The notes under the pieces: model-generated
Seen by the model: the letters and a program-made list of their open reading frames with translations, nothing else
What the model was told of the DNA's origin: nothing
Database searches by the model: none
Position numbers and translations under genes: made by a program
Source: Gammaproteobacteria bacterium
GTDB taxonomy: Bacteria > Pseudomonadota > Gammaproteobacteria > SZUA-140
Assembly: GCA_016124415.1 (NCBI GenBank)
Contig: WGNS01000052.1
Span: 1 to 53,444, forward strand
DNA length: 53,444 bases
Reading direction: 5' to 3'
Shown here: positions 1 to 53,444 of the stretch, piece after piece
Layout: the number at the start of each line of letters is the position of its first letter
Numbering within the stretch: position 1 is the stretch's first letter

Positions 1-126
1 AGCGGAATCGGCTGTACACCAGATTTGACTATAGCTCTGGTTTTGATTGAGCAAGTACCCCCCAACAATCGTAAACACCATCAGCGCGACGACGACGATT
101 ACGCCAATACGATGCTGCTTCAACAT
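1..126 (-). CDS. Partial CDS running off the left edge; N-terminal membrane anchor/signal, function unknown
   Basis: Not in ORF track. ATG at 126 preceded by GGAG; reads MLKQHRIGVIVVVALMVFTIVGGYLLNQNQSYSQIWCTADSA with no stop to position 1. Confidence 0.6.
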   Translation of the reverse strand, partial: MLKQHRIGVIVVVALMVFTIVGGYLLNQNQSYSQIWCTADSA

Positions 127-270
127 AACGGCTCCCATAAGCCTATATTCAACGGTTAATCACATGTCCGCCCCATGTGCTTTCCGTGTCGTCGCATCGT
201 GTATATCAAGCGCCCGTTCCCTGGCGAGGGCATTCTGACATTGATGGTTATCGGACACATGGCGCGCTCA

Positions 271-420
271 CTTAAGGGCACCTCGAAAAACATGCTGAAG
301 CCGCGTTCGCTACGCTGTAAACGGCCACAAAATACTCAATTGTTTGATATAGACTTCGCCTCTTCGACCACTGATGCCTTGTTCACATCGACTTGATCCG
401 TTTTTGTAGGCGGTCTTAAG
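271..420. mobile_element. Degenerate MITE-like element flanked by CTTAAG
   Basis: CTTAAG at 271-276 and 415-420; imperfect terminal inverted repeats ggcacctcgaaaaac / gtttttgtaggcggt; non-coding and AT-richer than flanks. Confidence 0.4.
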
Positions 421-559
421 GAAACGCGTCATAGAGCGCGCAAGCGCGGTTCGAGCAGACTGCGGGGTTGGGACAAAGGCGTCAGGAGTCAACGCCGACG
501 ATGGGTTTGGATGAGGTCGCTATTTCAGGTCCGCCGTTCGTCTCGGCATGTGCAGGCGA

Positions 560-1516
560 TCATGACGACACGACGTTTCTCGACTCGCCGCGTTGCCAGG
601 CCAGGATATTCTCGGCGACATCCTCGACGAGTCGCTGGCGCGACTCGCGGCTCGCCCATGCGATATGAGGCGTCACGATCAGGTTAGGGATGGACGTATC
701 AAGCAAGGGATTGCCATCTCTGGGCGGTTCGACGCTCAGAACATCGACACCCGCGCCACCCAGTCTTCCCGCGCGCAAGGCGTTGGCGAGCGCGGTTTCC
801 TCGACAATGCCGCCGCGGGCGGTATTGATCAGGATGGCCGTCGGCTTCATGAGCGCGAGCTCTGGGCCGGCGATAAGGTTTCGGGTCTGTTCCGTCAGCG
901 GACAATGCAGGCTCAGGACGTCGACGCGGGGCAACAGATCGGCCAGTGCGATCCGGTCCGGCCCGGGTATCGTTCCCGGACGCGCGGCGATCGATACCTC
1001 CATACCGAAGGCCCTTGCAACTCCGGCCACCGCGTGACCCAGTTCGCCGTAGCCGACGATACCGAGCACCTTGCCGGCCAGCTCCGTGATCGGAAAGTCG
1101 AGCAGACAAAAATCGGGACTGGTTTGCCACCGACCGCCGGTGACGGCGGCGCGATAATCGGATTGGCGGGTCACCAGCGACAACAGCAGGGAAAATACAT
1201 GCTGAGTCACCGACGGCGTTGCATAGCCGCGCGCGTTGGTTACGGTCACGCCGTGGCGTGCAGCGGCCTCAAGGTCGACGTTATTGGTCCCCGTCGCGGC
1301 GACACAGACGAGCCTAAGTTCGGGACAAGCGGCGAAACAGTCTTCGTCGATCCGAACCTTGTTGGATACCGCGACCACGGCTCCGCGCAGGCGCTCGATG
1401 CGCTGTGCGGACGTGGTACGCGGATAGTGCGTCCATTCGACATCGGCGCGCTCAAGCGCCGTGAGGTCCAGATCCCCGGTATCGAAGGTCTCCTCGTCGA
1501 GGATGACACCCTTCAT
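560..1516 (-). CDS. D-2-hydroxyacid dehydrogenase (glycerate dehydrogenase / hydroxypyruvate reductase-like)
   Basis: GIVGYGELG Rossmann motif, LHCPLT, INTARGG, DVLSVEP and TPHIAW family motifs. Confidence 0.9.
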   Translation of the reverse strand: MKGVILDEETFDTGDLDLTALERADVEWTHYPRTTSAQRIERLRGAVVAVSNKVRIDEDCFAACPELRLVCVAATGTNNVDLEAAARHGVTVTNARGYATPSVTQHVFSLLLSLVTRQSDYRAAVTGGRWQTSPDFCLLDFPITELAGKVLGIVGYGELGHAVAGVARAFGMEVSIAARPGTIPGPDRIALADLLPRVDVLSLHCPLTEQTRNLIAGPELALMKPTAILINTARGGIVEETALANALRAGRLGGAGVDVLSVEPPRDGNPLLDTSIPNLIVTPHIAWASRESRQRLVEDVAENILAWQRGESRNVVSS

Positions 1517-1540
1517 GGAACGATGGCGGCTGCGCCGCCC

Positions 1541-2785
1541 TTACTTTTCGCCCCCGGCCTTTGCCTGATCCTCGGCATGCTCATGCGAATGACCGTGATC
1601 GTCATGATGGTGATGATGATCGTGATCATGCGAGTGGTCGTGATCGTGGCTGTGGTCGTGATCGTGATGATGATCGTGGTCGTGACTATGGTCGTGGTCG
1701 TGGTGATGGTGGTCGTGATCATGATCGTGGGTGTGACCATCGTGATCGTGATCGTGGGTGTGACCGCCGTGATCGTGGTGGTGATGATCATGGGTGTGGT
1801 CATCGGGACCGTGACTATGCGGCACGCCGATATCGCCATGATCGCCATGCGTGTGGTGATCGTCGTCGTGGAAGTGGTCCGCGCCGACATCTTCGTGCAG
1901 GTGGCCGTGTTCATGGTCATGGGCGTGCAAGTGAACATGGATATGGCCGTCGGCACCGTGCGCGTGACGATGCGCGTGCAGGAACCCGCCGATGATGCGG
2001 CGATGCTCGTCGTCCATTTCCTGCTCGTGCAGGATGCCGTGCAGGAGTTCATGCGTCATGAGGGCGAGCGGCATTTCGAGCTTGTTCTCCTCGAGCAGAT
2101 GACGGTCGTAGAGGATTTCGGACGTTGGGCCGTCGGCCACGATCTTGCCGTCGACGAGCAGCAAACAACGGCTGCACACCTCGAGCGCGATGTCGAGATC
2201 GTGCGTACACAAGAGGATGGTCTTGTCCGTCTCTTTAAGCCACGTAATCAGGTTACGGCGGTTCAGCGGGTCCATATTGGTCGACGGTTCGTCGAAGACC
2301 AGGATCTCGGGCTGATAGGACAACACGGTCGCGAGCGCCAGACGTTTGCGCTCGCCGAACGACAGATGGAAAGAGGAACGTTCCTCGAAGCCTTCCAATC
2401 CGACGACCTGGAGCGCCTCAGCGACACGGCTCTCAATCTCATCCTTGGGCAAACCCAGGTTCAGCGGGCCGAAGGCGACGTCGTCGAATACGGTCGGACA
2501 AAAAAGCTGGTCGTCGGGGTCCTGAAACACGATGCCGACGCGGCGGCGGATATCGTTCAGATTGTCCTTCCGAACCTCGATACCGTCGATGGAGACCTTG
2601 CCGCTGCTTGCGATCTGGACGCCGTTCAGGTGACCCATGAAGGTTGACTTGCCGGCGCCGTTGGGCCCGATCAGAGCGACCTTTTCGCCCGGCGCGATCC
2701 GACAGGTCAGCCCTTTGAGCACGTGATGCCCGTCCGGGTAGCTGAAGCTGACGTCCTGCACATCGATCATGTATTTATCCGCCAT
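1541..2785 (-). CDS. cbiO: ECF transporter ATPase (CbiO/NikO) with long His/Asp-rich C-terminal tail
   Basis: Walker A GPNGAGKST, Q-loop FQDPDDQ, signature LSFGE, Walker B LVFDEP, THD; follows cbiM-cbiQ. Confidence 0.92.
   Translation of the reverse strand: MADKYMIDVQDVSFSYPDGHHVLKGLTCRIAPGEKVALIGPNGAGKSTFMGHLNGVQIASSGKVSIDGIEVRKDNLNDIRRRVGIVFQDPDDQLFCPTVFDDVAFGPLNLGLPKDEIESRVAEALQVVGLEGFEERSSFHLSFGERKRLALATVLSYQPEILVFDEPSTNMDPLNRRNLITWLKETDKTILLCTHDLDIALEVCSRCLLLVDGKIVADGPTSEILYDRHLLEENKLEMPLALMTHELLHGILHEQEMDDEHRRIIGGFLHAHRHAHGADGHIHVHLHAHDHEHGHLHEDVGADHFHDDDHHTHGDHGDIGVPHSHGPDDHTHDHHHHDHGGHTHDHDHDGHTHDHDHDHHHHDHDHSHDHDHHHDHDHSHDHDHSHDHDHHHHHDDHGHSHEHAEDQAKAGGEK
1590..1830. repeat. Low-complexity tandem 6-mer repeats (gtgatc/gtggtc/gtgatg) encoding the HD/HH tail
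   Basis: Visible tandem hexamers; translate on the minus strand to (HD)n/(HS)n. Boundaries approximate. Confidence 0.8.
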
Positions 2786-2804
2786 CGGAATGATTCCTCT
2801 TCAA

Positions 2805-3593
2805 TTAATACCAGGCCTTCACGGCCTGATGAAAATAACCGCCAAAATCCAGCGCCAGCAGGGCGACCATCAAAATCAGCGTCGCCAAGGACTTGATGAA
2901 ATCGGTCGCGTCCGACGAGAAGGTCACGAGGGTATGGAACTCGCCCTGATAGCCCTTCGAGAGCATGGCCTTGAAGACCCGCTCGGTGCGCTCGAAGCTG
3001 CGCACGAGCAAGGTGCCGACGAAATTGCCGTAGGTCCTGAGCGTATAGCCGTCCGTCCTCGGAATAAAACCCCGCGCGCGCATCGACGTCTGCATGCGCC
3101 GCATCTCCTCGAGGAAAACGAACGTGTAGCGGTAGGTGAATAGCAGCATCTGCACGATGACCTTCGGACACTTGAGATGCTGCAATGCGATCATCGAGAT
3201 ATCGAAACGGCTCGTGCCGAAACAGACGAAGCTGCACAACACGATCGAAATGGCCTTGAGGAAGATCAGGGTCGCGAGCCGCAAACCCTCCCAGGCGAAC
3301 GGCAGGCCCAACACATGCATGGCAGCCTCGCCCGGATAGGTCATCGGCATGATGATGAAGAAGGGCACCAGAAAGATCGTCACGAAGGAAAGTCCGTGCC
3401 CGATAAACCCGAAGGGCAAACCGCTCAGGACGACCAGAACGATCGACAACGCCAGCGCAAGCACCGACACCGGCAAGGTCTTGACGAGGGCGATGCCCAG
3501 GATGAGCAGGCCCAAGGCGCCGATCTTGAAACGTGGGTCCCAACGCTGGATCGGCGACGACACATGGGCATAACGGTCTATATCAAGCGGCAT
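2805..3593 (-). CDS. cbiQ: ECF transporter transmembrane T component (CbiQ/NikQ)
   Basis: WDPRFK N-terminus, SMRARGF and RSFERTERVFKAMLSKGY motifs. Confidence 0.92.
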   Translation of the reverse strand: MPLDIDRYAHVSSPIQRWDPRFKIGALGLLILGIALVKTLPVSVLALALSIVLVVLSGLPFGFIGHGLSFVTIFLVPFFIIMPMTYPGEAAMHVLGLPFAWEGLRLATLIFLKAISIVLCSFVCFGTSRFDISMIALQHLKCPKVIVQMLLFTYRYTFVFLEEMRRMQTSMRARGFIPRTDGYTLRTYGNFVGTLLVRSFERTERVFKAMLSKGYQGEFHTLVTFSSDATDFIKSLATLILMVALLALDFGGYFHQAVKAWY

Positions 3594-3629
3594 GCTTAAT
3601 CCCCTGAAGGTAGGAAATCATTGTAGGCG

Positions 3630-4253
3630 TCACTCGCCCGCGGCTTGCGGACGTTCGCCGGCCAGCACGTCGGGTTTGACGCGTTTCAGGAACCCTGCAC
3701 AAGCGCCGACGACAATGGCCTCGGTGATCATGATCGGAATATGCATGGCCAGCGCGTAACCGGCGGTCGCGAAGAACTCCTCACCGGTCGTGACCAACGC
3801 AAGCGCCAGGATGATACCCGAGCTGATCGTTCCGGTCGCGCCCGCGAGCGCACCGAATATGACCTCTTTCTTTGGCATATTGAAACGGTGGCGCTGCTGC
3901 CAAACGCCGTAAGCGACGAGTCCGCCGCCACCTAGCATCAGCGTGTTGATACCGATCACGGAGACGCCGCCGTGACCGAACAATATCGCCTGAAGCACGA
4001 TTCCGAGCAATATCGCCGGGAAGGCGCGCATTCCGAGCACGACACCGACAAGCCCGTTCAAAATCAGGTGCACGCTGGTCGGCCCGACGGGCACGTGGAT
4101 CAGCGATGCCACGAAAAAGACCGAAGTGATGACCGCGATCTTGGGCACCTCTTCCATATCCATCTTGCGCAAGGTGGCCGCGGCCAGGATGCCGGTGCCG
4201 ACAAAACCCGTGGCCAGCACGGGAGCGGAAAGGATACCGTCAGAAATATGCAT
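3630..4253 (-). CDS. cbiM: ECF substrate-binding component CbiM/NikM
   Basis: N-terminal MHISDG metal-binding motif; SVHLILNGLVG; multiple TM helices. Confidence 0.92.
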   Translation of the reverse strand: MHISDGILSAPVLATGFVGTGILAAATLRKMDMEEVPKIAVITSVFFVASLIHVPVGPTSVHLILNGLVGVVLGMRAFPAILLGIVLQAILFGHGGVSVIGINTLMLGGGGLVAYGVWQQRHRFNMPKKEVIFGALAGATGTISSGIILALALVTTGEEFFATAGYALAMHIPIMITEAIVVGACAGFLKRVKPDVLAGERPQAAGE

Positions 4254-4319
4254 ATTTGATCCTTATCTAGTTTCGCATTTCGGAACAAACCGTTTATTCA
4301 CTCGTCGCAACTCCGTCGC

Positions 4320-4601
4320 TCAGAGCTCCAATCCCAGGTCGATGAACGCAGGATTCAGGCGACGGGCGGAACCGATATAGATCGGGATCGTGATGATCTT
4401 GGGCACATGCCGCATTGAGTCCCCCGCCCGCCCCGACTGAAGCTCCGAGAACTGGTGACAGGCCTCGAGCACCACGGTGGCGTCATCTTCCAACACTTCC
4501 ACCAACTTACATTTGACGCTTTTATAGATGACGCGGCTACCCACTTGCTTGCGAAGCCGCTCGAAATCTATCGGCTGCGATCCTTCCGTCATATCCGACA
4601 T
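4320..4601 (-). CDS. Small soluble hypothetical protein inside the Ni/Co operon
   Basis: 93-aa ORF co-oriented and filling the gap between nikL-like and cbiM. Confidence 0.65.
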   Translation of the reverse strand: MSDMTEGSQPIDFERLRKQVGSRVIYKSVKCKLVEVLEDDATVVLEACHQFSELQSGRAGDSMRHVPKIITIPIYIGSARRLNPAFIDLGLEL

Positions 4602-4707
4602 CGCAACACCTCACGATACACAAATAAACTTATCGGCAGATTGATCGTCCGTGACCAGCCTCTCCGTCCCTAAAATCGCCCTGAAGTCGCTCGCACGACC
4701 AAGACAA

Positions 4708-5340
4708 CTATGTCTTTTTGTTGCCGCCCTCGCGAAGCTTGCGCGCCTGAAGGAAGAAATACACGCCCAGGAAGCCGCCGATGATGCCGATACCGCCGAC
4801 GATGTCACTGACGCCCCGACGCTCCTTGAGCTCGGACAGCCCTCTGACCACCGGCATGACGGCCTCGCCGACCTCGCGACGGACAATGCGACGCAAAGCG
4901 GCCTCATCGACCCCGGCCATGCCGCCTCCCGACACGGCGGCGCCGGCTTCGGGTGCGGGCGCCGTTGCCGCCTTAGCGGCCGGCTCGGCCGTACCCGGCT
5001 CGCCCGCCATCTCCGCCGCCTTGAGGATATATTCGGCCTTGTGGCCCATGCTGGCCGTCAAGGTGATGCGCAGATCGCCCTTGATCTTGGGCACCGGGAA
5101 GGTCACTTCGCCTTTGTCGTTGGTCGTGCCCGACCAGAGCGTTTTACCCTGCTCGTCGAACGCCTCAACCTTACTGTTCAACGCCTTCTTGCCATCCGCG
5201 AAATAGCCTTCAAGGAAGACCTGATCGCCCTCGACGTAGGCAAACATGCTGACCTTATGGGCCATGGCCAATGCCGGAGCGCCTAGCATGACGATCAATA
5301 ACACCAGCGTCTTCACGTATCGTATCACCGAGATGTTCAT
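4708..5340 (-). CDS. NikL/CbiL-like accessory component (signal peptide, periplasmic domain, C-terminal TM)
   Basis: AHKVSMFAYVEG after signal peptide; GHKAEY; C-terminal DIVGGIGIIGG helix; position in the operon. Confidence 0.75.
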   Translation of the reverse strand: MNISVIRYVKTLVLLIVMLGAPALAMAHKVSMFAYVEGDQVFLEGYFADGKKALNSKVEAFDEQGKTLWSGTTNDKGEVTFPVPKIKGDLRITLTASMGHKAEYILKAAEMAGEPGTAEPAAKAATAPAPEAGAAVSGGGMAGVDEAALRRIVRREVGEAVMPVVRGLSELKERRGVSDIVGGIGIIGGFLGVYFFLQARKLREGGNKKT

Positions 5341-5389
5341 AAGTATCCCCACTATATCCTAATCAAGGTTTCGGACAAGCTTCAGAGAC

Positions 5390-5431
5390 GGAAAAGGCGC
5401 GTTGACCGATCACCCGATCAGGCAACGCGCC
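5390..5431 (-). terminator. Intrinsic terminator after the DUF4198 gene
   Basis: ggcgcgttg / caacgcgcc stem followed by TTTT on the minus strand. Confidence 0.65.
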
Positions 5432-5451
5432 ACCGATTTCCGAGGCGACGA

Positions 5452-6252
5452 CTACTTCATGTCGTGCGTCTTGACCCAGAGCACTGCGCCAATCTCGATG
5501 GGATAGTCCTTACCCTCGTGGCGAATGGTCTTGTCATCCTCGTTGAGGGCGGCGAAACCCCACCATCCACTCTTTGGCATCGCATAGGTGAAGACACCGT
5601 TGGCATCAGCCTTGACGACTTGAGTAACCATTGGGGAAGCATCGACCTCCATCTTGCCGTCGGCGAAGTATTCCACTTCTACCTCGGTACCCGGCATGGG
5701 CTTGCCGTTAACGAGCACCTGGCCCTGGAAGACGTTATTCGTGTACAGGCCGTACGGACGGGTCAGCGGCACGATTTCGGTCTTGAGGCCGACCGGCTTG
5801 TCCCAGCCCTCTTCGAGGCCGAAGCCGTTGACCACGACCTTGGTGTAGTGAACGATAAAGGTATCCTCGGCCGGCTCCCAATAGGGCTTGGGCACCATAT
5901 AGAAGGTATGGTCGCCTGGGCCGCGGAACTTGTAGTTAGCCTCGAAGATATCCCTCTTGGCTCCGGTCACATCCTTGCGCTTGGCAGGTTTCAGCGACGA
6001 CAGCAGATCATGCTTCTCGCCGTCCGATGTCATGACCCCGAAGGCCTCCGGCTTGACCAGATTCATACCCTGTCCTTCAAAGGGATGCCAGAACATGGCA
6101 TCGAGCTTGAGGGTACGGGACTCACCATTCATGACCATGTCATCCGAAGGGATCAGCATGCCGAAGTGGGCCTGGGCCTGCATGCTGACCGCGAGACCGG
6201 CGGCCATGGTCGTCATCAGGGAATACTTGCGAATTTTGGATACTGTGTTCAT
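5452..6252 (-). CDS. DUF4198 / NikK-like periplasmic protein
   Basis: Signal peptide ending AQA|HFGMLIP; PYWEPAED; EIVPLTRPY; GWWGFAAL. Confidence 0.85.
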
Positions 6253-6304
6253 TTCATACTCCGGAAATGGCTAGTTTGACGTATGTCCTTTTATCGGGGA
6301 CGAC

Positions 6305-7525
6305 TTAGAAGTTGAGCTGACCGCGCAAGCCGTAGACCGTAACGGATCCACGATCGGCATCGCCGCCGTTGTTGCTGATGACCTGTACGTCCGGCGTCAG
6401 CGTGAAGTGATCGGAAATGCCGATCTTGTAGTAGAGTTCGGTGTGAGACTCATCATCCTGATTCGTCACGCCCATCTGACTCTTGATGAAGGGGTCCTTG
6501 TTGACCTTGATCACACCGTAGCCGATTCCGAACGCATCGTCCTCGCGACCCCAGTTGGCACCGCTGGCCGACGCGCCCAGACTCCAGACCGACTCGACGG
6601 TGTTTTCGGCTAGATCGCTCTTCTGGCTCGAATAGCGGGCGAATACGCCCATCTCATTCGGCAGCGCCTGATCGAAGCTGATACCCCAGGCCGTATTCGA
6701 GGAAACCGTACCGATAATATTGCCGTTGGCGTCCACGCTGGCACCTGCGATCTTGTGGAAGCGGCGCTGATCCTGAATCACATAGAAGCGGTAATTGCCT
6801 TCCAGACCGCCGAAGCCGGGTTTGACGTTGGCCTGTACGACACCATACGGGCGATTGCCGAAGGCATCAAAACCGGCACCGTTGCCGTTGGCCAGGATCA
6901 CGGTAAGGTCCAGGTTATCGGTAGCGGCCATGTTCACGGCTATGCCCGGGGCATAGTAGCGATCCAGCTCCCCATAACTCGTGCCGGGCGAACGCGTGAA
7001 GATGGCCGACATGAACTGGTCGGTCTCATCGTTGGCATAGGCGTTGTCATCATACATGCTGTGGACGTCGAGCTTACCAAAGTCAACGACGAGCTTTTCG
7101 TCCATGTATTCGCCTTCGTAGTACAACTGCGAGAGGTTTGGCGAGTTGCTATCGGTCACACCGTTGGTCGTATCGGTTGCAAAGATATCGGTCACAAAGG
7201 CGTCGTAGTTGGCTGTCGATAGCGAACCGAGCCGGCTATCCACGCCGTGACCGTTACCGGCCTCGAAGGCAGCGATGACCTTGCCGCTGTTACTGACCCT
7301 GGCCTCGATGCTCAAATCAAAGGAATAGGTCAAATCAAGGGCATCGCCGTTGCCGTTGTCGTTACCGTCGGTCCCCTGCAGGAACCAGGTCACGCCCCCC
7401 TCAATACCGAGTCCGGCTACATGATGCGTAATCAGATGACCGCCCTCTTCCTCACCGTCGTGGGCAAAGGCTCCCCCCGAGAACATCGCAAGCGTAGCGG
7501 CTACCGGCAATACCATTTTTTTCAT
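6305..7525 (-). CDS. Outer-membrane porin (OprB/carbohydrate-porin-like beta-barrel), first gene of the metal-uptake operon
   Basis: Signal peptide AFA|HDG; amphipathic beta strands; TLTPDVQ; C-terminal Phe (GLRGQLNF). Start set at 7525 (GGAG upstream). Confidence 0.8.
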   Translation of the reverse strand: MKKMVLPVAATLAMFSGGAFAHDGEEEGGHLITHHVAGLGIEGGVTWFLQGTDGNDNGNGDALDLTYSFDLSIEARVSNSGKVIAAFEAGNGHGVDSRLGSLSTANYDAFVTDIFATDTTNGVTDSNSPNLSQLYYEGEYMDEKLVVDFGKLDVHSMYDDNAYANDETDQFMSAIFTRSPGTSYGELDRYYAPGIAVNMAATDNLDLTVILANGNGAGFDAFGNRPYGVVQANVKPGFGGLEGNYRFYVIQDQRRFHKIAGASVDANGNIIGTVSSNTAWGISFDQALPNEMGVFARYSSQKSDLAENTVESVWSLGASASGANWGREDDAFGIGYGVIKVNKDPFIKSQMGVTNQDDESHTELYYKIGISDHFTLTPDVQVISNNGGDADRGSVTVYGLRGQLNF

Positions 7526-7569
7526 GTTGCACTTCTCCATTAACACGATTGTCTATTCAGTAAATTTCA

Positions 7570-7596
7570 GTATGAACATCTAAACGGAAATCTTAT
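7570..7596. promoter_or_regulatory. Second, weaker NikR-like site
   Basis: GTATGA-N15-TCTTAT, same spacing as the main site. Confidence 0.35.
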
Positions 7597-7647
7597 GGCG
7601 TCCTATAAATTCGGCAGTTTTTATTAGGACTTAAACGGGTGTATTCC

Positions 7648-7674
7648 GTATGACGATTAAATAATACCTCATAC
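7648..7674. promoter_or_regulatory. NikR-like operator
   Basis: Perfect GTATGA-N15-TCATAC with AT-rich spacer; E. coli NikR consensus is GTATGA-N16-TCATAC. Confidence 0.7.
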
Positions 7675-7689
7675 ACTTCGCGTATGCAA
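7661..7689 (-). promoter_or_regulatory. Sigma70 promoter of the Ni/Co operon
   Basis: TTGCAT-N17-TATTAT on the minus strand; the -10 lies inside the operator. Confidence 0.6.
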
Positions 7690-7855
7690 CCAAACAGGAC
7701 TGATTTAACCGCTCTTCAGGAAGCAATAAGACTCGAAGCCGCGCGAAAGGGCTTGCCGATCCCCATCGGATTGAATAGAATGTCGCGTTCTCGCGCAGGG
7801 CCTGTCCGCCCGCGCGCACGGACCGCAAGGACCAACAGCAACAATTGAGAGGAAA

Positions 7856-8068
7856 ATGGCGATGAAGCCCGAGATTCATCCGGCATACAACGAGATCACC
7901 GTGAACTGCAGCTGCGGCAACACCTTCAAGACCCGCTCGACGGCCGGACGCGACTTGAACCTGGACGTCTGTTCCAAGTGTCATCCGTTCTACACCGGTA
8001 AGCAGAAGCTCGTCGACACGGCCGGTCGTGTGGACAAGTTCCGACAGAAGTACGGCTTCAAGGGATAA
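7856..8068 (+). CDS. rpmE: 50S ribosomal protein L31 (zinc-binding type)
   Basis: [26 protein letters not shown]. Confidence 0.97.
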
Positions 8069-8095
8069 TCCCGAGACCGCTTCTGATTCGAGATG

Positions 8096-8123
8096 CAGGC
8101 GCCCCAGCGGCGCCTGTTTCATT
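8096..8123 (+). terminator. Intrinsic terminator after rpmE
   Basis: caggcgcc-ccagc-ggcgcctg then tttcatt. Confidence 0.7.
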
Positions 8124-8939
8124 ATGGGCTTCGTGAAACATTTCGTTCGGGTCCTCCTTGCCGCCGCACTGGGCGTTGCCTCGCACCAGTCCCTGGTCTT
8201 CGCTGCCTGCCCGCAGCCCCGCATCGATGAAACCGCCAAGGTCGCCTACGTCTACGACGGCGATACGGTCCGCCTCAAAGACGGACGCCATATTCGGCTG
8301 ATCGGTATCAATACACCCGAACTCGCGCACAAAAGCAAGCACCGCCCCACATCCGAGCCGACCCAGGACGAACCGCTTGCGCGGAAAGCACGCCAAGCGG
8401 TTATCCGCCTGCTCGGGGATTCAGGCAAGATAGGCCTACAATTCGGCGAGGACCGTGAGGACCGCTATCACCGCGCGCTCGCCCATATCTTTCTCGCCGA
8501 CGGCAGCAGTCTCGAAATCCATCTCCTGGAGGCGGGTCTTGCGACCACGATCGCCATCCCGCCCAACATAGCCCGCCTTGACTGCTATCTGGTGGCCGAG
8601 CGACAGGCGCGGAAAAGTGGTCTGGGCATCTGGCGCGATCCCTACTACCGGCCGCTCGCGGCCGCTTCGGTCACGAGCGGCAATCGCGGTTATCATCGGG
8701 TGCGCGGAATCGTCGAGCACGTCGGCCGTAGCCGCAAATCCGTCTGGCTCGACTTCACCGGTGGTTTTTCGGCCCGCATCCCGTTGAAGGACCTGACCTA
8801 TTTCGGGGGCATCCGGCCCGAGCACTGGCTGAAACGTGAAATCACGGTGCGCGGCTGGATCTCGTCTTATCGTGGCGAGGCGCTCATGACGATCCGGCAT
8901 CCGGCCCAGATAGAGACTGACGATGACGACGAACGATGA
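8124..8939 (+). CDS. Exported thermonuclease (SNase) family protein with C-terminal OB-like domain
   Basis: VYDGDT, IRLIGINTPE, DRYHRALAHI, ARKSGLGIW; signal-like N-terminus from ATG 8124. Confidence 0.85.
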   Translation: MGFVKHFVRVLLAAALGVASHQSLVFAACPQPRIDETAKVAYVYDGDTVRLKDGRHIRLIGINTPELAHKSKHRPTSEPTQDEPLARKARQAVIRLLGDSGKIGLQFGEDREDRYHRALAHIFLADGSSLEIHLLEAGLATTIAIPPNIARLDCYLVAERQARKSGLGIWRDPYYRPLAAASVTSGNRGYHRVRGIVEHVGRSRKSVWLDFTGGFSARIPLKDLTYFGGIRPEHWLKREITVRGWISSYRGEALMTIRHPAQIETDDDDER

Positions 8940-10275
8940 ATTCATAGCGCGCGACCTCGCCTGCGTCTGGCACCCCTGCACCCAGATGAAAGATCACGAG
9001 GCCTATCCGCCGATCCCGATCCGAAGAGCCGAGGGTGTCTGGCTGGAGGACCTCGATGGCAACCGCTACCTGGACGCCATCAGCTCCTGGTGGGTCAACC
9101 TGTTCGGCCATGCCAACCCGCGCATCAATGCGGCCCTCAATCGCCAGCTCGAGACGCTGGAACACGTCCTACTGGCGGGCTTCAGCCATGAACCCGCCGT
9201 GGATCTCGCCGAGCAGCTCGTTGCCCTGACACCGGAGGGTCTCACACGCTGTTTCTATACCGACAACGGCTCCTCGGCCATCGAGGTCGCGCTCAAGATG
9301 AGCTATCACTACTGGCGCAATCTGGGCGAAGAAAAGCGGACGCGTTTTATCAGCCTCAGTAACAGCTATCACGGCGAGACGCTGGGCGCGCTCTCGGTCG
9401 GCAACGTCCCACTTTATAAAGAGATCTATGGCCCCTTGCTGCTCGAACCCGTCACAGTCGCCGCGCCGGACGATTATCTGCGCCCGAGGGACGAGGCGCC
9501 GGAAGACTATCTCAAGCGCCGTTGCGAAGAAATGGAATCAGCCCTGGAACATCACGCGGGCACGGTATGCGCCGTGATCGTCGAACCGCTCGTGCAATGC
9601 GCGGGCTCCATGCGCATGTACGATCCGGCTTACCTGACCTGGCTTAGGGAGGCCTGCGACCGCCACAACGTCCATCTGATCGCCGACGAGATCGCGGTCG
9701 GCTTCGGCCGTACCGGCACGATGTTCGCCTGCGAGCAGGCCGGCATCACCCCGGACCTCATGTGTCTGTCCAAGGGACTCACGGGCGGATATCTGCCACT
9801 CGCCGTGACGCTTTGCACCGACCGAATCTATCAGGCCTTCTACGATGATTACGGGACGCTCAAGGCCTTTCTGCACTCCCACAGCTATACCGGCAACCCC
9901 CTCGGATGCCGCGCCGCACTCGCCACGCTGGATATCTTTGCCGAGGACGACATCATCGTCCGCAACCGGGAACTGAGCCGGATCATGGCGGAATCCGTCG
10001 CCCACCTCGCCGGCCATCCGCACATAGGCGATATTCGCCAGCGCGGCATGATTCTGGCTTTGGAAATGGTCGCGAACAAGACCGACCGGACGCCTTATGC
10101 CTGGCGGGAACGCCGCGGCCAGCGCGTTTATCGACATGGACTTGCCAACGGTATGTTGCTGCGCCCCCTGGGCGACGTCGTTTATTTCATGCCGCCCTAC
10201 GTCATCACGCCCGATGAGATACGGGCGATGACGCGCGTGGCGTCGGAAGGCATCGACATCGCCACCAAGGACTGA
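8923..10275 (+). CDS. bioA: Adenosylmethionine-8-amino-7-oxononanoate aminotransferase
   Basis: [49 protein letters not shown]. Confidence 0.96.
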
Positions 10276-10281
10276 CGAAAT

Positions 10282-11016
10282 ATGAGCCAGATTCCCCGCA
10301 TCTATCACTCCGAACCGCTAACAGCGGGAACACAAGTTACGCTCGAGGAGCAGGCCGGACGCCACATCCTGCGCGTGCTGCGACTCCGTCCCGGGGCAGA
10401 GTTGATACTGTTCGACGGCGCGGGCGGAGAGTATGAGGCCCGCCTTGCAGAAGGCGGCCGGGCGGCCGTTGCCGACGTCATCTCTTTTACGGATATCGAT
10501 CGCGAAAGCCGACTGGAAATCCACCTGGCCCAGGTCATCGCCCGGGGGGAGCGTATGGACCAGATCATTCAAAAAGCCGTGGAGCTGGGAGTACAACGGA
10601 TCACGCCGCTGACGAGCGAGCGTTGCGGCGTGCGCCTGGAACCCGGTAAGGCGGTAAAACGCCTGCTGCACTGGCAGGGCGTTATCGCCAGCGCGTGTGA
10701 ACAATGCGGCCGCAACCGTCTGCCGGAAATCGACGATTGCATCGACCTCTCACCGTGGCTTGCCGACGGCGCGGGCGGCATTCGGTTCATACTGCATCCC
10801 GAGGCGAGTGAGCGGCTCGCGGATCTGGCCGCGCCCGAGGATCGGAAAGTCACCTTACTCGTCGGCCCCGAAGGAGGGCTGACCGATGCCGAAGTGGACG
10901 CCGCCTTGGCGTGCGGCTTCCATGCGATCAGGCTCGGGCCGCGCGTCCTGCGCACCGAAACCGCCGGGATGGCCGCCGTCTCGACACTGCAGGCGCTATG
11001 GGGAGATTTTTGTTGA
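10282..11016 (+). CDS. rsmE: 16S rRNA m3U1498 methyltransferase
   Basis: HILRVLRL, QKAVELGV, ACEQCGR, VGPEGG, LGPRVLRTETA. Confidence 0.96.
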   Translation: MSQIPRIYHSEPLTAGTQVTLEEQAGRHILRVLRLRPGAELILFDGAGGEYEARLAEGGRAAVADVISFTDIDRESRLEIHLAQVIARGERMDQIIQKAVELGVQRITPLTSERCGVRLEPGKAVKRLLHWQGVIASACEQCGRNRLPEIDDCIDLSPWLADGAGGIRFILHPEASERLADLAAPEDRKVTLLVGPEGGLTDAEVDAALACGFHAIRLGPRVLRTETAGMAAVSTLQALWGDFC

Positions 11017-11024
11017 AATCCTAT

Positions 11025-11053
11025 TTGCACAACATGGAAATATCGTCTAGAAT
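11025..11053 (+). promoter_or_regulatory. Sigma70 promoter for the 36-aa small ORF
   Basis: TTGCAC-N17-TAGAAT. Confidence 0.65.
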
Positions 11054-11094
11054 CGGTCCGTCAGTGTGACAATACAAAAATTATGGAGGGGAGC

Positions 11095-11205
11095 ATGACC
11101 TATTTTCCGGAAGTTCTGGTACCCATCGCGATCTTCTTCGGTCTGAGCGTTTTCATGGCCAGCAGCATTGCCGCCAGCGGCACCAAGAACATCGAAAAAG
11201 ACTAA
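11095..11205 (+). CDS. 36-aa single-TM small protein
   Basis: Not in ORF track. GGAGGGGAG RBS; MTYFPEVLVPIAIFFGLSVFMASSIAASGTKNIEKD; promoter before and terminator after. Confidence 0.75.
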   Translation: MTYFPEVLVPIAIFFGLSVFMASSIAASGTKNIEKD

Positions 11206-11230
11206 GACGGGCTAACACCGTCAGTCGAAT

Positions 11231-11260
11231 AAAGCCCGGTTCAAGACCGGGCTTTTTCTT
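11231..11260 (+). terminator. Intrinsic terminator
   Basis: aaagcccggt-tcaag-accgggcttt then ttctt. Confidence 0.8.
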
Positions 11261-11281
11261 TACACGATCGAACGCAACATT

Positions 11282-11815
11282 ATGTCATCGAACAGCACTT
11301 CAGGCTGGCATCCCCTGCTGAAGTTTCCGCTCGCGTCCGCCACGGCCTTTTTTATCGGGACCGTGCACGGCGTCGTTCAGGTTCTGCCGCCCATCCGTCA
11401 CTGGCTCGACTCGATCGGCAGCCCTTACGGCGGCCCGGGACACATGATCGATCCGCTTGCCCATGCCCATATCAACGTCGTCGGTGGCGTGGTGCTGCTG
11501 TGCATGGCCGTGACCTATTATCTGTTTCCCGTCCTGTCGGGACGTCCGCTCTACTCCCAGCGCCTGGTCACCCATACCTTTTGGTGGACCACGATCGGGG
11601 TTTCCGGCTTCTATTCCACGCTGCTGATATTCGGCATCATCGAAGGGCACTATCTGTTGGCCGACGATCGCGCCGGCATGGCCGCCGTGCATCACTATTA
11701 CGGCCCGATCATATCCATCGTCTCCTCGATCATGGGCGTCGGCTTCTGGATATTCTTCACAAACGTCTTCATGACGGCCCGCATGCTGCTGAAGGCGCGC
11801 CGGGAAAATGCTTGA
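11282..11815 (+). CDS. Stand-alone 4-TM homologue of heme-copper oxidase subunit I C-terminal helices
   Basis: LAHAHINVVGG plus YYLFPVLSGRPLYSQRLVTHTFWW, matching CcoN VAHAHLALLGF...YYGLQTIMRRKLYSLALANFHFWF in this window. Confidence 0.75.
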   Translation: MSSNSTSGWHPLLKFPLASATAFFIGTVHGVVQVLPPIRHWLDSIGSPYGGPGHMIDPLAHAHINVVGGVVLLCMAVTYYLFPVLSGRPLYSQRLVTHTFWWTTIGVSGFYSTLLIFGIIEGHYLLADDRAGMAAVHHYYGPIISIVSSIMGVGFWIFFTNVFMTARMLLKARRENA

Positions 11816-12335
11816 TTGCGGCTGTCCTGAACACTACCCCGAGGACTGGCACGGCCGTGACGTCGACCTGTCCGGACATTGCATTCTACGTCTGAGCATC
11901 CCGACCCCGGTTCACATGCCGGTCGGCATCGAAGCCTATCTGCAACGTCAGCAAAGATCGGTCGAGGAACTCGAACTCAGCGAGGAATGGCCCAACCTGG
12001 TCCTGGTCCGCACCGGGATATGGAAAGGGGAAATCATCCGTCTGATTAAGGAAGAAGGTTCGCTATCCCGGCTGGTGGGCTATCTGCCTCGGCCGTTCCA
12101 GGTTCGGGCACACCTGCATCACGGTAACGTCAGCACACTACGCAACTCCCTGCGCCTGATACAGCAATCGCTGTTTGACGAAGGGAAGATGCCGAAGGAC
12201 CTCTACCTGAGCCACCTGACCTGCCCGCGCTGCCGCGACCGGCGCGGCGGAGACCTGATCCTGGTGCTACGCCAATGGCAGGAAAGCCCTACGCTGAAAG
12301 GGCGGCTGGCCAAACAGCAACTAAGGAAAAAATAA
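11808..12335 (+). CDS. Hypothetical soluble protein with CxCP and CPxC motifs
   Basis: MLDCGCP N-terminus, LTCPRC near C-terminus; overlaps upstream stop. Confidence 0.75.
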   Translation: MLDCGCPEHYPEDWHGRDVDLSGHCILRLSIPTPVHMPVGIEAYLQRQQRSVEELELSEEWPNLVLVRTGIWKGEIIRLIKEEGSLSRLVGYLPRPFQVRAHLHHGNVSTLRNSLRLIQQSLFDEGKMPKDLYLSHLTCPRCRDRRGGDLILVLRQWQESPTLKGRLAKQQLRKK

Positions 12336-12351
12336 CCGGGGCAAGGCCCGA

Positions 12352-12735
12352 TCAGGATGAGGACGGGATGGGGTAGACCAAGACCGTATTCGTCTTACCA
12401 CGGTGCAAACGCACGAAGACCTGAGTATCGCCGGGATTCATCTGCACGGCCCTCCTGAAGACCCCGCTGCCTCCATCCTGTATGCCCTGCCGCCAGGGCT
12501 CCTGATCGTCCATGCGTAGCGACACCACGATGTCCGCTACCGGTAAACCACGCGGGCCCGTCGCGATGACCAGCAATTCGTTCATGCCCGGACGCATGGG
12601 CGCCGGACGGCTCTCCAGTGAGATCTGCACGCCTTGCCATACCTGAGGCTTGAAGGCGGCCTTTACATCGCCCCCGCCACTACAAGCGCTCAACACAAGA
12701 GAAATCATCAGACAAAAAACGATACGCAATCTCAT
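12352..12735 (-). CDS. Lipoprotein, FixH/YtkA-like Ig domain (putative)
   Basis: Lipobox LSAC; beta-rich soluble domain; last gene of the cassette operon. Family is inferred. Confidence 0.6.
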   Translation of the reverse strand: MRLRIVFCLMISLVLSACSGGGDVKAAFKPQVWQGVQISLESRPAPMRPGMNELLVIATGPRGLPVADIVVSLRMDDQEPWRQGIQDGGSGVFRRAVQMNPGDTQVFVRLHRGKTNTVLVYPIPSSS

Positions 12736-13040
12736 GAGGCACCCAAAGCGTGACTGGTCAGATATTCGAGAATCTCTGCGCGCTGCTCAACGGTCAATGG
12801 CGCCTTGCCCTGTGTTGCCATGTGGGTCTGCATGCGCGCGACGACGCCGGGCCATTCGTCGGCGCCATGCGCTTTAGGATTCGGCGGCAGGTGACAACGG
12901 CCGCAGCCCTTACGGAAAGCGAGCGGTCCATCCGCAACGGCCGCAGGACCGCTGCTCTCGGTCCCCGAACAGCCGAGCAAGGGTACGAAAAACACCGCAA
13001 ACGCGGCCCACCGCAGGTGGGCGAACAACGGCCTAGTCAT
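12732..13040 (-). CDS. Monoheme cytochrome c lipoprotein
   Basis: Lipobox LLGC; CGRCH; distal Met candidates in ARMQTHM. Confidence 0.8.
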   Translation of the reverse strand: MTRPLFAHLRWAAFAVFFVPLLGCSGTESSGPAAVADGPLAFRKGCGRCHLPPNPKAHGADEWPGVVARMQTHMATQGKAPLTVEQRAEILEYLTSHALGAS

Positions 13041-13509
13041 CCGAGCGCCTGTCTCCCGTTTTGCCGTCTTCCCCGTTCTCGCCCTCGTCTTCCGATTGCT
13101 TTTCCTTGTCGCTATCCAGGCGGCCGGCGGCCTTGGAGCCGTATAGGTTGACCATGAAGTAGACGAAGGTCCCGGCCACGGCGATATAGACCAGCGCGGC
13201 CAAAAAGCCCCAGTTGACCCAGCTGCGCTCGTAACCCGGCCGGTCGCCCCAGAACGGAAAGCTCAGGCCCACGGCCACGAGGACGACAACGAAAACCACA
13301 GCTAAAAACCACTTGGGCACACCGCGTTGGGATTCCGGGATCTTGTCGACGAGTTCCCAGTCCTCCATCCCACGTTTGGCAAGACGTTCTTCCTCTGAGG
13401 CGTAGCCGAAGTGATCGTTCGGGGCCGCCCCCCATTCACCCTGTCGGGCGGGTTTGCTACCGACCCGATCGGCTCCGGACTCGGCGCCCTTTTTCTCGGT
13501 CTCAACCAT
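13033..13509 (-). CDS. Two-TM protein, paralogue of 21284..21916, CcoP-N-terminus-like
   Basis: DKIPESQRGVPKWF...FPFWGDRP resembles GGIMEDNNRLPQP...FPLWGQRP of the paralogue. Confidence 0.7.
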   Translation of the reverse strand: MVETEKKGAESGADRVGSKPARQGEWGAAPNDHFGYASEEERLAKRGMEDWELVDKIPESQRGVPKWFLAVVFVVVLVAVGLSFPFWGDRPGYERSWVNWGFLAALVYIAVAGTFVYFMVNLYGSKAAGRLDSDKEKQSEDEGENGEDGKTGDRRSDD

Positions 13510-13511
13510 AT

Positions 13512-14825
13512 TTACTCCCCTCCCAGGGCCAGGTGTTGTAGGCGATAAAACTGCTTCTGGCCGTCGTCGCTACGCACGGTGACGAGGACCGGATAGACCC
13601 CCTTCTTGAGATCATCGATATGGAGGTTGATATCCCGGCGTCCTGCATTCATGAAGGAGGCGCGGTCCTGAGTCAGCTTGAAATGCCCCTCGGGCAGCCC
13701 CTCGACCGTGACGGACATGGTCCTGGGGTGGTAAAGCTTGTTGGCGATGCTGATCCGATAATCACGGATGTCCCCACCCTGTAGCGTTTCGGCCCGATAG
13801 ACGGAGAAGTGGTAATCTTCATAGCTCCACAGCCCCCAGACGAACATGCCCAATCCTATCGCGGCCAACGCGGCGGCGCCGGGCGCACGAGACATGATCG
13901 AACCAACGTTGGTCATGTGCTTGCGCTCTTCCTTTGAGGCGCCATCACGGCCCAGGGCGAAGCGCAGCAGTCCACCGCCCGTCTTGCGGTTCTTGCGGAT
14001 CTGGCTGCAGGCAGTGATGCATTCGCCGCAGTTGATGCAGGCATCATAGGTCTCGGTGTTGCGCGGATCGACGCCGATAAAACACGAGGTGACGCAATAA
14101 TTGCAGCGGGCACACTCATCCGGGTGACTGGCGTCATGTTGAATGCGTAGCGTCTCACGGGTCTTGAACGCGTGCTGCCAGATCCGGTAGACGCACATGA
14201 AACGGCACCAGAAGTGGCGAATGAAGGCGATATTGACCCACAAAATCAGCACGAACATGCTGTAGATCCAATATAGAGAAGGCGCCAGACGCACATCGTC
14301 CCGGAAAGAAACGAAAGACCAAATCACGTCGGGCGGATAAAAATACAACAGGGGAATCAGGGCGCCGGCCATCGCCATGGCCAAAAAGGCGATGCTGAGG
14401 ACGAACCAATGTCCCGCCTTGTTCTTGCCCGCGGACAACCGGACCGGGCTGCCGTCCAGACTGACCTCGACCCGCTTACCGAGCCAGCGACGGGTCATCC
14501 GGTCCGCCCATTCGGACAGGCTGTTCTGTGGGCAGACCCACCCGCAGAAGGCCATGCCGACAAGGGAATAGGTCATCACCAGCAGGCACGATATCGCCAG
14601 CCACAGGCCCACAACGAGATTGAAATCGGAAAACCAGATCTGGCGATCGATGACGACGAACGCGCCCTCGACCGGGTCAATCCTGAACAAGCCGCTGACC
14701 GGGATCAATATGGCCAATATCAGTGTCCCGATCTGCACGGCGCGCCGCGCGCGATGGATGCGGCGTCCCGACTCGGCGGGCACGCTGACTACGGGGATGG
14801 ACTGCAATATTTCCTGTCCGCTCAT
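13512..14825 (-). CDS. CcoG/FixG-like membrane 4Fe-4S protein
   Basis: FCGWVCP, FWCRFMC, CARCNYCVTSC, CINCGECITAC; C-terminal Ig-like region with IANK. Confidence 0.85.
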   Translation of the reverse strand: MSGQEILQSIPVVSVPAESGRRIHRARRAVQIGTLILAILIPVSGLFRIDPVEGAFVVIDRQIWFSDFNLVVGLWLAISCLLVMTYSLVGMAFCGWVCPQNSLSEWADRMTRRWLGKRVEVSLDGSPVRLSAGKNKAGHWFVLSIAFLAMAMAGALIPLLYFYPPDVIWSFVSFRDDVRLAPSLYWIYSMFVLILWVNIAFIRHFWCRFMCVYRIWQHAFKTRETLRIQHDASHPDECARCNYCVTSCFIGVDPRNTETYDACINCGECITACSQIRKNRKTGGGLLRFALGRDGASKEERKHMTNVGSIMSRAPGAAALAAIGLGMFVWGLWSYEDYHFSVYRAETLQGGDIRDYRISIANKLYHPRTMSVTVEGLPEGHFKLTQDRASFMNAGRRDINLHIDDLKKGVYPVLVTVRSDDGQKQFYRLQHLALGGE

Positions 14826-17500
14826 TGAGTAAGCCTATCATGTGAGAGGGTCGTATTTACACCGCCACCCAGCTTCCCGGCCGTTGAACCCAGGGGGTCC
14901 ATTGCCCGGTAGCGCGCGAGCAGTCGGGCCGCCCGCTCGCTGAGTCCCTCGCTTTCAGCGATAGACGCCATGTCGCGTAACGACTCGGGGTGATCCGGGA
15001 ATACCTCGAGTATTTGAGCCAGCGCCGTCTTTCGGGCGATGCCATGGCGCACGGCCTCGGTCAGGGTACTGTACATCTGGTCGGCCAAGCCCCAGGCGAC
15101 CTCGTGATCGGCCGGATTGGCTTTATTTGCGAACCGGATTAACCGAATTGAGGCCTCATCATGTCCTTGCATCGCTTCCTCCGAACTCCGCATCGCAAGC
15201 GCGGTCGCCGCGTAGGCGCGTTCGAAGGCGTCTTTGTCCGCCGGGGAAACGCCCAGATCGCCCGATGCAAACGCGAGAGAGGGTCGTTGTCCTTCGAGCC
15301 AGAACATGACCTTGAGCAGATCGAGATCGCCCGAAAAACGCGCCCTGGGCAGACTGAATTCGATGCTCGGGCGCCATTCGTCCTGGACTCGGCCGGCGCC
15401 GACGTGTATCCGTCCCCAGTACCGGCCGAGCCAGGTCCAGCCGCCCTCGCCGCCCGTCGGCCCATCGGTCGCCGCGCCGGTATCCCGAATGACATGCTCG
15501 ATTCCGCCCCATTCGTTCTTGAATCCGGCCATACCCAAGCGGAAACCGTCCACGAACAGCATATTGCGGGGAAAGACCTGAGCGAAGGTGCGCAGGACGA
15601 CCTTCAGCGTATCCACGCTGAACTGGTTCATGGCGAGCCACTGGACGAAGACGCCATCGTCGTTGAGATGCGTCCGGGCGCGATTGAATTGCTGGACGGA
15701 AAGCAGTGCGCTCCGTCCGACGAGATCGGGATGGAAAAGATCACCGATAATGACATCGTATCGATTTGTGGTCGTGAGCAGGAAGCGCCGGGAATCATCG
15801 TGATGGACACGCATCCCGGAAACAACGCCGCCATTGACCGGTTCGAACCAAGCCTGTGCGGCATCGATCGCGCCCTGAGACAGCTCGACGGCCTCGCGTT
15901 CCAGGTTGGGATACGCCAATGAGCCCGATGCCGTGATGGCGGTACCCAAACCGAGGAATAAGACGCTGTGCGGGTCGCGGTGCAAAAGCAGGGGCAGGCG
16001 CGCCTGATTGCGTTGGACCATGACCGAACTGGGGTCGGTCGCGGCATCCATGCGTTGCAGATCGCTCAGCAGCACCCTGTTCCCGTCTCCGCGCCGGATG
16101 ACATGCGTCAGCGAGACCGCATCCTCAAAACGATAGAGATCCGTGCTGTCCTTGTTCAACTCCGGCAGCATCTCTGCGACGGAAGGATACTGACGTACCG
16201 GCCAGGCGATGAGCAACAGGGGGACGATGGCCGTCCACCAGCGCCAGCCGCTCGCGAAATTGATACTCAAGCTGAGTCCCAGTACCAGGACGAACAATGC
16301 CGCGATGATGATGGTCGCCGGAGTACCGACCATCGGCACCAGCAGAAACCCTCCCAGCAACGCGCCCAAAGCGGAACCCAACGCGTTTGCGCCATACAAG
16401 CCCGCGCCGCTGTGGCCGTCGCCGCCGAGACTGCGCGTGAGTATCGGCAACCAGGCGCCGAATGCCACCGTTACGGGCAACGTCAACAGGGCGAGTAAGA
16501 CGGCCTGGACAACCAGTGCGTCGCCCAGAGACGAAAACGAACTGCGCTCCACCCAAGCCGAAAGATGCGGCAAGGCCCAGAGTCCTAGGATCATGGCAAA
16601 CGCGGCGACCAGCGGAAACGCCCTTAGGCTCCCCGCAACCGGCAGTCGACGGGAAACGAGGCCGCCCAGTCCGATACCCGCCACGTAAACCGCGAGTATG
16701 ATGGCCATGACGTATTCGGTGCGCAGCATGGCGAGACCGAAAAGCCGCGTCCAGGCGACCTCTAGCAAAATCGCCGAACATCCTATCCCGCCGTATGCGA
16801 TCAGCACCGTGTTTGGGATCGGCAAACCCGTCCGTTCCGGGAGCACTACGCGCCCTCGATGGCTGGGATGGCGTGAGTGGAGCGCGGCCAGGATCGCAAT
16901 GATTACGCCGAGGGTTGCGATCATCTTGACCGCAAGCGCCCAACCGAAGACGGGGAGCAATATCAGCGGCATCAACGCGCCGATCGCCGCCCCGATGGCA
17001 TTGGCGCCGTAATAGTCGCCCAGACGTCCGGCGCCGTCCTCGGCGCTCTCGAGTATGGCCGGGAAGGCCGCGCCCATCGCCATGGCGGGCACGACCAGTA
17101 TCATCAGCAAGACTGACGCCTGTATGGAATACCATTGGGACAACGGTAATCCCGCGCCCCAACGCGCCAGCGCGTCTGCCCCCCAATCGGCAAGGGCCGG
17201 GAATCCGAACGCACACAACGCGACGCCGCCTTCCAACAGCGCAAACATCAACAGCGGGTTTGATACCCTACGCGCCACCCTGCGTCCCGCCAGGCTTCCC
17301 ATGCCCAATCCGAGCATGAATGCGGTTACGGTGATGACCACCCCGAAAATGCTGATACCGAACTGGGTGCCGACCATACGCACCCAAAGGACCTCATAAG
17401 CCAATCCGGTCAGGCCGGAGCCCGTGTAGAGCGCCAAAAGACGGCCGTTGACCGAGGGACGAGCTATCGAGGCTTCTGTGGTAATGACGGATGTGTTCAA
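14822..17500 (-). CDS. Multi-TM domain fused to spermidine-synthase-like SAM-dependent domain
   Basis: GLAYEVLWVR, YGANAIGAAIG / YGANALGSALG TM repeats; VLFLGLGT, VELS, YDVIIGDLFHP. Confidence 0.88.
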   Translation of the reverse strand: MNTSVITTEASIARPSVNGRLLALYTGSGLTGLAYEVLWVRMVGTQFGISIFGVVITVTAFMLGLGMGSLAGRRVARRVSNPLLMFALLEGGVALCAFGFPALADWGADALARWGAGLPLSQWYSIQASVLLMILVVPAMAMGAAFPAILESAEDGAGRLGDYYGANAIGAAIGALMPLILLPVFGWALAVKMIATLGVIIAILAALHSRHPSHRGRVVLPERTGLPIPNTVLIAYGGIGCSAILLEVAWTRLFGLAMLRTEYVMAIILAVYVAGIGLGGLVSRRLPVAGSLRAFPLVAAFAMILGLWALPHLSAWVERSSFSSLGDALVVQAVLLALLTLPVTVAFGAWLPILTRSLGGDGHSGAGLYGANALGSALGALLGGFLLVPMVGTPATIIIAALFVLVLGLSLSINFASGWRWWTAIVPLLLIAWPVRQYPSVAEMLPELNKDSTDLYRFEDAVSLTHVIRRGDGNRVLLSDLQRMDAATDPSSVMVQRNQARLPLLLHRDPHSVLFLGLGTAITASGSLAYPNLEREAVELSQGAIDAAQAWFEPVNGGVVSGMRVHHDDSRRFLLTTTNRYDVIIGDLFHPDLVGRSALLSVQQFNRARTHLNDDGVFVQWLAMNQFSVDTLKVVLRTFAQVFPRNMLFVDGFRLGMAGFKNEWGGIEHVIRDTGAATDGPTGGEGGWTWLGRYWGRIHVGAGRVQDEWRPSIEFSLPRARFSGDLDLLKVMFWLEGQRPSLAFASGDLGVSPADKDAFERAYAATALAMRSSEEAMQGHDEASIRLIRFANKANPADHEVAWGLADQMYSTLTEAVRHGIARKTALAQILEVFPDHPESLRDMASIAESEGLSERAARLLARYRAMDPLGSTAGKLGGGVNTTLSHDRLTQ

Positions 17501-17550
17501 AGGAATACCGGGGCCGGATGCGGCCTGGGACGGATCTCAGCGAACCGTCA

Positions 17551-17970
17551 TCAAAACGGGAAGAACCAGACCGTGGAGGCGACCGCGTGCGCGATCGCGA
17601 GGGTCACGGTGAGCCCTGCCATGATCATATGCGGGACAAACAGTTGTTTGCCGGAAATGACCATCGTCACGCCGACGATCGCGGTACCGATGATGAGCGT
17701 CAACAACACGACGCCCATAAAGAACAGGATAGTGTGTTTGCGCTTGTCGCTGATCTTGACGGCCTCGCCCAAGACGATCTTGTCGCGCCGGAATCCTTCC
17801 ATGACACCGCGATCGGCTTTTTCGGCCGCGACCGGCGCGCCGTTGTTCGTACTCGTCGCGGTCTCGCCTGCCCATGCGAACGACGTTATCGACAACATCA
17901 GGACGAGCAACAACGGAGTGAAAAAGCGGCCGCGCGATACGCGACGCGTGTCGTTTCGCTCAGCCTTCAT
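17551..17970 (-). CDS. Exported-N-terminus, 2-TM protein with His-X13-His (possible heme b binding)
   Basis: Start reset to ATG 17970 (overlaps upstream stop); KHTIL and PHMIMAGLTVTLAIAH. Confidence 0.65.
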   Translation of the reverse strand: MKAERNDTRRVSRGRFFTPLLLVLMLSITSFAWAGETATSTNNGAPVAAEKADRGVMEGFRRDKIVLGEAVKISDKRKHTILFFMGVVLLTLIIGTAIVGVTMVISGKQLFVPHMIMAGLTVTLAIAHAVASTVWFFPF

Positions 17971-18220
17971 GATGTTCTTCCGTCCTACGTTTCTTATTTG
18001 CAAAACGCCAGTAGAGGATCGCCATGAGAATGAACGGCGACAATACGGCGGGCAGCAGGAACAAAAAGATCCACCAGGGCGTGTCGATGGTGACGTGCAG
18101 ATAGCGGTAGCTGTCGATGGCAAGACAGCTGTCGCTGAATCCCGCCGTGGCGAGGAACAATACCAGCAGGACGGTTCGCCTTGCGCGTGATTGCATGGTT
18201 GAGATGAAACTGTCCCCCAC
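17960..18220 (-). CDS. Small membrane protein (signal-like segment plus one TM)
   Basis: GTG with GGGAG RBS; IDSYRYLHVTIDTPWWIFLFLL; coupled to next gene. Confidence 0.7.
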   Translation of the reverse strand: MGDSFISTMQSRARRTVLLVLFLATAGFSDSCLAIDSYRYLHVTIDTPWWIFLFLLPAVLSPFILMAILYWRFANKKRRTEEHHEG

Positions 18221-18250
18221 TTGCCTTCTCCCTATATTCAGAAAAGTTAC

Positions 18251-19330
18251 TTATTGCGCCCGCGCGGTCGTTGCCGCCGGGTCCGCCGCGCATCGGAAGC
18301 CGAAGAAATCCGAAGCAAAAAACGGCCAGGAAAAATTCCGATGGTAGGTCGACGTTGAAAACGGATCGCTCTTCCAGGATCCACCGCGCAGGACCTTGTA
18401 GTGCGATTCCGTTGCGACCATATCGACGACCTTGAGCGCCCTGTCCTCGGCGGATTCAGCGCGAGGCACCTTGGCCTTGAAGATTTCAGCCTCGGCATCG
18501 CTCCCCGGGTAAGCCTCGAAATCGTCGGCTACCCATTCGCTTACGTTGCCGGCCAGATCCATAACGCCGTACGGACTCGCACCGTTCTTGAAACGCGTAA
18601 CGATCGACGCTGCGCCGATATTGTAATACGTGTTCAGGCGATGGGTATCCATCTGATTGCCCCATGGCCAGCGACGGCCGTCCGTACCCCTGGCGGCCTT
18701 TTCCCATTCCGCTTCCGAGGGAAGACGCTTACCGGCCCACTTCGCATAGGCGATGGCGTCGTACCAGGAGACCATCGTCACGGGAAGCAATTTCATCCCC
18801 TCGGGGATACGGCCCTTTTCCCAATGCAGCGGAGGACGATGACCGGTTTTGGCAACGAATATGGCGTACTGCGCGTTCGTAACCGGATACTTGTCGATAC
18901 GATAGGCGGCAATGTCCACCTTGTGTCGCGGACGGTCGTAATCATCCGCGCGACCATAATCCGTACCCATCAGGAATATACCGGCCGGAATATCGATCAT
19001 CGTGTTGATTTCCTGCCACTGGTCAGGTGTAAGAAGCGCCTCAGCCTCTCCCACCGTGTACCCGAGCGTCACCGGACCATGCTCGTTCTCGGCGTGCAGA
19101 GTGAGGTCCTCGCCGGCCGCGCGGATATGCTTCCCCATGTCGTCCGGATTGTATGTGGCCTTGTCCCGCATGTCCTGCATGCGATTGGCGCCGAGCCTGA
19201 CGACATGCAATGCGCCGCCGATCATCGCCAGTGCCGCGCACGTGACGAGAGTCGCCGTCAAATACCGCTTTCTCTTTTCCCGCGCCTCGAGACTGATCTC
19301 CGGCCGGCGGACGCGAAACCTTTCCGTCAT
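18251..19330 (-). CDS. Membrane-anchored formylglycine-generating-enzyme (SUMF1) domain protein
   Basis: FLMGTD, IDKYPVTNAQY, KRLPSEAEWEKAARG, DLAGNVSEW, RGGSW, GFRC. Confidence 0.9.
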   Translation of the reverse strand: MTERFRVRRPEISLEAREKRKRYLTATLVTCAALAMIGGALHVVRLGANRMQDMRDKATYNPDDMGKHIRAAGEDLTLHAENEHGPVTLGYTVGEAEALLTPDQWQEINTMIDIPAGIFLMGTDYGRADDYDRPRHKVDIAAYRIDKYPVTNAQYAIFVAKTGHRPPLHWEKGRIPEGMKLLPVTMVSWYDAIAYAKWAGKRLPSEAEWEKAARGTDGRRWPWGNQMDTHRLNTYYNIGAASIVTRFKNGASPYGVMDLAGNVSEWVADDFEAYPGSDAEAEIFKAKVPRAESAEDRALKVVDMVATESHYKVLRGGSWKSDPFSTSTYHRNFSWPFFASDFFGFRCAADPAATTARAQ

Positions 19331-19806
19331 TTCCGTTGTTCTGTTTCGGTGCCGCCCGTCGAGCCTTCCTTGTCACCTTGATACAGGATGCGTTCGGGGT
19401 GGCGCCCATAGGTCTTTTTGACCAAAATCTCGCCGGCCACACCACCGAATGCGGCAGCTTCGAACGCCAGTATCACGATCAACACCCAGAGGGGGAACGT
19501 CAGCAGCTCCGCGCCCTCGGGCACCTCGATTACACCCGTCGCCAAAGAAAAATAGGTGATCGCGCGCACGAAGATGGGCGGCAGATAACACAGCCACTTG
19601 CCGCCAAGCCCATAAAGGCCTGAAACGACGATGCCGGAAATAAAGGGAACGAGGAACATCGCCAGAATCCAGTTCGTATCGAACGTACTGATACCCAACC
19701 AAAGTTCGACGTACACGCCCAGCAATTGGTCGCCGATAAAACAGACGGCCATGCCCGCGATAATCGCGACGATGCCCGTTAGAATACGTCTCTGCTGCCT
19801 GTTCAA
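19327..19806 (-). CDS. 4-TM hypothetical membrane protein
   Basis: Start set at TTG 19806 (GGGAGAGG RBS, TTGA overlap with upstream stop); four hydrophobic segments. Confidence 0.7.
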   Translation of the reverse strand: MNRQQRRILTGIVAIIAGMAVCFIGDQLLGVYVELWLGISTFDTNWILAMFLVPFISGIVVSGLYGLGGKWLCYLPPIFVRAITYFSLATGVIEVPEGAELLTFPLWVLIVILAFEAAAFGGVAGEILVKKTYGRHPERILYQGDKEGSTGGTETEQRK

Positions 19807-20285
19807 CAGTCCTCTCCCTTCAACTTCTTGCATTCGCTCTGCTTGAGTTCGTCCAGATACCAATCCTTAACCCGTAAACTGGCCAGATAGTCGACAAGCA
19901 TGTTTCTTTCACCCGGCGGCATGTCCGCGTACGACGGCATTCTAAACTCCGCCTTCAGGCGTGACGAAAGAATCTTTTGAGGATCCTTGGCGGCAAGGTA
20001 TTCCGCCAGCCATTCACGCGACCGCAGGGACCCGATACCGTCAAGGGCGGGCGCCGGTACCGTGCGCAGCATATCCTTTACGGTCCATAGCGAGTGGCAG
20101 GACTTGCATTGATATTTGTGATACACCGCCATCGCGTCCCGATTCAACTGGGTCGATGCCGTCGTATAGAAGGGGATTTCCATATCGTCTTCTTTGACGT
20201 TTTCCTGGTGAACGGCATTTTTCGCCATCAGCGTCAAAACGACGGCCGCTATTCCAAGCAGAATAAATTTTTCTCCCTTACGCAT
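19803..20285 (-). CDS. Membrane-anchored monoheme cytochrome c, CcoO-like fold
   Basis: N-terminal TM; CKSCH; APALDGIGSLRSREWL; RMPSY distal Met. Confidence 0.88.
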   Translation of the reverse strand: MRKGEKFILLGIAAVVLTLMAKNAVHQENVKEDDMEIPFYTTASTQLNRDAMAVYHKYQCKSCHSLWTVKDMLRTVPAPALDGIGSLRSREWLAEYLAAKDPQKILSSRLKAEFRMPSYADMPPGERNMLVDYLASLRVKDWYLDELKQSECKKLKGEDC

Positions 20286-20574
20286 GATTGCGTTTGTTTG
20301 CGGCTTCCCGTCTCTGGGCCTCCTTCTCCTTTAGCACTTCAACACGACGTTCTTCCTGCCGCTTGTTGACAGCCTGGGCTTTCGCAAATTCCTCGGGATC
20401 CATTTTGTCTCTATCCTTTTCATCGAAAACGAGGTATTTGATATCTTCATCAAATTGCTCGTTTTTGTGCGCCCACCGTATACCGATCATGGCCGCAAGA
20501 ATGATCAGACCACCTGCCACCATCCAAACATAGATGGTCCATCCGTCGGGTAAACCCTGAAAAAATTCCTTCAT
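20278..20574 (-). CDS. ccoS: cbb3 oxidase maturation protein CcoS-like, with charged C-terminal extension
   Basis: TM then WAHKNEQFDED (CcoS-type WA...QFDD); start reset to ATG 20574 with GAGG RBS. Confidence 0.72.
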   Translation of the reverse strand: MKEFFQGLPDGWTIYVWMVAGGLIILAAMIGIRWAHKNEQFDEDIKYLVFDEKDRDKMDPEEFAKAQAVNKRQEERRVEVLKEKEAQRREAANKRNHA

Positions 20575-20615
20575 TTTGAAACCTCGTAAAGGTTGATGAT
20601 TCGACGAGGGGGCGC

Positions 20616-20930
20616 TTAAAAGAGGCGTCCCTGGAGCAGTTGCATGGCGCCGAAAACAGACGCGCCAACCGTGCCCAAAATGATCCAAATCAGGAGAATC
20701 ATTTCTCCCTTCTTCATGGTCTTGTTCTTTTTACCCAACCATATGAACTGGCCGATGATGCCTAAAAAAACGAGGACGCCGAAGACCATGAATATGAAGA
20801 TGCCGACACTGTACTCCTGGCTCTTCATTCCTTCGATTGTCATATAATCGACATCTTTTGCCGCGACAAGTTCGGTTGCGTTTTGCGTGGTGGAGCCCGC
20901 CGGTAAATTCGATATGAGTTGTTTATCCAT
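20616..20930 (-). CDS. 2-TM hypothetical membrane protein
   Basis: 104-aa ORF, two clear TM helices, first gene after an internal terminator. Confidence 0.75.
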   Translation of the reverse strand: MDKQLISNLPAGSTTQNATELVAAKDVDYMTIEGMKSQEYSVGIFIFMVFGVLVFLGIIGQFIWLGKKNKTMKKGEMILLIWIILGTVGASVFGAMQLLQGRLF

Positions 20931-20987
20931 TCACTACTTCCAGACTGATTGCCCTGTGAACCGTGAAGTCTTTCGCTTAACTTTGCA

Positions 20988-20996
20988 ATAGTAACA
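20988..20996 (-). promoter_or_regulatory. Possible extended -10 promoter for the accessory operon
   Basis: TGTTACTAT about 60 nt upstream of 20930. Confidence 0.35.
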
Positions 20997-21059
20997 GATT
21001 GGCGGGGTTTTAAGGCGTATCCGCGCACCCTTGTCGCTACAAAGTGTTTTGCCACCCCC

Positions 21060-21093
21060 AGAAACAACGATGCCGCTCAAAGAGCGGCATCGT
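21060..21093 (-). terminator. Intrinsic terminator closing the ccoN-ccoO-ccoP-like-sORF unit
   Basis: 12-bp stem acgatgccgctc / gagcggcatcgt followed by tgtttct on the minus strand. Confidence 0.7.
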
Positions 21094-21135
21094 GTCTTCT
21101 GATATCCGAATCAGATATCGTTTTTCAGCATCCGA

Positions 21136-21264
21136 TCAGGACATGATCGGCGGCTTCTTTCCCTTGTCGTGCTTATCGATGAAGAAGCTGTACAGGAAAG
21201 GACCCGTGAAAACGATGATGATCGGCAACAACAGGATCAACGGTGGATTATCGACTTCAATCAT
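21136..21264 (-). CDS. 42-aa single-TM small protein in the cco operon
   Basis: Not in ORF track. AGGGGG RBS; MIEVDNPPLILLLPIIIVFTGPFLYSFFIDKHDKGKKPPIMS. Confidence 0.75.
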   Translation of the reverse strand: MIEVDNPPLILLLPIIIVFTGPFLYSFFIDKHDKGKKPPIMS

Positions 21265-21283
21265 TTTAATTCCCCCTAATTAA

Positions 21284-21916
21284 TCAATGAGCCTTGTCGT
21301 GATCCGGCTGCCACTCATGGTTCGGCAGACGCTTCACGGCGATCATGACGGCAATGCAGAAATACGTGACGTAGAAAACGTCGATCGTATAGCCCTTATC
21401 CCACCAGGGCTGCAGACGCTCACGGCGGGACCCGTCAGGCAACATGTTGCCCTCAAAGTTAGCCATAACCATCTTGTCACCCACGACGCTGAACTCGGCT
21501 AGATTCTTACCGGCGTTCTTCAACTCAATGATCTGGCCCTTGATCATGCGCAGGTCATCCATCTCGAGCGGGTGACGCTCTTGAAGGGCGGCCCAGACAG
21601 AACCCTGGCTCTTCACCTTGTCGACGATAAACTTCATCTTGGCCTTGTCGTCTGACAGGGCCTGAACCTCGGGGGTGTCCATCAGGGCAACGTACTCTTC
21701 GTACATTGCCCCGTTCGGACGCTGTCCCCAAAGAGGGAAGGTGATCATGAATGCGGTCATGATGGTCAGACCGAGCAGCCAAACAACAGGCTGCGGCAGT
21801 CGGTTGTTGTCCTCCATGATTCCGCCGAGGCTTTCGCCTTCCCAGACCTCACGAGCAGATACGTTCTGCTCCTCGTCCGAGAGCGAGTACAGAGGATTAT
21901 TGAATACCCATACCAT
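21284..21916 (-). CDS. Heme-less CcoP-N-terminus-like membrane protein
   Basis: WEGESLGGIMEDNNRLPQPVVWLL resembles the CcoP DGIxEYDNPLPxWW motif; directly after ccoO; no CxxCH. Confidence 0.75.
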   Translation of the reverse strand: MVWVFNNPLYSLSDEEQNVSAREVWEGESLGGIMEDNNRLPQPVVWLLGLTIMTAFMITFPLWGQRPNGAMYEEYVALMDTPEVQALSDDKAKMKFIVDKVKSQGSVWAALQERHPLEMDDLRMIKGQIIELKNAGKNLAEFSVVGDKMVMANFEGNMLPDGSRRERLQPWWDKGYTIDVFYVTYFCIAVMIAVKRLPNHEWQPDHDKAH

Positions 21917-21933
21917 TCTTCGCCCCTCCCTAA

Positions 21934-22884
21934 TTATTTAAGACTTAAGATGAAATCGATCAGCATGCGAGCATCGCTGTCCTGTGCGGGCACAGGAACA
22001 TCGGGCGGATAAACCCGCTCGCCGGCCGTATAGGCGTTGTAATCGGCACGCCACTTGTCGTAATCGATCCGGTTGCCCGACGCATCCTTCTCACCCCACA
22101 GATAATCGAAGCGGGGCATGATGGAGTGCGGCTGAACCAGGCGCGGATTGAAGAAGTGCATCATCATCCACTCTCTGGAAGAGTTGCGCGAACCAATGTG
22201 CAGCAGATCCGGGGCCTTACGGTCGGAACCGAAAGCAGTCGGAGTCTCACTGTTGAAGTCACCCAGAGCGGGCGGCGCACCAAAGACCTGCCAGTCCTGC
22301 GTCTCCTCAGGCAGCAGGGTATGACACCACCAGCAGCCTTCGCGGACGAACATGATCTTACCGGAGCCGATCTTCTGAATGTCGGAGTCCTTAACGGAGC
22401 TCAGAACAACGTCGGGTGTCCAGTTACGAGTGGCCGTAGCGTTTTCGATGTACGGATACTTCTTACCCTCGTAGCGGCCTTCCTGAACCAGGAAGACAGC
22501 ACCTTCAGCCTCGCGGGCCTCATTGATATGACCTTTCTCAAGGCTCAGGTCCTTGACGCCGACGCCGAGAATCCGGGGGTGCGGAATGGAACTCGTAAAC
22601 CGCACACCGGGTTCATAGACATAAGCGTAGGTCGGATCCATTGCAGCCCCCGTCCGCGGATCCTTCTTCAGGAGCACGGTCTTCGGCTTGCTCCAGCCGC
22701 GAAGGAACGGATCTTCCAGACTGAAACCACCCACTCGTCCGAACGACAGACTCTTTCTGACGCCGTATTCGGTGGAACCCACTTTGACGATGTCCAGGCT
22801 CGGCATGTACAGGGTGATCATCATCGACCCACCCAATGCGAGACCGAACATACGCGCTCCGATCTTATACTCTCTAAAAGCCAC
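21934..22884 (-). CDS. ccoO: cbb3-type cytochrome c oxidase subunit II with N-terminal extension
   Basis: FVREGCWWCHT, GSDRKAPDL, PHSIMPRFDYLW; GGAGGAG RBS before GTG. Confidence 0.9.
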   Translation of the reverse strand: MAFREYKIGARMFGLALGGSMMITLYMPSLDIVKVGSTEYGVRKSLSFGRVGGFSLEDPFLRGWSKPKTVLLKKDPRTGAAMDPTYAYVYEPGVRFTSSIPHPRILGVGVKDLSLEKGHINEAREAEGAVFLVQEGRYEGKKYPYIENATATRNWTPDVVLSSVKDSDIQKIGSGKIMFVREGCWWCHTLLPEETQDWQVFGAPPALGDFNSETPTAFGSDRKAPDLLHIGSRNSSREWMMMHFFNPRLVQPHSIMPRFDYLWGEKDASGNRIDYDKWRADYNAYTAGERVYPPDVPVPAQDSDARMLIDFILSLK

Positions 22885-22927
22885 GTTTGACTCCTCCCTT
22901 ACTGATTATTGTTGTAAGCGCCCCAGA

Positions 22928-24334
22928 TCAACGCTCGTATGCCAGTTCGTGCGGCAGACGGCCCTCAGGAATCAAGGTGCCTTCGCGTGCGGTCATCCAC
23001 ATGTTGTAGAGCCAGACGCAGTTTCCGGTGAACACCATCGTACCGCCAACCCAACGAGCGATCATGTACGGATGCTCGGCGATAACGGTGTCGATGTAAG
23101 GCACCTCGTAGATCTTGGCGGCACCCTGGATCAGACCGGCGATGGTCATGGAGATCCAGTAAGTACAGAAGCCAATCAGCAGGAACCAGAAGTGGAAGTT
23201 AGCCAGAGCCAGCGAGTACAGTTTGCGACGCATAATCGTCTGCAGACCGTAGTAGACGGCGGAGGCCTCAAGGAAGGTAGAGAACCCAAGCAGGGCCAGG
23301 TGAGCGTGAGCCACAATCCAGCCGGTGCCATGGATGTACCAGTTGATGGCGCGAGTCTGCTGGAAGCCGCCCTGCATGTTCAGGGGGATAGCCAGAAGCA
23401 CACCGGTCATCGTGAACTTGGTCTCAACGTTGTCGACGAAGTAATGCCACTTGCCGGTCATCGTCAGGATCAGGTTCGAAACGAAGGCGATCGCGGGCAC
23501 CAGAATCAGCACGCCTTCCACCGAAGCGAAGGACTTCAGCCATTCGGGCAGCGGAGAAGACATCAGGTGATGGGCCGCCGGCGTGGAGTAGAACACGACA
23601 ACCGACCAGAAGTGCAAGTGACCGATACGATGCGAGTACAGCGGGTTACCGGTGATCTTCGGAACCGTGTAGTACGCGATAGCAGCGGCAACCGGCGTAA
23701 TCCAGAGACCCAGCACGTTATGAGCGAACCACCAGGTCAGGTAGGCTTCGGTCAAACCGGTCAGCTGGAAGTACTCAGGCAGGTTACCGACGAACAGCAC
23801 GATCCAGACCATGAACACGGCGCCAGCAAAGAACCAGTTGGTCGTGTAGATACCCTGGGTACGACGCTTGATGACGGTCATCCAGACGTTCAGGCCAAGC
23901 GGAATACCGATGAAGGCAAGCACGTAGATGTCGATGAACCAAGGAAAGTCGGAGTACTCGCGGCCGGAGCTGATACCGGCCCACAGCAAGCACAGCGCCA
24001 ACGACAGGCCCACGTTCCAGAGGAAGCAGTTCCAGACACCGAGCTTTTCGGACCACAGCTTGGTGTTACCCAGGGCCGGCGTGATGTACATCATCGCCAT
24101 CGCGAAGGCCATGGAAATCCAACCGAAAATAACGGCCATGACGTGCACCTGACGCATATGACCGAAAGAGAAGAACTCCGAACCCGTGACAAAGTCGGGG
24201 AATGCCAGCTTGGCGGCATTAAAGGAACCCAGACCCGTTCCGATCACGAACCAGATGATAGAGGAGATGCCAAAGTATACCGCAGCGGTACCTCTTGGAA
24301 TGTCATCCCCTTTTGCAAATAAATACTTAAACAT
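22928..24334 (-). CDS. ccoN: cbb3-type (C-family) heme-copper oxygen reductase subunit I
   Basis: RQVHVMAVIFGW, WWFAHNVLGLW, FYSTPAAHHL, VAHAHLALLGF: all six His ligands plus the helix-VII Tyr. Confidence 0.95.
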   Translation of the reverse strand: MFKYLFAKGDDIPRGTAAVYFGISSIIWFVIGTGLGSFNAAKLAFPDFVTGSEFFSFGHMRQVHVMAVIFGWISMAFAMAMMYITPALGNTKLWSEKLGVWNCFLWNVGLSLALCLLWAGISSGREYSDFPWFIDIYVLAFIGIPLGLNVWMTVIKRRTQGIYTTNWFFAGAVFMVWIVLFVGNLPEYFQLTGLTEAYLTWWFAHNVLGLWITPVAAAIAYYTVPKITGNPLYSHRIGHLHFWSVVVFYSTPAAHHLMSSPLPEWLKSFASVEGVLILVPAIAFVSNLILTMTGKWHYFVDNVETKFTMTGVLLAIPLNMQGGFQQTRAINWYIHGTGWIVAHAHLALLGFSTFLEASAVYYGLQTIMRRKLYSLALANFHFWFLLIGFCTYWISMTIAGLIQGAAKIYEVPYIDTVIAEHPYMIARWVGGTMVFTGNCVWLYNMWMTAREGTLIPEGRLPHELAYER

Positions 24335-24540
24335 GAAATATCCCCCTAGAACCTTTTGAATTCGATTCCTTACTTTCCGGCAGCAGCGGTCAATGCTTGC
24401 CCGGCATCATCAGATACCACGCGAACCACATACTCGAAAACGCAAGGATAATACCGCACAAAGTCGCAAACATTGCCATTTTTAGATCCCCTCTATACCC
24501 GAAATTTATAGCCCGACCGACTTCGCGGCCGTAAATGGAA

Positions 24541-24819
24541 TCAGTGTCCTGCAGCGGCTTCGAGTTCGCCGTGACGACGCGCGGCGATCATGACGATGAA
24601 CATGAACGCAAAACCGAAGACGAGCATACACCAATCGACAAAGCCCTGAAAAGTTGACGGATCAAAGTTCTGACCATGCCAGCCGCCCCAATCCTCAAAT
24701 CGTCCTCTGCCCAGCGCACACATCAACGCAGCACCGAACACACTGCCATTACCCATACCGGTCGTGACGCCGGCAATCAGCGCTGTCCAGAATGTTTTCG
24801 AATAGGTCAGCTTATTCAT
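24541..24819 (-). CDS. 2-TM hypothetical membrane protein upstream of ccoN
   Basis: GGAGG RBS before ATG 24819; two hydrophobic segments. Confidence 0.75.
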   Translation of the reverse strand: MNKLTYSKTFWTALIAGVTTGMGNGSVFGAALMCALGRGRFEDWGGWHGQNFDPSTFQGFVDWCMLVFGFAFMFIVMIAARRHGELEAAAGH

Positions 24820-25138
24820 TGCACCCTCCAATTTGAATTTTCATGATCTCCCCCGCAGCCGACAACATTAGTTTTCATGTCTTTCTTGCCGACATTCATC
24901 CCCTGACGGTACGAGTCTAACCCTGCTTATAATGGGGTTTGTACATGTTTACATAGAGACTCAATAGCGTCAAGCCGAAATCCGTATTCCCGGCACACTT
25001 TTTTGGCAACCTCGCGGAGCCAGTCTCCACGCCGGATTCCGGCGGTTTCCGCACTGAAACAATTCATCTTTTTTTGGTCAATCGGCGCGCAATAGGCTAC
25101 GCTAAATAACGACGGTTGCAACCCAAAGGAATCCCTAA

Positions 25139-25345
25139 ATGCCGCTCAAGGAAATCATCCTCTACAGCATAGTCGCCTTCTCGGCGTTGTTCATCCTCGG
25201 CTACACGGTCCATATGTTTGTGGGCGGCCTGGTCAGCCCTGCCACGGAAACGCTGTTGACGGTCATCGTATGCGCCGTCGGTGCGGCCGTCATCGGCTTT
25301 ATGGCCTGGGACGTCGCAAAGCGCAGGCGCGGAGCCCGTTACTGA
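25139..25345 (+). CDS. 68-aa 2-TM small protein
   Basis: AAGGA RBS; two TM helices; basic C-terminus. Confidence 0.75.
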   Translation: MPLKEIILYSIVAFSALFILGYTVHMFVGGLVSPATETLLTVIVCAVGAAVIGFMAWDVAKRRRGARY

Positions 25346-25352
25346 TTCCGGC

Positions 25353-25808
25353 CTACTTGTAGATCCTTAAACGCGACAGCAAGTCCTGATACGCCCCGTC
25401 GTCGGAAAACTGACCGCGATGGAACACGAACTGGCGTTTTTGGCCGTCACCCTCCAACCCGCTTAAACCAAAAGACTTTCCTGCGTAGTCCGAAAAGAAG
25501 CGGACGTCCTTGATCAGGGAACAGGTGTCGCCGTTGCGCATTTTGAGTGCAACGCTGTCTCTGCCTAGAGAGAGGCCGACCGGCGCCTTCGGCAATAGCA
25601 TCAAACGGGTCACGAGAATGCGGTTGGCGCCCGTGATGAAAAAGAACGACGCCATAAAGAAGAGGAGATAGGCCCAGGTATGGTCGGCGCTGTACCAAAG
25701 ATAGGCGCCGTACATGGCCAGCGCGATTACCGTCGGCACATACAGCAGCAGATCCCAGACCAGGCCCCGACGGTCCTGGATCAAATCGAAGTTTCTGGAT
25801 TCCGCCAT
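25353..25808 (-). CDS. Hypothetical membrane protein (2 TM plus soluble domain)
   Basis: Co-oriented, 2 nt from the upstream stop. Confidence 0.75.
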   Translation of the reverse strand: MAESRNFDLIQDRRGLVWDLLLYVPTVIALAMYGAYLWYSADHTWAYLLFFMASFFFITGANRILVTRLMLLPKAPVGLSLGRDSVALKMRNGDTCSLIKDVRFFSDYAGKSFGLSGLEGDGQKRQFVFHRGQFSDDGAYQDLLSRLRIYK

Positions 25809-25810
25809 GA

Positions 25811-26323
25811 TCAGGAATTCCCGGATTCCGGTGCCGTCACGCGCTTCAACTGCGCATCCAACTCGCCGTACAGCATGCGACCGGGCTGCTTGAATTCAAC
25901 GACGCGATTCGCGTCGATGACATAAGTCCAAGGATCCCCGATGACACCAAAGGCGATGAACGCCTCTGGATTCTGATATTGATCCATGTGCAGGAACAAA
26001 ACCTTATCCTCATACTTGGCAAGCAGTCCCTTGATCATCTGCAACTGCTTATCGCACACCGTGCAGTGACCCGGGGTCGCAAATTCGAGCACGATGGGCT
26101 TCTTCATCGCCAGCGCCTCATCGAGTGAGTAGCGGTACATCCTCTTGTCGGGGTACCGGTACGTCGTGATCCGGCTGAAATCCCCGTCCACGTCAGCCAA
26201 GGTCTTTGTCTTGATGACGGGCGACTGCTCACCAACACTCACCGAGCCGTCACTCATACAAGCGGCCAAAGACATCGTCGTTACGATCAAAACAAAGACA
26301 AGGCGGACAGCAATCATAATCAT
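25811..26323 (-). CDS. Thioredoxin-fold lipoprotein
   Basis: Lipobox LAAC; VLEFATPGHCTVC (CxxC); GDPWTYVID. Confidence 0.8.
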   Translation of the reverse strand: MIMIAVRLVFVLIVTTMSLAACMSDGSVSVGEQSPVIKTKTLADVDGDFSRITTYRYPDKRMYRYSLDEALAMKKPIVLEFATPGHCTVCDKQLQMIKGLLAKYEDKVLFLHMDQYQNPEAFIAFGVIGDPWTYVIDANRVVEFKQPGRMLYGELDAQLKRVTAPESGNS

Positions 26324-26838
26324 TCCTCCTTATGCCAGAGCATACAGGTACGGAAGATATTATAACCCCAGATACAATTGGCCAGCAGGACCAGCGAACC
26401 AAAGATGCCGACCGACGCCATATACGGATGGATCAGCTTTTCGACCTGTTCGGGCGGCATGTTCATACTTGCGATTCCGCTCATGACGCCCGACAGCGTA
26501 AACAGGATGACCATGCCTACCAAGCCGATATTGTGGGTCCAAAAATGCACCTTCACCAGCCGCATACTATATATAGGGAGCTTAACCAAGCGTGGAATCA
26601 GATAGTAGACGGCGCCGAAAATGGCCATTTCCACCCAGCCCAGCAGATTGACGTGTGTATGGGCGCGAACGATCAGATTGCCGTGGAGACGCTGATCGAC
26701 GAAGTGACGCAGTTCCGCAACGCCGCCCATGACGGCACCCCACGAGAAACCGATAATGGCGTAAACAATACAGGCATAGATGAACAGGAGGGTATAACGC
26801 GTATACTCCCGATCAGTTTCCCAGGGCTTATTGTCCAC
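26320..26838 (-). CDS. Second stand-alone 4-TM homologue of oxidase subunit I
   Basis: RAHTHVNLLGW; VYYLIPRLVKLPIYSMRLVKVHFW; start reset to GTG 26838 (GGAG RBS). Confidence 0.8.
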   Translation of the reverse strand: MDNKPWETDREYTRYTLLFIYACIVYAIIGFSWGAVMGGVAELRHFVDQRLHGNLIVRAHTHVNLLGWVEMAIFGAVYYLIPRLVKLPIYSMRLVKVHFWTHNIGLVGMVILFTLSGVMSGIASMNMPPEQVEKLIHPYMASVGIFGSLVLLANCIWGYNIFRTCMLWHKEE

Positions 26839-27424
26839 TATTGTCTCCACTTGACTGTTGATTCTGCGGGTCGTCCTCGCGAACGTCATGGAATTTGTCT
26901 TTCCACTCTTTGGGCGCGAAGGTGCCGACCATGCTGTCGATGAATTCGGAACGTCCGGACGGCGGCTCCGGAGCGGAAGAAGAACCGCGATCAGCCTTCA
27001 ACTCGGAAATGAAGGTGGCAAGCGCATCGATATCCGCACTCGGAAGCGACGCCACGTAAGCCGCTTCCTTCGGCGCGTAACCATGATCCACGGTCTTGGC
27101 CTCGTAAGTCGCCTCGGGATCCCTCAGGAATCTCAACAACCAATCCCTGCTGCGCTTGGATCCGACACCGTCCAACGACAGACCCATATTGGTACCGTTT
27201 CGGAGGGCCCGGTGACAGGAAGTGCAATGCTGCTTGCGGAAGATTTCCGAACCGCGCTGCCCTTGCTCGGTCAGATCGAAATGCGTTTTGACGCCGAACA
27301 TGGGCTTATCCATGTTGCGCCGGACGCCTTCCATAACGCTGTAGCCTATGATGGCGGCGATGCCAAAGATGATGGCAATACCGAAAAGGACTTTTTCGCC
27401 TTGTTTTAAAGACTGTTTCGCCAC
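26828..27424 (-). CDS. Membrane-anchored monoheme cytochrome c, CcoO-like fold
   Basis: N-terminal TM; GSEIFRKQHCTSCH; LDGVGSKRSRDWL; start reset to GTG 27424. Confidence 0.88.
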   Translation of the reverse strand: MAKQSLKQGEKVLFGIAIIFGIAAIIGYSVMEGVRRNMDKPMFGVKTHFDLTEQGQRGSEIFRKQHCTSCHRALRNGTNMGLSLDGVGSKRSRDWLLRFLRDPEATYEAKTVDHGYAPKEAAYVASLPSADIDALATFISELKADRGSSSAPEPPSGRSEFIDSMVGTFAPKEWKDKFHDVREDDPQNQQSSGDNSGQ

Positions 27425-27564
27425 GGTGATACCTAAAGATGCCGTCCAAAACACTTACCGGACTTAAGACGCCGGGACCGTCTGCAAGGGAGGCCTGCAT
27501 AACCGCCGTCGTCTGGAATGCAAATGGGGAAGGACGACTCAGGTACGCCCCTCCCCATCTGTTT

Positions 27565-27595
27565 TTCTGAAGGCCCGACATCCGGGCCTTCAGAA
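27565..27595. other. 13-bp perfect hairpin downstream of the c4 gene
   Basis: ttctgaaggcccg-acatc-cgggccttcagaa; no U-tract on the coding strand, so possibly a stability element rather than a terminator. Confidence 0.55.
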
Positions 27596-27619
27596 CATAT
27601 GGACTATACGTCCTGCGGA

Positions 27620-28411
27620 TTAGTCACCGACAGTTGTCGAACCCGTATCGAAGGTCATGAAGCCATGACGCTCCGGCGTACGCGAGTTGCCGATCGTGAG
27701 CGGCGACGCATGGGACAGGAAGGTCGCGATATCGCGAATTTCCGAATCCGTCAGGCTCTTGGCAACTTTCTGCATCTGAGCCATCGGGTCGTTGGCACGG
27801 GAGCCATCACGCCAGTGGTTCAGCTGATTGATGAGGTAAACGAACTTCTGGCCGCCGATCATAGGATAGATCGGGTCAACGCCGCGGCCGTTATAGTCGT
27901 GGCAGGAGCGGCAGGCGGGAACGCCACGCTCGGGAATGCCGTAATTGACGATGGCCTTGCCCTGGTATCCGACGCCGAGCTCCGTACCACCGGCCTTCAG
28001 GTCGGCCAGATTGGAAAGATCGGAAGCGCCGGGCAAAGTGCCGTGAGGACCGAGCGTGCTTGCATAGGCGGCGACATCACGGCGATCCTGGGGAGACAGA
28101 CCCTTTGCGTTCGTATTCATAACGAACATGGTCGTGTCCTGACGACGGTCGTTGGCAAAATCCTCGAGCGGCTTGACGATGAACTGCGAAATCTGGCCGG
28201 CCAGACGCGGCGTACCCATCGCATCGTTGCCCATACCGCCCTCGCCATGACAGGAGTTACAGGCCGGCACATCGCCCTTGCCCTGCGTGAAAATGGCCTT
28301 ACCGTTGCTGATACTGGCGGATGCATGACCCTCGGCGGCCTGCGCCTGAGGTCCAGCCACCCAAACTGCCGCACCGATCACCACTGATGCCAGCGTACTA
28401 AAACGTCGCAT
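27620..28411 (-). CDS. Periplasmic diheme cytochrome c4-type protein
   Basis: Signal peptide from ATG 28411 (GAGGGG RBS); CNSCH and CRSCH; PRLAGQ / PMIGGQ; FVMN and AQMQ distal Met. Confidence 0.92.
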   Translation of the reverse strand: MRRFSTLASVVIGAAVWVAGPQAQAAEGHASASISNGKAIFTQGKGDVPACNSCHGEGGMGNDAMGTPRLAGQISQFIVKPLEDFANDRRQDTTMFVMNTNAKGLSPQDRRDVAAYASTLGPHGTLPGASDLSNLADLKAGGTELGVGYQGKAIVNYGIPERGVPACRSCHDYNGRGVDPIYPMIGGQKFVYLINQLNHWRDGSRANDPMAQMQKVAKSLTDSEIRDIATFLSHASPLTIGNSRTPERHGFMTFDTGSTTVGD

Positions 28412-28583
28412 ATGAAGCCCCCTCTCGTTTTTTATCATTTCCGTAACCCTCGACCCGCGATGCTGCTCTCTCAGCCAGGTCAACGAGACCCCGCAACGCC
28501 GATATCGGCGCAACACGATCTCCGAGATGATTACAATATTAAACAGAATGTCCGAGTAGCATCCTTCGGAAAATCCGCAAGGA

Positions 28584-28673
28584 TTAGGATGCCTTCTTCA
28601 AGATAAACATCGCCAGTCCAAAGGACAAAATAAACCAAAGAACGTAGAGCAGAACCACATCTCCTGTACCCAT
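28584..28673 (-). CDS. 29-aa single-TM peptide upstream of the c4 gene
   Basis: Not in ORF track. GAGGGG RBS; MGTGDVVLLYVLWFILSFGLAMFILKKAS. Confidence 0.55.
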   Translation of the reverse strand: MGTGDVVLLYVLWFILSFGLAMFILKKAS

Positions 28674-28957
28674 TCTCGACCCCTCACTTGATACCAAACA
28701 GATTCATTTTTGTATGTCCGACTGCAGGTCATTGCCCGCGCCGTTGCTAGGCAACCCGGGCAGATGCGGCACGAACCACAAAATCCGGGTAGTCACAGAA
28801 GGGGATTTAACCATCATTTAGACGCGGGATCAACCAAAATTTTCATGGTTGTCCCATATGGAGGAAATGAACGGAAAAACATCATGCAACCACGCCACGC
28901 AAAAGCATCGGCGGGCTACGGATCCTCTTGGGGAAAAACAAGTGAAAACGGAGTGAT

Positions 28958-29033
<76 letters not shown>

Positions 29034-29058
29034 ACGGAGCTTTCTTATAAAGACGCGC

Positions 29059-29088
29059 ATATTACCTAAGCAGGCCGTGAAAGGTCAA
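29059..29088 (-). promoter_or_regulatory. Sigma70 promoter of tRNA-Asn
   Basis: TTGACC-N18-TAATAT then GC-rich discriminator. Confidence 0.6.
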
Positions 29089-29118
29089 TATGCGGGGGTG
29101 GAAAAATCGTTCGTTCGC

Positions 29119-29147
29119 TTGAAATGGCGATACCCGCCCCGTATGAT
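29119..29147 (+). promoter_or_regulatory. Sigma70 promoter of tRNA-Arg
   Basis: TTGAAA-N17-TATGAT then GC-rich discriminator. Confidence 0.7.
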
Positions 29148-29170
29148 TGCGCCCAACGGAAGCGCGCTAC

Positions 29171-29247
29171 GCCCCGGTAGCTCAGCTGGATAGAGCGTCC
29201 CCCTCCTAAGGGGAAGGTCAGAGGTTCGAATCCTCTTCGGGGCACCA
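29171..29247 (+). tRNA. tRNA-Arg (CCT)
   Basis: 77-nt cloverleaf, anticodon loop ctCCTaa, TTCGAAT T-loop, encoded CCA. Confidence 0.97.
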
Positions 29248-29254
29248 TCGCTTC

Positions 29255-29737
29255 TTATCGATACCGCTCCGCCAATCCCATCAATGCCTGATCCACCGCC
29301 TGGCGCCGCACCTCGTCGCGATCGCCGGAAAACGTAAACCGCCGACTGGACGGCAAGGCGTCACGATCGCCCCAGGCGATGAAGACCGTACCCACGGGCT
29401 TTCCGGGAACCGCGCCTTCGGGCCCTGCGATGCCGCTGATCGCGACCGCGACGTCACCACCTGAGCGCTTCAACGCCCCTACAACCATGGCTTCAACAAC
29501 CTCCGCGCTGACCGCACCAACGCGCTCGATCAACTCATGAGGCACGTCAAGCAGGTTCGACTTGGCTTGGTTACTGTAAGTGACAAAACCGCACTCGAAC
29601 CAGCTCGAACTCCCCGGGCGCGACGTAACGAGCCCCGACAGCAGCCCTCCGGTACAGGACTCCGCGGTAACGAGCCTCCAGCCGCGTCGCATCAATGCGG
29701 AGGAAATTTGCTCAAGCGATTCCGTATATGCCACCAT
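29255..29737 (-). CDS. pncC: CinA-C family nicotinamide-mononucleotide deamidase
   Basis: TAESCTGGL, PGSSSWF, TYSNQAK, SGIAGP; start reset to ATG 29737 (GGAGG). Confidence 0.9.
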   Translation of the reverse strand: MVAYTESLEQISSALMRRGWRLVTAESCTGGLLSGLVTSRPGSSSWFECGFVTYSNQAKSNLLDVPHELIERVGAVSAEVVEAMVVGALKRSGGDVAVAISGIAGPEGAVPGKPVGTVFIAWGDRDALPSSRRFTFSGDRDEVRRQAVDQALMGLAERYR

Positions 29738-29782
29738 TGCCTCCGGCCGAAACACGACCTTTTTCTCAACCGAAGCGAGCCG

Positions 29783-30646
29783 ATGCTCAAAGCCCTTAAC
29801 ACATACATACTATATATATTGCCTCATCACCTGCTGACCCGCGCCATGCGCGCGCTGACCAGACTCCGTATTCCGTTTCTGGTCCCGATCTTCATCAGGA
29901 TCTTCGTTCGCCTCTTCCATGTCGACTTGAACGAGGCTGAAAACCCCGACGTGCGCGCTTATCGACATTTCGACGATTTCTTCACGCGCGCCTTGCGGCC
30001 GAACGCCCGCCCGCTTGCCAAAGGCGCCTCCGAAGCGGTCTGCCCGGTCGACGGCACCGTCAGTCAACTCGGCAGCATCCGGGAAGGACGCCTTTACCAG
30101 GCCAAGGGCATCGACTATTCGCTAGAAACCCTGCTCGGCGGCCACGAGGCGCTCGCCCGCGAATTTCGTGACGGCGACTTCATCACGCTCTATCTGTCGC
30201 CACGGGACTACCACCGTATTCACATGCCTCTGGACGGCACACTCCGCGAAATGCACTACGTACCGGGGCGCCTATTCAGCGTCAGCCCTCATTCGACCAG
30301 CACCGTAAACGGGCTCTTCGCGCGCAACGAACGCCTCGTTACCATCTTCGACAGCGAATGCGGCCCGATGGCCGTGATCCTGGTCGGAGCGATGTTCGTC
30401 TCCGGCATCGAAACCGTATGGAGCGGCATGGTCACCCAAGGTCGTTCAGGCGACACCGCAACCAGTTGGGACTTTACCCGAATGGAGCCGCCGGTACGAC
30501 TCGAGCGCGGCCAGGAAATGGGCCGCTTCCACATGGGCTCCACCGTCATTCTATGCCTTCCGAAAGAAAGGCTGCGGCTCGCCCAGGACCTTATCCCGGG
30601 AACGCTGGTCCGTATGGGCCAATCAATCGGCGGTCTTGTGGAGTAA
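29783..30646 (+). CDS. psd: Phosphatidylserine decarboxylase proenzyme
   Basis: FDDFFTR, CPVDG, YLSPRDYHRIHMP, FARNER, GRFHMGST cleavage motif. Confidence 0.95.
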   Translation: MLKALNTYILYILPHHLLTRAMRALTRLRIPFLVPIFIRIFVRLFHVDLNEAENPDVRAYRHFDDFFTRALRPNARPLAKGASEAVCPVDGTVSQLGSIREGRLYQAKGIDYSLETLLGGHEALAREFRDGDFITLYLSPRDYHRIHMPLDGTLREMHYVPGRLFSVSPHSTSTVNGLFARNERLVTIFDSECGPMAVILVGAMFVSGIETVWSGMVTQGRSGDTATSWDFTRMEPPVRLERGQEMGRFHMGSTVILCLPKERLRLAQDLIPGTLVRMGQSIGGLVE

Positions 30647-32902
30647 CCTCAACAGACCGGTGAACTCGGCTTCATCCATGGGGCGATTCAACAAGTACCC
30701 CTGCGCCACGTCGCAACCCTCCTTTTCCAGGAAACGGAGCTGCTCCAGCGTCTCCACCCCCTCGGCTACCACGCACTTGTCCAGGGCGTGCGCCATCGCG
30801 ATCGTGGAACGGACGATGGCCATATCCTCGGCACTCTCCGGCAAGTCCCTGATAAAGGACTGATCGATCTTGATCACCGTCGCGGGTATCCGCTTCAGAT
30901 AAGCCAGCGACGAATAGCCCGTACCGAAGTCGTCGATCGCAATCGACATCCCCGCCGCCGCCAGCTCGTTCATAATCTCGGTAGCGGTTTCGGAATTATG
31001 CATGGCCGCCGTTTCGGTAATCTCGACCTCGAACCACGTAGGGTCGGCACCCACGCCCCGGACCCAGGACAGGATATCCTCGGCAAGCCCTTGATGAATC
31101 AACTGAATTGCCGAGACATTCAGGGAGATCCGCTCCGGACGGATGCCCTCGGCCTCCCATTTCAAGGCCTGCCTGGCCGCGGCCTCCACTACCCATTGCG
31201 TGATTCGTTGAATCAATCCGATCTCTTCCGCAAGCGGAATGAATATCGATGGCGAAATCCATCCACGATCGGGATGATACCAACGGATCAAGGCCTCGCA
31301 CCCATCCATGTGCAACGCGCGAACGGCGCCGCCCGAGGCGTGGTCCGCGCTTTCGTATGCCGCGATCAGATCCTCGAGGTAATATTTACACTGAAAGTGC
31401 AACGAAAACTGAGCCCGGTCCTGAGCCAGCGACAATTCGTGCTCAAGCAACATGCGGTCCTTTAGGCGGGTGCTCATCTCTCCCGAGAATAGACACAAGT
31501 GCTGCCCACTGGTCTTGGCGCGATACATGGCGATATCCGCGTGTTTGAGAAGCGTCTGTGCGTCGTCGCCGTCATCAGGGAAAATCACGGCGCCCGCGCT
31601 GATCGATAACACCAGGTCCTGCTCGTCGAGACTGACCGGCCGCTCGACCTCGCGGGCGATCTTCTCGGCCACCCTGAGGGCATTGCTCGCACCGGACTCG
31701 GGGAGCAGGATCGCGAACTCGTCCCCACCGAAGCGGGCGACCGTGTCGGCGGCGCGCAATACCTGATCGACCCGATCCGCAACGGCGCGCAGCACAAGAT
31801 CGCCTACGCCGTGCCCGAGCGAGTCGTTGATGATCTTGAAGCGGTTGAGATCGAAGTACAGTACGGCCAGGGAATGCCCTGTGCGCCGAGAAAGTTCGAT
31901 CGCCATTTGTAGGCGATCGAGGAACATGCGTCGATTCGGCAATTCCGTCAAATCGTCGTAGTACGACATCCAGCTCAGGCGTTCCTCGGCCGAACGTTGT
32001 TCCGAGATGTCCTGAACCGTCCCGATGGAGCGTAAGGGGCGGTCTTCGTCATCGTAATAGGTCCGCCCGCGTTCGCGCACAAAACACACGGTACCGTCCT
32101 TCATGAGTAGGCGATGCGTGACGTCGTAAAGCGAACGTTCGTCCACTGCCCGCGAATAGGCCTCGTTGACCATCTCGCGGTCCTCGGGATGGACCCGCTC
32201 GAGAAACCCCTCGTACGTCGGTTTCATATCCTCCGATTCGACGGCGAAGATCCGATAGACCTCCTTTGACCACCACAGGAGGTTCTTGGTCAAATCGAGT
32301 TCCCAGGAACCAATGCGCGCAATTTCCTGCGACTCCTCGAAACGCCCCTGCAAACGCCGCATGGCGTCGATGGAGTCCTTATGAGCGATCGCGATACCGG
32401 CAAGCTGCGCGATATCGACGATCGTCATCAGCTCCCATTTTCCGGGCTGCTTCGGCGTCGCGTAATAATAGGCGAGCGTCCCGATCACAGCCTTGGATGC
32501 ATTCAGGATAGGTTCCGACCAACAGGCCTTAAGACCGTGGGAAAGCGCCAGGTCACGATAGTCGGCCCAAAGGGGATCGTTGGCGATGTCCTCGACGATG
32601 ACACGCCGCTTGAGAAACGCCGCCGTGCCGCAGGAGCCCGTCTTGGGACCGATACGCGCGCCGTTTATGGCCGTTACGTAACGCTGAGGAAGCCTTGAAC
32701 TGGCACCGTGATAAAGCCGGGTGCCGGATTCATCCAGCAGCAGGATGGAGGCCGTCATGTCCTCGACATGAGATTCGGCCAGCGCGACGATGGACTCCAG
32801 GATGGTATGGCGATCTACGTTCGGGTCAACGATCCGTTTCAGGATCTCTCTCTGCCCTTCGATGAACTGCTCACGGCGATGATGATCAACGAGATCGATC
32901 AT
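30623..32902 (-). CDS. GAF-PAS-GGDEF-EAL c-di-GMP enzyme
   Basis: GSCGTA GAF, PAS/PAC VHPED, RFGGDEF, EAL, DDFGTGYSS, KIDQSF. Confidence 0.93.
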   Translation of the reverse strand: MIDLVDHHRREQFIEGQREILKRIVDPNVDRHTILESIVALAESHVEDMTASILLLDESGTRLYHGASSRLPQRYVTAINGARIGPKTGSCGTAAFLKRRVIVEDIANDPLWADYRDLALSHGLKACWSEPILNASKAVIGTLAYYYATPKQPGKWELMTIVDIAQLAGIAIAHKDSIDAMRRLQGRFEESQEIARIGSWELDLTKNLLWWSKEVYRIFAVESEDMKPTYEGFLERVHPEDREMVNEAYSRAVDERSLYDVTHRLLMKDGTVCFVRERGRTYYDDEDRPLRSIGTVQDISEQRSAEERLSWMSYYDDLTELPNRRMFLDRLQMAIELSRRTGHSLAVLYFDLNRFKIINDSLGHGVGDLVLRAVADRVDQVLRAADTVARFGGDEFAILLPESGASNALRVAEKIAREVERPVSLDEQDLVLSISAGAVIFPDDGDDAQTLLKHADIAMYRAKTSGQHLCLFSGEMSTRLKDRMLLEHELSLAQDRAQFSLHFQCKYYLEDLIAAYESADHASGGAVRALHMDGCEALIRWYHPDRGWISPSIFIPLAEEIGLIQRITQWVVEAAARQALKWEAEGIRPERISLNVSAIQLIHQGLAEDILSWVRGVGADPTWFEVEITETAAMHNSETATEIMNELAAAGMSIAIDDFGTGYSSLAYLKRIPATVIKIDQSFIRDLPESAEDMAIVRSTIAMAHALDKCVVAEGVETLEQLRFLEKEGCDVAQGYLLNRPMDEAEFTGLLRLLHKTAD

Positions 32903-33171
32903 CTCTCACCTCCCAAGTGCAGCGTGCCGGCGTATTCCTTTCGGACACACCCGCGCTGAAGACTGAACAGCGAACGGACAACGGCCATCGGGCGGGGAAC
33001 ACGGCGGCCCACATCGTAAGCCCCTTTTGACGCGTCATTAACGACACCCCACTCCCGCTTGCCATCCCATTCGCCGCTTACCAGCGACCAAGTTAACCCA
33101 GAAATAGGTAAATGTGAACAACCGAAAACCGCAGCGATGATGCGAATCTCCAAGGGAAAACGGCTCGGCTG

Positions 33172-33615
33172 TCAGGAACGCGCGCGCTCGCTCAATCCCT
33201 TGAGGCAAAGCAAATAGGCGGACTCATCGGGCGCCACGCCCGAACGTTGGGCTTGCCAGAGGGCCTCGCCCAGGCACTCCATCATGAGATGCTCCGCGAC
33301 ATGAGCGTCACCGTGCCGACGACACAGCGTTTCATAGATTTGCTCCACACCTCTGGGTCGGGCAGTGGCGACCTGCTCGCGTATGCCCAGATGCATACTC
33401 ATATGCAAAAATGGGTTTTCCCGGCCCGATTCCGGGGTGAAATCACGATCGAGCGCGCCTTCGGGATCGTCCAGCATGGCATGGTACTCGGGATGCTGCT
33501 CGACGACATTGCAGATCGCCATGGCCAAGGGCTCCATGGGAACGCCCGCTTTGCGGCGTCGCCAGGCGTCGAAAAAGACCTGGCGCATCTCGGTCCGCTC
33601 CTTGCCTTCGTACAT
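33172..33615 (-). CDS. DUF1841 family protein
   Basis: RQVFFDAW, HPEYH, NPFLHMSMHL, EQVAT; start reset to ATG 33615. Confidence 0.85.
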   Translation of the reverse strand: MYEGKERTEMRQVFFDAWRRRKAGVPMEPLAMAICNVVEQHPEYHAMLDDPEGALDRDFTPESGRENPFLHMSMHLGIREQVATARPRGVEQIYETLCRRHGDAHVAEHLMMECLGEALWQAQRSGVAPDESAYLLCLKGLSERARS

Positions 33616-33634
33616 GGCGACGTCCGGTCGAGGA

Positions 33635-34873
33635 TCAGGCCCCGACGGAGACTTCCTTCTCGCCGTCCAGCCCGAAGGCGGTATGCAGGGCCCGAACGCC
33701 AAGCTCAAGATACTTGCTGGCGATCACGACCGAAACCTTGATTTCCGAGGTCGAGATCATCTGGATATTGATGCCCTCATTGGCCAAGGTGCGAAACATC
33801 GTTGCCGCGATACCGGCGTGCGAACGCATACCGACGCCGACGATCGAGACCTTGACGATCTTGTCGTCACCCTTGACTTCGCGCGCGTTGAGATCGCTGC
33901 ACACCTGACGCAGGATGCCCAGGGCCTTGGCGTAATCGTTATGGTGCACGGTGAACGTAAAGTCGGTGCAATCGTTTTCGGCGACATTCTGGACGATCAT
34001 GTCGACCTCGATCCCGGCGTCCGAGATCGGGCCCAGGATCCGGCCCGCCACACCGGGCTGATCGGGCACGCCCAGGACAGTCAATTTTGCCTCATCGCGG
34101 TTAAAGGCAATCCCCGAAATCAGCGCCTGTTCCATTTCGTCATCCTCACTGCAAATCAAAGTGCCCGGGCCGTCTTCGAAAGACGACAGGACACGCAACG
34201 GTACCTGGTATTTACTGGCGAACTCGACCGAACGGATCTGCAACACCTTGGCCCCAAGGCTCGCCATCTCGAGCATTTCCTCGTAGGTGATCCTGGGCAG
34301 GTGACGCGCCTGCGGCACCACACGCGGATCGGTCGTGTAAACACCGTCGACGTCGGTATAGATCTGGCATTCGTCAGCCTTCAATGCGGCCGCCATGGCC
34401 ACCGCGGTGGTATCCGAACCGCCACGTCCGAGCGTCGTGATGTTGCCGTGGTCGTCCACGCCCTGAAAACCCGCGACGACGACGACCTTGTTCTGGGCAA
34501 GCGCCTCGTCGACACGTTGCCGATCGATATCCACGATGCGCGCCTTGTTGAAGGCGCTGTCGGTGCGGATATGAACCTGCCCACCCGTAAACGACTGCGC
34601 AGGGACACCCATCTCCTCGAGCGCCATGGACAACAGCGCGATCGTGACCTGCTCGCCCGTCGACAACAGCACATCGAGTTCGCGCGCCGACGGCATCGCA
34701 CTGATATCCTTGGCGAGGGCGACGAGCCGGTTGGTTTCGCCGCTCATCGCGGAAACCACGACCACGAGCCGGTGTCCCTGGGCGCGGAAATTTGCAATCT
34801 TGGCGGCGACGTTACGGATCCGGTCAACGGTTCCGACCGAGGTACCGCCGTATTTCTGGACGATGAGCGCCAT
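33635..34873 (-). CDS. lysC: Aspartate kinase
   Basis: LIVQKYGGTSV, TTLGRGGSDTTA, DVDGVYTTDPR, ACT domains; TGATG overlap with alaS. Confidence 0.96.
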   Translation of the reverse strand: MALIVQKYGGTSVGTVDRIRNVAAKIANFRAQGHRLVVVVSAMSGETNRLVALAKDISAMPSARELDVLLSTGEQVTIALLSMALEEMGVPAQSFTGGQVHIRTDSAFNKARIVDIDRQRVDEALAQNKVVVVAGFQGVDDHGNITTLGRGGSDTTAVAMAAALKADECQIYTDVDGVYTTDPRVVPQARHLPRITYEEMLEMASLGAKVLQIRSVEFASKYQVPLRVLSSFEDGPGTLICSEDDEMEQALISGIAFNRDEAKLTVLGVPDQPGVAGRILGPISDAGIEVDMIVQNVAENDCTDFTFTVHHNDYAKALGILRQVCSDLNAREVKGDDKIVKVSIVGVGMRSHAGIAATMFRTLANEGINIQMISTSEIKVSVVIASKYLELGVRALHTAFGLDGEKEVSVGA

Positions 34874-37503
34874 CAGACCCCCAACTGTTCGCGGACCCAA
34901 CGAGGCACCGATGCCAGGGCGGCATCAAGCTGCTCGGGGTCCTTGCCACCGGCCTGGGCCATGTCGGGCCTGCCGCCGCCCTTGCCGCCCACCTGAAGGG
35001 CGACATGATTGACCAGGTCGCCCGCACGGAGACGGGAGGTCTCGGCTTTGGTCACACCGGCCACGAGACTGACCCTGCCGTCCTCGACACTGGCGAGCAC
35101 GATGGCTGCCGCGCCGAGTTTGTTCTTAAGTTGGTCCATGGTATCGCGCAGGATCTTGGAATCCGCGCCGTCGAGACAGGCGGCCAAAACCTTGACGCCA
35201 TCGATCTCCTGGGCCTGAGAGGCAAGATCACCCCCTTGATTGCTGGCCAGCTTGGCTTTGAGCCGCTCGATCTCCTTGTCCAAACTGCGGTTGCGTTCGA
35301 TGAGTTGACCGACCTTGTCGGCGATGCCGTCGCGACCGATCTGGAGAACGGCTCCGAGCCGCGCCAAAGTGTGTTCACCGCCGTCGATCCAGGCCAAGGC
35401 GCCTGTGGCCGTCACGGCCTCGATTCGCCGCACGCCGGCAGCCACTCCGGACTCCGAAACGATCTTGAACAGGCCGATCTCGCCGGTCCGGCGCACATGG
35501 GTACCGCCACAGAGTTCGACCGAAAAATCGCCCATGGACAGGACCCGGACGAGATCGCCGTATTTCTCACCGAACAGGGCCATCGCACCTGCGGCAACGG
35601 CTTCCTTCTGAGCCATGACGCGGGTCTGGACCTCAAGGTCGTCACGGATGCGCTCGTTGACCAGACGCTCCACATCGCGGAGTTCCTCCGGCTTCATGGC
35701 GTCAAAATGGGCAAAGTCGAAACGCAGACGATCCTGATCGACCAAGGAGCCTTTCTGCTGCACGTGATCACCCAGGATCTTGCGCAAAGCCGCATGCAAT
35801 AAATGGGTCGCGGAATGGTTGCAGGCCGTGGCGCGGCGTTTGGCCTGGTCGACCTGGACATCGACGCTCGCACCGGCAACGAGCTGACCGCTGGTCACGC
35901 GGATCCGATGCAAAAAGGCTCCGCCCTGCTTTTGAGTGTCGATCACATCGCCCAACGCGTCCTTGGCCCGGAAACCGCCGCGATCTCCGATCTGGCCGCC
36001 CGATTCGGCGTAGCAGGGCGTGCGATCGAGGACCATGAGCCCCTCTTCACCGGCGGCGATCCGATCCACGGTCCGCCCATCGGCGAAGAGCGCCACGACG
36101 TTACCCTTGGCTGCCATATGTTCGTAACCTTCGAAGGCCGTCTCGACGTCGACGTCGAGCCCCTCGCCGTGGGTCACACCGAACTGGCTGGCGGCGCGGG
36201 CGCGCTCGCGCTGACCGGCCATCGCAGCCTCGAAACCGGCCATATCGATCTGATGGCCGCGCTCGCGGGCGACATCGGCGGTCAGATCGACCGGGAATCC
36301 GTAGGTATCATAGAGCCGGAAGACCGTCTCACCCGGAACGACGTCGCCGGACAGTTCGGCCAACACCGACTCCAGCAGCGCCATGCCGTGATCGAGCGTC
36401 TCGGCGAAACGCTCCTCTTCCTGATTCAGGATGCGCTCGACATGTCCCTGGCCCTTGACGAGTTCCGGATAGGCATCACCCATTTCATCCACGAGCGCCG
36501 CGACCAGACGGTAGAAAAAGGCCTCACGCAGACCCAGCTTGTGACCATGGCGAATGGCGCGACGAATGATGCGGCGCAGCACGTAACCCCGGCCCTCGTT
36601 GGACGGGACCACGCCGTCCACAATCAGGAAGGCGCAGGAGCGGATATGATCGGCGATCACGCGTAGCGAGGTGTTGGTCAGGTCGTCGACACCGGCCATG
36701 TCGGCCACGGCCTTGACGAGGTTGCGGAACAAATCGATGTCGTAATTATTGTGAACGCCCTGCATGACCGCGGCGAGACGCTCGAGGCCCATGCCGGTAT
36801 CGACCGAAGGTTTCGGCAACGGCGCAAGCTCACCGCCGGCGTCGCGATTGAACTGCATGAAGACGAGATTCCAGATCTCGATGTAACGGTCGCCGTCTTC
36901 CTCGGGGGTGCCGGGAGGCCCGCCAGCGATCTCCGCCCCATGATCGTAGAAGATTTCGGAACAAGGGCCGCAGGGACCGGTATCGCCCATGGACCAGAAG
37001 TTGTCGCTTTCGTACTTGCGGCCGCCTGCCTTGTCGCCGATGCGGGAGAAACGCGCAGGATCGACGCCGATCTCGTTGAGCCAGATATCGGCGGCTTCCT
37101 CGTCGTCCGCGTAGACCGTGACCCAGAGCTTCTCGGCCGGCAGTTTCAGCTCGCCGGTCAGGAAGGTCCAGGCGAACTCGATGGCCTCGCGCTTGAAATA
37201 GTCGCCGAAGCTGAAATTGCCCAGCATTTCAAAGAAGGTGTGATGGCGCGCGGTATAACCAACGTTCTCGAGGTCGTTGTGTTTGCCGCCGGCGCGAACG
37301 CAACGCTGGGAACTGGCGGCCCGGACATAGGAACGGGATTCAAGGCCGAGAAAGGTCTCCTTGAACTGCACCATGCCGGCGTTCGTAAACAACAGGGTCG
37401 GATCGTTGGCCGGCACCAGCGGCGAACTCGGCACGATCTCATGTCCGCGCTCGTTGAAGAAATTCAGGAAACGCCGACGCAGCTCTGCACTACTTGTATT
37501 CAT
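34873..37503 (-). CDS. alaS: Alanine--tRNA ligase
   Basis: [48 protein letters not shown]. Confidence 0.98.
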
Positions 37504-37637
37504 TTCAACACTTTCCAGTCCGGCCTGACTCGCACGACCGGAATCCTATTAGATAGCCTTTAAAATCAACCAAGTATCCGCCCTGACACTCGCACATCGT
37601 CCATACTCATCAACAACCGGCACGCGTTCGAAGCGCG

Positions 37638-38090
37638 CTACGCTTCCACGCCGCAGTTCGCGGACCAGACCGACTTGATCTGCTCCGGACTGAAGCCGCG
37701 CTGCGTCAAATATCGATACTGACGCGCCCGCTCCTTCAGGTCGTCGGGACACCGGCCGTCGAACCGCCGCCGCCAAACCCGTTCGGCGACATCGGCCCAA
37801 TCATCAGCCACCGGCCCCATGCACCCGTCGATCATCGACTCTTCGACCCCACGCCGAACGAGTTCGTAACGAATCCTGACCGGTCCCTCGCCGCGCTCCA
37901 TGCGCGACCTCAAAAAGGCCTCGGCGAAACGCTCATCGCTTTGCAAACGTTCGGCCGCCAAGGCATCCACCTCGGTCCGAACCAGTGCCGGATCATAACC
38001 TCTTCGATCCAACTTTTCTATGAGTTCCGCGCGGCTGTGCTCGCGCCGCGCGAGCAAGGCGATCGCCTTGCCGCGGATCTCCTCCCTCAG
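37638..38090 (-). CDS. recX: Regulatory protein RecX
   Basis: [24 protein letters not shown]; frame is open upstream to a CTG overlapping the recA stop (start uncertain). Confidence 0.88.
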
Positions 38091-39118
38091 ACCTCGAACT
38101 CCTCCGTCACCGCCTCGGCCTCGCCCGTCTTGGGCAGGCTCACGGCGCGGATCTTGCCCTCGATCTCGGCGGAGATTTCAGGATGTTCCTTAAGGAAGTT
38201 GCGGACATTGTCCTTGCCCTGGCCGATGCGGTCGCTGCCGTAGCTGTACCAGGCGCCGGACTTCTCGATGATGCCTTCCTTCACGCCCAACGTAATGATC
38301 TCGCCTTCCCGCGACACGCCCTCGCCGTAAAGGATGTCGAACTCGGCCTGTTTGAACGGCGGCGCAACCTTATTCTTGACAACCTTGACCCGGGTCTCGC
38401 TGCCGACGATCTCATCGCCCGCCTTGATGGCGCCGGTACGACGGATATCCATACGCACGGACGCGTAGAACTTCAGCGCGTTACCGCCCGTCGTGGTCTC
38501 GGGATTGCCGAACATGACGCCGATCTTCATACGGATCTGGTTGATGAAGATGACGAGCGTATTGGAACGCTTGATGTTGGCCGTCAGCTTGCGCAGGGCC
38601 TGTGACATCAGGCGCGCCTGCAGGCCCATATGGGAATCGCCCATGTCGCCTTCGATTTCGGCCTTAGGCGTCAGCGCCGCAACGGAGTCGATGATGACGA
38701 CGTCGATGGCCCCCGAACGGACCAGCATATCGGTGATTTCGAGCGCCTGCTCGCCGGTGTCGGGCTGGGAGACCAAAAGGTCGTCTACATTGACGCCGAT
38801 CTTCTCGGCATAGCTCGGATCGAGGGCGTGCTCGGCGTCGACGAAGGCAGCGGTGCCGCCCAGGCGTTGGGCCTCGGCGACGACCTGAAGCGCCAACGTG
38901 GTCTTACCCGAGGACTCCGGCCCGTAGATCTCGACGATACGGCCGCGCGGCAGTCCTCCGATACCCAGCGCGATATCGAGCCCCAGCGAGCCGGTCGAGA
39001 TGGCCTGAATGTCGCGCACGACACCGCTGTCGCCCATACGCATGACAGACCCTTTGCCGAATTGACGCTCGATCTGACCCAGCGCGGCCATTAGCGCTTT
39101 CTGTTTATTCTCGTCCAT
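38087..39118 (-). CDS. recA: Recombinase RecA
   Basis: [34 protein letters not shown]; start reset to ATG 39118. Confidence 0.99.
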
Positions 39119-39355
39119 TCCACACCCTCTGAATTCGCTTGATGATTGAGATCGGATACGCCTGTCACACGGCCGGCTGACAGGCGGGTTGAGGGGGATT
39201 ATCACACAGAATGGAGTCGCCAAGCCATGGCCGAGCCGAGCCAAAGAGGGCTATCGAGGCAACCCGCCGGGGCTCACAGGCTTGCAACCTGGACCCAAAC
39301 CCATCATCATGTCGGATTCGTTCAAACCCGATCCGATCGCGACCATATATCCAGA

Positions 39356-41266
39356 ATGTCAACACAAGGAAGATTTCCTCTGCTCGAGGCCATCGACGGC
39401 CCCGCGCAGCTCCGTCAATTGCCCGAAAAACGCCTCGGCGAACTGGGTAGGGAGTTGCGTGAATTTCTGGTCGAGTCGGTTTCCCGTACCGGCGGGCACT
39501 TGTCGGCCAACCTGGGCACGATCGAACTGACGATTGCGCTGCATTACGTCTTCGACACCCCCAGGGATCAGTTGATCTGGGACGTCGGCCATCAAACCTA
39601 CCCGCACAAAATCCTGACCGGCCGCCGCGAGGCCATGGCCGGACTGCGCCGCAAGGGCGGCATCGCCGGATTTCCGAAGCGCGACGAGAGCGAATACGAC
39701 GTCTTCGGCGTCGGTCATTCGAGCACCTCGATCAGCGCCGCGCTGGGCATGGCGATCGCCCATCAACGGCAAGGCGAACGGGACCGCCGGGTCGTCGCCG
39801 TCATCGGCGACGGGGCGCTGACGGCAGGTATGGCCTATGAGGCACTGCTGCACGCCGGCCACGTCGGGTGCGACATGCTGGTGATCCTGAACGACAACGA
39901 GATGTCGATTTCACCGAATGTCGGCGGCCTGTCGAACTACTTGGCCAAGCTGCTCTCCGGCCGTTTCTATTCGACGATGCGCGAGGGCGGCAAGAAGGTG
40001 CTGAGCACGGTACCGCCGGTTTGGGAGCTGGCCAAACGCGCCGAGGAACATATGAAGGGCATGGTCGTGCCGGGCCCCGGCACCCTGTTCGAGGAACTCG
40101 GATTCAACTACATCGGCCCGATCGACGGCCACGACATCCATACTCTGGTAGAGACGCTGCGAAACCTGCGCACGCTTAAAGGCCCGCAGTTCCTGCACGT
40201 CGTGACCCGCAAGGGCAAGGGCTACGCCCCGGCCGAGCACAACCCCTGCGGATATCACGGCGTATCATCCTTCGACTGCGAGAGCGGTGAACTGCGGACC
40301 ACAAAATCAAGCGGCCCCAGCTACACCGAAGTTTTCGGGCAGTGGCTTTGCGACCGCGCCGCCGCCGACCCGAAACTTGTCGGGCTGACGCCGGCCATGC
40401 GCGAAGGCTCCGGCATGGTGGCATTTTCGGAGCAGTATCCCGAGCGCTTCTTCGACGTCGGCATCGCCGAGCAGCACTGCATCACGCTCGCCGCCGGCTT
40501 GGCCTGCGAGGATACCCGGCCCGTCGCGGCGATCTATTCAACCTTCCTCCAGCGCGCCTACGATCAGCTGATCCATGACGTCGCGCTGCAGGATCTGCCG
40601 GTACTGTTCGCGATCGACCGCGGCGGGCTGGTCGGGCCCGACGGCCCCACGCACGCAGGCAGCTTCGATCTAAGCTACCTGCGCTGCATTCCGAATATGA
40701 TCGTCATGGCTCCGGCCGACGAGGACGAGTGTTACGCCATGCTGACGACCGGCCACGTCAGCGGCCGTCCGAGCGCGGTGCGCTATCCGCGCGGCGTCGG
40801 GCCGGGCAAAGCGGTAAACCGCGACCCCGGGCGGACGCTGCCGATCGGCAAGGCCGAACCCCGCCGCAGGGGTCGCGAGATCGCCCTGCTGGCCTTCGGC
40901 AGCACGGTCGCGCCTTGCGAGGCCGTCGCCGAGCAACTCAACGCCACACTGATCAACATGCGTTTCGTCAAGCCGCTCGACGAGGATACCGTCATTCAGG
41001 CGGCGCATGAGCACGGCTGCATCGTAACGATCGAGGAAAATGCAATCGCGGGTGGCGCCGGCAGCGCGGTCAACGAGTGCCTGAATGCCCATGGCTACAC
41101 CGTGCCGACGCTCAATCTCGGCATCCCGGACCGCTTCATCGCCCACGGCAGCCGGGACGAACTACTGGCTGAATGCGGGCTCGATGTCGCCGGCATCCGG
41201 CACTCCATAGAACGTTTTTTGCAAGGGCGTGCTTGCAAAAAACAGGTGATCGACGTAAATTCATAG
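39356..41266 (+). CDS. dxs: 1-deoxy-D-xylulose-5-phosphate synthase
   Basis: [43 protein letters not shown]; start reset to ATG 39356. Confidence 0.97.
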
Positions 41267-41285
41267 CGTTTTAGTCAGGTACATC

Positions 41286-41687
41286 ATGGTTCCGCGTTTT
41301 TGCCTCAAGGTCAGCGTCAGCTTTGCTGCCGCACATCAGCTTCGCGACTATCCGGGCGATTGCAGCCGGCTCCATGGCCATAACTGGCGCCTTGAGGTCG
41401 AGGTGTCCGCGCCAAGGCTCGACGACAGCGGCATGGTCGTCGATTTCCGGCAGATCAAGCAGGCCGCCCGCGAGGTGACCGACGAACTCGATCACACCTT
41501 CCTGAACGAAATGCCGCCGTTCGACAGGCTCAATCCGACGGCCGAGAACATCGCCGCCTACCTCTACGGACAGCTTTCGGATCGGATCAACGACGGCAAT
41601 CGATCGATAACGGCTGTCACGCTCTGGGAGACCGACAACGCCAGCGTGCGATACAGCGAGGAATTAGGGCCTGTTAACGCTTATTAG
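41286..41687 (+). CDS. queD: 6-carboxytetrahydropterin synthase
   Basis: FAAAH, CSRLHGHNW, LDHTFLNE, PTAEN, WET. Confidence 0.92.
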   Translation: MVPRFCLKVSVSFAAAHQLRDYPGDCSRLHGHNWRLEVEVSAPRLDDSGMVVDFRQIKQAAREVTDELDHTFLNEMPPFDRLNPTAENIAAYLYGQLSDRINDGNRSITAVTLWETDNASVRYSEELGPVNAY

Positions 41688-41696
41688 ATCGCCTCT

Positions 41697-41916
41697 GCTG
41701 GCGTCATTTTTTCGTCCGGCAAGGCAGAGGGAGAGCAGTGTAGTGCGTCTACATAAACGACCGAGCCACATACGACTGATAAGGCAGCTGGACGGAAAAA
41801 CGGCGCCAGCCCTTCGGGTTGCAGCCAAAATGCCGCCACTCGTCGTTGCTCGGCGCTCATTTGGAATAACCAAACCACGCTTCTCGCGCCTAGATTGGTG
41901 GCATTTTGGCCGCAAC
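41697..41916 (+). ncRNA. Candidate structured RNA / four-repeat element between queD and folE2
   Basis: 24-bp stem (41697-41720 with 41787-41810) and 21-bp stem (41818-41838 with 41896-41916), with G-U pairs on the + strand; no family recognised. Confidence 0.5.
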
Positions 41917-41950
41917 AGAGGTGATCGAACAAGCGTTAGCAGGCCCTAAC

Positions 41951-42742
41951 ATGACCGATACCGACATCGCAGACGTCCAGAACACCCCCGACACGCGCAA
42001 ACTCGCGATCGACAAGGTCGGCATCAAGGATATCCGCCACCCGATCCGGGTGAGGGACCGCAGCGCCGGCGAACAGCACACGATCGCGACCTTCAACATG
42101 TACGTGGACCTGCCCCATAACTTCAAGGGCACCCACATGTCCCGGTTCGTCGAGCTTTTGAATGCTCATGAGCGGGAAATCACGGTCGCGACCTTCAAGG
42201 AGATCCTGGTCGACATGCAAAAACTTCTGCATGCCGAGTCGGCGCACATCGAGATGCGCTTCCCGTACTTCATCCGCAAGGCGGCGCCGGTCTCGGGCGT
42301 ACCGAGCATGCTCGACTACGATGTCACGTTTATCGGCAACGTCCGCGGCGACAAGGTCGACCTGACGATCAAGGTCGTCGTTCCGGTGACGAGCCTGTGT
42401 CCGTGCTCCAAGGAAATCTCCGAATACGGGGCGCACAACCAACGCTCGCACGTCACGGTCGCAGCCCGAACCCAAGGCTTCGTCTGGGTCGAGGACCTGA
42501 TCGACATCGTCGAGAAAGAGGCCTCGTGCGAAATCTTCGGCCTGCTGAAACGCGCCGACGAGAAATTCGTGACCGAACGGGCCTACGAAAATCCGAAATT
42601 CGTCGAGGACATGGTCCGCGACGTCGCCACCCGCCTCAACCGCGACGAACGAATCATCGGTTACACGCTCGAATCCGAAAACTTCGAATCGATCCACAAC
42701 CACTCGGCCTACGCGCTGATCACCAAAAACATGTCTTGCTGA
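41951..42742 (+). CDS. folE2: GTP cyclohydrolase IB
   Basis: [41 protein letters not shown]. Confidence 0.95.
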
Positions 42743-42803
42743 GTCCGGCGCACCGGACCGCCACGGGCATTCCCTCAATATCCCGGAAACCGATGATCGT
42801 CTC

Positions 42804-43712
42804 ATGAGCGACGAAACCACCTGGCTGCAACTGCACATCGACACCCGCTCCGGCGATGCCGACATGGTCAACGCGGCGCTTGAGGAAAACGGCGCGCTGG
42901 CCGTGACGCTGAGCGATCCCGCCGACGTCCCGATCTATGAACCGCCGCTCGGCGAAGCCCCGCTGTGGCCGGACACACGCGTGACCGGGCTGTTCCCGGC
43001 AGACGGCATCGACCCCGACGAACTGGTCATGCGCCTCCAGACCGCCCTGCGGGCGCTGGGCCCGCTCCAGATCCGAGTGGAAACACTGGCCGACCAGGAT
43101 TGGGAACGGGTCTGGATGCGCGACTTCAAACCCATGCGCTTCGGACAAAGCCTTTGGATCTGCCCGGGCGACACGCCACCGCCCGCCCCCGACGCCAACA
43201 ACATCCTGCTTGACCCGGGCCTCGCGTTCGGCAGCGGTACGCATCCCACGACGGGCCTGTGCCTCGAATGGCTCGACGAGGCTTGGTGCGCCGGCGGCGT
43301 CCTCGGCGACGCCGAGGTCATCGACTACGGCTGCGGCTCGGGCATCCTGGCCGTCGCGGCCGCCAAGCTCGGCGCACACCACGTATGGGCCGTGGATATC
43401 GACCCGCAGGCATTGACGGCAACCACGGCCAACGCCGAGCGCAACGGGGTCTCGGATCGCATTACGACCTGCTTGCCGAAAGGCCTTCCGGCGATGCAGG
43501 CGGACATCCTGATCGCCAACATCCTGGCCAACCCGCTCAAGGACCTCGCGCCCCACTTCGCAGCCTTGGTCAGGCCGGGTGGAAAACTCGTGCTTTCGGG
43601 TATACTGGAGGACCAGATCGAGCCCGTTTGGCAGGCCTACCGGGCATCTTTCGAGCGTGACGGCTTCCGCATACAGGGGGACTGGGCGCGCATCCAGGGT
43701 CACAAGGCCTGA
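42804..43712 (+). CDS. prmA: Ribosomal protein L11 methyltransferase
   Basis: DQDWER, LDPGLAFGSGTHPTT, IDYGCGSGIL, ANILANP, LSGIL. Confidence 0.95.
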   Translation: MSDETTWLQLHIDTRSGDADMVNAALEENGALAVTLSDPADVPIYEPPLGEAPLWPDTRVTGLFPADGIDPDELVMRLQTALRALGPLQIRVETLADQDWERVWMRDFKPMRFGQSLWICPGDTPPPAPDANNILLDPGLAFGSGTHPTTGLCLEWLDEAWCAGGVLGDAEVIDYGCGSGILAVAAAKLGAHHVWAVDIDPQALTATTANAERNGVSDRITTCLPKGLPAMQADILIANILANPLKDLAPHFAALVRPGGKLVLSGILEDQIEPVWQAYRASFERDGFRIQGDWARIQGHKA

Positions 43713-43819
43713 AGCTCGACATTCATACGACAAGGATCTACGCCCCGGCGCGCTGACCGAAAGCGTCTGAGCGGCGGCCGATCCGGTATCAACCGCTCGG
43801 AAACCGAGAACACGAAGCT

Positions 43820-44602
43820 ATGGAATTCGTCTGCCCCAATTGTCAGCAGATCAACGAGATCAGCGGCCTGCCCGGCACGAGCGGGCAATTCGCCGTGGAC
43901 TGCCCCTATTGCCATCACGGCTTCACGATCCAGATCGACATTCAGGCCATCCCCGATGACGAGGACGTCATCTACGTGGAAGAACCGGACGTCTCCGAGC
44001 CGGAACCGGAAAACGCGACCGATATCCAACCGCAGGCCGAAGCGGAACGCGAAAAACCGACCATTGAGATCACCGAAGAGGTTCGTCTCGCCGCCCTGGA
44101 CCACGTCCCCGAGATGCGGCAGCGTTCACGCGCGCCGGCGCGAATCTTCGGCAGTCTCGTGAGCATCGCGCTTTTAGCCTCGCTAGCGCTTCAACAGGCC
44201 TATTTTCGCCGCGACGAACTCGCCGGCCATGAACGCCTGCGGCCCTGGCTCGAAAAGCTTTGCCGATATGCCGAATGTACTTTGGCCCCTAGGCGCGCCC
44301 CGGATCGTCTGCGCATCAGTAGACCCGATGTCCACCTTGACGAGCAATATCAGAACGTACTCGATGCCAGCGCCCTGATCCGCAACGAGGCCGCGTTTCC
44401 ACAGGCGCTTCCGGGTCTGGAACTGAGTTTCTATGACCTGGAACACCGCCGGGTCGCTTGGCGCCGCTTCGAACCGCGTGAATACCTGGGCAACCTCGGC
44501 GATCGAGTGACCGTCATCCCGGCCAACGGCACGCTCCTGGCCCAGGTGCGCATCCTGGATCCGGGCACGAAAGCGATGGGTTTCGAATTCACGGCGAGAT
44601 AG
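43820..44602 (+). CDS. Zinc-ribbon / DUF3426 domain protein
   Basis: CPNC...CPYC ribbon, acidic linker, TM, LCRYAEC; usual position after prmA. Confidence 0.82.
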   Translation: MEFVCPNCQQINEISGLPGTSGQFAVDCPYCHHGFTIQIDIQAIPDDEDVIYVEEPDVSEPEPENATDIQPQAEAEREKPTIEITEEVRLAALDHVPEMRQRSRAPARIFGSLVSIALLASLALQQAYFRRDELAGHERLRPWLEKLCRYAECTLAPRRAPDRLRISRPDVHLDEQYQNVLDASALIRNEAAFPQALPGLELSFYDLEHRRVAWRRFEPREYLGNLGDRVTVIPANGTLLAQVRILDPGTKAMGFEFTAR

Positions 44603-44676
44603 GCGTGTGGCGGCTTGCACTTGACCACGCCAGCTTGTAACTTGCTCTTTATTGACCTACAACTCTTAGCGGAACC

Positions 44677-45060
44677 ATGGCCACCCCAACCGACATCCGT
44701 CTGCGCAAGGCCTCCAAGCGTCTCGAGATCGTCTTCGACGACGGCGCCCAGTTCGAGTTCACATGTGAATTCCTGCGCGTTCACTCGCCGTCGGCGGAAG
44801 TGCGCGGGCATGGCGCGGGCCAGGAGGTACTGCAAGCCGGCAAGGCCGACGTCAACATCGTCGAAATTGAGCCCGTCGGCAATTATGCCGTCCGCCTGGT
44901 CTTCGACGACGGCCACCAGACCGGGCTCTATTCCTGGGACCTGCTCTATCGTTACGGACAGAATCAGGAAGCCATGTGGCAACGTTATCTGAAGGCCCTC
45001 GACGCCGCAGGCGCATCGCGCGAGGCCCAGACCAGCCCGGAGACACCCGGTCATGACTGA
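44677..45060 (+). CDS. DUF971 family protein
   Basis: [30 protein letters not shown]. Confidence 0.9.
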
Positions 45061-45808
45061 GCGCGACGAAAATCGGACTCACTTCGGGTACGAGGAAGTC
45101 CCGGTCGCTGAAAAACGGCAGCGTGTCGGCGCGGTCTTCACTTCGGTCGCGAGGCGCTACGACATCATGAACGACGTCATGTCCATGGGCATCCACCGCC
45201 TCTGGAAGACGCTGACCGTCCATATGACCCATGTCAGGAGCGGCCAGACCTGCCTAGATCTCGCGGCCGGCACGGGCGATATCGCGGCAAAGCTCGCCAA
45301 AGCGGTCGGTTCGAAGGGTCGGGTCGTCGCCTGCGACATCAATCGGGCCATGCTGTCCACGGGACGGGACCGCCTGCTCGACCGTGGCCTCGTCGGCAAT
45401 ATCGACTATATCCAGGCCGATGCCGAGGCGTTACCTTTCGCCGACAACAGTTTCGATTGCGCCACCATGGCCTTCGGCCTGCGCAACGTCACGCACAAAG
45501 AGCGCGCATTGGCGAGCCTGGCTCGCGTCTTGAAACCCGGCGCGCGTCTTTATGTCCTTGAATTCTCCAAGCCGGTTTCGCCGTTGCTTTCCAGTATCTA
45601 CGATCAGTATTCCTTCAAACTGCTGCCTGCCATGGGCAAACTGATCGCCGGCGACGCCGACAGCTACCGTTATCTGGCCGAATCGATCCGCATGCACCCC
45701 GATCAGGAAACGCTCAAGAAAATGATGCTGAATGCCGGGTTCGATCGTTGCGAATACCTGAACCTATCCGGGGGTATCGTAGCCCTGCACCAGGCCTGCA
45801 AATTCTAG
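45053..45808 (+). CDS. ubiE: Ubiquinone/menaquinone C-methyltransferase
   Basis: [33 protein letters not shown]. Confidence 0.96.
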
Positions 45809-45860
45809 AACCTCTAAGTGACGCTATGAATCACCGAAACGCGACCGGAGGCGCCTGATC

Positions 45861-46472
45861 ATGTGGCTGGAATTCCTGCTGACGGCCGTTGAGTCGATCC
45901 TAAACCGAATTATCGCCCTTGACCCCGCCGCGCTCGCTGATCTTTCGCGGCTCGGCGGCAAAAGCGTCGCTCTGGAGATCACCGACCTCAAACGCACCGT
46001 CTATCTTCGCCCTGGTCCCAAAGGCATCAGCCTGACCCATGTCGCGCCCGATCAAATCGATACGACGCTGAGCGGAAGCAGTCTCGATTTCGTGGCCGCG
46101 GCCACCCGTAAGGACAAGCGCGACACCCCGCTCCGGGTCGACGGCGACGCCGACCTGGCGGCAAGCATCCAGGGCACGATCACGCGCCTCGACATTGATT
46201 GGGAAGAGGAACTGTCGCACGCCTGCGGCGACGTCCTGGCGCACGAAATCGTGAGACAGGTACGCGGCATGTCCGACTGGTGCCGAGCTACTCAAAAAAC
46301 GCTCGAAACCGATCTGCGCGAATATCTGGTCGAGGAGTCGGGACTCACGCCGCATCCGATCGAACTCGGTGAATTCCTCTCCGACGTAGACCGCCTGCGC
46401 GCCGACAGCGACCGGATCGAGGCGCGCATCGAGCGCCTGCGCCGGCGTCTCGGCCAAACGATGGAGGCATGA
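45861..46472 (+). CDS. ubiJ: Ubiquinone biosynthesis accessory factor (SCP2 domain)
   Basis: [23 protein letters not shown]; between ubiE and ubiB. Confidence 0.88.
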
Positions 46473-48025
46473 TGATCCGCCCCGGACAAATCCTCCGCCT
46501 GCTTCGTATCAATCAGGTACTGGTTCGCAACGGCCTCGACGAAATCGTCTTTGCGACCCATCTGTTCCGCCCGTTCCGGATCCTTATGTACCTGCTGCCC
46601 TGGAACTGGTGGCGCCGCGAGCGCCTGCCGCGCGCCGTCAGATTGCGTCAGACACTCGAGGAGCTGGGTCCGATCTTCATCAAGTTCGGCCAAATTCTGT
46701 CCACGCGCCGCGACCTGCTGCCCGACGATATCGCCGACGAACTGGCCAAGCTTCAGGACCGCGTCCCCCCCTTTCCGGGCACGGTGGCGCGCAGGATCGC
46801 CGAACAGGCCTACGGTTGTCCGTTAAGCGAGATCTTCACCGAATTCGACGAAACACCGCTGGCCTCCGCGTCGATCGCCCAGGTCCACACGGCAACGCTG
46901 AAGGACGGCCGCAAGGTCGTCGTCAAAATCGTCCGCCCGAAGATCCGCAAGGTCATCCAGCGCGACGTCGGACTGCTCTACATCATCGCCGACCTCGCGG
47001 AACGCTATTGGCATGAAGGCCGCCGCCTGCGGCCGCGCGCCGTCGTAGCGGAATTCGAAAAGACGTTGCTCGACGAGTTGGACCTCATGCGCGAGGCCGC
47101 CAACGCCTCGCAACTTCGGCGCAATTTCACCGACTCGCCGATGCTCTATATCCCGGAGGTCTACTGGCCTGAAACGCGAAGCCCGGTCATGGTCATGGAG
47201 CGCATCCACGGCATTCCAATCAGTGACATCGCGGCCCTGAGAGCGGCCGGGATCGACCTCAAACGGCTCTCGGAAATGGGTGTCGAGATCTTCTTCACGC
47301 AGGTTTTCACGCACAACTTCTTCCACGCCGATATGCACCCGGGCAATATCTTCGTCTCGCCCGAGGGCCAGTACATCGCCGTGGACTTCGGCATCATGGG
47401 CACGCTGAATCCGGAAGACCAACGCTATCTGGCGGAGAACTTTCTGGCCTTCTTCAACCGCGACTACCAGCGCGTCGCCGAATTGCACGTCCAGTCGGGC
47501 TGGGTGCCCAAGAACACCCGTGTCGACGAATTCGAATCGGCGATCCGTTGCGTCTGCGAGCCGATCTTCGAACGTCCGCTCAAGGAGATCTCCTTCGGCC
47601 GCCTGCTCTTGCACCTGTTCCAGACAGCGCGCCGTTTCAATATGGAGATCCAACCTCAACTCGTGCTGCTGCAAAAGACCTTGCTCAACATCGAGGGCCT
47701 CGGCCGTCAGCTCTATCCGGACCTCGACCTATGGCAAACCGCCAAACCCTTCCTGGAGCGCTGGATGCACCGCCACGTCGGCTACCGAGCCTTCCTGCGC
47801 ACGCTGAAGCAAACCGCGCCCCAGGTTGCCGGTCAGCTGCCGCTGCTTCCGTCCTTGATTTACGAAACGCTGCATCAGGCCCAGAACGGGAACCTGAAAC
47901 TGCAATGGCAGTCGGAAGAATTGACGGAAATCCGCCGCCAGATTCGAAGGGGTCAGCAACAGACGATCGCGGCGATCCTGGCGGGGGCCTTATTGGTCTC
48001 GATCAGCATCTTTCTGACCCACTGA
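46469..48025 (+). CDS. ubiB: Ubiquinone biosynthesis kinase-like protein, with short C-terminus
   Basis: [39 protein letters not shown]. Confidence 0.95.
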
Positions 48026-48068
48026 CTACGTTCAAAAACACCGCCATGGGTGCCGTGAAACGACACCC

Positions 48069-48965
48069 TTAGCCGGTCTTCTCAAAGACAACGTATGCGG
48101 TAAGCCTCCGAACACGCGCTGCGATCCTTCGTTCCCCGAAGACAAACTTCAGCAGCGAAACCCATCGCGGCAAAGGGAATTTACGGCCGTGTCCGGCCGC
48201 CTCATCGTAGAGATAACGGATTTCCTTTTGCGTCCAGCCGCGATCCTCAAAAAAAGCGAACCAGTCGGACGGAAAGAATCGAAAAGATGAGTCGCCTAGA
48301 GAATCCTTGAACTTCCTTGCTTGAAAACGCGGATAGATTTCAGGCGAATAATATTCCGAAATCCATAATTCAAAATTCGGCTGATCGTAGATATCGCGAG
48401 CCAGACTGCCGACCGCTGTTTCGTCCAGATAAGGGATAACCCCCTCCGTCAATATGATCGCCGGCCCCACTTTCGCGTTCAGTTCATCGAAAAGCTTCTT
48501 CCTTTTCGCATGATCGGATAAATCCAATCCGATCCTTTCCAGCTTGCAATGCGGCGCTTTGCCCGCCAGCTTTTCGTTCTTGAAATCGACGATGCCGGGG
48601 AAGTCAATCTCGATCCAGTGCATGTCTCTTGTAAGCGGAAGGCGATACGGCCTCGTATCGAGGCCGGCCCCGATATTGATGACGGCGCCGTACCCCCGGC
48701 TCGCATAATCAAGAACGTAACGATCGATCAAAGGCGTGCGGATGATGACCGACCAGTAGGCGTATTTCTCATAGCGCCTCATGGAATTCGAAATCCGCTC
48801 TCCACGTTCCTCGGTCAAAAGTGCTGCGAAAGGGTCTCGAAACAAAGCATCCGTTCTTCGGCTTTCCATTGCCCGATAAAATGCAACCCAAAAGGCGGTA
48901 TCCGAAACGCTTCCGATGACGTTCCCGGAACTCACGCTCTCACGCCCTTCGGGATTCGCGCCCAT
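48069..48965 (-). CDS. Class I SAM-dependent methyltransferase (LCM/TcmP-like family)
   Basis: SDTAFWVA.YRA.E, FRDPFA, IGAGLDTRPYRL, IEIDFP, ILTEGV. Confidence 0.85.
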   Translation of the reverse strand: MGANPEGRESVSSGNVIGSVSDTAFWVAFYRAMESRRTDALFRDPFAALLTEERGERISNSMRRYEKYAYWSVIIRTPLIDRYVLDYASRGYGAVINIGAGLDTRPYRLPLTRDMHWIEIDFPGIVDFKNEKLAGKAPHCKLERIGLDLSDHAKRKKLFDELNAKVGPAIILTEGVIPYLDETAVGSLARDIYDQPNFELWISEYYSPEIYPRFQARKFKDSLGDSSFRFFPSDWFAFFEDRGWTQKEIRYLYDEAAGHGRKFPLPRWVSLLKFVFGERRIAARVRRLTAYVVFEKTG

Positions 48966-48974
48966 AATCAGGTT

Positions 48975-49436
48975 TCACCGGGCGTTGGCCCGCGCATCAA
49001 CGATAACCACGGCTTGCCGACCAACGCTGACGACACGCCCACCATGCTCGGCGCTATAAGCATCCGCCTCCGCCGACGAAGAGAACCAAAGGTTTGGATA
49101 TCCCATGTCTTTACGCACGATGTCGAAATGGACCACCTCGTCGGTGGAGAGACCCGAGATCGCCGTCCTGTATTCCGCCCAACAATCGTAGCCGGCCTCT
49201 AGGGCCAGCATGCACAAGATATGTTTGCGCTGAACGATCGCCCTCCGGCGGTGAAGATCGGGCAACGAGAGACCTCTAAACGTATTGCTGGAAATCAATC
49301 GACGCAGAACCGGAAGGGCTTGCGCAAGCGAATCGGACCTCGCAGCCTTATGCAGTTTTTTCGCCTCTCGCAACAAGAAAACAACGGCCGAAGCAGGACC
49401 GCTTCGAGAAAAATCGCCTGATTTTTGGGTATGCAT
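48975..49436 (-). CDS. Hypothetical protein
   Basis: Start reset to ATG 49436 (AGGAG RBS); LLREAKKLH, QRKHIL..LALEAG, PNLWFS. Confidence 0.75.
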   Translation of the reverse strand: MHTQKSGDFSRSGPASAVVFLLREAKKLHKAARSDSLAQALPVLRRLISSNTFRGLSLPDLHRRRAIVQRKHILCMLALEAGYDCWAEYRTAISGLSTDEVVHFDIVRKDMGYPNLWFSSSAEADAYSAEHGGRVVSVGRQAVVIVDARANAR

Positions 49437-49556
49437 ATCGTCTCCTAACATTGGCCTGCTCGCTATCGGCCAGAGATGATATACAAGCGTGGGGCTTGCT
49501 TTGATGAGTTGGTGCTTGCGCTTTCGCGAGGCGGGCGCCCAATGAGCCACCGCCAA

Positions 49557-49586
49557 ACCATACAGCAGCCATTCCTTCCCCGTCAA
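49557..49586 (-). promoter_or_regulatory. Sigma70 promoter for the accessory two-gene unit
   Basis: TTGACG-N18-TATGGT. Confidence 0.45.
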
Positions 49587-49591
49587 GCAGG

Positions 49592-49714
49592 GCGCTTTAC
49601 GAGAAATCATTCGATGAACTGACCGAGACGCAGAGGAAAGCGATCTACAAAAAGGCGGAATACGACGTGAGCGATCATATGCCGATCTGGATGCGGCTGC
49701 CGCTCCCGGCGTAA
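49592..49714 (+). pseudogene. 3-prime remnant of an endonuclease/exonuclease/phosphatase (EEP) family gene
   Basis: Not in ORF track. ALYEKSFDELTETQRKAIYKKAEYDVSDHMPIWMRLPLPA-stop; SDHxP is the EEP C-terminal catalytic motif. Confidence 0.6.
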
Positions 49715-49732
49715 TGAGGTTTCGCCTGAACG

Positions 49733-49793
49733 AAAAGGGGTCTCCGCCGCCGTAGGCGGAGGGAGGGAGAAGTTACCCACGGCGGCGAGACCC
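49733..49793 (-). terminator. Long hairpin terminator after the OmpA gene
   Basis: gggtctc-gccgccgt / acggcggc-g-gagaccc then CTTTT on the minus strand. Confidence 0.65.
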
Positions 49794-49812
49794 AAACCCG
49801 GAGAAGGATCGA

Positions 49813-50670
49813 TCAGTTGTTTCGCGCCACCATCGAGTCCATATAGGTGAATTCGACCCGACGGTTCTGCTTCCAGTGACTCTGGTCCGCCATCGGCACG
49901 TCGTCACCCATACCGTCGATACGCAGCTGCTCACCGGAAACGCCGTCCGCCAACAGGATCTCGGCCACGTTGATCGCCCGCTGCTCACTCAGGCGCTGGT
50001 TGTAGGCCTTGAGTCCGCGGCTATCGGAATGCCCCCTGATCATCAACACCATATCGGGATGTTGCCGCAGATATTCGGCGTGTTGTGACAACATATCGTT
50101 ATCGCTCGCGGCAGGCATGTTGCTGTTGGTATCGAAGTAGAACACCAACTGGGAAGGCACCGACAGAATGCCTCGCTCTTCCGGAACGGATGCCACCTTG
50201 CCCTCGTGCGGATCGTCTTCCGCCGGATTCGCTGCGGTATCGGTGTCCGAAGGCGTGTCTTCACTTGCCGCGACAATGACTGCCGGCGGAGGCGCCGCGT
50301 CGTCCGGTTGTGCTTCCGCCTCAGCGATCACCGCCTCGGTCGCCGCCACGGATTCTTCAACGGCAGTAGTGATCTCATCGGATTGACGTCCCTCCGCGGC
50401 CTGCTCCAGCCCGGCGACATAACCGTCCATGGTCGCAATCGCGGTCTGCACGGCATCGTCCTGTTGTACCGTATCCAACTGAGCGGTATCCGTTTTCACC
50501 GTATCTGCGTCCACGGGATCAGTTTGCGCCGCGTCGATACCGATCACGTCGGTTTGCAGACCGCCATTCAGCGCGACACTCTGTTTGTTCCCCGCGCAAC
50601 CCGCTGCCACGAACAACGGCAATGCGACGACCCATAAATTACGGGATTGAATACGTAATCTTGTTTTCAT
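49813..50670 (-). CDS. OmpA/Pal-family lipoprotein with long acidic linker (PdsO-like position)
   Basis: Lipobox AAGC; YFDTNS, IRGHSDSRG, YNQRLSEQRA, NRRVE. Confidence 0.88.
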   Translation of the reverse strand: MKTRLRIQSRNLWVVALPLFVAAGCAGNKQSVALNGGLQTDVIGIDAAQTDPVDADTVKTDTAQLDTVQQDDAVQTAIATMDGYVAGLEQAAEGRQSDEITTAVEESVAATEAVIAEAEAQPDDAAPPPAVIVAASEDTPSDTDTAANPAEDDPHEGKVASVPEERGILSVPSQLVFYFDTNSNMPAASDNDMLSQHAEYLRQHPDMVLMIRGHSDSRGLKAYNQRLSEQRAINVAEILLADGVSGEQLRIDGMGDDVPMADQSHWKQNRRVEFTYMDSMVARNN

Positions 50671-50737
50671 GCGTTACTCCTTTCGTGATCGCCCGCAGCC
50701 GGGCAATGGTTCATGTTGTCAACGAACCCATTGAACA

Positions 50738-50772
50738 AAAGAAGTGTGGCGTTAAAGCGAAAGGAGAATGGC
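50738..50772. promoter_or_regulatory. Direct repeat pair, candidate OmpR-family binding site
   Basis: aaagaagtgtggc and aaaggagaatggc (10/13 identical), 22 nt apart. Confidence 0.4.
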
Positions 50773-50796
50773 AAATATAAATCAAATAGTGATGAA

Positions 50797-52926
50797 TTAT
50801 GACGACGGAAATATCACGCGAAAAACGACCCCGGAACGATCGGGAAGATCATCCACTTCGATCTCGGCGCGATGAAAATCGGCGATCAATCGCACGATAT
50901 AGAGACCGAGTCCGAGATGCGGCTGCTCGCTTTTGCCCTCCCTCAGGGACACCATGGAGTCGAACAGATTGTCGCGCATTTCCTTCGGCAACTCCGGACC
51001 TTCATTGGCGACGGTGAGAACGAGTTTTCCATTTCGTTCCGTCAACGCGATGGCGATGGCGGTATCCGGCTTCGCGAAGTCAAGCGCGTTACCGACCAGC
51101 TTGTCGAGCAGTTGCGCAAGCAACTCCGCGGACCCATCCATTCCGGAATTTTCGATGGCGCCCCCGCCATCCAATTCAAATATGCGCTCGGGATGCGCAA
51201 GACGATATCCCTCAACGCAGGCCGTCACAACCGTATACGGATTAAAGAAGCGCCGCTCTTCCTGCTGAATGGTCTGTTCCATATGCGTCGCCTCGCTCAT
51301 ACGCGCGAGGATTCCGCTCAATCGTTCGATACCGTCGTTCGCGCGATCGAGATAGGTGCGCGTGGAAACGTCGAAGCGGTCTTTTTCCAGATTATCGAGA
51401 GAAGAACGCACGATCGTGATCGGCGTACGCAGCTCATGAGCAAGCTTGGACGCCATGGTCTCGAGATAGCGATTATATTGCGCCAGGCGCTCATGCATGC
51501 CGCGAAAGCTGCGTCCAAGGTCGCCCAACTCGTCCTCGGCAATCGTATACCTGATCGTGCCCTGTATGCGGCCGTCATGACTGATACTCGCATCCACGTC
51601 GTCGCGCAAACGACGCACCCGAAGCGACAAGCGCGTGGCAAACAACAGCAGGACACCGATGGTCAGAGAAAAGGCCAGCACACTCATATTGACCAGCGCT
51701 TCGATGGCGCGATTCTGCAAGATCAGGATCGAGTTGCTGCTCTCCTCAAGCGCCACGGCGCCGGCAAGCTTGCCGTCGACGTAGACGGGATGTGCCGCCG
51801 TGATGATGCTGGTCTTTCTATCCCCCGTACGACGCCACGTAACCTTTGCCTCACCCGCCAATGCGCCCGCCACAGCAGGATCGTCGAAGCGCGACTCGGA
51901 AGATAATCCGTCCTCGACACCGTTACCGGGCTGATCCAGTATCAGACGATAGAAGGTGCGTACGATGCCCGCGGCGTGCGCCTTACCGTCGGGCTCGGGC
52001 GCGTAGGTATCCGATCCCTCGTCTTCCGCCGTCAGATCACCTGCCATCCCGATCACGCGATAGTCGGGATCAATCACCCAAATGCGGCTTAACGGCTTGT
52101 CCAGCCGTTGCAACAGCATCTCCATTTGCGTAGAGGGAATGACTACGCTGCCCAGACCGTCGATCCGTTCGGTATCTCCGTTGCCGACCAACAGTTCGAC
52201 GTTGCGGGTCATCGCGTCATCGACGTCGGCGACGGCGAATGCCAGGCGGCCGCCGATCATGTCGACGGGAATCCGGATCTCGATGTTGTAACCGCCGGCC
52301 ACCTCCTCCCAGTCGCCTTTGATACGAAGCTCCGGACGCAACGGCAGCGTTTGGCGGGCGTCGTCGGGCATCAGATGGGCATTGACCCAACCGGGCGCTA
52401 TCGTTGCGATCCGGTAGCGTCTGTACGCGCCGTTTCGATCCTGAATACCGATGCGGAGATGATCGCTTTTATCGAGATGCAAACTGTCGGGCTGACGATA
52501 GACGATATGATCGTCCTTGATCTCGAAAATCAGATAGAGGTAATCGTTCAAGACGCCGAAGCGGTAGGCGGCCGTCAGATCGCTTCCATATTCGGGACTG
52601 CCGAGCGCCCGCCGCCGGTCGCTGTAATCGCGCCAATCGTCCGCGTATCCATCCAGCTGAATCGGAGAGTGCAAGGGCCGCACATAGATGTGCGAATCAA
52701 TGCTCGTGGCAGGGCCCGGCTGAACGCGAAAGAGTTCCGGCTGACCGTGCATCAGCGATGCGATCAGAGAGACACGTTCCAGGAGCTTTTGCTCCTGCGC
52801 CTGACGCAGGTAGGATTCCAATGCCTGGATGTATCGGTAACCCAACCAGGGCACCACCAACAGGCTCAGAGACGCCAGCAGCAGTTTGGCCCGTATGGTA
52901 AACCTGAAGCCCCGCCTCCCGCTCAC
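50797..52926 (-). CDS. pdsS: Sensor histidine kinase, proteobacterial dedicated sortase system PdsS-like
   Basis: IRAKLLLASLSLLVVPWLGYRYI N-terminus, large periplasmic region, HAMP, LAHELRTP, N/G boxes, HLGLGLYIVRLIADFH. Confidence 0.8.
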   Translation of the reverse strand: MSGRRGFRFTIRAKLLLASLSLLVVPWLGYRYIQALESYLRQAQEQKLLERVSLIASLMHGQPELFRVQPGPATSIDSHIYVRPLHSPIQLDGYADDWRDYSDRRRALGSPEYGSDLTAAYRFGVLNDYLYLIFEIKDDHIVYRQPDSLHLDKSDHLRIGIQDRNGAYRRYRIATIAPGWVNAHLMPDDARQTLPLRPELRIKGDWEEVAGGYNIEIRIPVDMIGGRLAFAVADVDDAMTRNVELLVGNGDTERIDGLGSVVIPSTQMEMLLQRLDKPLSRIWVIDPDYRVIGMAGDLTAEDEGSDTYAPEPDGKAHAAGIVRTFYRLILDQPGNGVEDGLSSESRFDDPAVAGALAGEAKVTWRRTGDRKTSIITAAHPVYVDGKLAGAVALEESSNSILILQNRAIEALVNMSVLAFSLTIGVLLLFATRLSLRVRRLRDDVDASISHDGRIQGTIRYTIAEDELGDLGRSFRGMHERLAQYNRYLETMASKLAHELRTPITIVRSSLDNLEKDRFDVSTRTYLDRANDGIERLSGILARMSEATHMEQTIQQEERRFFNPYTVVTACVEGYRLAHPERIFELDGGGAIENSGMDGSAELLAQLLDKLVGNALDFAKPDTAIAIALTERNGKLVLTVANEGPELPKEMRDNLFDSMVSLREGKSEQPHLGLGLYIVRLIADFHRAEIEVDDLPDRSGVVFRVIFPSS

Positions 52927-53309
52927 GTTTGCTGCCAGCGGTAACCCATGCCGTAGACGCTGTCGATGGCGGCGAAGTCTTGATCGATCTCGGTGAATTT
53001 TTTGCGAATGCGTTTGATGTGCGAGGTTATGGTCGCATCGTCGACGACGACGTGGGCGCCCTTCATCAACTGTTCCCGGCTCTTAACGTGGCCGGGATGC
53101 AAAGCAAGCGTATGGACGATCCAGAACTCGGTCAGGCTCACGTCAAGCGGTTGGTCACGCCAGGCGACACTGTACCGATTCATATCGAGGACGAGTCCGC
53201 CGCGCTCGATTTTGGATTCCGTCAGAAGCGGCTGTTGCAGGGCATCGATGCGCCGAAAGAAGGCGGCCACGCGCGCGCAAAGATTGACCAGGCTGATGTC
53301 TTTGGTCAG
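52923..53309 (-). pseudogene. pdsR: 3-prime part of OmpR-family response regulator (PdsR-like), interrupted upstream
   Basis: LTKDISL, LTEFWIVHTLALHPGHVKSREQLM, TITSHIKRIRKKF, VYGMGYRW; most of the receiver domain is absent and an in-frame TAG lies at 53367-53369. Confidence 0.7.
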
Positions 53310-53444
53310 CAGTAGTGCCGCTACCTCAGTATTGTTTTTGCACATCCTGTCGCAAAAACGCTTCGCCTACGCGGCAGCTATTCCTTTTGCCGGGACCGTC
53401 CTGCGTACACAACCTTGCTCTACTTCCCTACGGTACGCAGAACA
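53310..53444. mobile_element. Palindromic MITE-like insertion, truncated by the window edge
   Basis: Nested inverted repeats tgccgc/gcggca, gtttttgc/gcaaaaac, gtcctgcgtac/gtacgcagaac, replacing the expected receiver-domain codons. Confidence 0.55.

Follow-up and report, generated by a model that had tools for sequence, protein, structure and literature searches.

The window, a 53,444-nt stretch of a gammaproteobacterial genome, carries an operon that runs from an OprB-family porin through a NikK-type component, NikL, a 93-aa ORF, NikM and NikQ to NikO, the last of the transporter genes (Table 1). NikO is the 414-aa product of a single ORF (1541..2785, minus strand), in which an intact ECF-type ABC ATPase (NikO/CbiO) is followed by a His-rich tail. 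Residues 241-414 (174 aa) contain 67 His and 34 Asp, close to the roughly 65 His in about 170 aa given in a first-pass annotation of this DNA. The His share of this segment is 38%, against a mean of 2.1% in six neighbouring genes, and no other open frame of the whole 2.19-Mb assembly comes near NikO in His content. The source is a MAG that is about 80% complete and comprises 98 contigs; genes recorded as absent, namely urease and other His-rich proteins, may have been missed.

Table 1. Features of the nikO operon and of the NikO protein, with positions in the window.
Feature	Position	Strand	Basis
NikR-type operator GTATGA-N15-TCATAC	7648..7674	.	About 100 nt upstream of the operon's first gene; exact match
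OprB-family outer-membrane porin, first gene of the operon	6305..7546	-	PF04966 OprB, E 8e-38
NikK-type periplasmic component (DUF4198)	5452..6252	-	PF10670, E 1e-63, 215 bits, above cut-off
NikL subunit	4708..5352	-	NF058648, 157 bits (cut-off 100)
93-aa ORF between nikL and nikM	4320..4601	-	No Pfam or NCBIfam match
NikM/CbiM substrate-capture subunit, N-terminus MHISDG	3630..4253	-	PF01891, E 3e-45; NF004905, 207 bits (cut-off 173)
NikQ/CbiQ T component	2805..3593	-	PF02361, E 4e-30; TIGR02454, 131 bits (cut-off 112)
NikO residues 1-239, ABC nucleotide-binding domain	2069..2785	-	PF00005, E 2e-28; TIGR04521 over residues 7-246
NikO residues 240-269, C-terminal helical hairpin as in CbiO/EcfA	1979..2068	-	Predicted helices; Foldseek to 5x40_A
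NikO residues 270-306, 'His ladder' HAHRHAH-GADG-HIHVHLHAHDHEHGHLH...HFH	1868..1978	-	Invariant His in 89 and 75 homologues
NikO residues 307-326, acidic His-rich linker ending in semi-conserved G-V-P-H-S-H	1808..1867	-	Per-column conservation
NikO residues 327-405, variable His/Asp low-complexity region	1571..1807	-	42 His in 79 aa
NikO residues 406-414 (DQAKAGGEK) and stop codon	1541..1570	-	Translation

The regulatory and genomic context of the operon points to nickel. The palindrome upstream of the porin gene has one exact match in the window and none in 100 shuffles, and an identical palindrome stands at equal spacing upstream of the porin gene in the same-genus locus L096, in which the position of the porin is also conserved. 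A relaxed search for NikR boxes in relatives found perfect boxes only within the same genus, together with one candidate with a single mismatch in locus L100. A nikR gene is present in the genome (NikR_C, 96 bits, contig C97), and this predicted operator apparently places the operon under the control of NikR. The model that identifies the NikL subunit (NF058648) is named 'NikL family nickel/cobalt ECF transporter subunit', and nikL lies upstream of nikM in all eight related loci that reach that far. The DUF4198 protein (PF10670), which we take to be NikK, has counterparts in L096 and L098; NikL and NikK-type components are thus found here in place of NikN or CbiN. The 93-aa ORF shares 79% identity with its counterpart in L096 and was called as a gene on an independently assembled contig (see below); it is absent from the more distant relatives among the loci compared.

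No Rfam family matched positions 1-12000 of the window at E <= 1 and none reached the gathering score in eight related loci, and neither set contained a cobalamin riboswitch. The genome encodes a [NiFe] hydrogenase large subunit and maturation genes, with a HypB that has no long His stretch; in the approximately 80% complete assembly, urease was not found, and a CDF-like transporter is the only other strongly His-rich protein detected, so that no rival store for nickel is apparent. Because a perfect NikR-type operator, nikR, NikL- and NikK-type subunits and a [NiFe] hydrogenase with hypB occur together, and a cobalamin riboswitch does not, nickel rather than cobalt is the likely substrate of the importer, in line with the nickel-related role proposed in the first-pass annotation. 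A transporter without nickel specificity, whose tail binds Zn, Co or Cu instead or acts as a general divalent-cation sponge, is a quite improbable reading. Zinc proteins, too, contain stretches rich in His/Asp and free of Cys, human ZnT7 has a His loop (8j7t) that the tail matches weakly and non-significantly in composition (E 0.31), and cobalt import is predicted for some NikK1ML1QO systems (PMC2667541), but the operator and nikR, the lack of a cobalamin riboswitch here and in the eight related loci, and the nickel enzyme with its maturation genes all speak against it. The system resembles the NikKMLQO nickel importers described by comparative genomics (Zhang et al. 2009, PMC2667541), in that K, L, M, Q and O are all present under apparent NikR control; it differs from them in its order, K-L-(93-aa ORF)-M-Q-O, which is preceded by an OprB porin gene.

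The N-terminal part of NikO is a complete ABC ATPase. PF00005 (ABC_tran) matches residues 23-168 with 100 bits against a cut-off of 25, and ECF/CbiO ATPase models extend over residues 4-250. Walker A (GPNGAGKST), signature (LSFGE), Walker B (VFDE) and H-loop (H195) motifs are all recognizable, and the full ABC motif set including the Q-loop (G40-T48, Q88, L141-E145, D165-E166, H195) is invariant across 89 homologues as well as in an alignment of 75 homologues. The domain is therefore normal, as had been noted earlier, although the length of about 240 aa then assigned to it is too short, the fold being predicted to continue through two more helices to about residue 271. In the AlphaFold model, pLDDT mostly exceeds 85 over residues 1-239 and lies at 70-80 in helices 240-254 and 259-271. 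The hairpin of residues 240-269 contains conserved H245, H249 and H261, and its last two residues, F268-L269, are invariant. Foldseek aligns the model with R. capsulatus CbiO (5x40_A, 280 residues) over 274 columns (TM 0.83 on target), and the modelled NikO fold, like that of solved CbiO, thus reaches about residue 271.

In this combination of an ABC domain and a C-terminal helical hairpin, NikO is like the group I ECF ATPases CbiO/NikO, represented by R. capsulatus CbiMQO (5x3x), the CbiO dimer (5x40) and C. perfringens CbiO1 (3gfo). A NikO profile retrieves 3gfo (E 4e-68) and 5x3x (E 2e-61) from the PDB, and Foldseek alignments with solved CbiO structures span 271-277 columns at TM 0.79-0.83 on target, with an identity of only 34-36%. 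None of the NCBIfam equivalog or subfamily cut-offs is reached by NikO (TIGR04521, 227 bits against 330; TIGR01166 cbiO, 204 against 211.8); the clade is divergent, and its membership of the ECF ATPases rests on fold and gene context. CbiQ- and CbiM-type genes adjoin nikO, and the M-Q-O order recurs in 19 related loci, with one truncated related locus keeping only Q-O. Solved CbiO proteins end at about 275-280 residues, whereas NikO continues for another 143 residues beyond its fold (residues 272-414), which include 62 His.

The His-rich tail of NikO is genuine. The exact 414-aa protein is also encoded on a Logan contig from run SRR10063241, an independent assembly that is 100% identical to window positions 95-5785 across 5691 nt, and every orthologue from independent assemblies runs in frame into a His-rich tail; the gene is regarded as real because of this identical assembly and the in-frame tails kept by orthologues. 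It is hardly credible that an assembly artefact or frameshift produced the tail and that the real NikO stops with the ATPase domain. Repeats do pose difficulties for assembly and the source MAG is 80% complete and divided into 98 contigs, but the independent assembler returned an identical sequence, in-frame tails occur in 140/140 homologues from many assemblies, and the tail's proximal 60 residues are conserved and non-repetitive. A stop codon after the ATPase domain, which the first-pass annotation had named as the mark of such an artefact, is found neither on the Logan contig nor in the orthologues, both of which are comparisons at the level of assemblies.

Directly after the dimer-type helices lies a conserved His ladder with the pattern HxHxHxH-turn-HxHxHxH. 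Its eight His residues (H270, 272, 274, 276, 283, 285, 287 and 289) are invariant in an alignment of 89 sequences (65-84% identity) and in one of 75 sequences, the residues between them are small or hydrophobic, and about seven further near-invariant His are present within residues 270-306. The motif HxHxHxH-(3..6)-HxHxHxH is found in 140/140 retrieved homologues. Across 15 orthologues, each invariant ladder His is encoded by a mixture of CAC and CAT, and the codons of neighbouring F, L, A and R also show synonymous drift. The invariance in 89 sequences, the synonymous codon drift and the occurrence of the motif in every homologue together argue that selection keeps the ladder at the protein level. 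Searches with the tail alone yielded nothing significant in Pfam or in the sequences of the PDB, and the ladder has no Pfam family. The idea of a beta-hairpin with His alternating with hydrophobic residues meets a ladder pLDDT below 50 in the AlphaFold models of both NikO and its shortest-tailed homologue, and neither of these two predictions, in which metals and the dimer are not modelled, contains a confident fold beyond residue 272. Since residues 273-414 of NikO and the ladder of the short-tailed homologue have no confidently predicted structure, a defined fold of the ladder, such as one induced by metal, is conjectural.

Beyond the ladder, a linker with partial conservation (P322 63%, H323 84%, H325 83%) leads into a variable region that includes the peptide repeats GHTHDHDHD (twice) and HDHDHSHDH (three times). 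The tandem hexamers described earlier are recovered by TRF as a period of 6 with 25 copies, although at a match of only 64%, and clearer units in the tail DNA measure 18, 27 and 33 nt, the 27-nt unit reaching 91%. Orthologues from the same genus are distinguished solely by in-frame blocks within the distal tail, and the window copy carries fresh internal duplications in this region, which bears out, at the evolutionary scale, the earlier suggestion that repeats allow the tail to change in length. The distal region cannot be aligned across homologues. Across lineages it keeps a composition of His, Asp, Glu, Gly, Ser and Thr in which Cys and hydrophobic residues are nearly absent, and the window copy uses mixed codons for both main residues (CAC 41, CAT 24; GAT 19, GAC 15). 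These comparisons indicate that residues 327-405 are constrained in composition only, with length and sequence changing fast through in-frame duplications and deletions. It is rather unlikely that this region is neutral, slippage-grown low complexity with no function of its own, so that only the eight-His ladder matters. The lack of an alignment, the recent duplications in the window copy and the spread of tail lengths (48-163 aa from the FLH motif, some homologues having nearly no distal part) would fit such a view, but the composition held across lineages argues against it, as do the mixed His and Asp codons, which suggest His retention at the protein level rather than a young pure DNA repeat.

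Among the retrieved homologues, the tail module is universal (140/140). Counted from the conserved FLH motif (residue 268), the tails carry 13-59 His, with the window copy, at 147 aa, having the highest His number among the retrieved homologues; only three Cys occur across 136 tails. The orthologue comparison proposed in the first-pass annotation thus finds a tail in every case, with a length that varies widely. The tail of NikO was described there as fused to an ATPase, and the His-rich nature of the segment was recognized while its two-part architecture of conserved ladder and variable region was missed; according to the alignments, the tail is not a one-off fusion but an extreme expansion of a conserved eight-His module common to a whole group of such importers. 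It is present in 21/24 genomes of the same family and in 13/401 genomes across the class (7 families), and also in MAGs labelled Nitrospiraceae, Nitrospira and Leptospirillia. The nearest tail-less relatives are encoded at 77 loci and end at about 250-258 aa with at most two His after about residue 240; as the earlier description had assumed, ECF ATPases normally lack such a tail, and nothing similar is found in solved CbiO/EcfA proteins or at these 77 loci.

A search of representative sequences with the 75-aa proximal tail returned five matches, one full-length and the others of 111-207 aa (probably fragments), and said little about breadth, given that the clade collapses at 50% clustering and that the HMMER composition correction probably penalises such a query. 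The related-locus search with the homologue alignment, in which generic Walker-type patterns take part, brought up unrelated ABC ATPases, none of which has the ladder in its tail. When a phylum-wide draw of genomes was searched with the homologue profile, matches past profile position 250 were lacking in all other genomes, which makes the clade rare at this scale. The literature searched in full text contains no description or test of a His-rich NikO or CbiO tail; it is mentioned neither in the survey of NikKMLQO importers (PMC2667541) nor in that of cable bacteria (PMC11247825).

With moderate confidence, NikO is proposed to be the ATPase of a NikR-controlled, ECF-type NikK/L/M/Q/O importer that bears a two-part cytoplasmic Ni(II)-binding arm for buffering or hand-off. 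As judged from sequence, the tail's most likely role is intracellular binding of incoming nickel; a tail of the metal-binding type had been postulated in the first-pass annotation, and its composition, as in known Ni-binding tails, and predicted cytoplasmic location are consistent with this. Because the C-terminal helices of a NikO dimer would lie at its membrane-distal end, a pair of flexible tails would project from the underside of the transporter into the cytoplasm. They could catch Ni(II) when NikM releases it, which would keep free nickel low at the entry point; Hpn and the His stretches of HypB suggest a capacity of possibly ten ions or more for each chain, and the metal may then be passed on to acceptors such as HypA/HypB for [NiFe] hydrogenase. 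The ladder, directly after the dimer helices, may form a specific, higher-affinity site whose occupancy may also slow the ATPase and thereby provide feedback inhibition, and the unusual size of the window copy would raise capacity. Published parallels are provided by the expanded His loop that RcnA has in cable bacteria (PMC11247825) and by the metallochaperone SlyD, which exerts post-translational control over the Niu nickel ABC transporter (PMC7840056). ATPases of transporters are ordinarily present in low amounts, and NikO is probably repressed by NikR at plentiful nickel, which restricts its usefulness as a bulk store. Likewise, His/Asp stretches without Cys also suit Zn(II), Co(II) and Cu(II), which weighs against an arm specific for nickel.

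His-rich nickel storage or chaperone segments include Hpn, the HypB His stretch, the C-terminal tails of UreE and SlyD, and CooJ. The NikO tail is like these segments in being of similar composition, cytoplasmic, predicted to be disordered (pLDDT below 50 here) and linked to nickel enzymes. Unlike them, it is fused to an importer ATPase, has a positionally conserved 4+4 His ladder, is practically free of Cys and is larger (67 His). In cable bacteria, the nickel/cobalt exporter RcnA has a cytoplasmic His-rich loop with 33-53 His in 100-123 aa, an expanded segment that has been discussed in terms of export or chelation (PMC11247825). RcnA and NikO thus share a strongly expanded, lineage-specific, cytoplasmic His-rich segment on a nickel transporter; the former, however, is an exporter with an internal loop of a membrane protein, whereas in NikO the segment is the tail of a soluble importer ATPase subunit.

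The tail could instead be mainly a feedback (trans-inhibition) switch, a possible but unlikely reading in which rising cytoplasmic Ni(II) would link the two eight-His ladders of a dimer, or join one ladder to His on the C-terminal helices, and freeze the ATPase. Import would then stop faster than NikR repression acts, and the variable distal part would only tune sensitivity. This reading draws on the strictly conserved ladder, which starts right after helices matching the C-terminal dimer region of CbiO, and on H245, H249 and H261, which are conserved on these helices. In MetN and ModC, substrate binding to a C-terminal regulatory domain inhibits the ABC importer concerned, which counts in favour of a switch, and MetN C2, ModC and MalK all carry such domains on importer ATPases as mediators of trans-inhibition. 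Like these, NikO has an extra C-terminal module located where two ATPase subunits meet and predicted to be able to bind the transported substrate; their domains, however, are folded and beta-rich, whereas the NikO tail has no predicted folded domain and neither a sequence nor a Pfam relationship to them. A published precedent for post-translational control of a nickel ABC importer also exists (PMC7840056). Against a switch stands the lack of any predicted folded regulatory domain, and the selection for dozens of extra His would be left unexplained. Furthermore, the C-terminal regions of ECF ATPases remain in contact throughout the transport cycle, and a cross-link there therefore need not block closure. 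It may tentatively be supposed, though it is doubtful, that the 4+4 ladder is a Ni(II)-operated switch that arrests the ATPase while the His/Asp region sets its threshold and offers a local nickel reservoir for hydrogenase maturation. If such a switch exists, the clade would be the first example of substrate feedback built into ECF-type (type III) ABC importers.

How imported nickel travels from a membrane importer to metallochaperones without poisoning the cell is a largely open question, as is whether ECF-type importers undergo any post-translational regulation. The strictly conserved eight-His motif, together with an evolvable His/Asp extension, offers a concrete and easily mutated handle on both, and the window copy with its 67 His is a natural candidate for measurements of binding capacity. 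The eight-His motif also marks nickel-specific ECF importers in metagenomes, in which CbiO and NikO are otherwise hard to separate.

NikO, the ATPase of an ECF-type importer (NikK/L/M/Q/O), is encoded by the last transporter gene in a minus-strand cluster. The ABC transporter domain PF00005 matches residues 23-168 (E 2e-28), and the NCBIfam ECF and cobalt-type ATPase models cover residues 4-250, each under its strict cut-off. Fold and gene context mark the protein as an ECF ATPase of the CbiO/NikO type, scoring under the NCBIfam equivalog cut-offs, and its ATPase is intact. From residue 241 to the end it comprises 174 residues with 67 His and 34 Asp, so the first-pass annotation was accurate in counting roughly 65 His in a tail of about 170 residues. 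Six adjacent genes average 2.1% His, and NikO is by far the most His-rich open frame of the 2.19-Mb assembly. The runner-up, a frame of ~328 aa on another contig (C42), encodes a CDF-like membrane protein. Within it, 14 His fall in a single 40-residue window, and the stretch HGHHHDHDHDHHDHLHHH lies immediately N-terminal of a hydrophobic segment, as would fit a CDF-type metal exporter carrying an N-terminal His stretch.

Features of the nickel-importer locus and zones of the NikO tail
Feature	Position	Strand	Description
D-2-hydroxyacid dehydrogenase gene	560-1516	-	begins 24 nt past nikO stop
NikO ORF	1541-2785	-	single open frame, 414 codons
NikQ/CbiQ	2805-3593	-	
NikM/CbiM	3630-4253	-	N-terminus MHISDG
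93-aa ORF	4320-4601	-	between nikL and nikM
NikL	4708-5352	-	NF058648, over cut-off
DUF4198 protein, NikK type	5452-6252	-	
OprB-family porin	6305-7546	-	first gene behind NikR-type operator
NikR-type operator	7648-7674		GTATGA-N15-TCATAC; single perfect match, 0 expected by chance
Ribosomal protein L31 gene	7856-8068	+	CxxC, zinc-ribbon type
Zone a, His ladder	NikO residues 270-306		HAHRHAH-GADG-HIHVHLHAHDHEHGHLH...HFH
Zone b	NikO residues 307-326		acidic linker; semi-conserved VPHSH at end
Zone c	NikO residues 327-405		His/Asp region; unalignable between lineages

Several observations argue strongly against an assembly artefact. In an independent Logan assembly of run SRR10063241, a contig encodes the exact 414-residue NikO and is 100% identical to window positions 95-5785 (5691 bases). 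Comparison among orthologues finds an in-frame continuation into a His-rich tail in every close homologue, across many independent assemblies, and the first ~60 tail residues are non-repetitive and strongly conserved. The tail described in the first-pass annotation is thus genuine. Where it begins is indicated by structure prediction: AlphaFold, with 75 homologues in the alignment, yields a high-confidence ABC domain and two extra helices (240-254 and 259-271; pLDDT 70-80), with no confident structure from residue 273 on, and Foldseek fits the model to the R. capsulatus CbiO dimer structure 5x40_A over 274 of 280 residues. Given these helices and this fit, the canonical protein is predicted to end near residue 271, leaving a true extension of 143 residues with 62 His.

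The tail divides into three zones in alignments of 75 and 89 homologues (62-87% identity to the query). Eight His of the ladder (H270, 272, 274, 276, 283, 285, 287 and 289) are invariant in both alignments and about seven further His of residues 270-306 are at least 90% conserved; F268, L269, A271, R273 and G277 are likewise conserved, and the residues intervening in the second His run are hydrophobic (V284, L/I286, A288, L296). The pattern HxHxHxH-(3..6)-HxHxHxH recurs in 140 of 140 retrieved proteins. Because CAC and CAT are both common at each invariant His in 15 orthologues, in which conserved codons beside these His also drift synonymously, the ladder is conserved at the protein level rather than as a by-product of a DNA repeat, and it is under purifying selection.

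The distal zone behaves differently. Counted from the conserved FLH motif at residue 268, the tails of 136 homologues have a median length of 84 residues (48-163) and a median of 25.5 His (13-59), with only three Cys in the whole set; on the same count the window NikO has 147 residues and 63 His, the most His and the second-longest tail. Same-genus copies are nearly collinear over the proximal 60 residues and depart from one another distally by several in-frame blocks. The window copy also contains internal duplications (GHTHDHDHD twice, HDHDHSHDH three times) matching DNA periods of 27 and 18 nt. Together, block differences and duplications bear out, on an evolutionary scale, the earlier suggestion that tail length can change. 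The tandem hexamers also proposed are present as an array, but an imperfect one (64% match) with mixed His and Asp codons. The distal region is an old, repeatedly remodelled stretch, not a perfect microsatellite; its composition is constrained and its evolution is fast.

A tailed orthologue occurs in 21 of 24 same-family genomes, in ORFs of 309-399 residues; two same-family matches sit in read-through frames that extend to 610 and 628 aa. At three related loci (L091, L094, L099) the stop-to-stop frame holding NikO measures 610-628 aa, which suggests that the upstream nikQ frame reads on to nikO with no stop between them in that frame. An even sampling of 401 genomes across the class yielded the proximal tail in 13 (seven families; frames always 320-421 residues), and an even sampling of 400 other genomes across the phylum yielded none. 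By name, Nitrospiraceae, Nitrospira and Leptospirillia MAGs are also among the tail sources. The nearest tail-less relatives (49-58% identity), mostly from Actinomycetota, end at ~250-258 residues and have no more than two His past about residue 240.

The context of NikO is nickel-regulated. Besides the NikR-type operator, whose palindrome also precedes the porin gene in the same-genus relative L096, the source genome carries nikR, genes for [NiFe] hydrogenase large subunits and a hypB encoding only a short His patch; no urease was found in it. The hydrogenase cluster (contig C19, 558-10655) comprises small- and large-subunit genes, a second large-subunit-like gene, a sensor kinase/response regulator pair and hyp genes, and its HypB has CxxCGC and only a short HRHHVHDPH patch, without a long His stretch. 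A cobalamin riboswitch is absent from the window and from eight related loci, a relevant negative, since this riboswitch marks some NikKMLQO systems predicted to import cobalt (PMC2667541). On these genomic grounds nickel, not cobalt, is the best-supported substrate. Since the porin gene comes first behind the operator, an order also seen in L096, the inner-membrane importer and an outer-membrane channel appear to share their regulation. The DUF4198 protein is presumably NikK. The 93-aa ORF has no match among Pfam or NCBIfam families; L096 has it at 79% conservation, it is called as a gene on a Logan contig (L103), and more distant relatives lack it, with a nikL-nikM gap of only ~80-100 nt. 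No terminator-like site lies on the minus strand between nikO and the dehydrogenase gene, and the two may be co-transcribed; this gene position is conserved within the genus only (L085, L096, L103). The L31 gene diverges from the nickel operon promoter region.

In group I ECF transporters, NikO forms a homodimer in which the C-terminal helices come together at the membrane-distal end, so two long flexible tails would emerge side by side under the transporter. The most economical reading, and probably the correct one, is a putative nickel-binding arm that would capture Ni(II) at its entry point, prevent its reaction elsewhere and offer it to acceptors of the HypA/HypB type; the specific site would lie in the conserved ladder, with extra capacity from the variable region. 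Bulk nickel storage fits poorly with the low copy number expected of a transporter ATPase and with the probable repression of NikO by NikR under plentiful nickel. The main rival, and the boldest reading, though a rather unlikely one, casts the ladder as a feedback switch; its strict conservation and position suit this role. Two low-confidence AlphaFold predictions speak against a defined regulatory domain, although neither metals nor the dimer enter such a model. A nickel-binding arm and such a switch are not mutually exclusive.

The putative arm may act in the manner of the His-rich segments in Hpn, HypB, UreE, SlyD and CooJ, and it is similar to the RcnA His loop, which in cable bacteria has grown to 33-53 His (PMC11247825). 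The tail belongs to no defined family and is covered by neither a Pfam family nor a solved structure. Two comparative-genomics papers on NikMNQO/NikKMLQO systems (PMC2667541, PMC11247825) make no mention of a His-rich NikO, and a full-text literature search found no description of the tail. The first-pass observation is confirmed; its interpretation as a nickel buffer, hand-off arm or sensor is supported in part and refined, the tail being an extreme expansion of an eight-His module conserved on nickel ECF importer ATPases, a module that is apparently undescribed and open to direct test.

What the first reader, a model, noticed from the sequence alone, without database searches (positions are those of the whole stretch)
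11282..28673. Atypical cbb3 oxidase super-cluster with duplicated, split modules (main candidate system)
Seen: a catalytically complete CcoN and a CcoO, but no heme-bearing CcoP, no recognisable CcoQ and no CcoI. Around them are about 23 linked genes: 2 heme-less CcoP-N-like proteins, 2 four-helix subunit-I homologues, 2 extra CcoO-like cytochromes, a diheme c4, a lipoprotein cytochrome, CcoG-like, CcoS, thioredoxin lipoprotein, spermidine-synthase-like fusion, FGE-domain protein and many small TM proteins. Six CxxCH sites in five genes. Known: canonical clusters are ccoNOQP-ccoGHIS. My recollection, unverified, is that a cassette of similar content was noted in neutrophilic iron oxidisers (Zetaproteobacteria, Gallionellaceae) without functional work. 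Inference: a distinct high-affinity O2-reducing supercomplex fed by c4 from an outer or periplasmic donor, with its own assembly pathway.
Basis: partly seen in the sequence, partly recalled or inferred. Interest (0 to 1): 0.82.

Follow-up and report, generated by a model that had tools for sequence, protein, structure and literature searches.

The report
Iron-oxidiser-type divergent cbb3 oxidase cassette
This is a real, strongly conserved ~16-kb gene cassette for an unusual CcoN/CcoO-only cbb3-type oxygen reductase, found in iron- and electrode-oxidising bacteria; its synteny has already been noted in the literature, but most of its roughly 25 genes have never been tested.

Summary
On the minus strand, 12.3-28.7 kb encodes a catalytically complete CcoN, a long CcoO and six CxxCH sites in five genes. 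There is no heme-bearing CcoP, no CcoH and no CcoI in the cluster.

- **CcoN placement:** it is 27-30% identical to canonical CcoN and scores 224 bits against a 583-bit NCBIfam cut-off. It sits in a 100/100-supported clade with CcoNs from Mariprofundus, Gallionella, Sideroxydans, Ferrovum and Tenderia.
- **Synteny:** about 25 genes keep their order in 80 loci and in M. ferrooxydans, while the flanking genes do not.
- **Genome context:** this is the only heme-copper oxidase found in an 80%-complete autotroph genome. That genome also carries a Cyc2-like cytochrome-porin and a DmsE/MtoA-family decaheme cytochrome.

The cassette is not new. Emerson 2013 (a 20-gene suite) and Eddie 2017 described the synteny, and other papers cite Field 2015 and Barco 2015 for it. 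"Distal cbb3" is an established term.

New here:
- four further conserved small ORFs;
- structural support that the 4-TM proteins match the last third of CcoN and keep both heme-ligating histidines;
- an FGE-like protein that lacks the catalytic cysteines.

Functions of the accessory genes remain inferred.

The parts
28584..28697 (-). 37-aa single-TM ORF upstream of the c4 gene (tentative)
   Evidence: tblastn hits in 20 of 95 loci, mean 52% identity
27620..28516 (-). Periplasmic diheme cytochrome c4 (Cyc1-type); probable start at 28411
   Evidence: Two CxxCH sites. Best PDB hit is the A. ferrooxidans c4 cytochrome c-552, 1H1O, E 1.7e-23; also Pseudomonas c4. Conserved in 50-52 loci.
26828..27454 (-). 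Membrane-anchored monoheme CcoO-like cytochrome c, paralog 1; the Met-ligand position is replaced and a conserved DH lies nearby
   Evidence: CxxCH at residue 77. Shares the LDGxGS and PE motifs with CcoO but lacks the ~25-residue CcoN-contact segment. Found in 65 loci.
26320..26889 (-). Stand-alone 4-TM homologue of CcoN helices 9-12 ('mini-CcoN' b); probable start about 26838
   Evidence: Pfam COX1 positions 310-432, E 5.7e-18. AF2 model pLDDT 82.7; Foldseek to cbb3 CcoN gives TMq 0.78-0.81 and rmsd 1.7-1.8 A. The HxH motif plus R, D and HG are invariant. The family has 767 clusters of about 170 aa.
25811..26323 (-). Thioredoxin-fold lipoprotein with a CTVC motif (TlpA/MauD-like)
   Evidence: Pfam Thioredoxin and NCBIfam MauD weak hits. 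50 loci, 65% identity.
25353..25808 (-). 2-TM protein with a C-terminal soluble domain; no family
   Evidence: 50 loci, 53% identity
25139..25345 (+). 68-aa 2-TM protein on the opposite strand, with a conserved His
   Evidence: Conserved in 44-50 loci, always inverted relative to its neighbours
24541..24831 (-). About 92-aa 2-TM protein with a TGMGNGSVFGA motif; first gene of the core operon
   Evidence: 78 of 80 loci, 60% identity
24390..24479 (-). 29-aa single-TM peptide immediately upstream of ccoN (candidate small subunit)
   Evidence: tblastn hits in 75 loci. Called as a 35-aa gene in M. ferrooxydans.
22928..24334 (-). CcoN, the catalytic subunit of a divergent C-family heme-copper oxidase
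   Evidence: All ligands and the helix-7 Tyr are conserved. TIGR00780 score is 224 bits against a cut-off of 583. Sits in a 100/100 clade with iron-oxidiser sequences.
21934..22884 (-). CcoO with a ~140-residue beta-rich insertion between the TM anchor and the heme domain
   Evidence: CWWCH and the Met ligand are present. The insertion is modelled at pLDDT 84-96 with no significant PDB match. Found in 80 of 80 loci.
21284..21916 (-). Heme-less CcoP-N-terminal-like 2-TM protein with a ~105-residue periplasmic insert
   Evidence: No CxxCH. Weak FixP_N hit; conserved ExN..P...FPLWGQRP motif. Found in 76-79 loci.
21136..21264 (-). 42-aa single-TM peptide that closes the core operon
   Evidence: 73 loci. 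Called as a 44-aa gene in M. ferrooxydans.
21067..21093 (-). Strong intrinsic-terminator-like hairpin after the 42-aa ORF
   Evidence: 12-bp stem with 8 GC pairs, followed by a T-run
20616..20930 (-). 104-aa 2-TM protein; no family
   Evidence: 69-71 loci
20278..20577 (-). CcoS/FixS-like maturation protein
   Evidence: WAHKNEQFDEDIKY motif. FixS is hit by 10 of 10 family members, best E 1e-4.
19803..20285 (-). Membrane-anchored monoheme CcoO-like cytochrome c, paralog 2 (Met ligand retained)
   Evidence: CxxCH at residue 60; RMPSY aligns with the CcoO SIMP segment. 69-74 loci.
19327..19863 (-). 3-4-TM protein; no family
   Evidence: 64-65 loci
18251..19330 (-). TM-anchored periplasmic FGE-sulfatase-fold protein without the catalytic Cys pair
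   Evidence: PF03781, E 8e-57. The sequence reads GGSWKSDPFSTSTYHRNF where FGE has C...C. 63-64 loci.
17960..18220 (-). 86-aa signal-peptide plus TM protein
   Evidence: 65 loci. Called as a 75-aa gene in M. ferrooxydans.
17551..18123 (-). About 130-aa membrane protein with a conserved His-x13-His on one helix (real start probably near 17943)
   Evidence: 59 loci. Both His are at least 90% conserved in 60 sequences.
14822..17500 (-). 11-12-TM / spermidine-synthase-like / TPR fusion
   Evidence: NF037959, 72.9 bits against a cut-off of 40. 54-56 loci; 46% identical to the M. ferrooxydans orthologue.
13512..14825 (-). CcoG-like membrane ferredoxin (candidate cupric reductase)
   Evidence: TIGR02745, 104 bits against a cut-off of 317. 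Has both CxxCxxCxxxC motifs, Fer4_5 and the FixG_C Ig domain.
13033..13509 (-). Short heme-less CcoP-N-like 2-TM protein; always adjacent to the CcoG-like gene
   Evidence: FPFWGDRPG motif. It stays next to the CcoG-like gene in the rearranged loci L055, L068, L073 and L077.
12732..13040 (-). Lipoprotein monoheme cytochrome c (lineage-restricted)
   Evidence: Lipobox plus CxxCH. Only 9-13 loci.
12352..12735 (-). Lipoprotein, 127 aa (lineage-restricted); terminator-like hairpin at 12333-12354
   Evidence: 8-13 loci; hairpin
11282..11815 (+). Second stand-alone 4-TM CcoN-C-terminal homologue ('mini-CcoN' a), convergent with the cassette
   Evidence: COX1, E 1.2e-10. 27% identical to the other copy, with HxH, R, D and G kept. 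In all 10 other genomes tested, a second 4-TM COX1-like frame (25-33% identical to the first) lies on the same contig as that genome's cassette-type ccoN or first 4-TM copy (9 of 10) or on a separate short contig (1 of 10).

Best explanation
The region is the divergent ('distal'-type) CcoN/CcoO-only cbb3 oxidase cassette. It is shared, probably through horizontal spread, by neutrophilic and acidophilic iron oxidisers and by cathode-oxidising Tenderia-like Gammaproteobacteria.

**Shown**
- CcoN has the full heme b / heme b3-CuB ligand set and the C-family helix-7 tyrosine. CcoO has its heme c site.
- About 25 genes are co-inherited in fixed order as three or four transcription units.
- This is the only heme-copper oxidase found in a genome that also has RuBisCO, cytochrome bd, a Cyc2-like cytochrome-porin and a DmsE/MtoA-family decaheme cytochrome.

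**Inferred mechanism**
1. Electrons taken from extracellular Fe(II) or a solid donor by Cyc2/Mto reach the periplasmic diheme c4.
2. They pass to one or both membrane-anchored CcoO-like monoheme cytochromes, which replace the missing heme domains of CcoP.
3. They then go to CcoO heme c, heme b, and the b3-CuB centre, where O2 is reduced and proton-motive force is made.

**Inferred roles of other parts**
- The heme-less CcoP-N-like hairpin encoded after ccoO keeps CcoP's membrane contact with CcoN, including a conserved Glu.
- The 29-aa and 42-aa peptides and the 92-aa protein are small subunits.
- The CcoG-like reductase (with its own short CcoP-like partner), the CcoS-like protein and the thioredoxin lipoprotein mature the Cu and heme centres.
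- The two 4-TM CcoN-third proteins keep both heme-ligating histidines and probably bind heme b. They act either as extra subunits or as a small b/c module together with the adjacent CcoO-like cytochrome.
- The roles of the FGE-like protein and the spermidine-synthase fusion are unknown.
For: - **Catalytic residues:** conserved in CcoN and CcoO.
- **Bimodal scores among 41 relatives:** canonical CcoN scores 556-801 bits and this type 216-234 bits. In the window's own family, 19 of 25 genomes have this type and only one also has a canonical copy.
- **Identity:** 27-30% to canonical CcoN.
- **Isolation of the clade:** it collapses into a single 50%-identity cluster, and the next relatives are at 57% and 40%.
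- **Tree:** the cassette clade has 100/100 support, a stem of 1.3 and crown branches below 0.15 across Zeta-, Beta- and Gammaproteobacteria. Canonical CcoNs form a separate 100/100 clade.
- **Synteny:** the order is kept in 80 loci while the flanks are not conserved. Twenty-two genes are orthologous and collinear in M. ferrooxydans.
- **4-TM paralogs:** both were found in all 10 genomes whose loci seemed to lack them.
- **Sole HCO:** only three PF00115 hits in the genome, all in this window. No CcoP above cut-off and no FixH.
- **Lifestyle genes:** cytochrome bd and RuBisCO are present, as are a Cyc2-like protein and a DmsE-family decaheme cytochrome at 259 bits against a cut-off of 192.
- **c4 homology:** best PDB hit is A. 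ferrooxidans 1H1O.
- **Literature:** a 20-gene suite shared by ES-1 and PV-1 (PMC3770913). The cyc1 homologue is associated with the cbb3 cluster in ES-1, and distal cbb3 is about 3-fold more expressed than proximal (PMC8788666). A non-canonical 'complex IV-2' in Tenderia is among the most highly expressed genes (which locus this is was not checked), and Cyc1 lies in a region syntenic with PV-1 (PMC5371394). Only CcoNO were found in the PV-1 proteome (PMC5520029, citing Barco 2015). Co-localised cytochromes were proposed to replace subunit III in Ferrovum (PMC4725956).
Against: - There is no direct evidence here that the products assemble together.
- Similarity of the CcoP-N-like and CcoS-like proteins to their Pfam models is below the gathering thresholds.
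- Several positions that I recall (unverified) as lining the proton pathway in P. stutzeri differ: S240 is G, Y317 is A and E323 is Q (read from the alignment). Pumping and O2 affinity may therefore differ from canonical cbb3.
- Within the window's family, the Cyc2-like gene and the cassette do not co-vary: 8 genomes have both, 11 the cassette only, 4 Cyc2-like only and 2 neither.
- In ES-1 the distal ccoNO genes were up-regulated on thiosulfate rather than Fe(II) (PMC8788666). The link may be to lithotrophy at low O2 in general, not to iron specifically.
- The genome is only 80% complete, so a canonical ccoNOQP could have been missed.
Confidence: 0.75

Rival explanations
1. There are two machines, not one. 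The core operon (92-aa protein, 29-aa peptide, CcoN, CcoO, heme-less CcoP-like, 42-aa peptide) is the oxidase. The upstream unit (c4, CcoO-like cytochrome, 4-TM mini-CcoN, thioredoxin, 2-TM protein, 68-aa protein) is a separate small heme b/c membrane complex with its own job, such as passing electrons toward the uphill branch or sensing O2/NO.
For: - The upstream unit is a separate transcription unit. It ends against the inverted 68-aa gene, and in many loci it is moved, inverted or about 15 kb away while staying internally intact.
- Gene order mirrors ccoO-ccoN at one-third size.
- The mini-CcoN keeps both heme histidines and nearby R and HG residues.
- Its cytochrome partner lacks the CcoO segment that contacts CcoN and seems to have swapped the Met ligand.
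Against: - It co-occurs with the core in every genome examined (10 of 10; M. ferrooxydans). That fits a shared function equally well.
- No heme binding has been shown, and there is no CuB site and no quinone-site evidence.
Confidence: 0.25
2. The CcoN-third proteins and the heme-less CcoP-like hairpins are assembly scaffolds or chaperones. They would transiently mimic parts of the enzyme while heme b/b3 and CuB are inserted, and would not be stable subunits.
For: - The short CcoP-like protein always travels with the CcoG-like copper factor.
- The cassette is rich in maturation-type genes: CcoG-like, CcoS-like and thioredoxin.
- CcoH and CcoI, which do related jobs in canonical systems, are missing from the cluster.
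Against: - The long CcoP-like gene sits exactly where ccoP sits, inside the structural operon and before its terminator.
- The 4-TM gene overlaps a cytochrome gene, which is typical of stoichiometric partners.
Confidence: 0.2
3. The enzyme is not an O2 reductase but an NO reductase, or another activity of a divergent heme-copper family member.
For: Very low identity to canonical CcoN (27-30%), and several differences at positions I recall (unverified) as lining the proton channel.
Against: - All three CuB histidines and the C-family cross-link tyrosine are invariant.
- It is the only heme-copper oxidase in an aerobic lithoautotroph-type genome.
- The literature treats it as the terminal oxidase, and it is highly expressed during aerobic growth (PMC8788666, PMC5371394).
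Confidence: 0.03

Closest known systems
Canonical cbb3-type cytochrome c oxidase, ccoNOQP-ccoGHIS (P. stutzeri 3MK7/5DJQ; R. capsulatus 6XKW)
   Same: - C-family CcoN with an identical ligand set and the helix-7 Tyr.
- CcoO monoheme subunit with a TM anchor.
- CcoG-like and CcoS-like genes nearby.
- A c4-type cytochrome as the likely donor.
   Different: - 27-30% identity, and scores far below the NCBIfam equivalog cut-offs.
- No diheme CcoP, only heme-less N-terminal-like hairpins.
- CcoO carries a ~140-residue insertion.
- No CcoH, and no CcoI in the cluster.
- No FNR-type box within one mismatch near the promoters.
- About 15 extra conserved genes.
'Distal' cbb3 subtree of Ducluzeau et al. 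2008, as applied to Zetaproteobacteria, Gallionellaceae and Sideroxydans ES-1 (PMC7029218, PMC10734462, PMC8788666)
   Same: A CcoNO-only enzyme, phylogenetically separate from the proximal ccoNOQP enzymes, present in the same taxa.
   Different: I could not place Ducluzeau's own reference sequences in my tree. The equation with 'distal' therefore rests on taxa, subunit composition and the published descriptions.
The 20-gene 'suite of potentially redox-active genes' shared by Sideroxydans ES-1 and Mariprofundus PV-1 (Emerson 2013, PMC3770913); also the 'conserved cassette' that PMC7029218 credits to Field 2015, and the PV-1/Tenderia syntenic region that PMC5371394 credits to Barco 2015
   Same: The content fits: 22 of the window's genes are collinear with M. 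ferrooxydans at 42-78% identity. The same order is found in a Sideroxydans MAG (L044) and Tenderia MAGs (L023, L033).
   Different: - I could not match locus tags, because Emerson's gene numbers are only in a figure. Identity with the published 20-gene suite is therefore inferred from taxa and content.
- This copy is in an uncultured gammaproteobacterial MAG.
- M. ferrooxydans has a multicopper oxidase and two more cytochromes inserted, and no c4 gene within 10 kb.
- In the papers I could read, the genes are treated mostly as hypotheticals.
Formylglycine-generating enzyme / SUMF1-EgtB-PvdO superfamily (PF03781)
   Same: Full-length FGE-sulfatase fold, E 8e-57.
   Different: Both catalytic (copper-binding) cysteines are absent, so it is not a formylglycine-generating enzyme. 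It is membrane-anchored and periplasmic, inside a respiratory operon.

Membership tests
cbb3-type (C-family) heme-copper oxidase | 12-TM subunit I with His ligands for low-spin heme b, high-spin heme b3 and CuB | tested here: met
   H64, H345 (heme b); H343 (heme b3); H205, H255, H256 (CuB). All align with 3MK7 residues H60, H347, H345, H207, H257 and H258.
cbb3-type (C-family) heme-copper oxidase | Active-site tyrosine on helix 7 (the C-family position) | tested here: met
   Y249 aligns with Y251 of 3MK7 and is invariant in 12 sequences.
cbb3-type (C-family) heme-copper oxidase | CcoO: TM-anchored monoheme c subunit with CxxCH and a Met ligand | tested here: met
   CWWCH at residues 184-188 and SIMPRF align with CcoO of 9G83 and 3MK7.
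Canonical ccoNOQP enzyme (NCBIfam equivalogs TIGR00780/00781/00782) | Scores above the curated cut-offs | tested here: not met
   ccoN scores 224 against 583 and ccoO 60 against 200. The best ccoP hit anywhere in the genome is 56 against 180.
Canonical ccoNOQP enzyme | Diheme CcoP subunit | tested here: not met
   The gene in the ccoP position has no CxxCH. There is no genome hit above cut-off.
Canonical ccoNOQP enzyme | CcoQ small subunit | tested here: inconclusive
   No annotated CcoQ. Conserved 29-aa and 42-aa single-TM peptides flank the core genes. Homology to CcoQ was not testable at this length.
ccoGHIS maturation set | CcoG, CcoH, CcoI and CcoS all present | tested here: not met
   CcoG-like scores below cut-off (104 against 317) but has both Fe-S motifs. 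CcoS-like gives weak but consistent hits, 10 of 10. There is no FixH in the genome. No P1B ATPase lies in the cluster; one CPC-type is on contig C42.
'Distal' cbb3 clade / iron-oxidiser cassette | CcoN separate from canonical CcoN and grouping with the Mariprofundus, Gallionella, Sideroxydans, Ferrovum and Tenderia enzymes | tested here: met
   100/100 clade; 78% identity to M. ferrooxydans.
'Distal' cbb3 clade / iron-oxidiser cassette | Conserved gene order of the accessory genes | tested here: met
'Distal' cbb3 clade (Ducluzeau 2008) | Placement with the original reference sequences of that paper | not testable with these tools
   The paper and its sequences are not held. The assignment rests on later papers that use the term for the same taxa.
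Formylglycine-generating enzyme | Pair of catalytic cysteines in the C-terminal motif (recalled, not checked against a reference sequence) | tested here: not met
   The sequence reads GGSWKSDPFSTSTYHRNF with no Cys. The fold is present.
Fused MFS/spermidine synthase (NF037959) | Score above the curated cut-off; TM domain plus aminopropyltransferase-like domain | tested here: met
   72.9 bits against a cut-off of 40. Catalytic competence was not tested.
Cytochrome c4 / Cyc1-type diheme cytochrome | Two class-I heme c domains, each with CxxCH | tested here: met
   CxxCH at residues 86 and 202. PDB c4 hits at E 1e-19 to 1e-23, with A. ferrooxidans 1H1O the best.
Cyc2 fused cytochrome-porin (elsewhere in the genome, C34) | Signal peptide, single N-terminal CxxCH with the PxL motif (recalled, unverified), ~400-500-aa beta-barrel | tested here: inconclusive
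   The own copy is cut by the contig end. Homologues in relatives have open frames of about 300-520 aa, mostly 400-520, and one read in full (429 aa) ends in ...AAF. No library model exists and the barrel was not modelled.

The most novel reading that the evidence does not exclude
The stand-alone 4-TM proteins are a new class of heme-b membrane protein, derived from the last third of heme-copper oxidase subunit I. They keep the two helix-10 histidines but have no CuB site. Together with a trimmed, possibly bis-His CcoO-like cytochrome and small TM partners, they would form a miniature b/c electron-transfer or gas-binding module. The divergent cbb3 oxidase of lithotrophic iron and electrode oxidisers would need this module, so the enzyme would have a subunit architecture unlike any solved cbb3 (split CcoP, extra small subunits, mini-CcoN).
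Probability: 0.3. Interest if true: 0.75.

Novelty: new member of a known kind. Interest (0 to 1): 0.5.

Why it matters
This oxidase is the final step of the Cyc2 to Cyc1 to cbb3 model for microaerophilic iron oxidation and cathodic electron uptake.
- It is the only heme-copper oxidase found in this genome and in most genomes of its family.
- In the ES-1 and Tenderia transcriptome studies cited here, a non-canonical cbb3 was more highly expressed than the canonical enzyme.
- Its composition has not been determined experimentally.

The part-by-part map makes concrete experiments possible:
- which proteins replace CcoP;
- whether the CcoN-third proteins bind heme;
- what the cysteine-less FGE-like protein and the membrane spermidine-synthase fusion do.

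The very tight CcoN clade across three proteobacterial classes also marks the cassette as a horizontally shared trait and a possible marker for this lifestyle.

Tried and rejected
- **Key papers not held:** Field 2015 and Barco 2015 could not be read. Their content is taken second-hand from papers that cite them.
- **CcoO insertion domain:** the Foldseek search gave only weak OB-like hits (E at least 0.1), so there is no assignment.
- **Long CcoP-like protein:** a PDB sequence search found nothing.
- **FNR/Anr box (TTGATnnnnATCAA, up to 1 mismatch):** none near the cassette.
- **Composition:** GC3 of the cassette genes (0.53-0.81) barely differs from the flanks (0.69-0.83). There is no compositional sign of recent transfer into this genome. 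The case for horizontal spread rests on the tree.
- **Cyc2-like against cassette presence within the family:** no association. The test is weak because Cyc2 diverges fast.
- **40-aa TM ORF at 11083-11205:** it has its own promoter-like and terminator-like sites but is not conserved in any of 95 loci. I rejected it as part of the system.
- **ORFs rejected as unconserved overprints (ORF):** 24927-25121(-), 20934-21080(-), 22688-24322(+) and 17573-18190(+).
- **Hydrolase at 11808-12335:** not conserved.
- **Nearest non-clade CcoNs (57% and 40% identity):** their contigs were too short to show context, beyond a 317-aa CcoO-sized neighbour.

Full report
**What is there**

- **CcoN (22928-24334, 468 aa).** It aligns end to end with P. 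stutzeri CcoN (3MK7, E 4e-62). It keeps H64 and H345 (heme b), H343 (heme b3), H205, H255 and H256 (CuB), the helix-7 tyrosine Y249, and E126, which aligns with E122 of 3MK7.
- **CcoO (21934-22884, 316 aa).** It has an N-terminal TM helix, CWWCH at residue 184 and the SIMPRF methionine. About 140 residues are inserted between the anchor and the heme domain. AlphaFold models this insert confidently (pLDDT 84-96) as a beta-rich domain with no significant PDB match.
- **Heme count.** Six CxxCH sites in five genes is exact.

**It is not a canonical cbb3**

- CcoN scores 224 bits against TIGR00780 (cut-off 583). CcoO scores 60 against 200, and the CcoG-like protein 104 against 317.
- Among 41 related genomes the scores are bimodal: 556-801 bits for canonical ccoN and 216-234 bits for this type. 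In the window's own family, 19 of 25 genomes have this type and only one also has a canonical copy.
- Canonical CcoNs of the same class are 27-30% identical to the window's protein.
- In a library clustered at 50% identity the whole group collapses into one representative (88% identical). The next relatives are at 57% and 40%, then 37% or less.
- In a maximum-likelihood tree the cassette-type CcoNs form a 100/100 clade. It includes Mariprofundus, another zetaproteobacterium, Gallionella, Sideroxydans, Ferrovum, Burkholderiales, Tenderia and Chromatiales MAGs. The stem is long (1.3) and the crown branches are below 0.15. The nine canonical CcoNs form a separate 100/100 clade.
- The crown spans three proteobacterial classes yet is shallower than the canonical CcoN diversity within one class. 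This points to horizontal spread, very strong constraint, or both.
- GC3 gives no sign of recent arrival in this genome.

**The accessory genes are syntenic**

A pattern scan of 185,579 species genomes found 390 that encode a relative, and the best 80 (83-96% identical) were fetched. tblastn and blastp of every window ORF against them give one dominant order:

c4 / CcoO-like cytochrome / 4-TM mini-CcoN / thioredoxin lipoprotein / 2-TM / inverted 68-aa gene / 92-aa 2-TM / CcoN / CcoO / heme-less CcoP-like / 2-TM / CcoS-like / CcoO-like cytochrome / TM protein / FGE-like / ~130-aa His-x13-His protein / MFS-spermidine-synthase-TPR / CcoG-like / short CcoP-like.

- Two lipoproteins, one of them a monoheme cytochrome, follow this order in some lineages only.
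- The window's flanking genes (RsmE, an aminotransferase, phosphatidylserine decarboxylase, a GGDEF-EAL protein) and the hydrolase at 11808-12335 are not conserved there. These set the boundaries.
- The M. ferrooxydans locus carries 22 of the genes in the same order at 42-78% identity.
- The first six genes form a movable block. It is inverted, transposed or beyond the 10-kb flank in many betaproteobacterial loci. Even so, all 10 such genomes I checked have the 4-TM gene, in seven of them 11-15 kb from ccoN on the same contig. All 10 also have a second, more divergent 4-TM frame. The window's 11282-11815 gene is therefore a genuine, conserved second copy.

**Additions to the map**

- Four small ORFs are conserved: 29 aa directly upstream of ccoN (75 loci), 42 aa after the CcoP-like gene (73 loci), 86 aa after the FGE-like gene (65 loci) and 37 aa upstream of c4 (20 loci). 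Three of them are called genes in M. ferrooxydans.
- A strong terminator-like hairpin follows the 42-aa ORF, and another follows the last lipoprotein gene.
- With the inverted 68-aa gene, this suggests three minus-strand transcription units: about 28.7-25.35 kb, 24.83-21.07 kb and 20.93-12.33 kb.

**Component-level tests**

- **4-TM protein.** It models at pLDDT 82.7 and superposes on cbb3 CcoN with TMq 0.78-0.81 and rmsd 1.7-1.8 A. It is a free-standing copy of helices 9-12. Both paralogs keep the HxH that ligates heme b3 and heme b in CcoN, plus an Arg, an Asp and a Gly in the preceding loop.
- **CcoP-like proteins.** Both share the ...P..W...FP.WG.RP... hairpin motif. FixP_N is hit by 11 of 30 family members, below the Pfam threshold. 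The short copy stays next to the CcoG-like gene even in rearranged loci.
- **Extra cytochromes.** Both align with the CcoO heme domain but lack the ~25-residue segment that canonical CcoO has between the heme motif and the PDL..VG motif. One keeps the Met ligand. The other has a conserved Asp-His nearby instead.
- **FGE-fold protein.** It lacks both catalytic cysteines.
- **CcoG-like protein.** It has both CxxCxxCxxxC motifs.
- **Diheme protein.** It is a c4. Its best solved relative is the A. ferrooxidans c4 cytochrome c-552, 1H1O. A Pseudomonas c4 sequence is also listed under the bc1-cbb3 supercomplex entries 8SMR/8SNH.

**Genome context**

- The 2.19-Mb, 80%-complete genome has only three COX1-family hits, all in this window.
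- It has no CcoP above cut-off and no FixH.
- It has one cytochrome bd and RuBisCO.
- It has a DmsE/MtoA-family decaheme cytochrome above cut-off.
- It has 11-, 21- and 36-heme cytochromes.
- It has a Cyc2-like cytochrome gene cut by a contig end. Homologues in relatives have open frames of about 300-520 aa, mostly 400-520, and one read in full (429 aa) ends in a porin-like ...AAF.
- This is the gene set of a microaerophilic lithoautotroph that takes electrons from outside the cell.

**What is already known**

- Emerson et al. 2013 (PMC3770913) described a suite of 20 genes shared in conserved order by Sideroxydans ES-1 and Mariprofundus PV-1. Fourteen have their next-best matches in Leptospirillum, and the function is unknown.
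- McAllister et al. 2020 (PMC7029218) cite Field et al. 2015 for a 'conserved cassette' including cyc1. They also split zetaproteobacterial cbb3 into proximal and distal types.
- Zhou et al. 2022 (PMC8788666) report that the cyc1 homologue is associated with the cbb3 cluster in ES-1. Distal ccoNO has about 3-fold higher expression than proximal and is up-regulated on thiosulfate.
- Eddie et al. 2017 (PMC5371394) show synteny between Tenderia and PV-1, crediting Barco 2015. A non-canonical 'complex IV-2' is among the most highly expressed gene sets, while the canonical ccoNOPQ is low. I did not check which locus 'complex IV-2' is.
- Ullrich et al. 2016 (PMC4725956) proposed that co-localised cytochromes replace subunit III in Ferrovum.
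None of the papers I could read dissects the accessory genes.

**Verdict**

- The feature is real, conserved and functionally coherent. It is the iron-oxidiser ('distal') cbb3 cassette in a new gammaproteobacterial MAG, which makes it a new member of a known kind.
- The electron path (Cyc2/Mto to c4 to CcoO-like cytochromes to CcoO to CcoN) and the maturation roles are inferred from homology and synteny.
- Still open: whether all products form one complex, whether the mini-CcoN proteins bind heme, and what the FGE-like and spermidine-synthase-like proteins do.

Noticed in passing
L093:7219-9394 (M. ferrooxydans locus): In Mariprofundus, a three-domain multicopper oxidase (353 aa) and two extra c-type cytochromes (246 and 125 aa) are inserted between the movable upstream block and the core ccoN operon. 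No orthologue of the window's c4 lies within 10 kb.
   Followed up: partly
genome contigs C54:968-4636, C70:10893-12548, C97:10943-13687, C8:6902-8887 (outside the window): There are very large multiheme cytochromes with 36, 21, 11 and 9 CxxCH sites. A DmsE/MtoA-family decaheme cytochrome lies at C45:15676-16659. Together these suggest extensive extracellular electron-transfer capacity.
   Followed up: partly
genome contig C34:12129-12971 (outside the window): A Cyc2-like cytochrome gene (CSSCH followed by FPALNAFGRAF) runs into the end of its contig and is truncated or garbled there. Relatives have full-length copies with open frames mostly of 400-520 aa.
   Followed up: partly
window 11024-11255: A self-contained promoter-like site, a 40-aa TM ORF (11083-11205) and a strong terminator-like hairpin sit at the cassette edge. 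The peptide has no tblastn match in any of 95 related loci, so it is not part of the conserved system.
   Followed up: yes
L090 (G007:C7:5262-6611): A family relative has a second cassette-type-scoring CcoN-like region (234 bits) inside a 1024-aa open frame, possibly a fused CcoN. My ORF/blastp pass did not recover it.
   Followed up: no
window 24832-25138: This 307-bp divergent intergenic region lies between the 68-aa plus-strand gene and the core operon. It has no FNR/Anr-type box within one mismatch, whereas canonical cco promoters usually have one (recalled, not checked here).
   Followed up: partly
window 17551-17943: The ~130-aa membrane protein has two histidines, at least 90% conserved, exactly 14 residues apart on one predicted helix. 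This is the spacing seen in diheme cytochrome b helices (recalled). No family was assigned.
   Followed up: partly
window 2805-4253: CbiM/CbiQ cobalt (ECF-type) transporter genes and an OprB-family porin (6305-7546) lie upstream. They are ordinary neighbours and are not conserved with the cassette.
   Followed up: no

Follow-up and report, generated by a model that had tools for sequence, protein, structure and literature searches.

A minus-strand gene cluster in contig WGNS01000052.1 of a gammaproteobacterial assembly (GCA_016124415.1), positions 1 to 53,444 of which make up the window analysed here, raises the question of what takes the place of the third subunit in an apparent cbb3-type oxidase. 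CcoP normally combines a FixP_N anchor with two cytochrome c domains; the gene directly following ccoO in this locus codes for a protein that begins like a CcoP and carries no haem site.

The operon and its catalytic core

The cluster shows a characteristic minus-strand order: a 29-aa ORF, ccoN, ccoO, a gene for a 210-aa protein, a 42-aa ORF and a terminator-like hairpin. The ccoN-ccoO-210-aa-42-aa segment of this order is kept in all of the 82 related loci, which are drawn from Gamma-, Beta- and Zetaproteobacteria and include that of the cultured Ferrovum myxofaciens. Because the order is constant throughout this set, and the peptide ORF and the hairpin are conserved with it, the arrangement goes beyond chance; it is best explained as a single predicted transcription unit of five genes, with the 210-aa and 42-aa genes as the last two. 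The four-gene unit of the preliminary description thus holds in its gene order, but it had overlooked the fifth gene, the 29-aa ORF upstream of ccoN.

The ccoN-like gene (22928..24334, minus strand), the sole full-length CcoN copy in the assembly, encodes a catalytic subunit I of 468 aa that matches COX1 with 255 bits and aligns over its full length to P. stutzeri CcoN (3MK7_A, E 4e-62). The conserved His residues of the FGxxRxxH, WWxxHN, Y-x5-HH and H-x-H motifs are retained in this alignment, as is the cross-link Tyr; by the residue numbering that we assume, these presumably supply the His ligands of haems b and b3, the three His ligands of CuB and the cross-link of helix VII. The ccoO-like gene (21934..22884, minus strand) encodes a monohaem subunit II of 316 aa with a CWWCH motif, in which the FixO match is confined to residues 174-266. 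In comparison to short-type CcoO proteins it carries two lineage-specific periplasmic inserts, at about residues 68-170 and 266-300, the first of which is modelled by AF2 with a pLDDT of 91-97. Foldseek searches with the CcoO model recovered CcoO chains only, and those with the insert gave no significant match; a resemblance to OB-folds (RuvA domain I, SSB), with E-values of 0.2-3, is non-significant and was distrusted. These inserts, like the 29-aa ORF, had gone unremarked in the preliminary description.

Against the equivalog model TIGR00780 the window CcoN scores 224 bits, far under the cut-off of 583 bits. As CcoN and CcoO both fall far under their respective cut-offs, they define a divergent subfamily, and the enzyme is predicted to be a divergent 'distal' C-family (cbb3-type) haem-copper O2 reductase. 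Distal clusters of this kind were reportedly delineated by Ducluzeau, Ouchane and Nitschke in 2008, and distal cbb3 enzymes, expressed at very high levels, serve as the principal terminal oxidases of iron oxidisers, both neutrophilic and acidophilic, and of electro-autotrophs related to them.

At the 3' end of the unit lies an intrinsic-terminator-like hairpin with a T-rich tail (21057..21093, minus strand), of the form ACGATGCCGCTC-TTT-GAGCGGCATCGT. The hairpin itself, at 21093..21067 (minus strand), folds into a stem of 12 bp, 8 of them GC pairs, closed by a loop of 3 nt; the tail TGTTTCT follows. Almost all of the 82 loci have a strong hairpin 3' of the peptide gene, with a median of -25 kcal/mol and in most cases a T-run; the stem core ATGCCGC..GCGGCAT recurs at the terminator site in 25 of them, against two occurrences elsewhere in 0.9 Mb. 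A dispersed REP-like repeat was rejected as an explanation of the stem, which is unique in the window. No FNR/ANR box (TTGAT-N4-ATCAA, with at most one mismatch) was detected near the operon, nor any sigma-70-like promoter between 20500 and 24900.

A haem-less homologue of the CcoP anchor

The 210-aa gene (21284..21916, minus strand) begins 17 nt past ccoO and has the Shine-Dalgarno site GGGAGGGG. Just as the preliminary description had it, a CcoP-like N-terminal motif is here combined with the absence of CxxCH: the protein has a single Cys and no CxxCH, no cytochrome c domain was found in it by the Pfam search, and CxxCH is missing from all 34 aligned members of its family. This family, comprising about 1,250 database clusters and occurring in 272 species genomes, is labelled 'hypothetical protein' in the databases.

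The N-terminus forms an acidic loop with the invariant signature GG-x-x-E35-x-N-x-x-x-P41, predicted to be cytoplasmic by analogy with CcoP. It leads into a TM helix (TM1, residues 42-62), a PLWGQRP motif and a helical domain of about 105 aa with a β-hairpin, assigned to the periplasm, after which an invariant QPWWDxGY motif, a second TM helix (TM2, 176-195) and a conserved tail of the form KRLP...P-x-H complete the protein; the tail is cytoplasmic as predicted by the positive-inside rule. Conservation in the periplasmic domain is concentrated on an invariant H115-P116, the near-invariant M119 and D120 and an A-N-F-x-G motif (152-156). In the AF2 model (pLDDT 72.9 overall) this domain reaches 85-91, and a Foldseek search of the model against the PDB returned nothing under E = 1; thus, as modelled, the domain appears to match no known fold. 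The TM hairpin of the model is uninformative in Foldseek when taken alone.

The relationship to CcoP emerges from profile comparisons. The sole Pfam match of the protein (at E <= 0.1) is FixP_N (E 0.0079), spanning GGIMEDNNRLPQPVVW and the TM helix; no match to FixH (PF05751) was obtained in the same scan. FixP_N is found in 13 of 17 family members, and although the window protein itself stays under the gathering score (16.3 versus 24.9 bits), two of its relatives (P0141 and P0153) exceed it with 33.7 and 27.1 bits, such that the check with a CcoP N-terminal profile is passed by the family if not by this member. A profile-profile comparison of 34 family members with eight canonical CcoPs using hhalign gave a probability of 92.4% (E 5e-7) over 77 columns, in which the invariant E35 and P41 pair with the invariant Glu and Pro of CcoP. 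When the family profile was searched against the PDB, five different CcoP chains ranked at the top (E 0.04-0.8), all of them matching at the DGIxExDNPLPxWW motif. A phmmer search of the single sequence against 1.84 billion representatives recovered 33 matches, which form one small superfamily and include no canonical CcoP; hence, the link to CcoP is beyond the reach of single-sequence searches. Against TIGR00782 the protein scores 13.4 bits (E 0.036), below the equivalog cut-off of 179.95 bits. As it lies at 13 bits where 180 are required, and lacks haem sites, it is not a CcoP: these comparisons establish it as a homologue of the CcoP N-terminal membrane anchor only. The earlier proposal that the third gene retains this anchor is therefore upheld by the FixP_N matches of its relatives, by hhalign and by the PDB profile search.

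Several much more divergent clusters encode haem-less hairpin relatives of only 100-130 aa directly after ccoO, and it follows that the haem-less form is old. These short relatives, which are free of the periplasmic insert, come after short CcoO genes; thus, periplasmic inserts are present or absent in both proteins together. The window also encodes a paralogue of 158 aa without the periplasmic insert (13033..13509, minus strand), which adjoins a CcoG-like gene and aligns to the family profile over residues 18-68 (hhalign probability 87.9%, E 3e-6); at another locus (L009) a gene is found in the same position after the CcoG-like gene.

A canonical CcoP encoded elsewhere in the genome had been raised as a potential partner of this CcoN. 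A search of the source assembly found none, nor a FixQ anywhere in it, and canonical CcoP is equally absent from 23 of the 26 other genomes carrying the 210-aa gene, i.e. from 15 of 16 same-family carriers (several of these genomes being 99-100% complete) and 8 of 10 diverse ones.

The preliminary description had gone further in suggesting that CcoP was split, with its dihaem function moved to a cytochrome c4. This protein, a periplasmic Cyc1-like dihaem cytochrome with two Cytochrom_C domains, is encoded in a separate upstream operon (27620..28411, minus strand), its start codon being uncertain (M at 28411 or 28438). It has a Sec-type signal ending in AQA/AE, and its best PDB matches are cytochrome c-552 (1H1O, E 1.5e-23) and the P. 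aeruginosa c4 of the bc1-cbb3 supercomplex; it thus looks like a periplasmic carrier of the Acidithiobacillus Cyc1 or Pseudomonas c4 type and is a candidate electron donor to the oxidase. In all 12 relatives whose contigs permit the comparison, the c4 gene lies on the same strand as the 210-aa gene, 6.5-9.6 kb upstream of it. The split is not supported by this layout, because gene fission would leave c4 next to the anchor, whereas the gene stands at this distance in another operon; nor is it favoured by the age of the haem-less form, which could equally be the ancestor of CcoP.

Two conserved single-TM peptides

The 42-aa ORF (MIEVDNPPL...PFLYSFFIDKHDKGKK; 21136..21264, minus strand) opens 19 nt past the 210-aa stop codon, with an AGGGGGA site 6 nt ahead of its ATG. 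The earlier account of a single-TM ORF with a strong RBS and a terminator behind it is thereby confirmed. Its product has one TM helix flanked by an acidic N-terminus and a basic C-terminus, and D5, P22, Y25, S26 and D30 are invariant in the family. In each of the 82 loci the ORF is present with an ATG and a GGAG Shine-Dalgarno site; codon-position entropies of 0.89, 0.54 and 1.53 (positions 1, 2 and 3) display coding periodicity, and alternative frames are almost all closed. These features indicate that the peptide gene is real and conserved.

The 29-aa micro-ORF (MAMFATLCGIILAFSSMWFAWYLMMPGKH; 24390..24479, minus strand), read from the sequence, likewise encodes a single-TM product and has the Shine-Dalgarno site GAGGGG. 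In 66 of 70 loci ccoN is preceded, at a distance of 18-102 nt, by a homologous ORF that shares the core LAFSSMWFAWYLLMP, and the micro-ORF probably opens the unit as its first gene. Both micro-ORFs are often not called as genes in the source annotations.

The 42-aa product had been described as a CcoQ analogue in altered order. Its size, single TM helix, predicted N-out/C-in orientation and operon membership agree with this, but a sequence link to FixQ does not: none of the 36 members of its family matched FixQ at E <= 10, so that the CcoQ profile check came out negative. FixQ was also unmatched by all 25 members of the 29-aa family, for which Pfam and PDB searches returned no match. PDB chain profile searches with both peptide families yielded unrelated chains only (E > 0.1), in a searched set that possibly excluded the CcoM chain. 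FixS matched neither the 42-aa peptide nor the 210-aa protein. Overall, profile searches reject or fail to support identification of the small products as CcoQ, CcoS, CcoM or CcoH. We also rejected the 42-aa peptide as a second FixP_N-like element, as might be suggested by its 'DNPPL' start, given an hhalign probability of 0.3% against CcoP.

Proposed architecture, alternatives and relation to known systems

Taken together, these observations lead to the proposal, to which we assign a probability of roughly 0.7, that the locus encodes a CcoP-less distal cbb3 oxidase with a haem-free anchor subunit and two small peptides, in which electrons would enter at CcoO. We infer the subunit status of the 210-aa and peptide products. 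The 210-aa protein is predicted to dock on CcoN in the manner of the CcoP anchor, with its loop placed where the proton channel opens to the cytoplasm; in the P. stutzeri structure paper the conserved Glu (Glu49) is said to form the entrance of this channel. Its periplasmic domain and the co-varying CcoO inserts would take up the room left by the absent dihaem domain, and soluble periplasmic cytochromes, e.g. the linked Cyc1/c4-type dihaem protein, may feed the single haem c of CcoO directly. The 42-aa (N-out, C-in) and 29-aa peptides would be small structural or stabilising subunits, functionally comparable to CcoQ and CcoM and non-homologous to them. A haem-free version of the subunit that is described as missing in genome papers is therefore probably present.

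An alternative that we consider unlikely assigns the 210-aa protein, the 42-aa peptide or both to the transient assembly or maturation factors, like CcoH, CcoS and the Pseudomonas CcoQ. P. aeruginosa CcoQ is operon-encoded, missing from the mature enzyme and regarded as an assembly factor (PMC10556555), PV-1 proteomics reportedly saw CcoNO only (as quoted in PMC5520029), and maturation-type genes are plentiful in the cluster (CcoG-like, CcoS-like, thioredoxin-like and FGE-like). However, the two genes lie inside the structural unit, ahead of the conserved terminator, with the recognisable maturation genes beyond it or in other operons; neither product matches FixH or FixS, and bottom-up proteomics routinely misses small hydrophobic proteins. 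Moreover, the conserved part of the 210-aa protein is exactly the CcoP segment that is in permanent contact with CcoN in the solved structures.

The 210-aa periplasmic domain, alone or with the CcoO inserts, might also act as a docking platform for Cyc1/c4 or as a metal or non-covalent cofactor site replacing the dihaem wire, a doubtful suggestion that would extend the main explanation and does not compete with it. The confident folding of the domain (pLDDT 85-91) in the lack of a PDB fold match, its invariant residues, its co-variation with both CcoO inserts and the constant linkage of the c4 gene are in keeping with such a role, but it has no recognisable metal or cofactor motif and no conserved Cys, and the short relatives manage without it. 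That the CcoP-like motif reflects convergence or chance, in an unrelated two-TM neighbour of ccoO, is highly improbable: the single-sequence Pfam match is sub-threshold, the PDB profile E-values are modest, phmmer retrieves no canonical CcoP and the homologous stretch is at most 77 columns long, but independent tests (the five CcoP chains, the Pfam-passing relatives and hhalign) agree on both motif and register, and the gene follows ccoO without exception in distant lineages.

If the proposed CcoP-less architecture is correct, then a minimal cbb3 oxidase would need the CcoP anchor, possibly for the entrance of its proton channel, and not the CcoP haems; electron entry at CcoO would define the docking site for Cyc1/c4 and render the last step from Fe(II) to O2 directly testable; and three gene families, that of the 210-aa protein and those of the two micro-ORFs, could gain names in annotation pipelines. 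More speculatively, and with rather long odds, the haem-less hairpin might be the original third subunit ('proto-CcoP'), to which a c4-type dihaem protein was fused later to give CcoP, while the hairpin and CcoO of the iron oxidisers would have co-acquired new periplasmic domains as a dedicated entry port by which Fe(II)-derived electrons pass from Cyc1/c4 directly to the haem of CcoO. This would make the distal enzyme an evolutionary intermediate as well as the missing molecular step that connects the oxidation of iron outside the cell with the reduction of O2.

Among known systems, the closest counterpart of the 210-aa protein is CcoP/FixP (PF14715, TIGR00782, 3MK7 chain C), with which it shares the gene position after ccoO, the acidic N-terminal loop, the conserved Glu, the N-x-x-P motif, the TM helix and an aromatic-Pro motif at its periplasmic end. 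Unlike CcoP, it lacks CxxCH and cytochrome c domains, and possesses a helical domain in the periplasm whose fold has no known match, a second TM after QPWWDxGY and the KRLP...P-x-H tail. The 42-aa and 29-aa products resemble CcoQ/FixQ (PF05545) and CcoM (36 aa, 5DJQ), which stabilises the P. stutzeri cbb3 complex (PMC4742706), in being single-TM proteins of similar size encoded in an oxidase operon; the basic C-terminus of the small peptides is a further likeness to CcoQ. Whereas ccoQ lies between ccoO and ccoP, the 42-aa gene follows the CcoP-like gene and the 29-aa gene precedes ccoN, and their motifs, MIDxDNxP...PFIYSFFVD and LAFSSMWFAWYLLMP respectively, are distinct; Pfam, PDB and hhalign comparisons brought up no similarity to known small subunits in the sets searched.

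The term 'distal' cbb3 is current in work on iron oxidisers (PMC7029218, PMC8788666, PMC10734462), where the clusters agree with ours in taxa (Zetaproteobacteria, Gallionellaceae, Ferrovum and Chromatiales-like Gammaproteobacteria), in having ccoNO without ccoQP, in the linked Cyc1-type cytochrome and in high expression, e.g. at the 98-99.5th percentile for the distal ccoNO of S. lithotrophicus ES-1 (PMC8788666 and its supplement). Distal and proximal cbb3 have been stated to 'differ in their subunit composition' (PMC8788666); yet these papers list ccoN and ccoO alone and call the other subunits absent, leaving the haem-less protein and the micropeptides unnamed (PMC7029218, PMC8788666, PMC10734462).

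The oxidase unit and its surroundings

Four genes on the minus strand had been described as forming a ccoN-O-P'-x unit: a ccoN-like gene (22928-24334; 468 aa), a ccoO-like gene (21934-22884; 316 aa, haem site CWWCH), the ORF of a 210-aa protein (21284-21916; strong Shine-Dalgarno site GGGAGGGG) and that of a 42-aa single-TM peptide (21136-21264; AGGGGGA, likewise strong). They are followed by a terminator-like hairpin (21067-21093, minus), whose 12-bp stem includes 8 GC pairs and encloses a 3-nt loop; its tail is T-rich. The named genes and the hairpin are real, but a further single-TM micro-ORF of 29 aa (MAMFATLCGIILAFSSMWFAWYLMMPGKH; 24390-24479, minus; conserved core LAFSSMWFAWYLLMP) directly 5' of ccoN was overlooked; because it is conserved in 66 of 70 related loci, the unit has five genes, not four. 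Its product, which matched no known family, carries a C-terminal Cys-rich extension, CxxCG...CC, in one lineage (e.g. loci L050-L066). A strong hairpin, usually with a T-run (median best energy -25 kcal/mol), stands 3' of the 42-aa peptide gene in nearly all related loci. The stem core ATGCCGC...GCGGCAT is common to 25 of the 82 loci at this site; away from it, the core occurs just twice in 0.9 Mb of loci, and the window has a single copy. The shared core spans lineages (loci L011-L066) with proteins just ~60% identical, and it is unusual for a terminator stem to be conserved in sequence to this extent.

The conserved gene array runs on behind the terminator. Among its products are proteins of 104 aa and 99 aa, the latter CcoS-like, as well as a cytochrome c and FGE-like and CcoG-like proteins. 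The 99-aa product (20278-20577, minus), with a weak FixS match (E 0.004, residues 15-44), reads WAHKNEQFDEDIKYLVFDE before a long charged tail and is likely a CcoS-like maturation factor; at locus L108 a weakly FixS-matching gene likewise comes after a TM hairpin gene. Adjoining the CcoG-like gene is a 158-aa CcoP-N-like paralogue without the periplasmic insert (13033-13509, minus; hhalign probability 87.9%), suggesting that the maturation part of the cluster may encode a second anchor-type protein. Upstream of ccoN, a two-TM 68-aa ORF (25139-25345, plus) sits in a 520-nt gap between genes for 151-aa and 96-aa proteins.

We read the unit, with a probability of roughly 0.7, as a CcoP-less distal cbb3 oxidase with a haem-free third subunit that derives from the CcoP anchor or is related to it, two dedicated micropeptides and electron entry at CcoO.

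The 42-aa peptide

In all 82 loci an orthologue (35-46 aa) lies 9-96 nt after the 210-aa gene (two over-extended calls being trimmed to the conserved MID start), always with an ATG and a GGAG-type Shine-Dalgarno site. The family consensus is MIDxDN(G/P)PL...PFIYSFFVDxYDK, with D5, P22, Y25, S26 and D30 invariant. The codon-position entropies (0.89, 0.54 and 1.53) and the almost always closed alternative frames together show purifying selection on the peptide, and its charge distribution predicts an N-out, C-in topology.

Searches against FixQ, FixS, FixP_N and PDB chains found no similarity, nor did hhalign against CcoP. The peptide is like both CcoQ and CcoM in size, topology and operon context, but it has no FixQ match and no sequence search linked it to CcoM, and it is therefore taken as an analogue, not a homologue; the earlier suggestion of a CcoQ analogue holds to this extent, while the CcoQ profile itself drew a blank. 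Since CcoM stabilises the P. stutzeri enzyme (PMC4742706), whereas the mature P. aeruginosa enzyme is without CcoQ (PMC10556555), the peptide could be either a subunit or an assembly factor. The CcoQ precedent would fit a wider alternative, an assembly-factor role for the 210-aa protein and/or the 42-aa peptide, and the CcoM precedent a place in the enzyme; we consider the assembly role rather unlikely.

The 210-aa protein and its kinship with CcoP

A word-indexed search returned 1,257 relatives of the 210-aa protein, the named ones mostly 'hypothetical protein' from gammaproteobacterial MAGs, and an exhaustive one across 1.84 billion representatives just 33, so that the superfamily is compact. 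A scan of species genomes yielded 272 loci with a gene of this family; the 80 listed belong to Gammaproteobacteria/Chromatiales MAGs, Zetaproteobacteria/Mariprofundaceae, Gallionella, Nitrosomonadales and Ferrovum, and include the cultured F. myxofaciens P3G.

In the AF2 model (mean pLDDT 72.9), residues 15-27 form an N-terminal helix and residues 42-62 TM1; the periplasmic part, at pLDDT 85-91, is a helical bundle (69-134) plus a beta-hairpin (142-151), and TM2 spans 176-195. From CcoP homology and the KRLP tail, both termini would be cytoplasmic. The N-terminal motif, TM1, PLWGxRP, PWWDxGY and TM2 are retained in each of five more distant relatives, four of 100-130 aa and one of 183 aa; the periplasmic domain is missing from the four short ones. 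Each short-relative gene is directly preceded by ccoO (product 176-214 aa), and that of the 183-aa relative (locus L107) by an end-truncated, unannotated ORF. CcoO bears two extra segments in 82/82 long-form loci (window residues ~68-170 and ~266-300), both absent from short-type CcoO; the first, modelled at pLDDT 91-97, gave no significant match in a fold search, only weak OB-fold-like ones. This joint gain suggests that the CcoO inserts and the periplasmic domain may touch above CcoN, at the normal site of the CcoP dihaem domain. An active periplasmic module, for which the confidently modelled domain is the candidate, is compatible with the oxidase-subunit reading and seems to us improbable. 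Foldseek matched the model to no known fold. At locus L109 (ENA ERZ27237474 k141_30773, 3689-10333), the cluster adjoins a Pup-ligase gene and encodes a 176-aa CcoO, a 110-aa TM hairpin protein, a cytochrome c, a pair of mini COX1 proteins (191 and 200 aa) and FGE-like and CcoG-like proteins, full-length ccoN being absent from the 5 kb shown.

The 210-aa product has one Cys and zero CxxCH, and its sole Pfam/NCBIfam signals are FixP_N (E 0.0079; 16.3 bits, under the 24.9-bit threshold) and TIGR00782 ccoP (13.4 bits vs a cut-off of 180). FixP_N is matched by 13 of 17 family members, with two short or divergent relatives, P0141 (33.7 bits) and P0153 (27.1 bits), above the gathering score. The 17-member profile, searched against PDB sequences, had five distinct CcoP chains among the best-scoring matches (E 0.04-0.8), all aligned at the DGIxExDNPLPxWW motif, and hhalign of 34 members against eight canonical CcoPs from related genomes aligned 77 columns with 92.4% probability (E 5e-7; window protein residues 22-102, CcoP residues 49-148). 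There, the family-invariant E35 and P41 align with a Glu and a Pro that are invariant in CcoP; in P. stutzeri this Glu presumably lies at the proton-channel entrance. Invariant across the family are W25-E26, G31-G32-x-x-E35-x-N37-x-x-x-P41, T59-x-PLWGQRP, H115-P116 and A-N-F-x-G (152-156) in the periplasmic domain, Q-P-W-W-D-x-G-Y (169-176), K195-R-L-P and P204-x-H206; CxxCH occurs in no member of the 34-member alignment. With anchor homology but no CxxCH, the protein thus matches the anchor domain and neither the haem domain nor the equivalog; by sequence it is CcoP-anchor-like, not a CcoP. Likeness to the anchor without true homology, which the sub-threshold scores might allow, is very improbable, the PDB profile search, FixP_N and hhalign being three independent tests that give one segment in one register.

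The small genes, hairpin, Shine-Dalgarno sites, sub-threshold FixP_N signal and matchless 42-aa product therefore confirm what the preliminary description had observed, including a CcoP-like motif without CxxCH after ccoO, and extend it. Its interpretation survives in part: the haem-less anchor relative and the CcoQ-like analogue stand, but not a CcoP split with its dihaem function moved to c4. The haem-less TM hairpin occurs in far more divergent clusters, leaving a split origin unsupported, and the anchor/CcoP comparison rests on ~77 alignable columns, too few to give the direction of evolution. The dihaem c4 gene (27620-28411; Sec signal) does not adjoin that of the anchor, and its product matches the CcoP haem domain no better than any c4 would. 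It best resembles cytochrome c-552 (PDB 1H1O, E 1.5e-23), presumably the c4-type Cyc1 protein of Acidithiobacillus ferrooxidans, and also the P. aeruginosa c4 wiring bc1 to cbb3. In 12/12 relatives with both genes on one contig, the c4 gene shares the strand of the 210-aa gene and is located 6.5-9.6 kb upstream of it; c4 is a credible electron donor to the oxidase.

Oxidase class and comparison with known enzymes

CcoN scores 255 bits with COX1 and 224 bits with the ccoN equivalog (cut-off 583), and is a divergent C-family enzyme. Its alignment with P. stutzeri CcoN (3MK7_A, E 4e-62) is full-length, and manual reading of this alignment finds the haem b and b3 His, three CuB His and the cross-link Tyr kept. 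Opposite P. stutzeri 'STFEGPM' it reads 'NMQGGF', with Gln in place of a Glu, taken to be E323, that forms a hydrogen bond with the His ligand of haem b3; the exchange could bear on O2 affinity.

The assembly (2.19 Mb, 80% complete) holds one full-length CcoN and neither FixQ nor CcoP above threshold. A canonical CcoP elsewhere that co-purifies with this CcoN was named earlier as an observation that would count against the proposal; a search of carrier genomes finds no canonical CcoP in 23/26. Within the same taxonomic family the 210-aa gene occurs in 16/19 genomes, one of these 16 having a canonical CcoP besides, and several carriers without it are 99-100% complete; among ten diverse carriers, including F. 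myxofaciens, CcoP is absent in eight.

The taxa bearing the 210-aa gene are the set to which the literature assigns distal cbb3 oxidases, described there as very highly expressed and unlike the proximal ccoNOQP enzymes in subunit composition (PMC7029218, PMC10734462, PMC8788666). From taxa and gene content, rather than a CcoN tree, we infer that the window cluster is of this distal type. The oxidase class is known; its probable extra subunits are unnamed in the distal-cbb3 literature covered (PMC7029218, PMC10734462, PMC8788666).

Follow-up and report, generated by a model that had tools for sequence, protein, structure and literature searches.

Organization of the queD-folE2 junction

In the window, that is the whole stretch of 53,444 nucleotides analyzed here, queD is followed on the same strand by an intact folE2. 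The profile matches of both genes bear out an earlier note on this DNA, which had named them as the neighbors of a switch-like structured element lying between them. The features of this region are as follows.

41286..41687, + strand: queD (6-carboxytetrahydropterin synthase), TIGR03367, 110.9 bits
41664..41700, + strand: 5' arm of the outer stem, left terminal inverted repeat and subterminal region
41665..41666, no strand: left copy of the duplicated TA target, positions 2-3 of the queD codon TTA (41664-41666)
41667..41946, + strand: body of the MITE, GGGCCTGTTAAC...GCTAACAGGCCC, 280 nt here including a private 15-nt insertion
41697..41810, + strand: hairpin A, arms 41697-41720 and 41787-41810
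41763..41777, + strand: 15-nt insertion private to the window copy, a gap in every other row of alignments A3 and A4
41810..41818, + strand: central GC mini-hairpin CCCTTCGGG, UNCG-like tetraloop or UNC triloop
41818..41916, + strand: hairpin B, arms 41818-41841 and 41893-41916, with the loop mini-hairpin TTTGG/CCAAA
41913..41949, + strand: 3' arm of the outer stem, right terminal inverted repeat and subterminal region
41947..41948, no strand: right copy of the duplicated TA target, 2 nt ahead of the folE2 ATG (41951)
41951..42742, + strand: folE2 (GTP cyclohydrolase IB), intact, NF010200, 314 bits

An inverted-repeat search recovered the two long stems that had been described, each of 24 nt: stem A pairs 41697-41720 with 41787-41810 (83% complementary) and stem B pairs 41818-41841 with 41893-41916 (88% complementary), the linker between them being CCCTTCGGG at 41810-41818. 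The features listed in the earlier note thus stood, but a third, outer helix had been overlooked, in which 41664-41700 pair with 41913-41949 over 37 nt with 86% complementarity. This helix encloses stems A and B, extends into the end of queD and ends 1 nt short of the folE2 ATG; its 5' arm holds a new QueD tail (GPVNAY) and the queD stop codon TAG at 41685-41687.

The four copies of the motif AAAAYGNCRCCA are all present with the positions and orientations previously given, at 41699 (-), 41797 (+), 41827 (+) and 41896 (-). The window contains five matches to this motif, compared with 0.13 expected by chance, and none of 100 shuffles reached five. The fifth exact match, at 40416-40427 (-), lies within the dxs ORF without element sequence around it and is probably due to chance. 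We also found the small hairpins reported in the loops, GTGTAG (41738-41743) with CTACAT (41749-41754) in the conserved loop of hairpin A and TTTGG with CCAAA in the loop of hairpin B, the latter loop being the most conserved part of the element. Both strands of the whole unit fold far more stably than chance would allow, the + strand with a computed energy of -148 kcal/mol (z = -9.4), the - strand with -139 kcal/mol (z = -9.0).

A dispersed repeat with the ends of an IS5-family element

The earlier note had proposed an undescribed cis-regulatory RNA or sRNA related to folate and queuosine. This proposal has to be abandoned, the unit being a dispersed repeat that stands beside unrelated genes and is absent from the same junction in sister genomes. 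In the MAG to which the window belongs (2.19 Mb, 98 contigs, 80% complete), we obtained 21 BLAST matches of the unit on 13 contigs, with 73-90% identity. At least 14 further copies are found there beside unrelated genes, a dispersal without relation to folE2 that the note itself had associated with a repeat element. Four copies, that of the window counted, are full-length. Since seven copies lie at a contig end or at most ~35 nt from it, the copy number in this MAG is under-counted.

The copies in the MAG align from TA|GGGCCTGTTAAC to GTTAACAGGCCC|TA and no further, and the family consensus measures ~268 nt with the TA counted in. Nearly all aligned full-length copies have the flanks Y-TA ... 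TA-R, i.e. insertion occurs at YTAR and TA is duplicated. A model with a 4-nt (CTAG) duplication was set aside, as the outer Y and R of a single copy are not the same on its two sides. The element has no coding capacity, the ORFs that span it being merely mechanical and different from copy to copy.

Shorter derivatives are also found, namely a 197-bp form on contig C10, one-hairpin forms on C67 and C23, and solo ends. Palindromes of ~22 bp and of the type TAGGGCCTGTTAACAGGCCCTA consist of both ends only, the termini of the element being joined at a GTTAAC core without the interior. Outside the window, the MAG contains such palindromes at C5:16176-16197, C29:11334-11356, C68:6664-6685 and C90:6953-6978; they could be excision footprints or minimal derivatives.

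Many copies adjoin or overlap stop codons, or sit inside operons. The terminal TAG of the element is the stop codon of the neighboring gene at C94:22928, C10:17222, C10:66996, C4:154-156 and C96:3848-3850 (copy C96:3582), and it is likewise the stop of the adjacent ORF at the loci L236, L207, L259, L254, L274 and L283. Insertion into a TAA or TAG stop restores a stop codon, and the use of such sites fits a YTAR target in genomes of ~60% G+C combined with selection against intragenic insertions.

The termini link this repeat to the IS5 family. Indeed, plasmids of P. aeruginosa, E. cloacae and Polaromonas contain annotated IS5-family elements, flanked by C-TA...TA-G, to whose termini the 37-nt end of the element matches. 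The IS in P. aeruginosa pWTJH2 reads cTAGGGCCTGTTAACGCTAATTAG...GTGTTAACAGGCCCTAg; it measures ~830 bp, has an A8 run between two reading frames, and its end is identical to the left end of the window copy at 22 of 23 nt. Its product is typed NF033580 (transpos_IS5_3), with DUF4096 and DDE_Tnp_1. In the plasmid region concerned (L137, 1243-3454), this IS is itself inserted in another transposase-like ORF, downstream of a tmexC resistance locus. The partner IS type as a whole spans ~811-830 bp and carries ORFA and ORFB with an A7-A8 slippery run; this short ORFA/ORFB type (NF033580) would be the IS427 group of ISfinder.

In the complete genome G234, at least 10 copies of the MITE and five copies of an 811-812-bp IS stand side by side. 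This IS possesses a perfect 20-nt terminal repeat, TAGGGCGTGTTAACACTAAT, which agrees with the end of the resident MITE in 17 of 18 nt, and its flanks are again Y-TA. Past ~20 nt, the interiors of the MITE and of the IS are unrelated.

No IS5-type transposase with the ends of the element was found in the MAG of the window, which is 80% complete and of a kind of assembly in which IS elements assemble poorly, or in 40 relatives; in this MAG, PF01609, NF033580 and PF13358 gave no match carrying these ends. PF01609 or NF033580 matches in G001, G016, G019, G023, G024 and G033 were considered as the parent IS and set aside, as they carry other ends. Judging from the common termini, an IS5-family transposase would move the element in trans, and we infer that it is mobilized in this way in the host of the window.

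Insertion into the queD-folE2 overlap

In G002, a genome of the same genus, the two flanks (85% identical) abut directly. The sequence reads ...AGCGAGGAATTATCATGATC, with an ATGA overlap in which the queD stop TGA lies over the folE2 ATG, and the uninterrupted site has a single TA, GAGGAATTATCATG, where the junction in the window reads GAGGAAT-TA[280 nt]TA-ACATGACC. The junction is likewise uninterrupted in G001, a second sister genome of the genus, and in L030, a more distant relative, the element is absent and the two genes overlap as TAATG. The single TA of G002, together with the uninterrupted sites of G001 and L030, indicates that the element inserted in the lineage of the window and duplicated TA in doing so. 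The insertion is thus a presence/absence polymorphism, present in the MAG of the window (G000) and absent from G001 and G002. As established by comparison of these junctions, the element landed in the TA of a TTA codon, 5 nt before the folE2 ATG, in the stop-start overlap of queD and folE2.

In G001 (L121, G001:C326), queD meets no stop codon at the junction, and its frame continues for more than 100 nt into folE2. Over the ~60 nt examined on each side of the start of folE2, the run of A in GAGGAAAACC is possibly one A too long in comparison with the window; the read-through reflects either a real frameshift or a homopolymer error.

The insertion gave QueD a new C-terminus, which reads ...SEELGPVNAY* in the window versus ...SEELS* in G002 and ...SEDET* in L030. 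In summary, ...EEL(T/S) became ...EELGPVNAY: the protein is lengthened by 5 residues, the last 7 codons of queD and its stop come from the element, and this stop (41685-41687) lies inside it. The queD stop and the folE2 start, formerly overlapping, are now 263 nt apart. The native Shine-Dalgarno sequence of folE2, GAGGA (41658-41662), has been moved 284 nt farther upstream; the native start is retained, and the N-terminus of FolE2 aligns with that of G002 from the ATG onward. The bases that precede this ATG are now those of the 3' arm of the 37-bp stem, the 5' arm of which is the translated tail of queD.

Altogether, the unit has the characters by which a MITE is recognized, since it is short and non-coding, bounded by terminal inverted repeats and a duplicated TA with a corresponding empty site, present in dispersed copies and provided with termini that it shares with an IS. 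These data demonstrate that a MITE, hence a non-autonomous transposon, is present in one copy at 41665-41948; the MITE measures ~268 bp, and its terminal inverted repeats begin TA|GGGCCTGTTAAC.

Distribution of the family

Within the GTDB family of the window, 11 of 36 species genomes and 4 of 11 genera carry the element, the distribution being patchy within genera. When 400 genomes of the class were sampled with a covariance model of hairpin B (R1), to which the window copy scores 98.8 bits, 52 of them, from 48 of 321 genera, contained matches, and often at least 10 per carrier genome. At the level of the phylum, the model matches in 75 of 401 genomes, including nearly all sampled members of one family in another class. 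The matches listed from outside the class come almost all from one family, f265 (genomes of 1.2-2.6 Mb), in which 59 genomes carry the hairpin-B module; these f265 carriers suggest spread between classes. Full elements of ~268 nt with the same ends were detected with nhmmer in at least 16 genomes, and carriers named among plasmids are those of Halomonas sp. PA16-9, Methylophaga frappieri and Azotobacter chroococcum.

In alignment A4 (26 copies from 9 genomes), at least five terminal-repeat subfamilies with distinct terminal and subterminal sequences share one conserved interior. Terminal-repeat types include TAGGGTCTGTTGACGTTTCATTT, TAGGGGGTGTTCTCAATTAATAAG and TAGGGCTTGTTTATCTTTCATATCC, and the copies come from G019, G024, G047, G050, G051, G260 and G385. 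From these comparisons, the ends of the element seem to have been exchanged or re-tuned and the core retained.

The terminal sequence of the element was found in no relevant paper of the literature library that we searched. The repeat families R26, R200 and R6 of P. fluorescens, known by description only, could be related (PMC2718517).

Conservation of the fold

A covariation analysis argues strongly for the fold. In the 26 copies of alignment A4, standard pairs occupy 95.7% of the cells, compared with 77.6% after shuffling and ~40% when the partner is slid. Double compensatory changes are observed in 56 of the 85 pairs (23/27 in the outer stem, 14/19 in stem A, 9/17 in stem B). When this structure was applied to a further 42 copies, drawn from 14 other genomes, 94.9% of the cells paired, versus ~40%. 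That the fold is real, as the note had maintained, and under constraint is thus supported both by its z-score of -9.4 and by very strong covariation across the family.

Identity between genomes, computed over 22 genomes, differs along the element. It amounts to 0.78-0.82 for the 14-nt termini and falls to 0.41-0.42, i.e. near random, in the subterminal half of the outer stem (17 bp), where complementarity is nevertheless kept. Stems A and B reach 0.62-0.73, loop A 0.70-0.74 and loop B 0.83. The central loop, inspected in 54 copies, has T in 51 at its first position, T (34), C (13), G (4) or A (3) at the second, C in 50 at the third and G in all 54 at the fourth; it varies almost solely at the second position of T-N-C-G, and a triloop register fits equally well. 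Across the family, compensatory change preserves the three-helix fold, and the loops are conserved. Such change can also occur in palindromes without selection, through template switching at quasi-palindromes.

On the other hand, the switch envisaged in the earlier note finds no echo in the family. Arms 1 and 4 had been thought to exchange partners, but the pairing of arm 1 with arm 3 and of arm 2 with arm 4 is realized in 41.9% and 53.4% of the cells, as in shuffles, versus 95-97% for the nested stems; conserved mutually exclusive helices were therefore rejected on these 26 copies. As for the kissing interaction between the loops, the complementarity does exist in the window (CCGAGC 41761 with GCTCGG 41848, ACGAC 41772 with GTCGT 41842), but its loop-A side lies mostly in the insertion 41763-41777, or depends on it, and this insertion is absent from the other aligned full-length copies. 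Kissing loops were thus also discarded, one of the two helices needing the private 15 nt and the remainder being residual homology of the two halves. Loop B, once reverse-complemented, shares ~70% identity with loop A. From this similarity, the element would seem to be a pair of homologous hairpin modules placed in inverted order, an arrangement that explains the complementarity of its loops.

Other readings of the element

One would wonder whether the element could still be a riboswitch or another cis-regulatory RNA controlling folE2 and/or queD, with a pterin, a folate, preQ or a metal as its ligand. A strong fold placed between two genes of the pterin pathway would suit this reading, which is nonetheless hardly credible: the sister genomes G001 and G002 have no intergenic region at this junction, the element is absent in L030, and its copies adjoin many unrelated genes of no single class. 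Moreover, the alternative pairings are not conserved, and the kissing complementarity depends mostly on the private insertion. A scan of 41664-41950 against Rfam (cmscan, E <= 10) gave no match, and that of a consensus-like copy only a chance match to a miRNA; no riboswitch or other Rfam model matches, and the earlier note had likewise recognized no preQ1, THF or ZTP consensus.

The same note had offered a REP/BIME-like repeat as an alternative, and it was correct in that the element is a repeat; the terminal inverted repeats and the target duplication, however, are those of a transposon-type MITE and not of a REP/BIME. A REP/BIME-type extragenic palindrome spread by a RAYT (TnpA-REP) would account for a dispersed, intergenic and strongly palindromic repeat. 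REPs, however, are units of 20-40 nt without target duplications, and the length of ~268 bp, the 14-20-nt conserved termini that match an IS, the 2-bp target duplication and the clean empty site make this origin scarcely conceivable. A third possibility concerns an IS630/Tc1-mariner-type MITE, comparable to Correia, RUP and ERIC and moved by an IS630-family transposase, with which the duplication of TA at NTAN-like targets would agree. We consider it very improbable, since the termini match IS5-family elements instead; in the search for an IS630 parent, no DDE_3 transposase was found in the MAG of the window, and the only IS630 element of the genus, in G002, was rejected for its unrelated ends. 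An IS5-type MITE inserted between queD and folE2 is, with high confidence, the best explanation overall.

Strand preference and possible RNA function

In the inner stems, G-U pairs exceed A-C mismatches ~5 to 1, and the outer stem is without such an excess. Of 26 copies, 22 fold more stably as the + strand (mean -7.2 kcal/mol); of 42 others, 30 do so (mean -3.2 kcal/mol). The + strand is thus favored, as the earlier note had deduced from the wobbles, but its claim has to be tempered: the preference is weak and lineage dependent, and part of the G-U excess comes from having predicted the structure on the + strand, that of the - strand also having more G-U than A-C. According to crude gene calls (ORFs by GC3), orientation with respect to the flanking genes is unbiased, with 9 sense and 3 antisense copies in the MAG and 8 sense and 16 antisense copies in other genomes, which counts against an orientation-dependent RNA role. 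A promoter scan revealed no promoter-like site in or beside the window copy, and terminator-like sites were found only within queD, on the other strand.

These observations bear on another hypothesis, which would add to the MITE reading: the inner two-hairpin module could be a functional RNA carried by the MITE, either an insulating, stabilizing or coupling-preserving element or an sRNA, and the window copy would then act in cis on queD-folE2. Supporting this idea, the loops (0.83) are conserved like the transposase-binding termini (0.78-0.82), and the 17 subterminal base pairs are near random yet complementary. One inner module goes with at least five terminal-repeat subfamilies, the central loop varies almost solely at the N of U-N-C-G, many copies lie exactly on stop codons or within operons, and both the ~5 to 1 ratio of G-U to A-C and the stability of the + strand (22/26 and 30/42 copies) point in the same direction. 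Against it stand the unbiased orientation relative to neighboring genes, the lack of a promoter-like site in or beside the window copy, the share of prediction artefact in the G-U excess and the ambiguous register of the UNCG loop. We regard such a functional RNA as a tentative and rather doubtful addition. As for the conservation of the fold, our best guess is selection at the level of the transcript, by which insertions located at gene ends or within operons would be tolerated; selection for transposition is the alternative.

Expression of folE2 downstream of the MITE

No type-I folE (TIGR00063) was found in G000, G001 and G002, three genomes of the genus of which one is 95% complete. From this survey, GTP cyclohydrolase I would seem to be represented in the genus by FolE2 alone, which is thus probably indispensable. 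As the apparently sole enzyme of this kind, it must still be made.

Ahead of folE2, Shine-Dalgarno-like bases now occur solely in the 3' arm of the outer stem: AGG at 41941-41943 and AGAGGTGATC at 41917-41926. The latter is a near-perfect anti-16S match inside the outer stem, 24 nt upstream of the folE2 ATG, and arises from a T in the window copy where the other copies have C. From its position, AGAGGTGATC would be too distant for a normal Shine-Dalgarno sequence but could play the role of a standby site. The AGG represents the nearest Shine-Dalgarno-like bases before the ATG. In a thermodynamic model, its unpaired probability is 0.000 in the free mRNA versus 0.895 once 41664-41697 is held single-stranded, and this segment is the part of the queD tail that a terminating ribosome would cover.

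Since the AGG is unmasked when 41664-41697 is opened, we propose that folE2 could be coupled to queD through opening of the outer stem by ribosomes. According to this model, folE2 would still be translated from the queD transcript. Ribosomes reaching the end of queD would melt the outer stem on its 5' side, thereby freeing the initiation region of folE2 and restoring a form of translational coupling. That folE2 stays coupled to queD in this manner is a serious possibility, to which we would give somewhat less than an even chance.

A more general and more speculative hypothesis would be that of an "operon-compatible" MITE with an RNA-selected interior, in which tight folding of the transcript would draw together the two ends of the element, and with them the stop codon on one side and the start on the other, and the downstream start would be unmasked solely by upstream translation. 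We consider it improbable. If true, the element would colonize stop codons and stop-start overlaps in two proteobacterial classes with the genes staying coupled, and the copy in the window would be what now actually couples queD to the only gene for GTP cyclohydrolase I.

Significance and comparison with known systems

Recognition of the MITE removes a false riboswitch candidate from the annotation and explains both the odd C-terminus of QueD and the gap of 263 nt before folE2. For assembly, the element is a practical cause of contig breaks in carrier MAGs. Beyond this locus, roughly one in eight of the gammaproteobacterial genomes sampled has hairpin B, which also occurs throughout one family of another class. 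For a MITE, the element has an unusual pattern of conservation, with conserved loops, stems that covary freely and interchangeable types of terminal repeats, and the family lands habitually on stop codons, its own terminal TAG often being the stop of the neighbor. The locus itself offers a tractable case of a transposon inside an operon, between translationally coupled genes, where an apparently essential downstream gene survives. The family, for which Rfam has no entry, belongs to the IS5-type MITEs and is distinguished by an unusually conserved and widespread fold.

A parallel can be drawn with MITEPsy1 of Pseudomonas syringae, an IS5-family-derived MITE of 100 nt with 18-nt repeats and a 4-nt duplication, which derives from the 1.2-kb ISPsy2 and the mobility of which was shown experimentally (PMC3189936). 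Both elements are non-coding, have IS5-family-like terminal inverted repeats and CTAG/YTAA-type targets, and can land at gene ends, making new C-termini (PMC3189936). The element of the window differs from MITEPsy1 by its size of ~268 nt, its 2-nt (TA) duplication, its match to ~811-830-bp ORFA/ORFB IS5-family elements and its conserved internal three-helix fold, and there is no sequence similarity between the two. With the short ORFA/ORFB IS5-family ISs (NF033580), it has in common the terminal 14-23 nt (TAGGGC[C/G]TGTTAAC...) and the Y-TA/TA-R flanks; unlike them, it is a MITE without transposase, and its interior is unrelated past ~20 nt.

Correia (NEMIS) of Neisseria, ERIC of enterobacteria and RUP of pneumococcus are structured MITEs of ~100-160 nt with TA duplication, which are co-transcribed with their neighbors; their transposase families are different or unknown, and RNase III/E processing as well as promoter activity have been documented. 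The window element resembles them in being small, bounded by terminal inverted repeats and flanked by a duplicated TA, in its frequent location at gene ends or in operons and in the long hairpins that it would form in mRNA, and differs in sequence and size. Another comparison concerns the bcr1 repeats of the Bacillus cereus group, which are MITE-like, have been reported as transcribed and keep an RNA structure by compensatory changes. Although sequence, host phylum, target site and size are all unrelated, the element described here is, like bcr1, a mobile repeat with covarying stems, which suggests a constraint on its single-stranded form.
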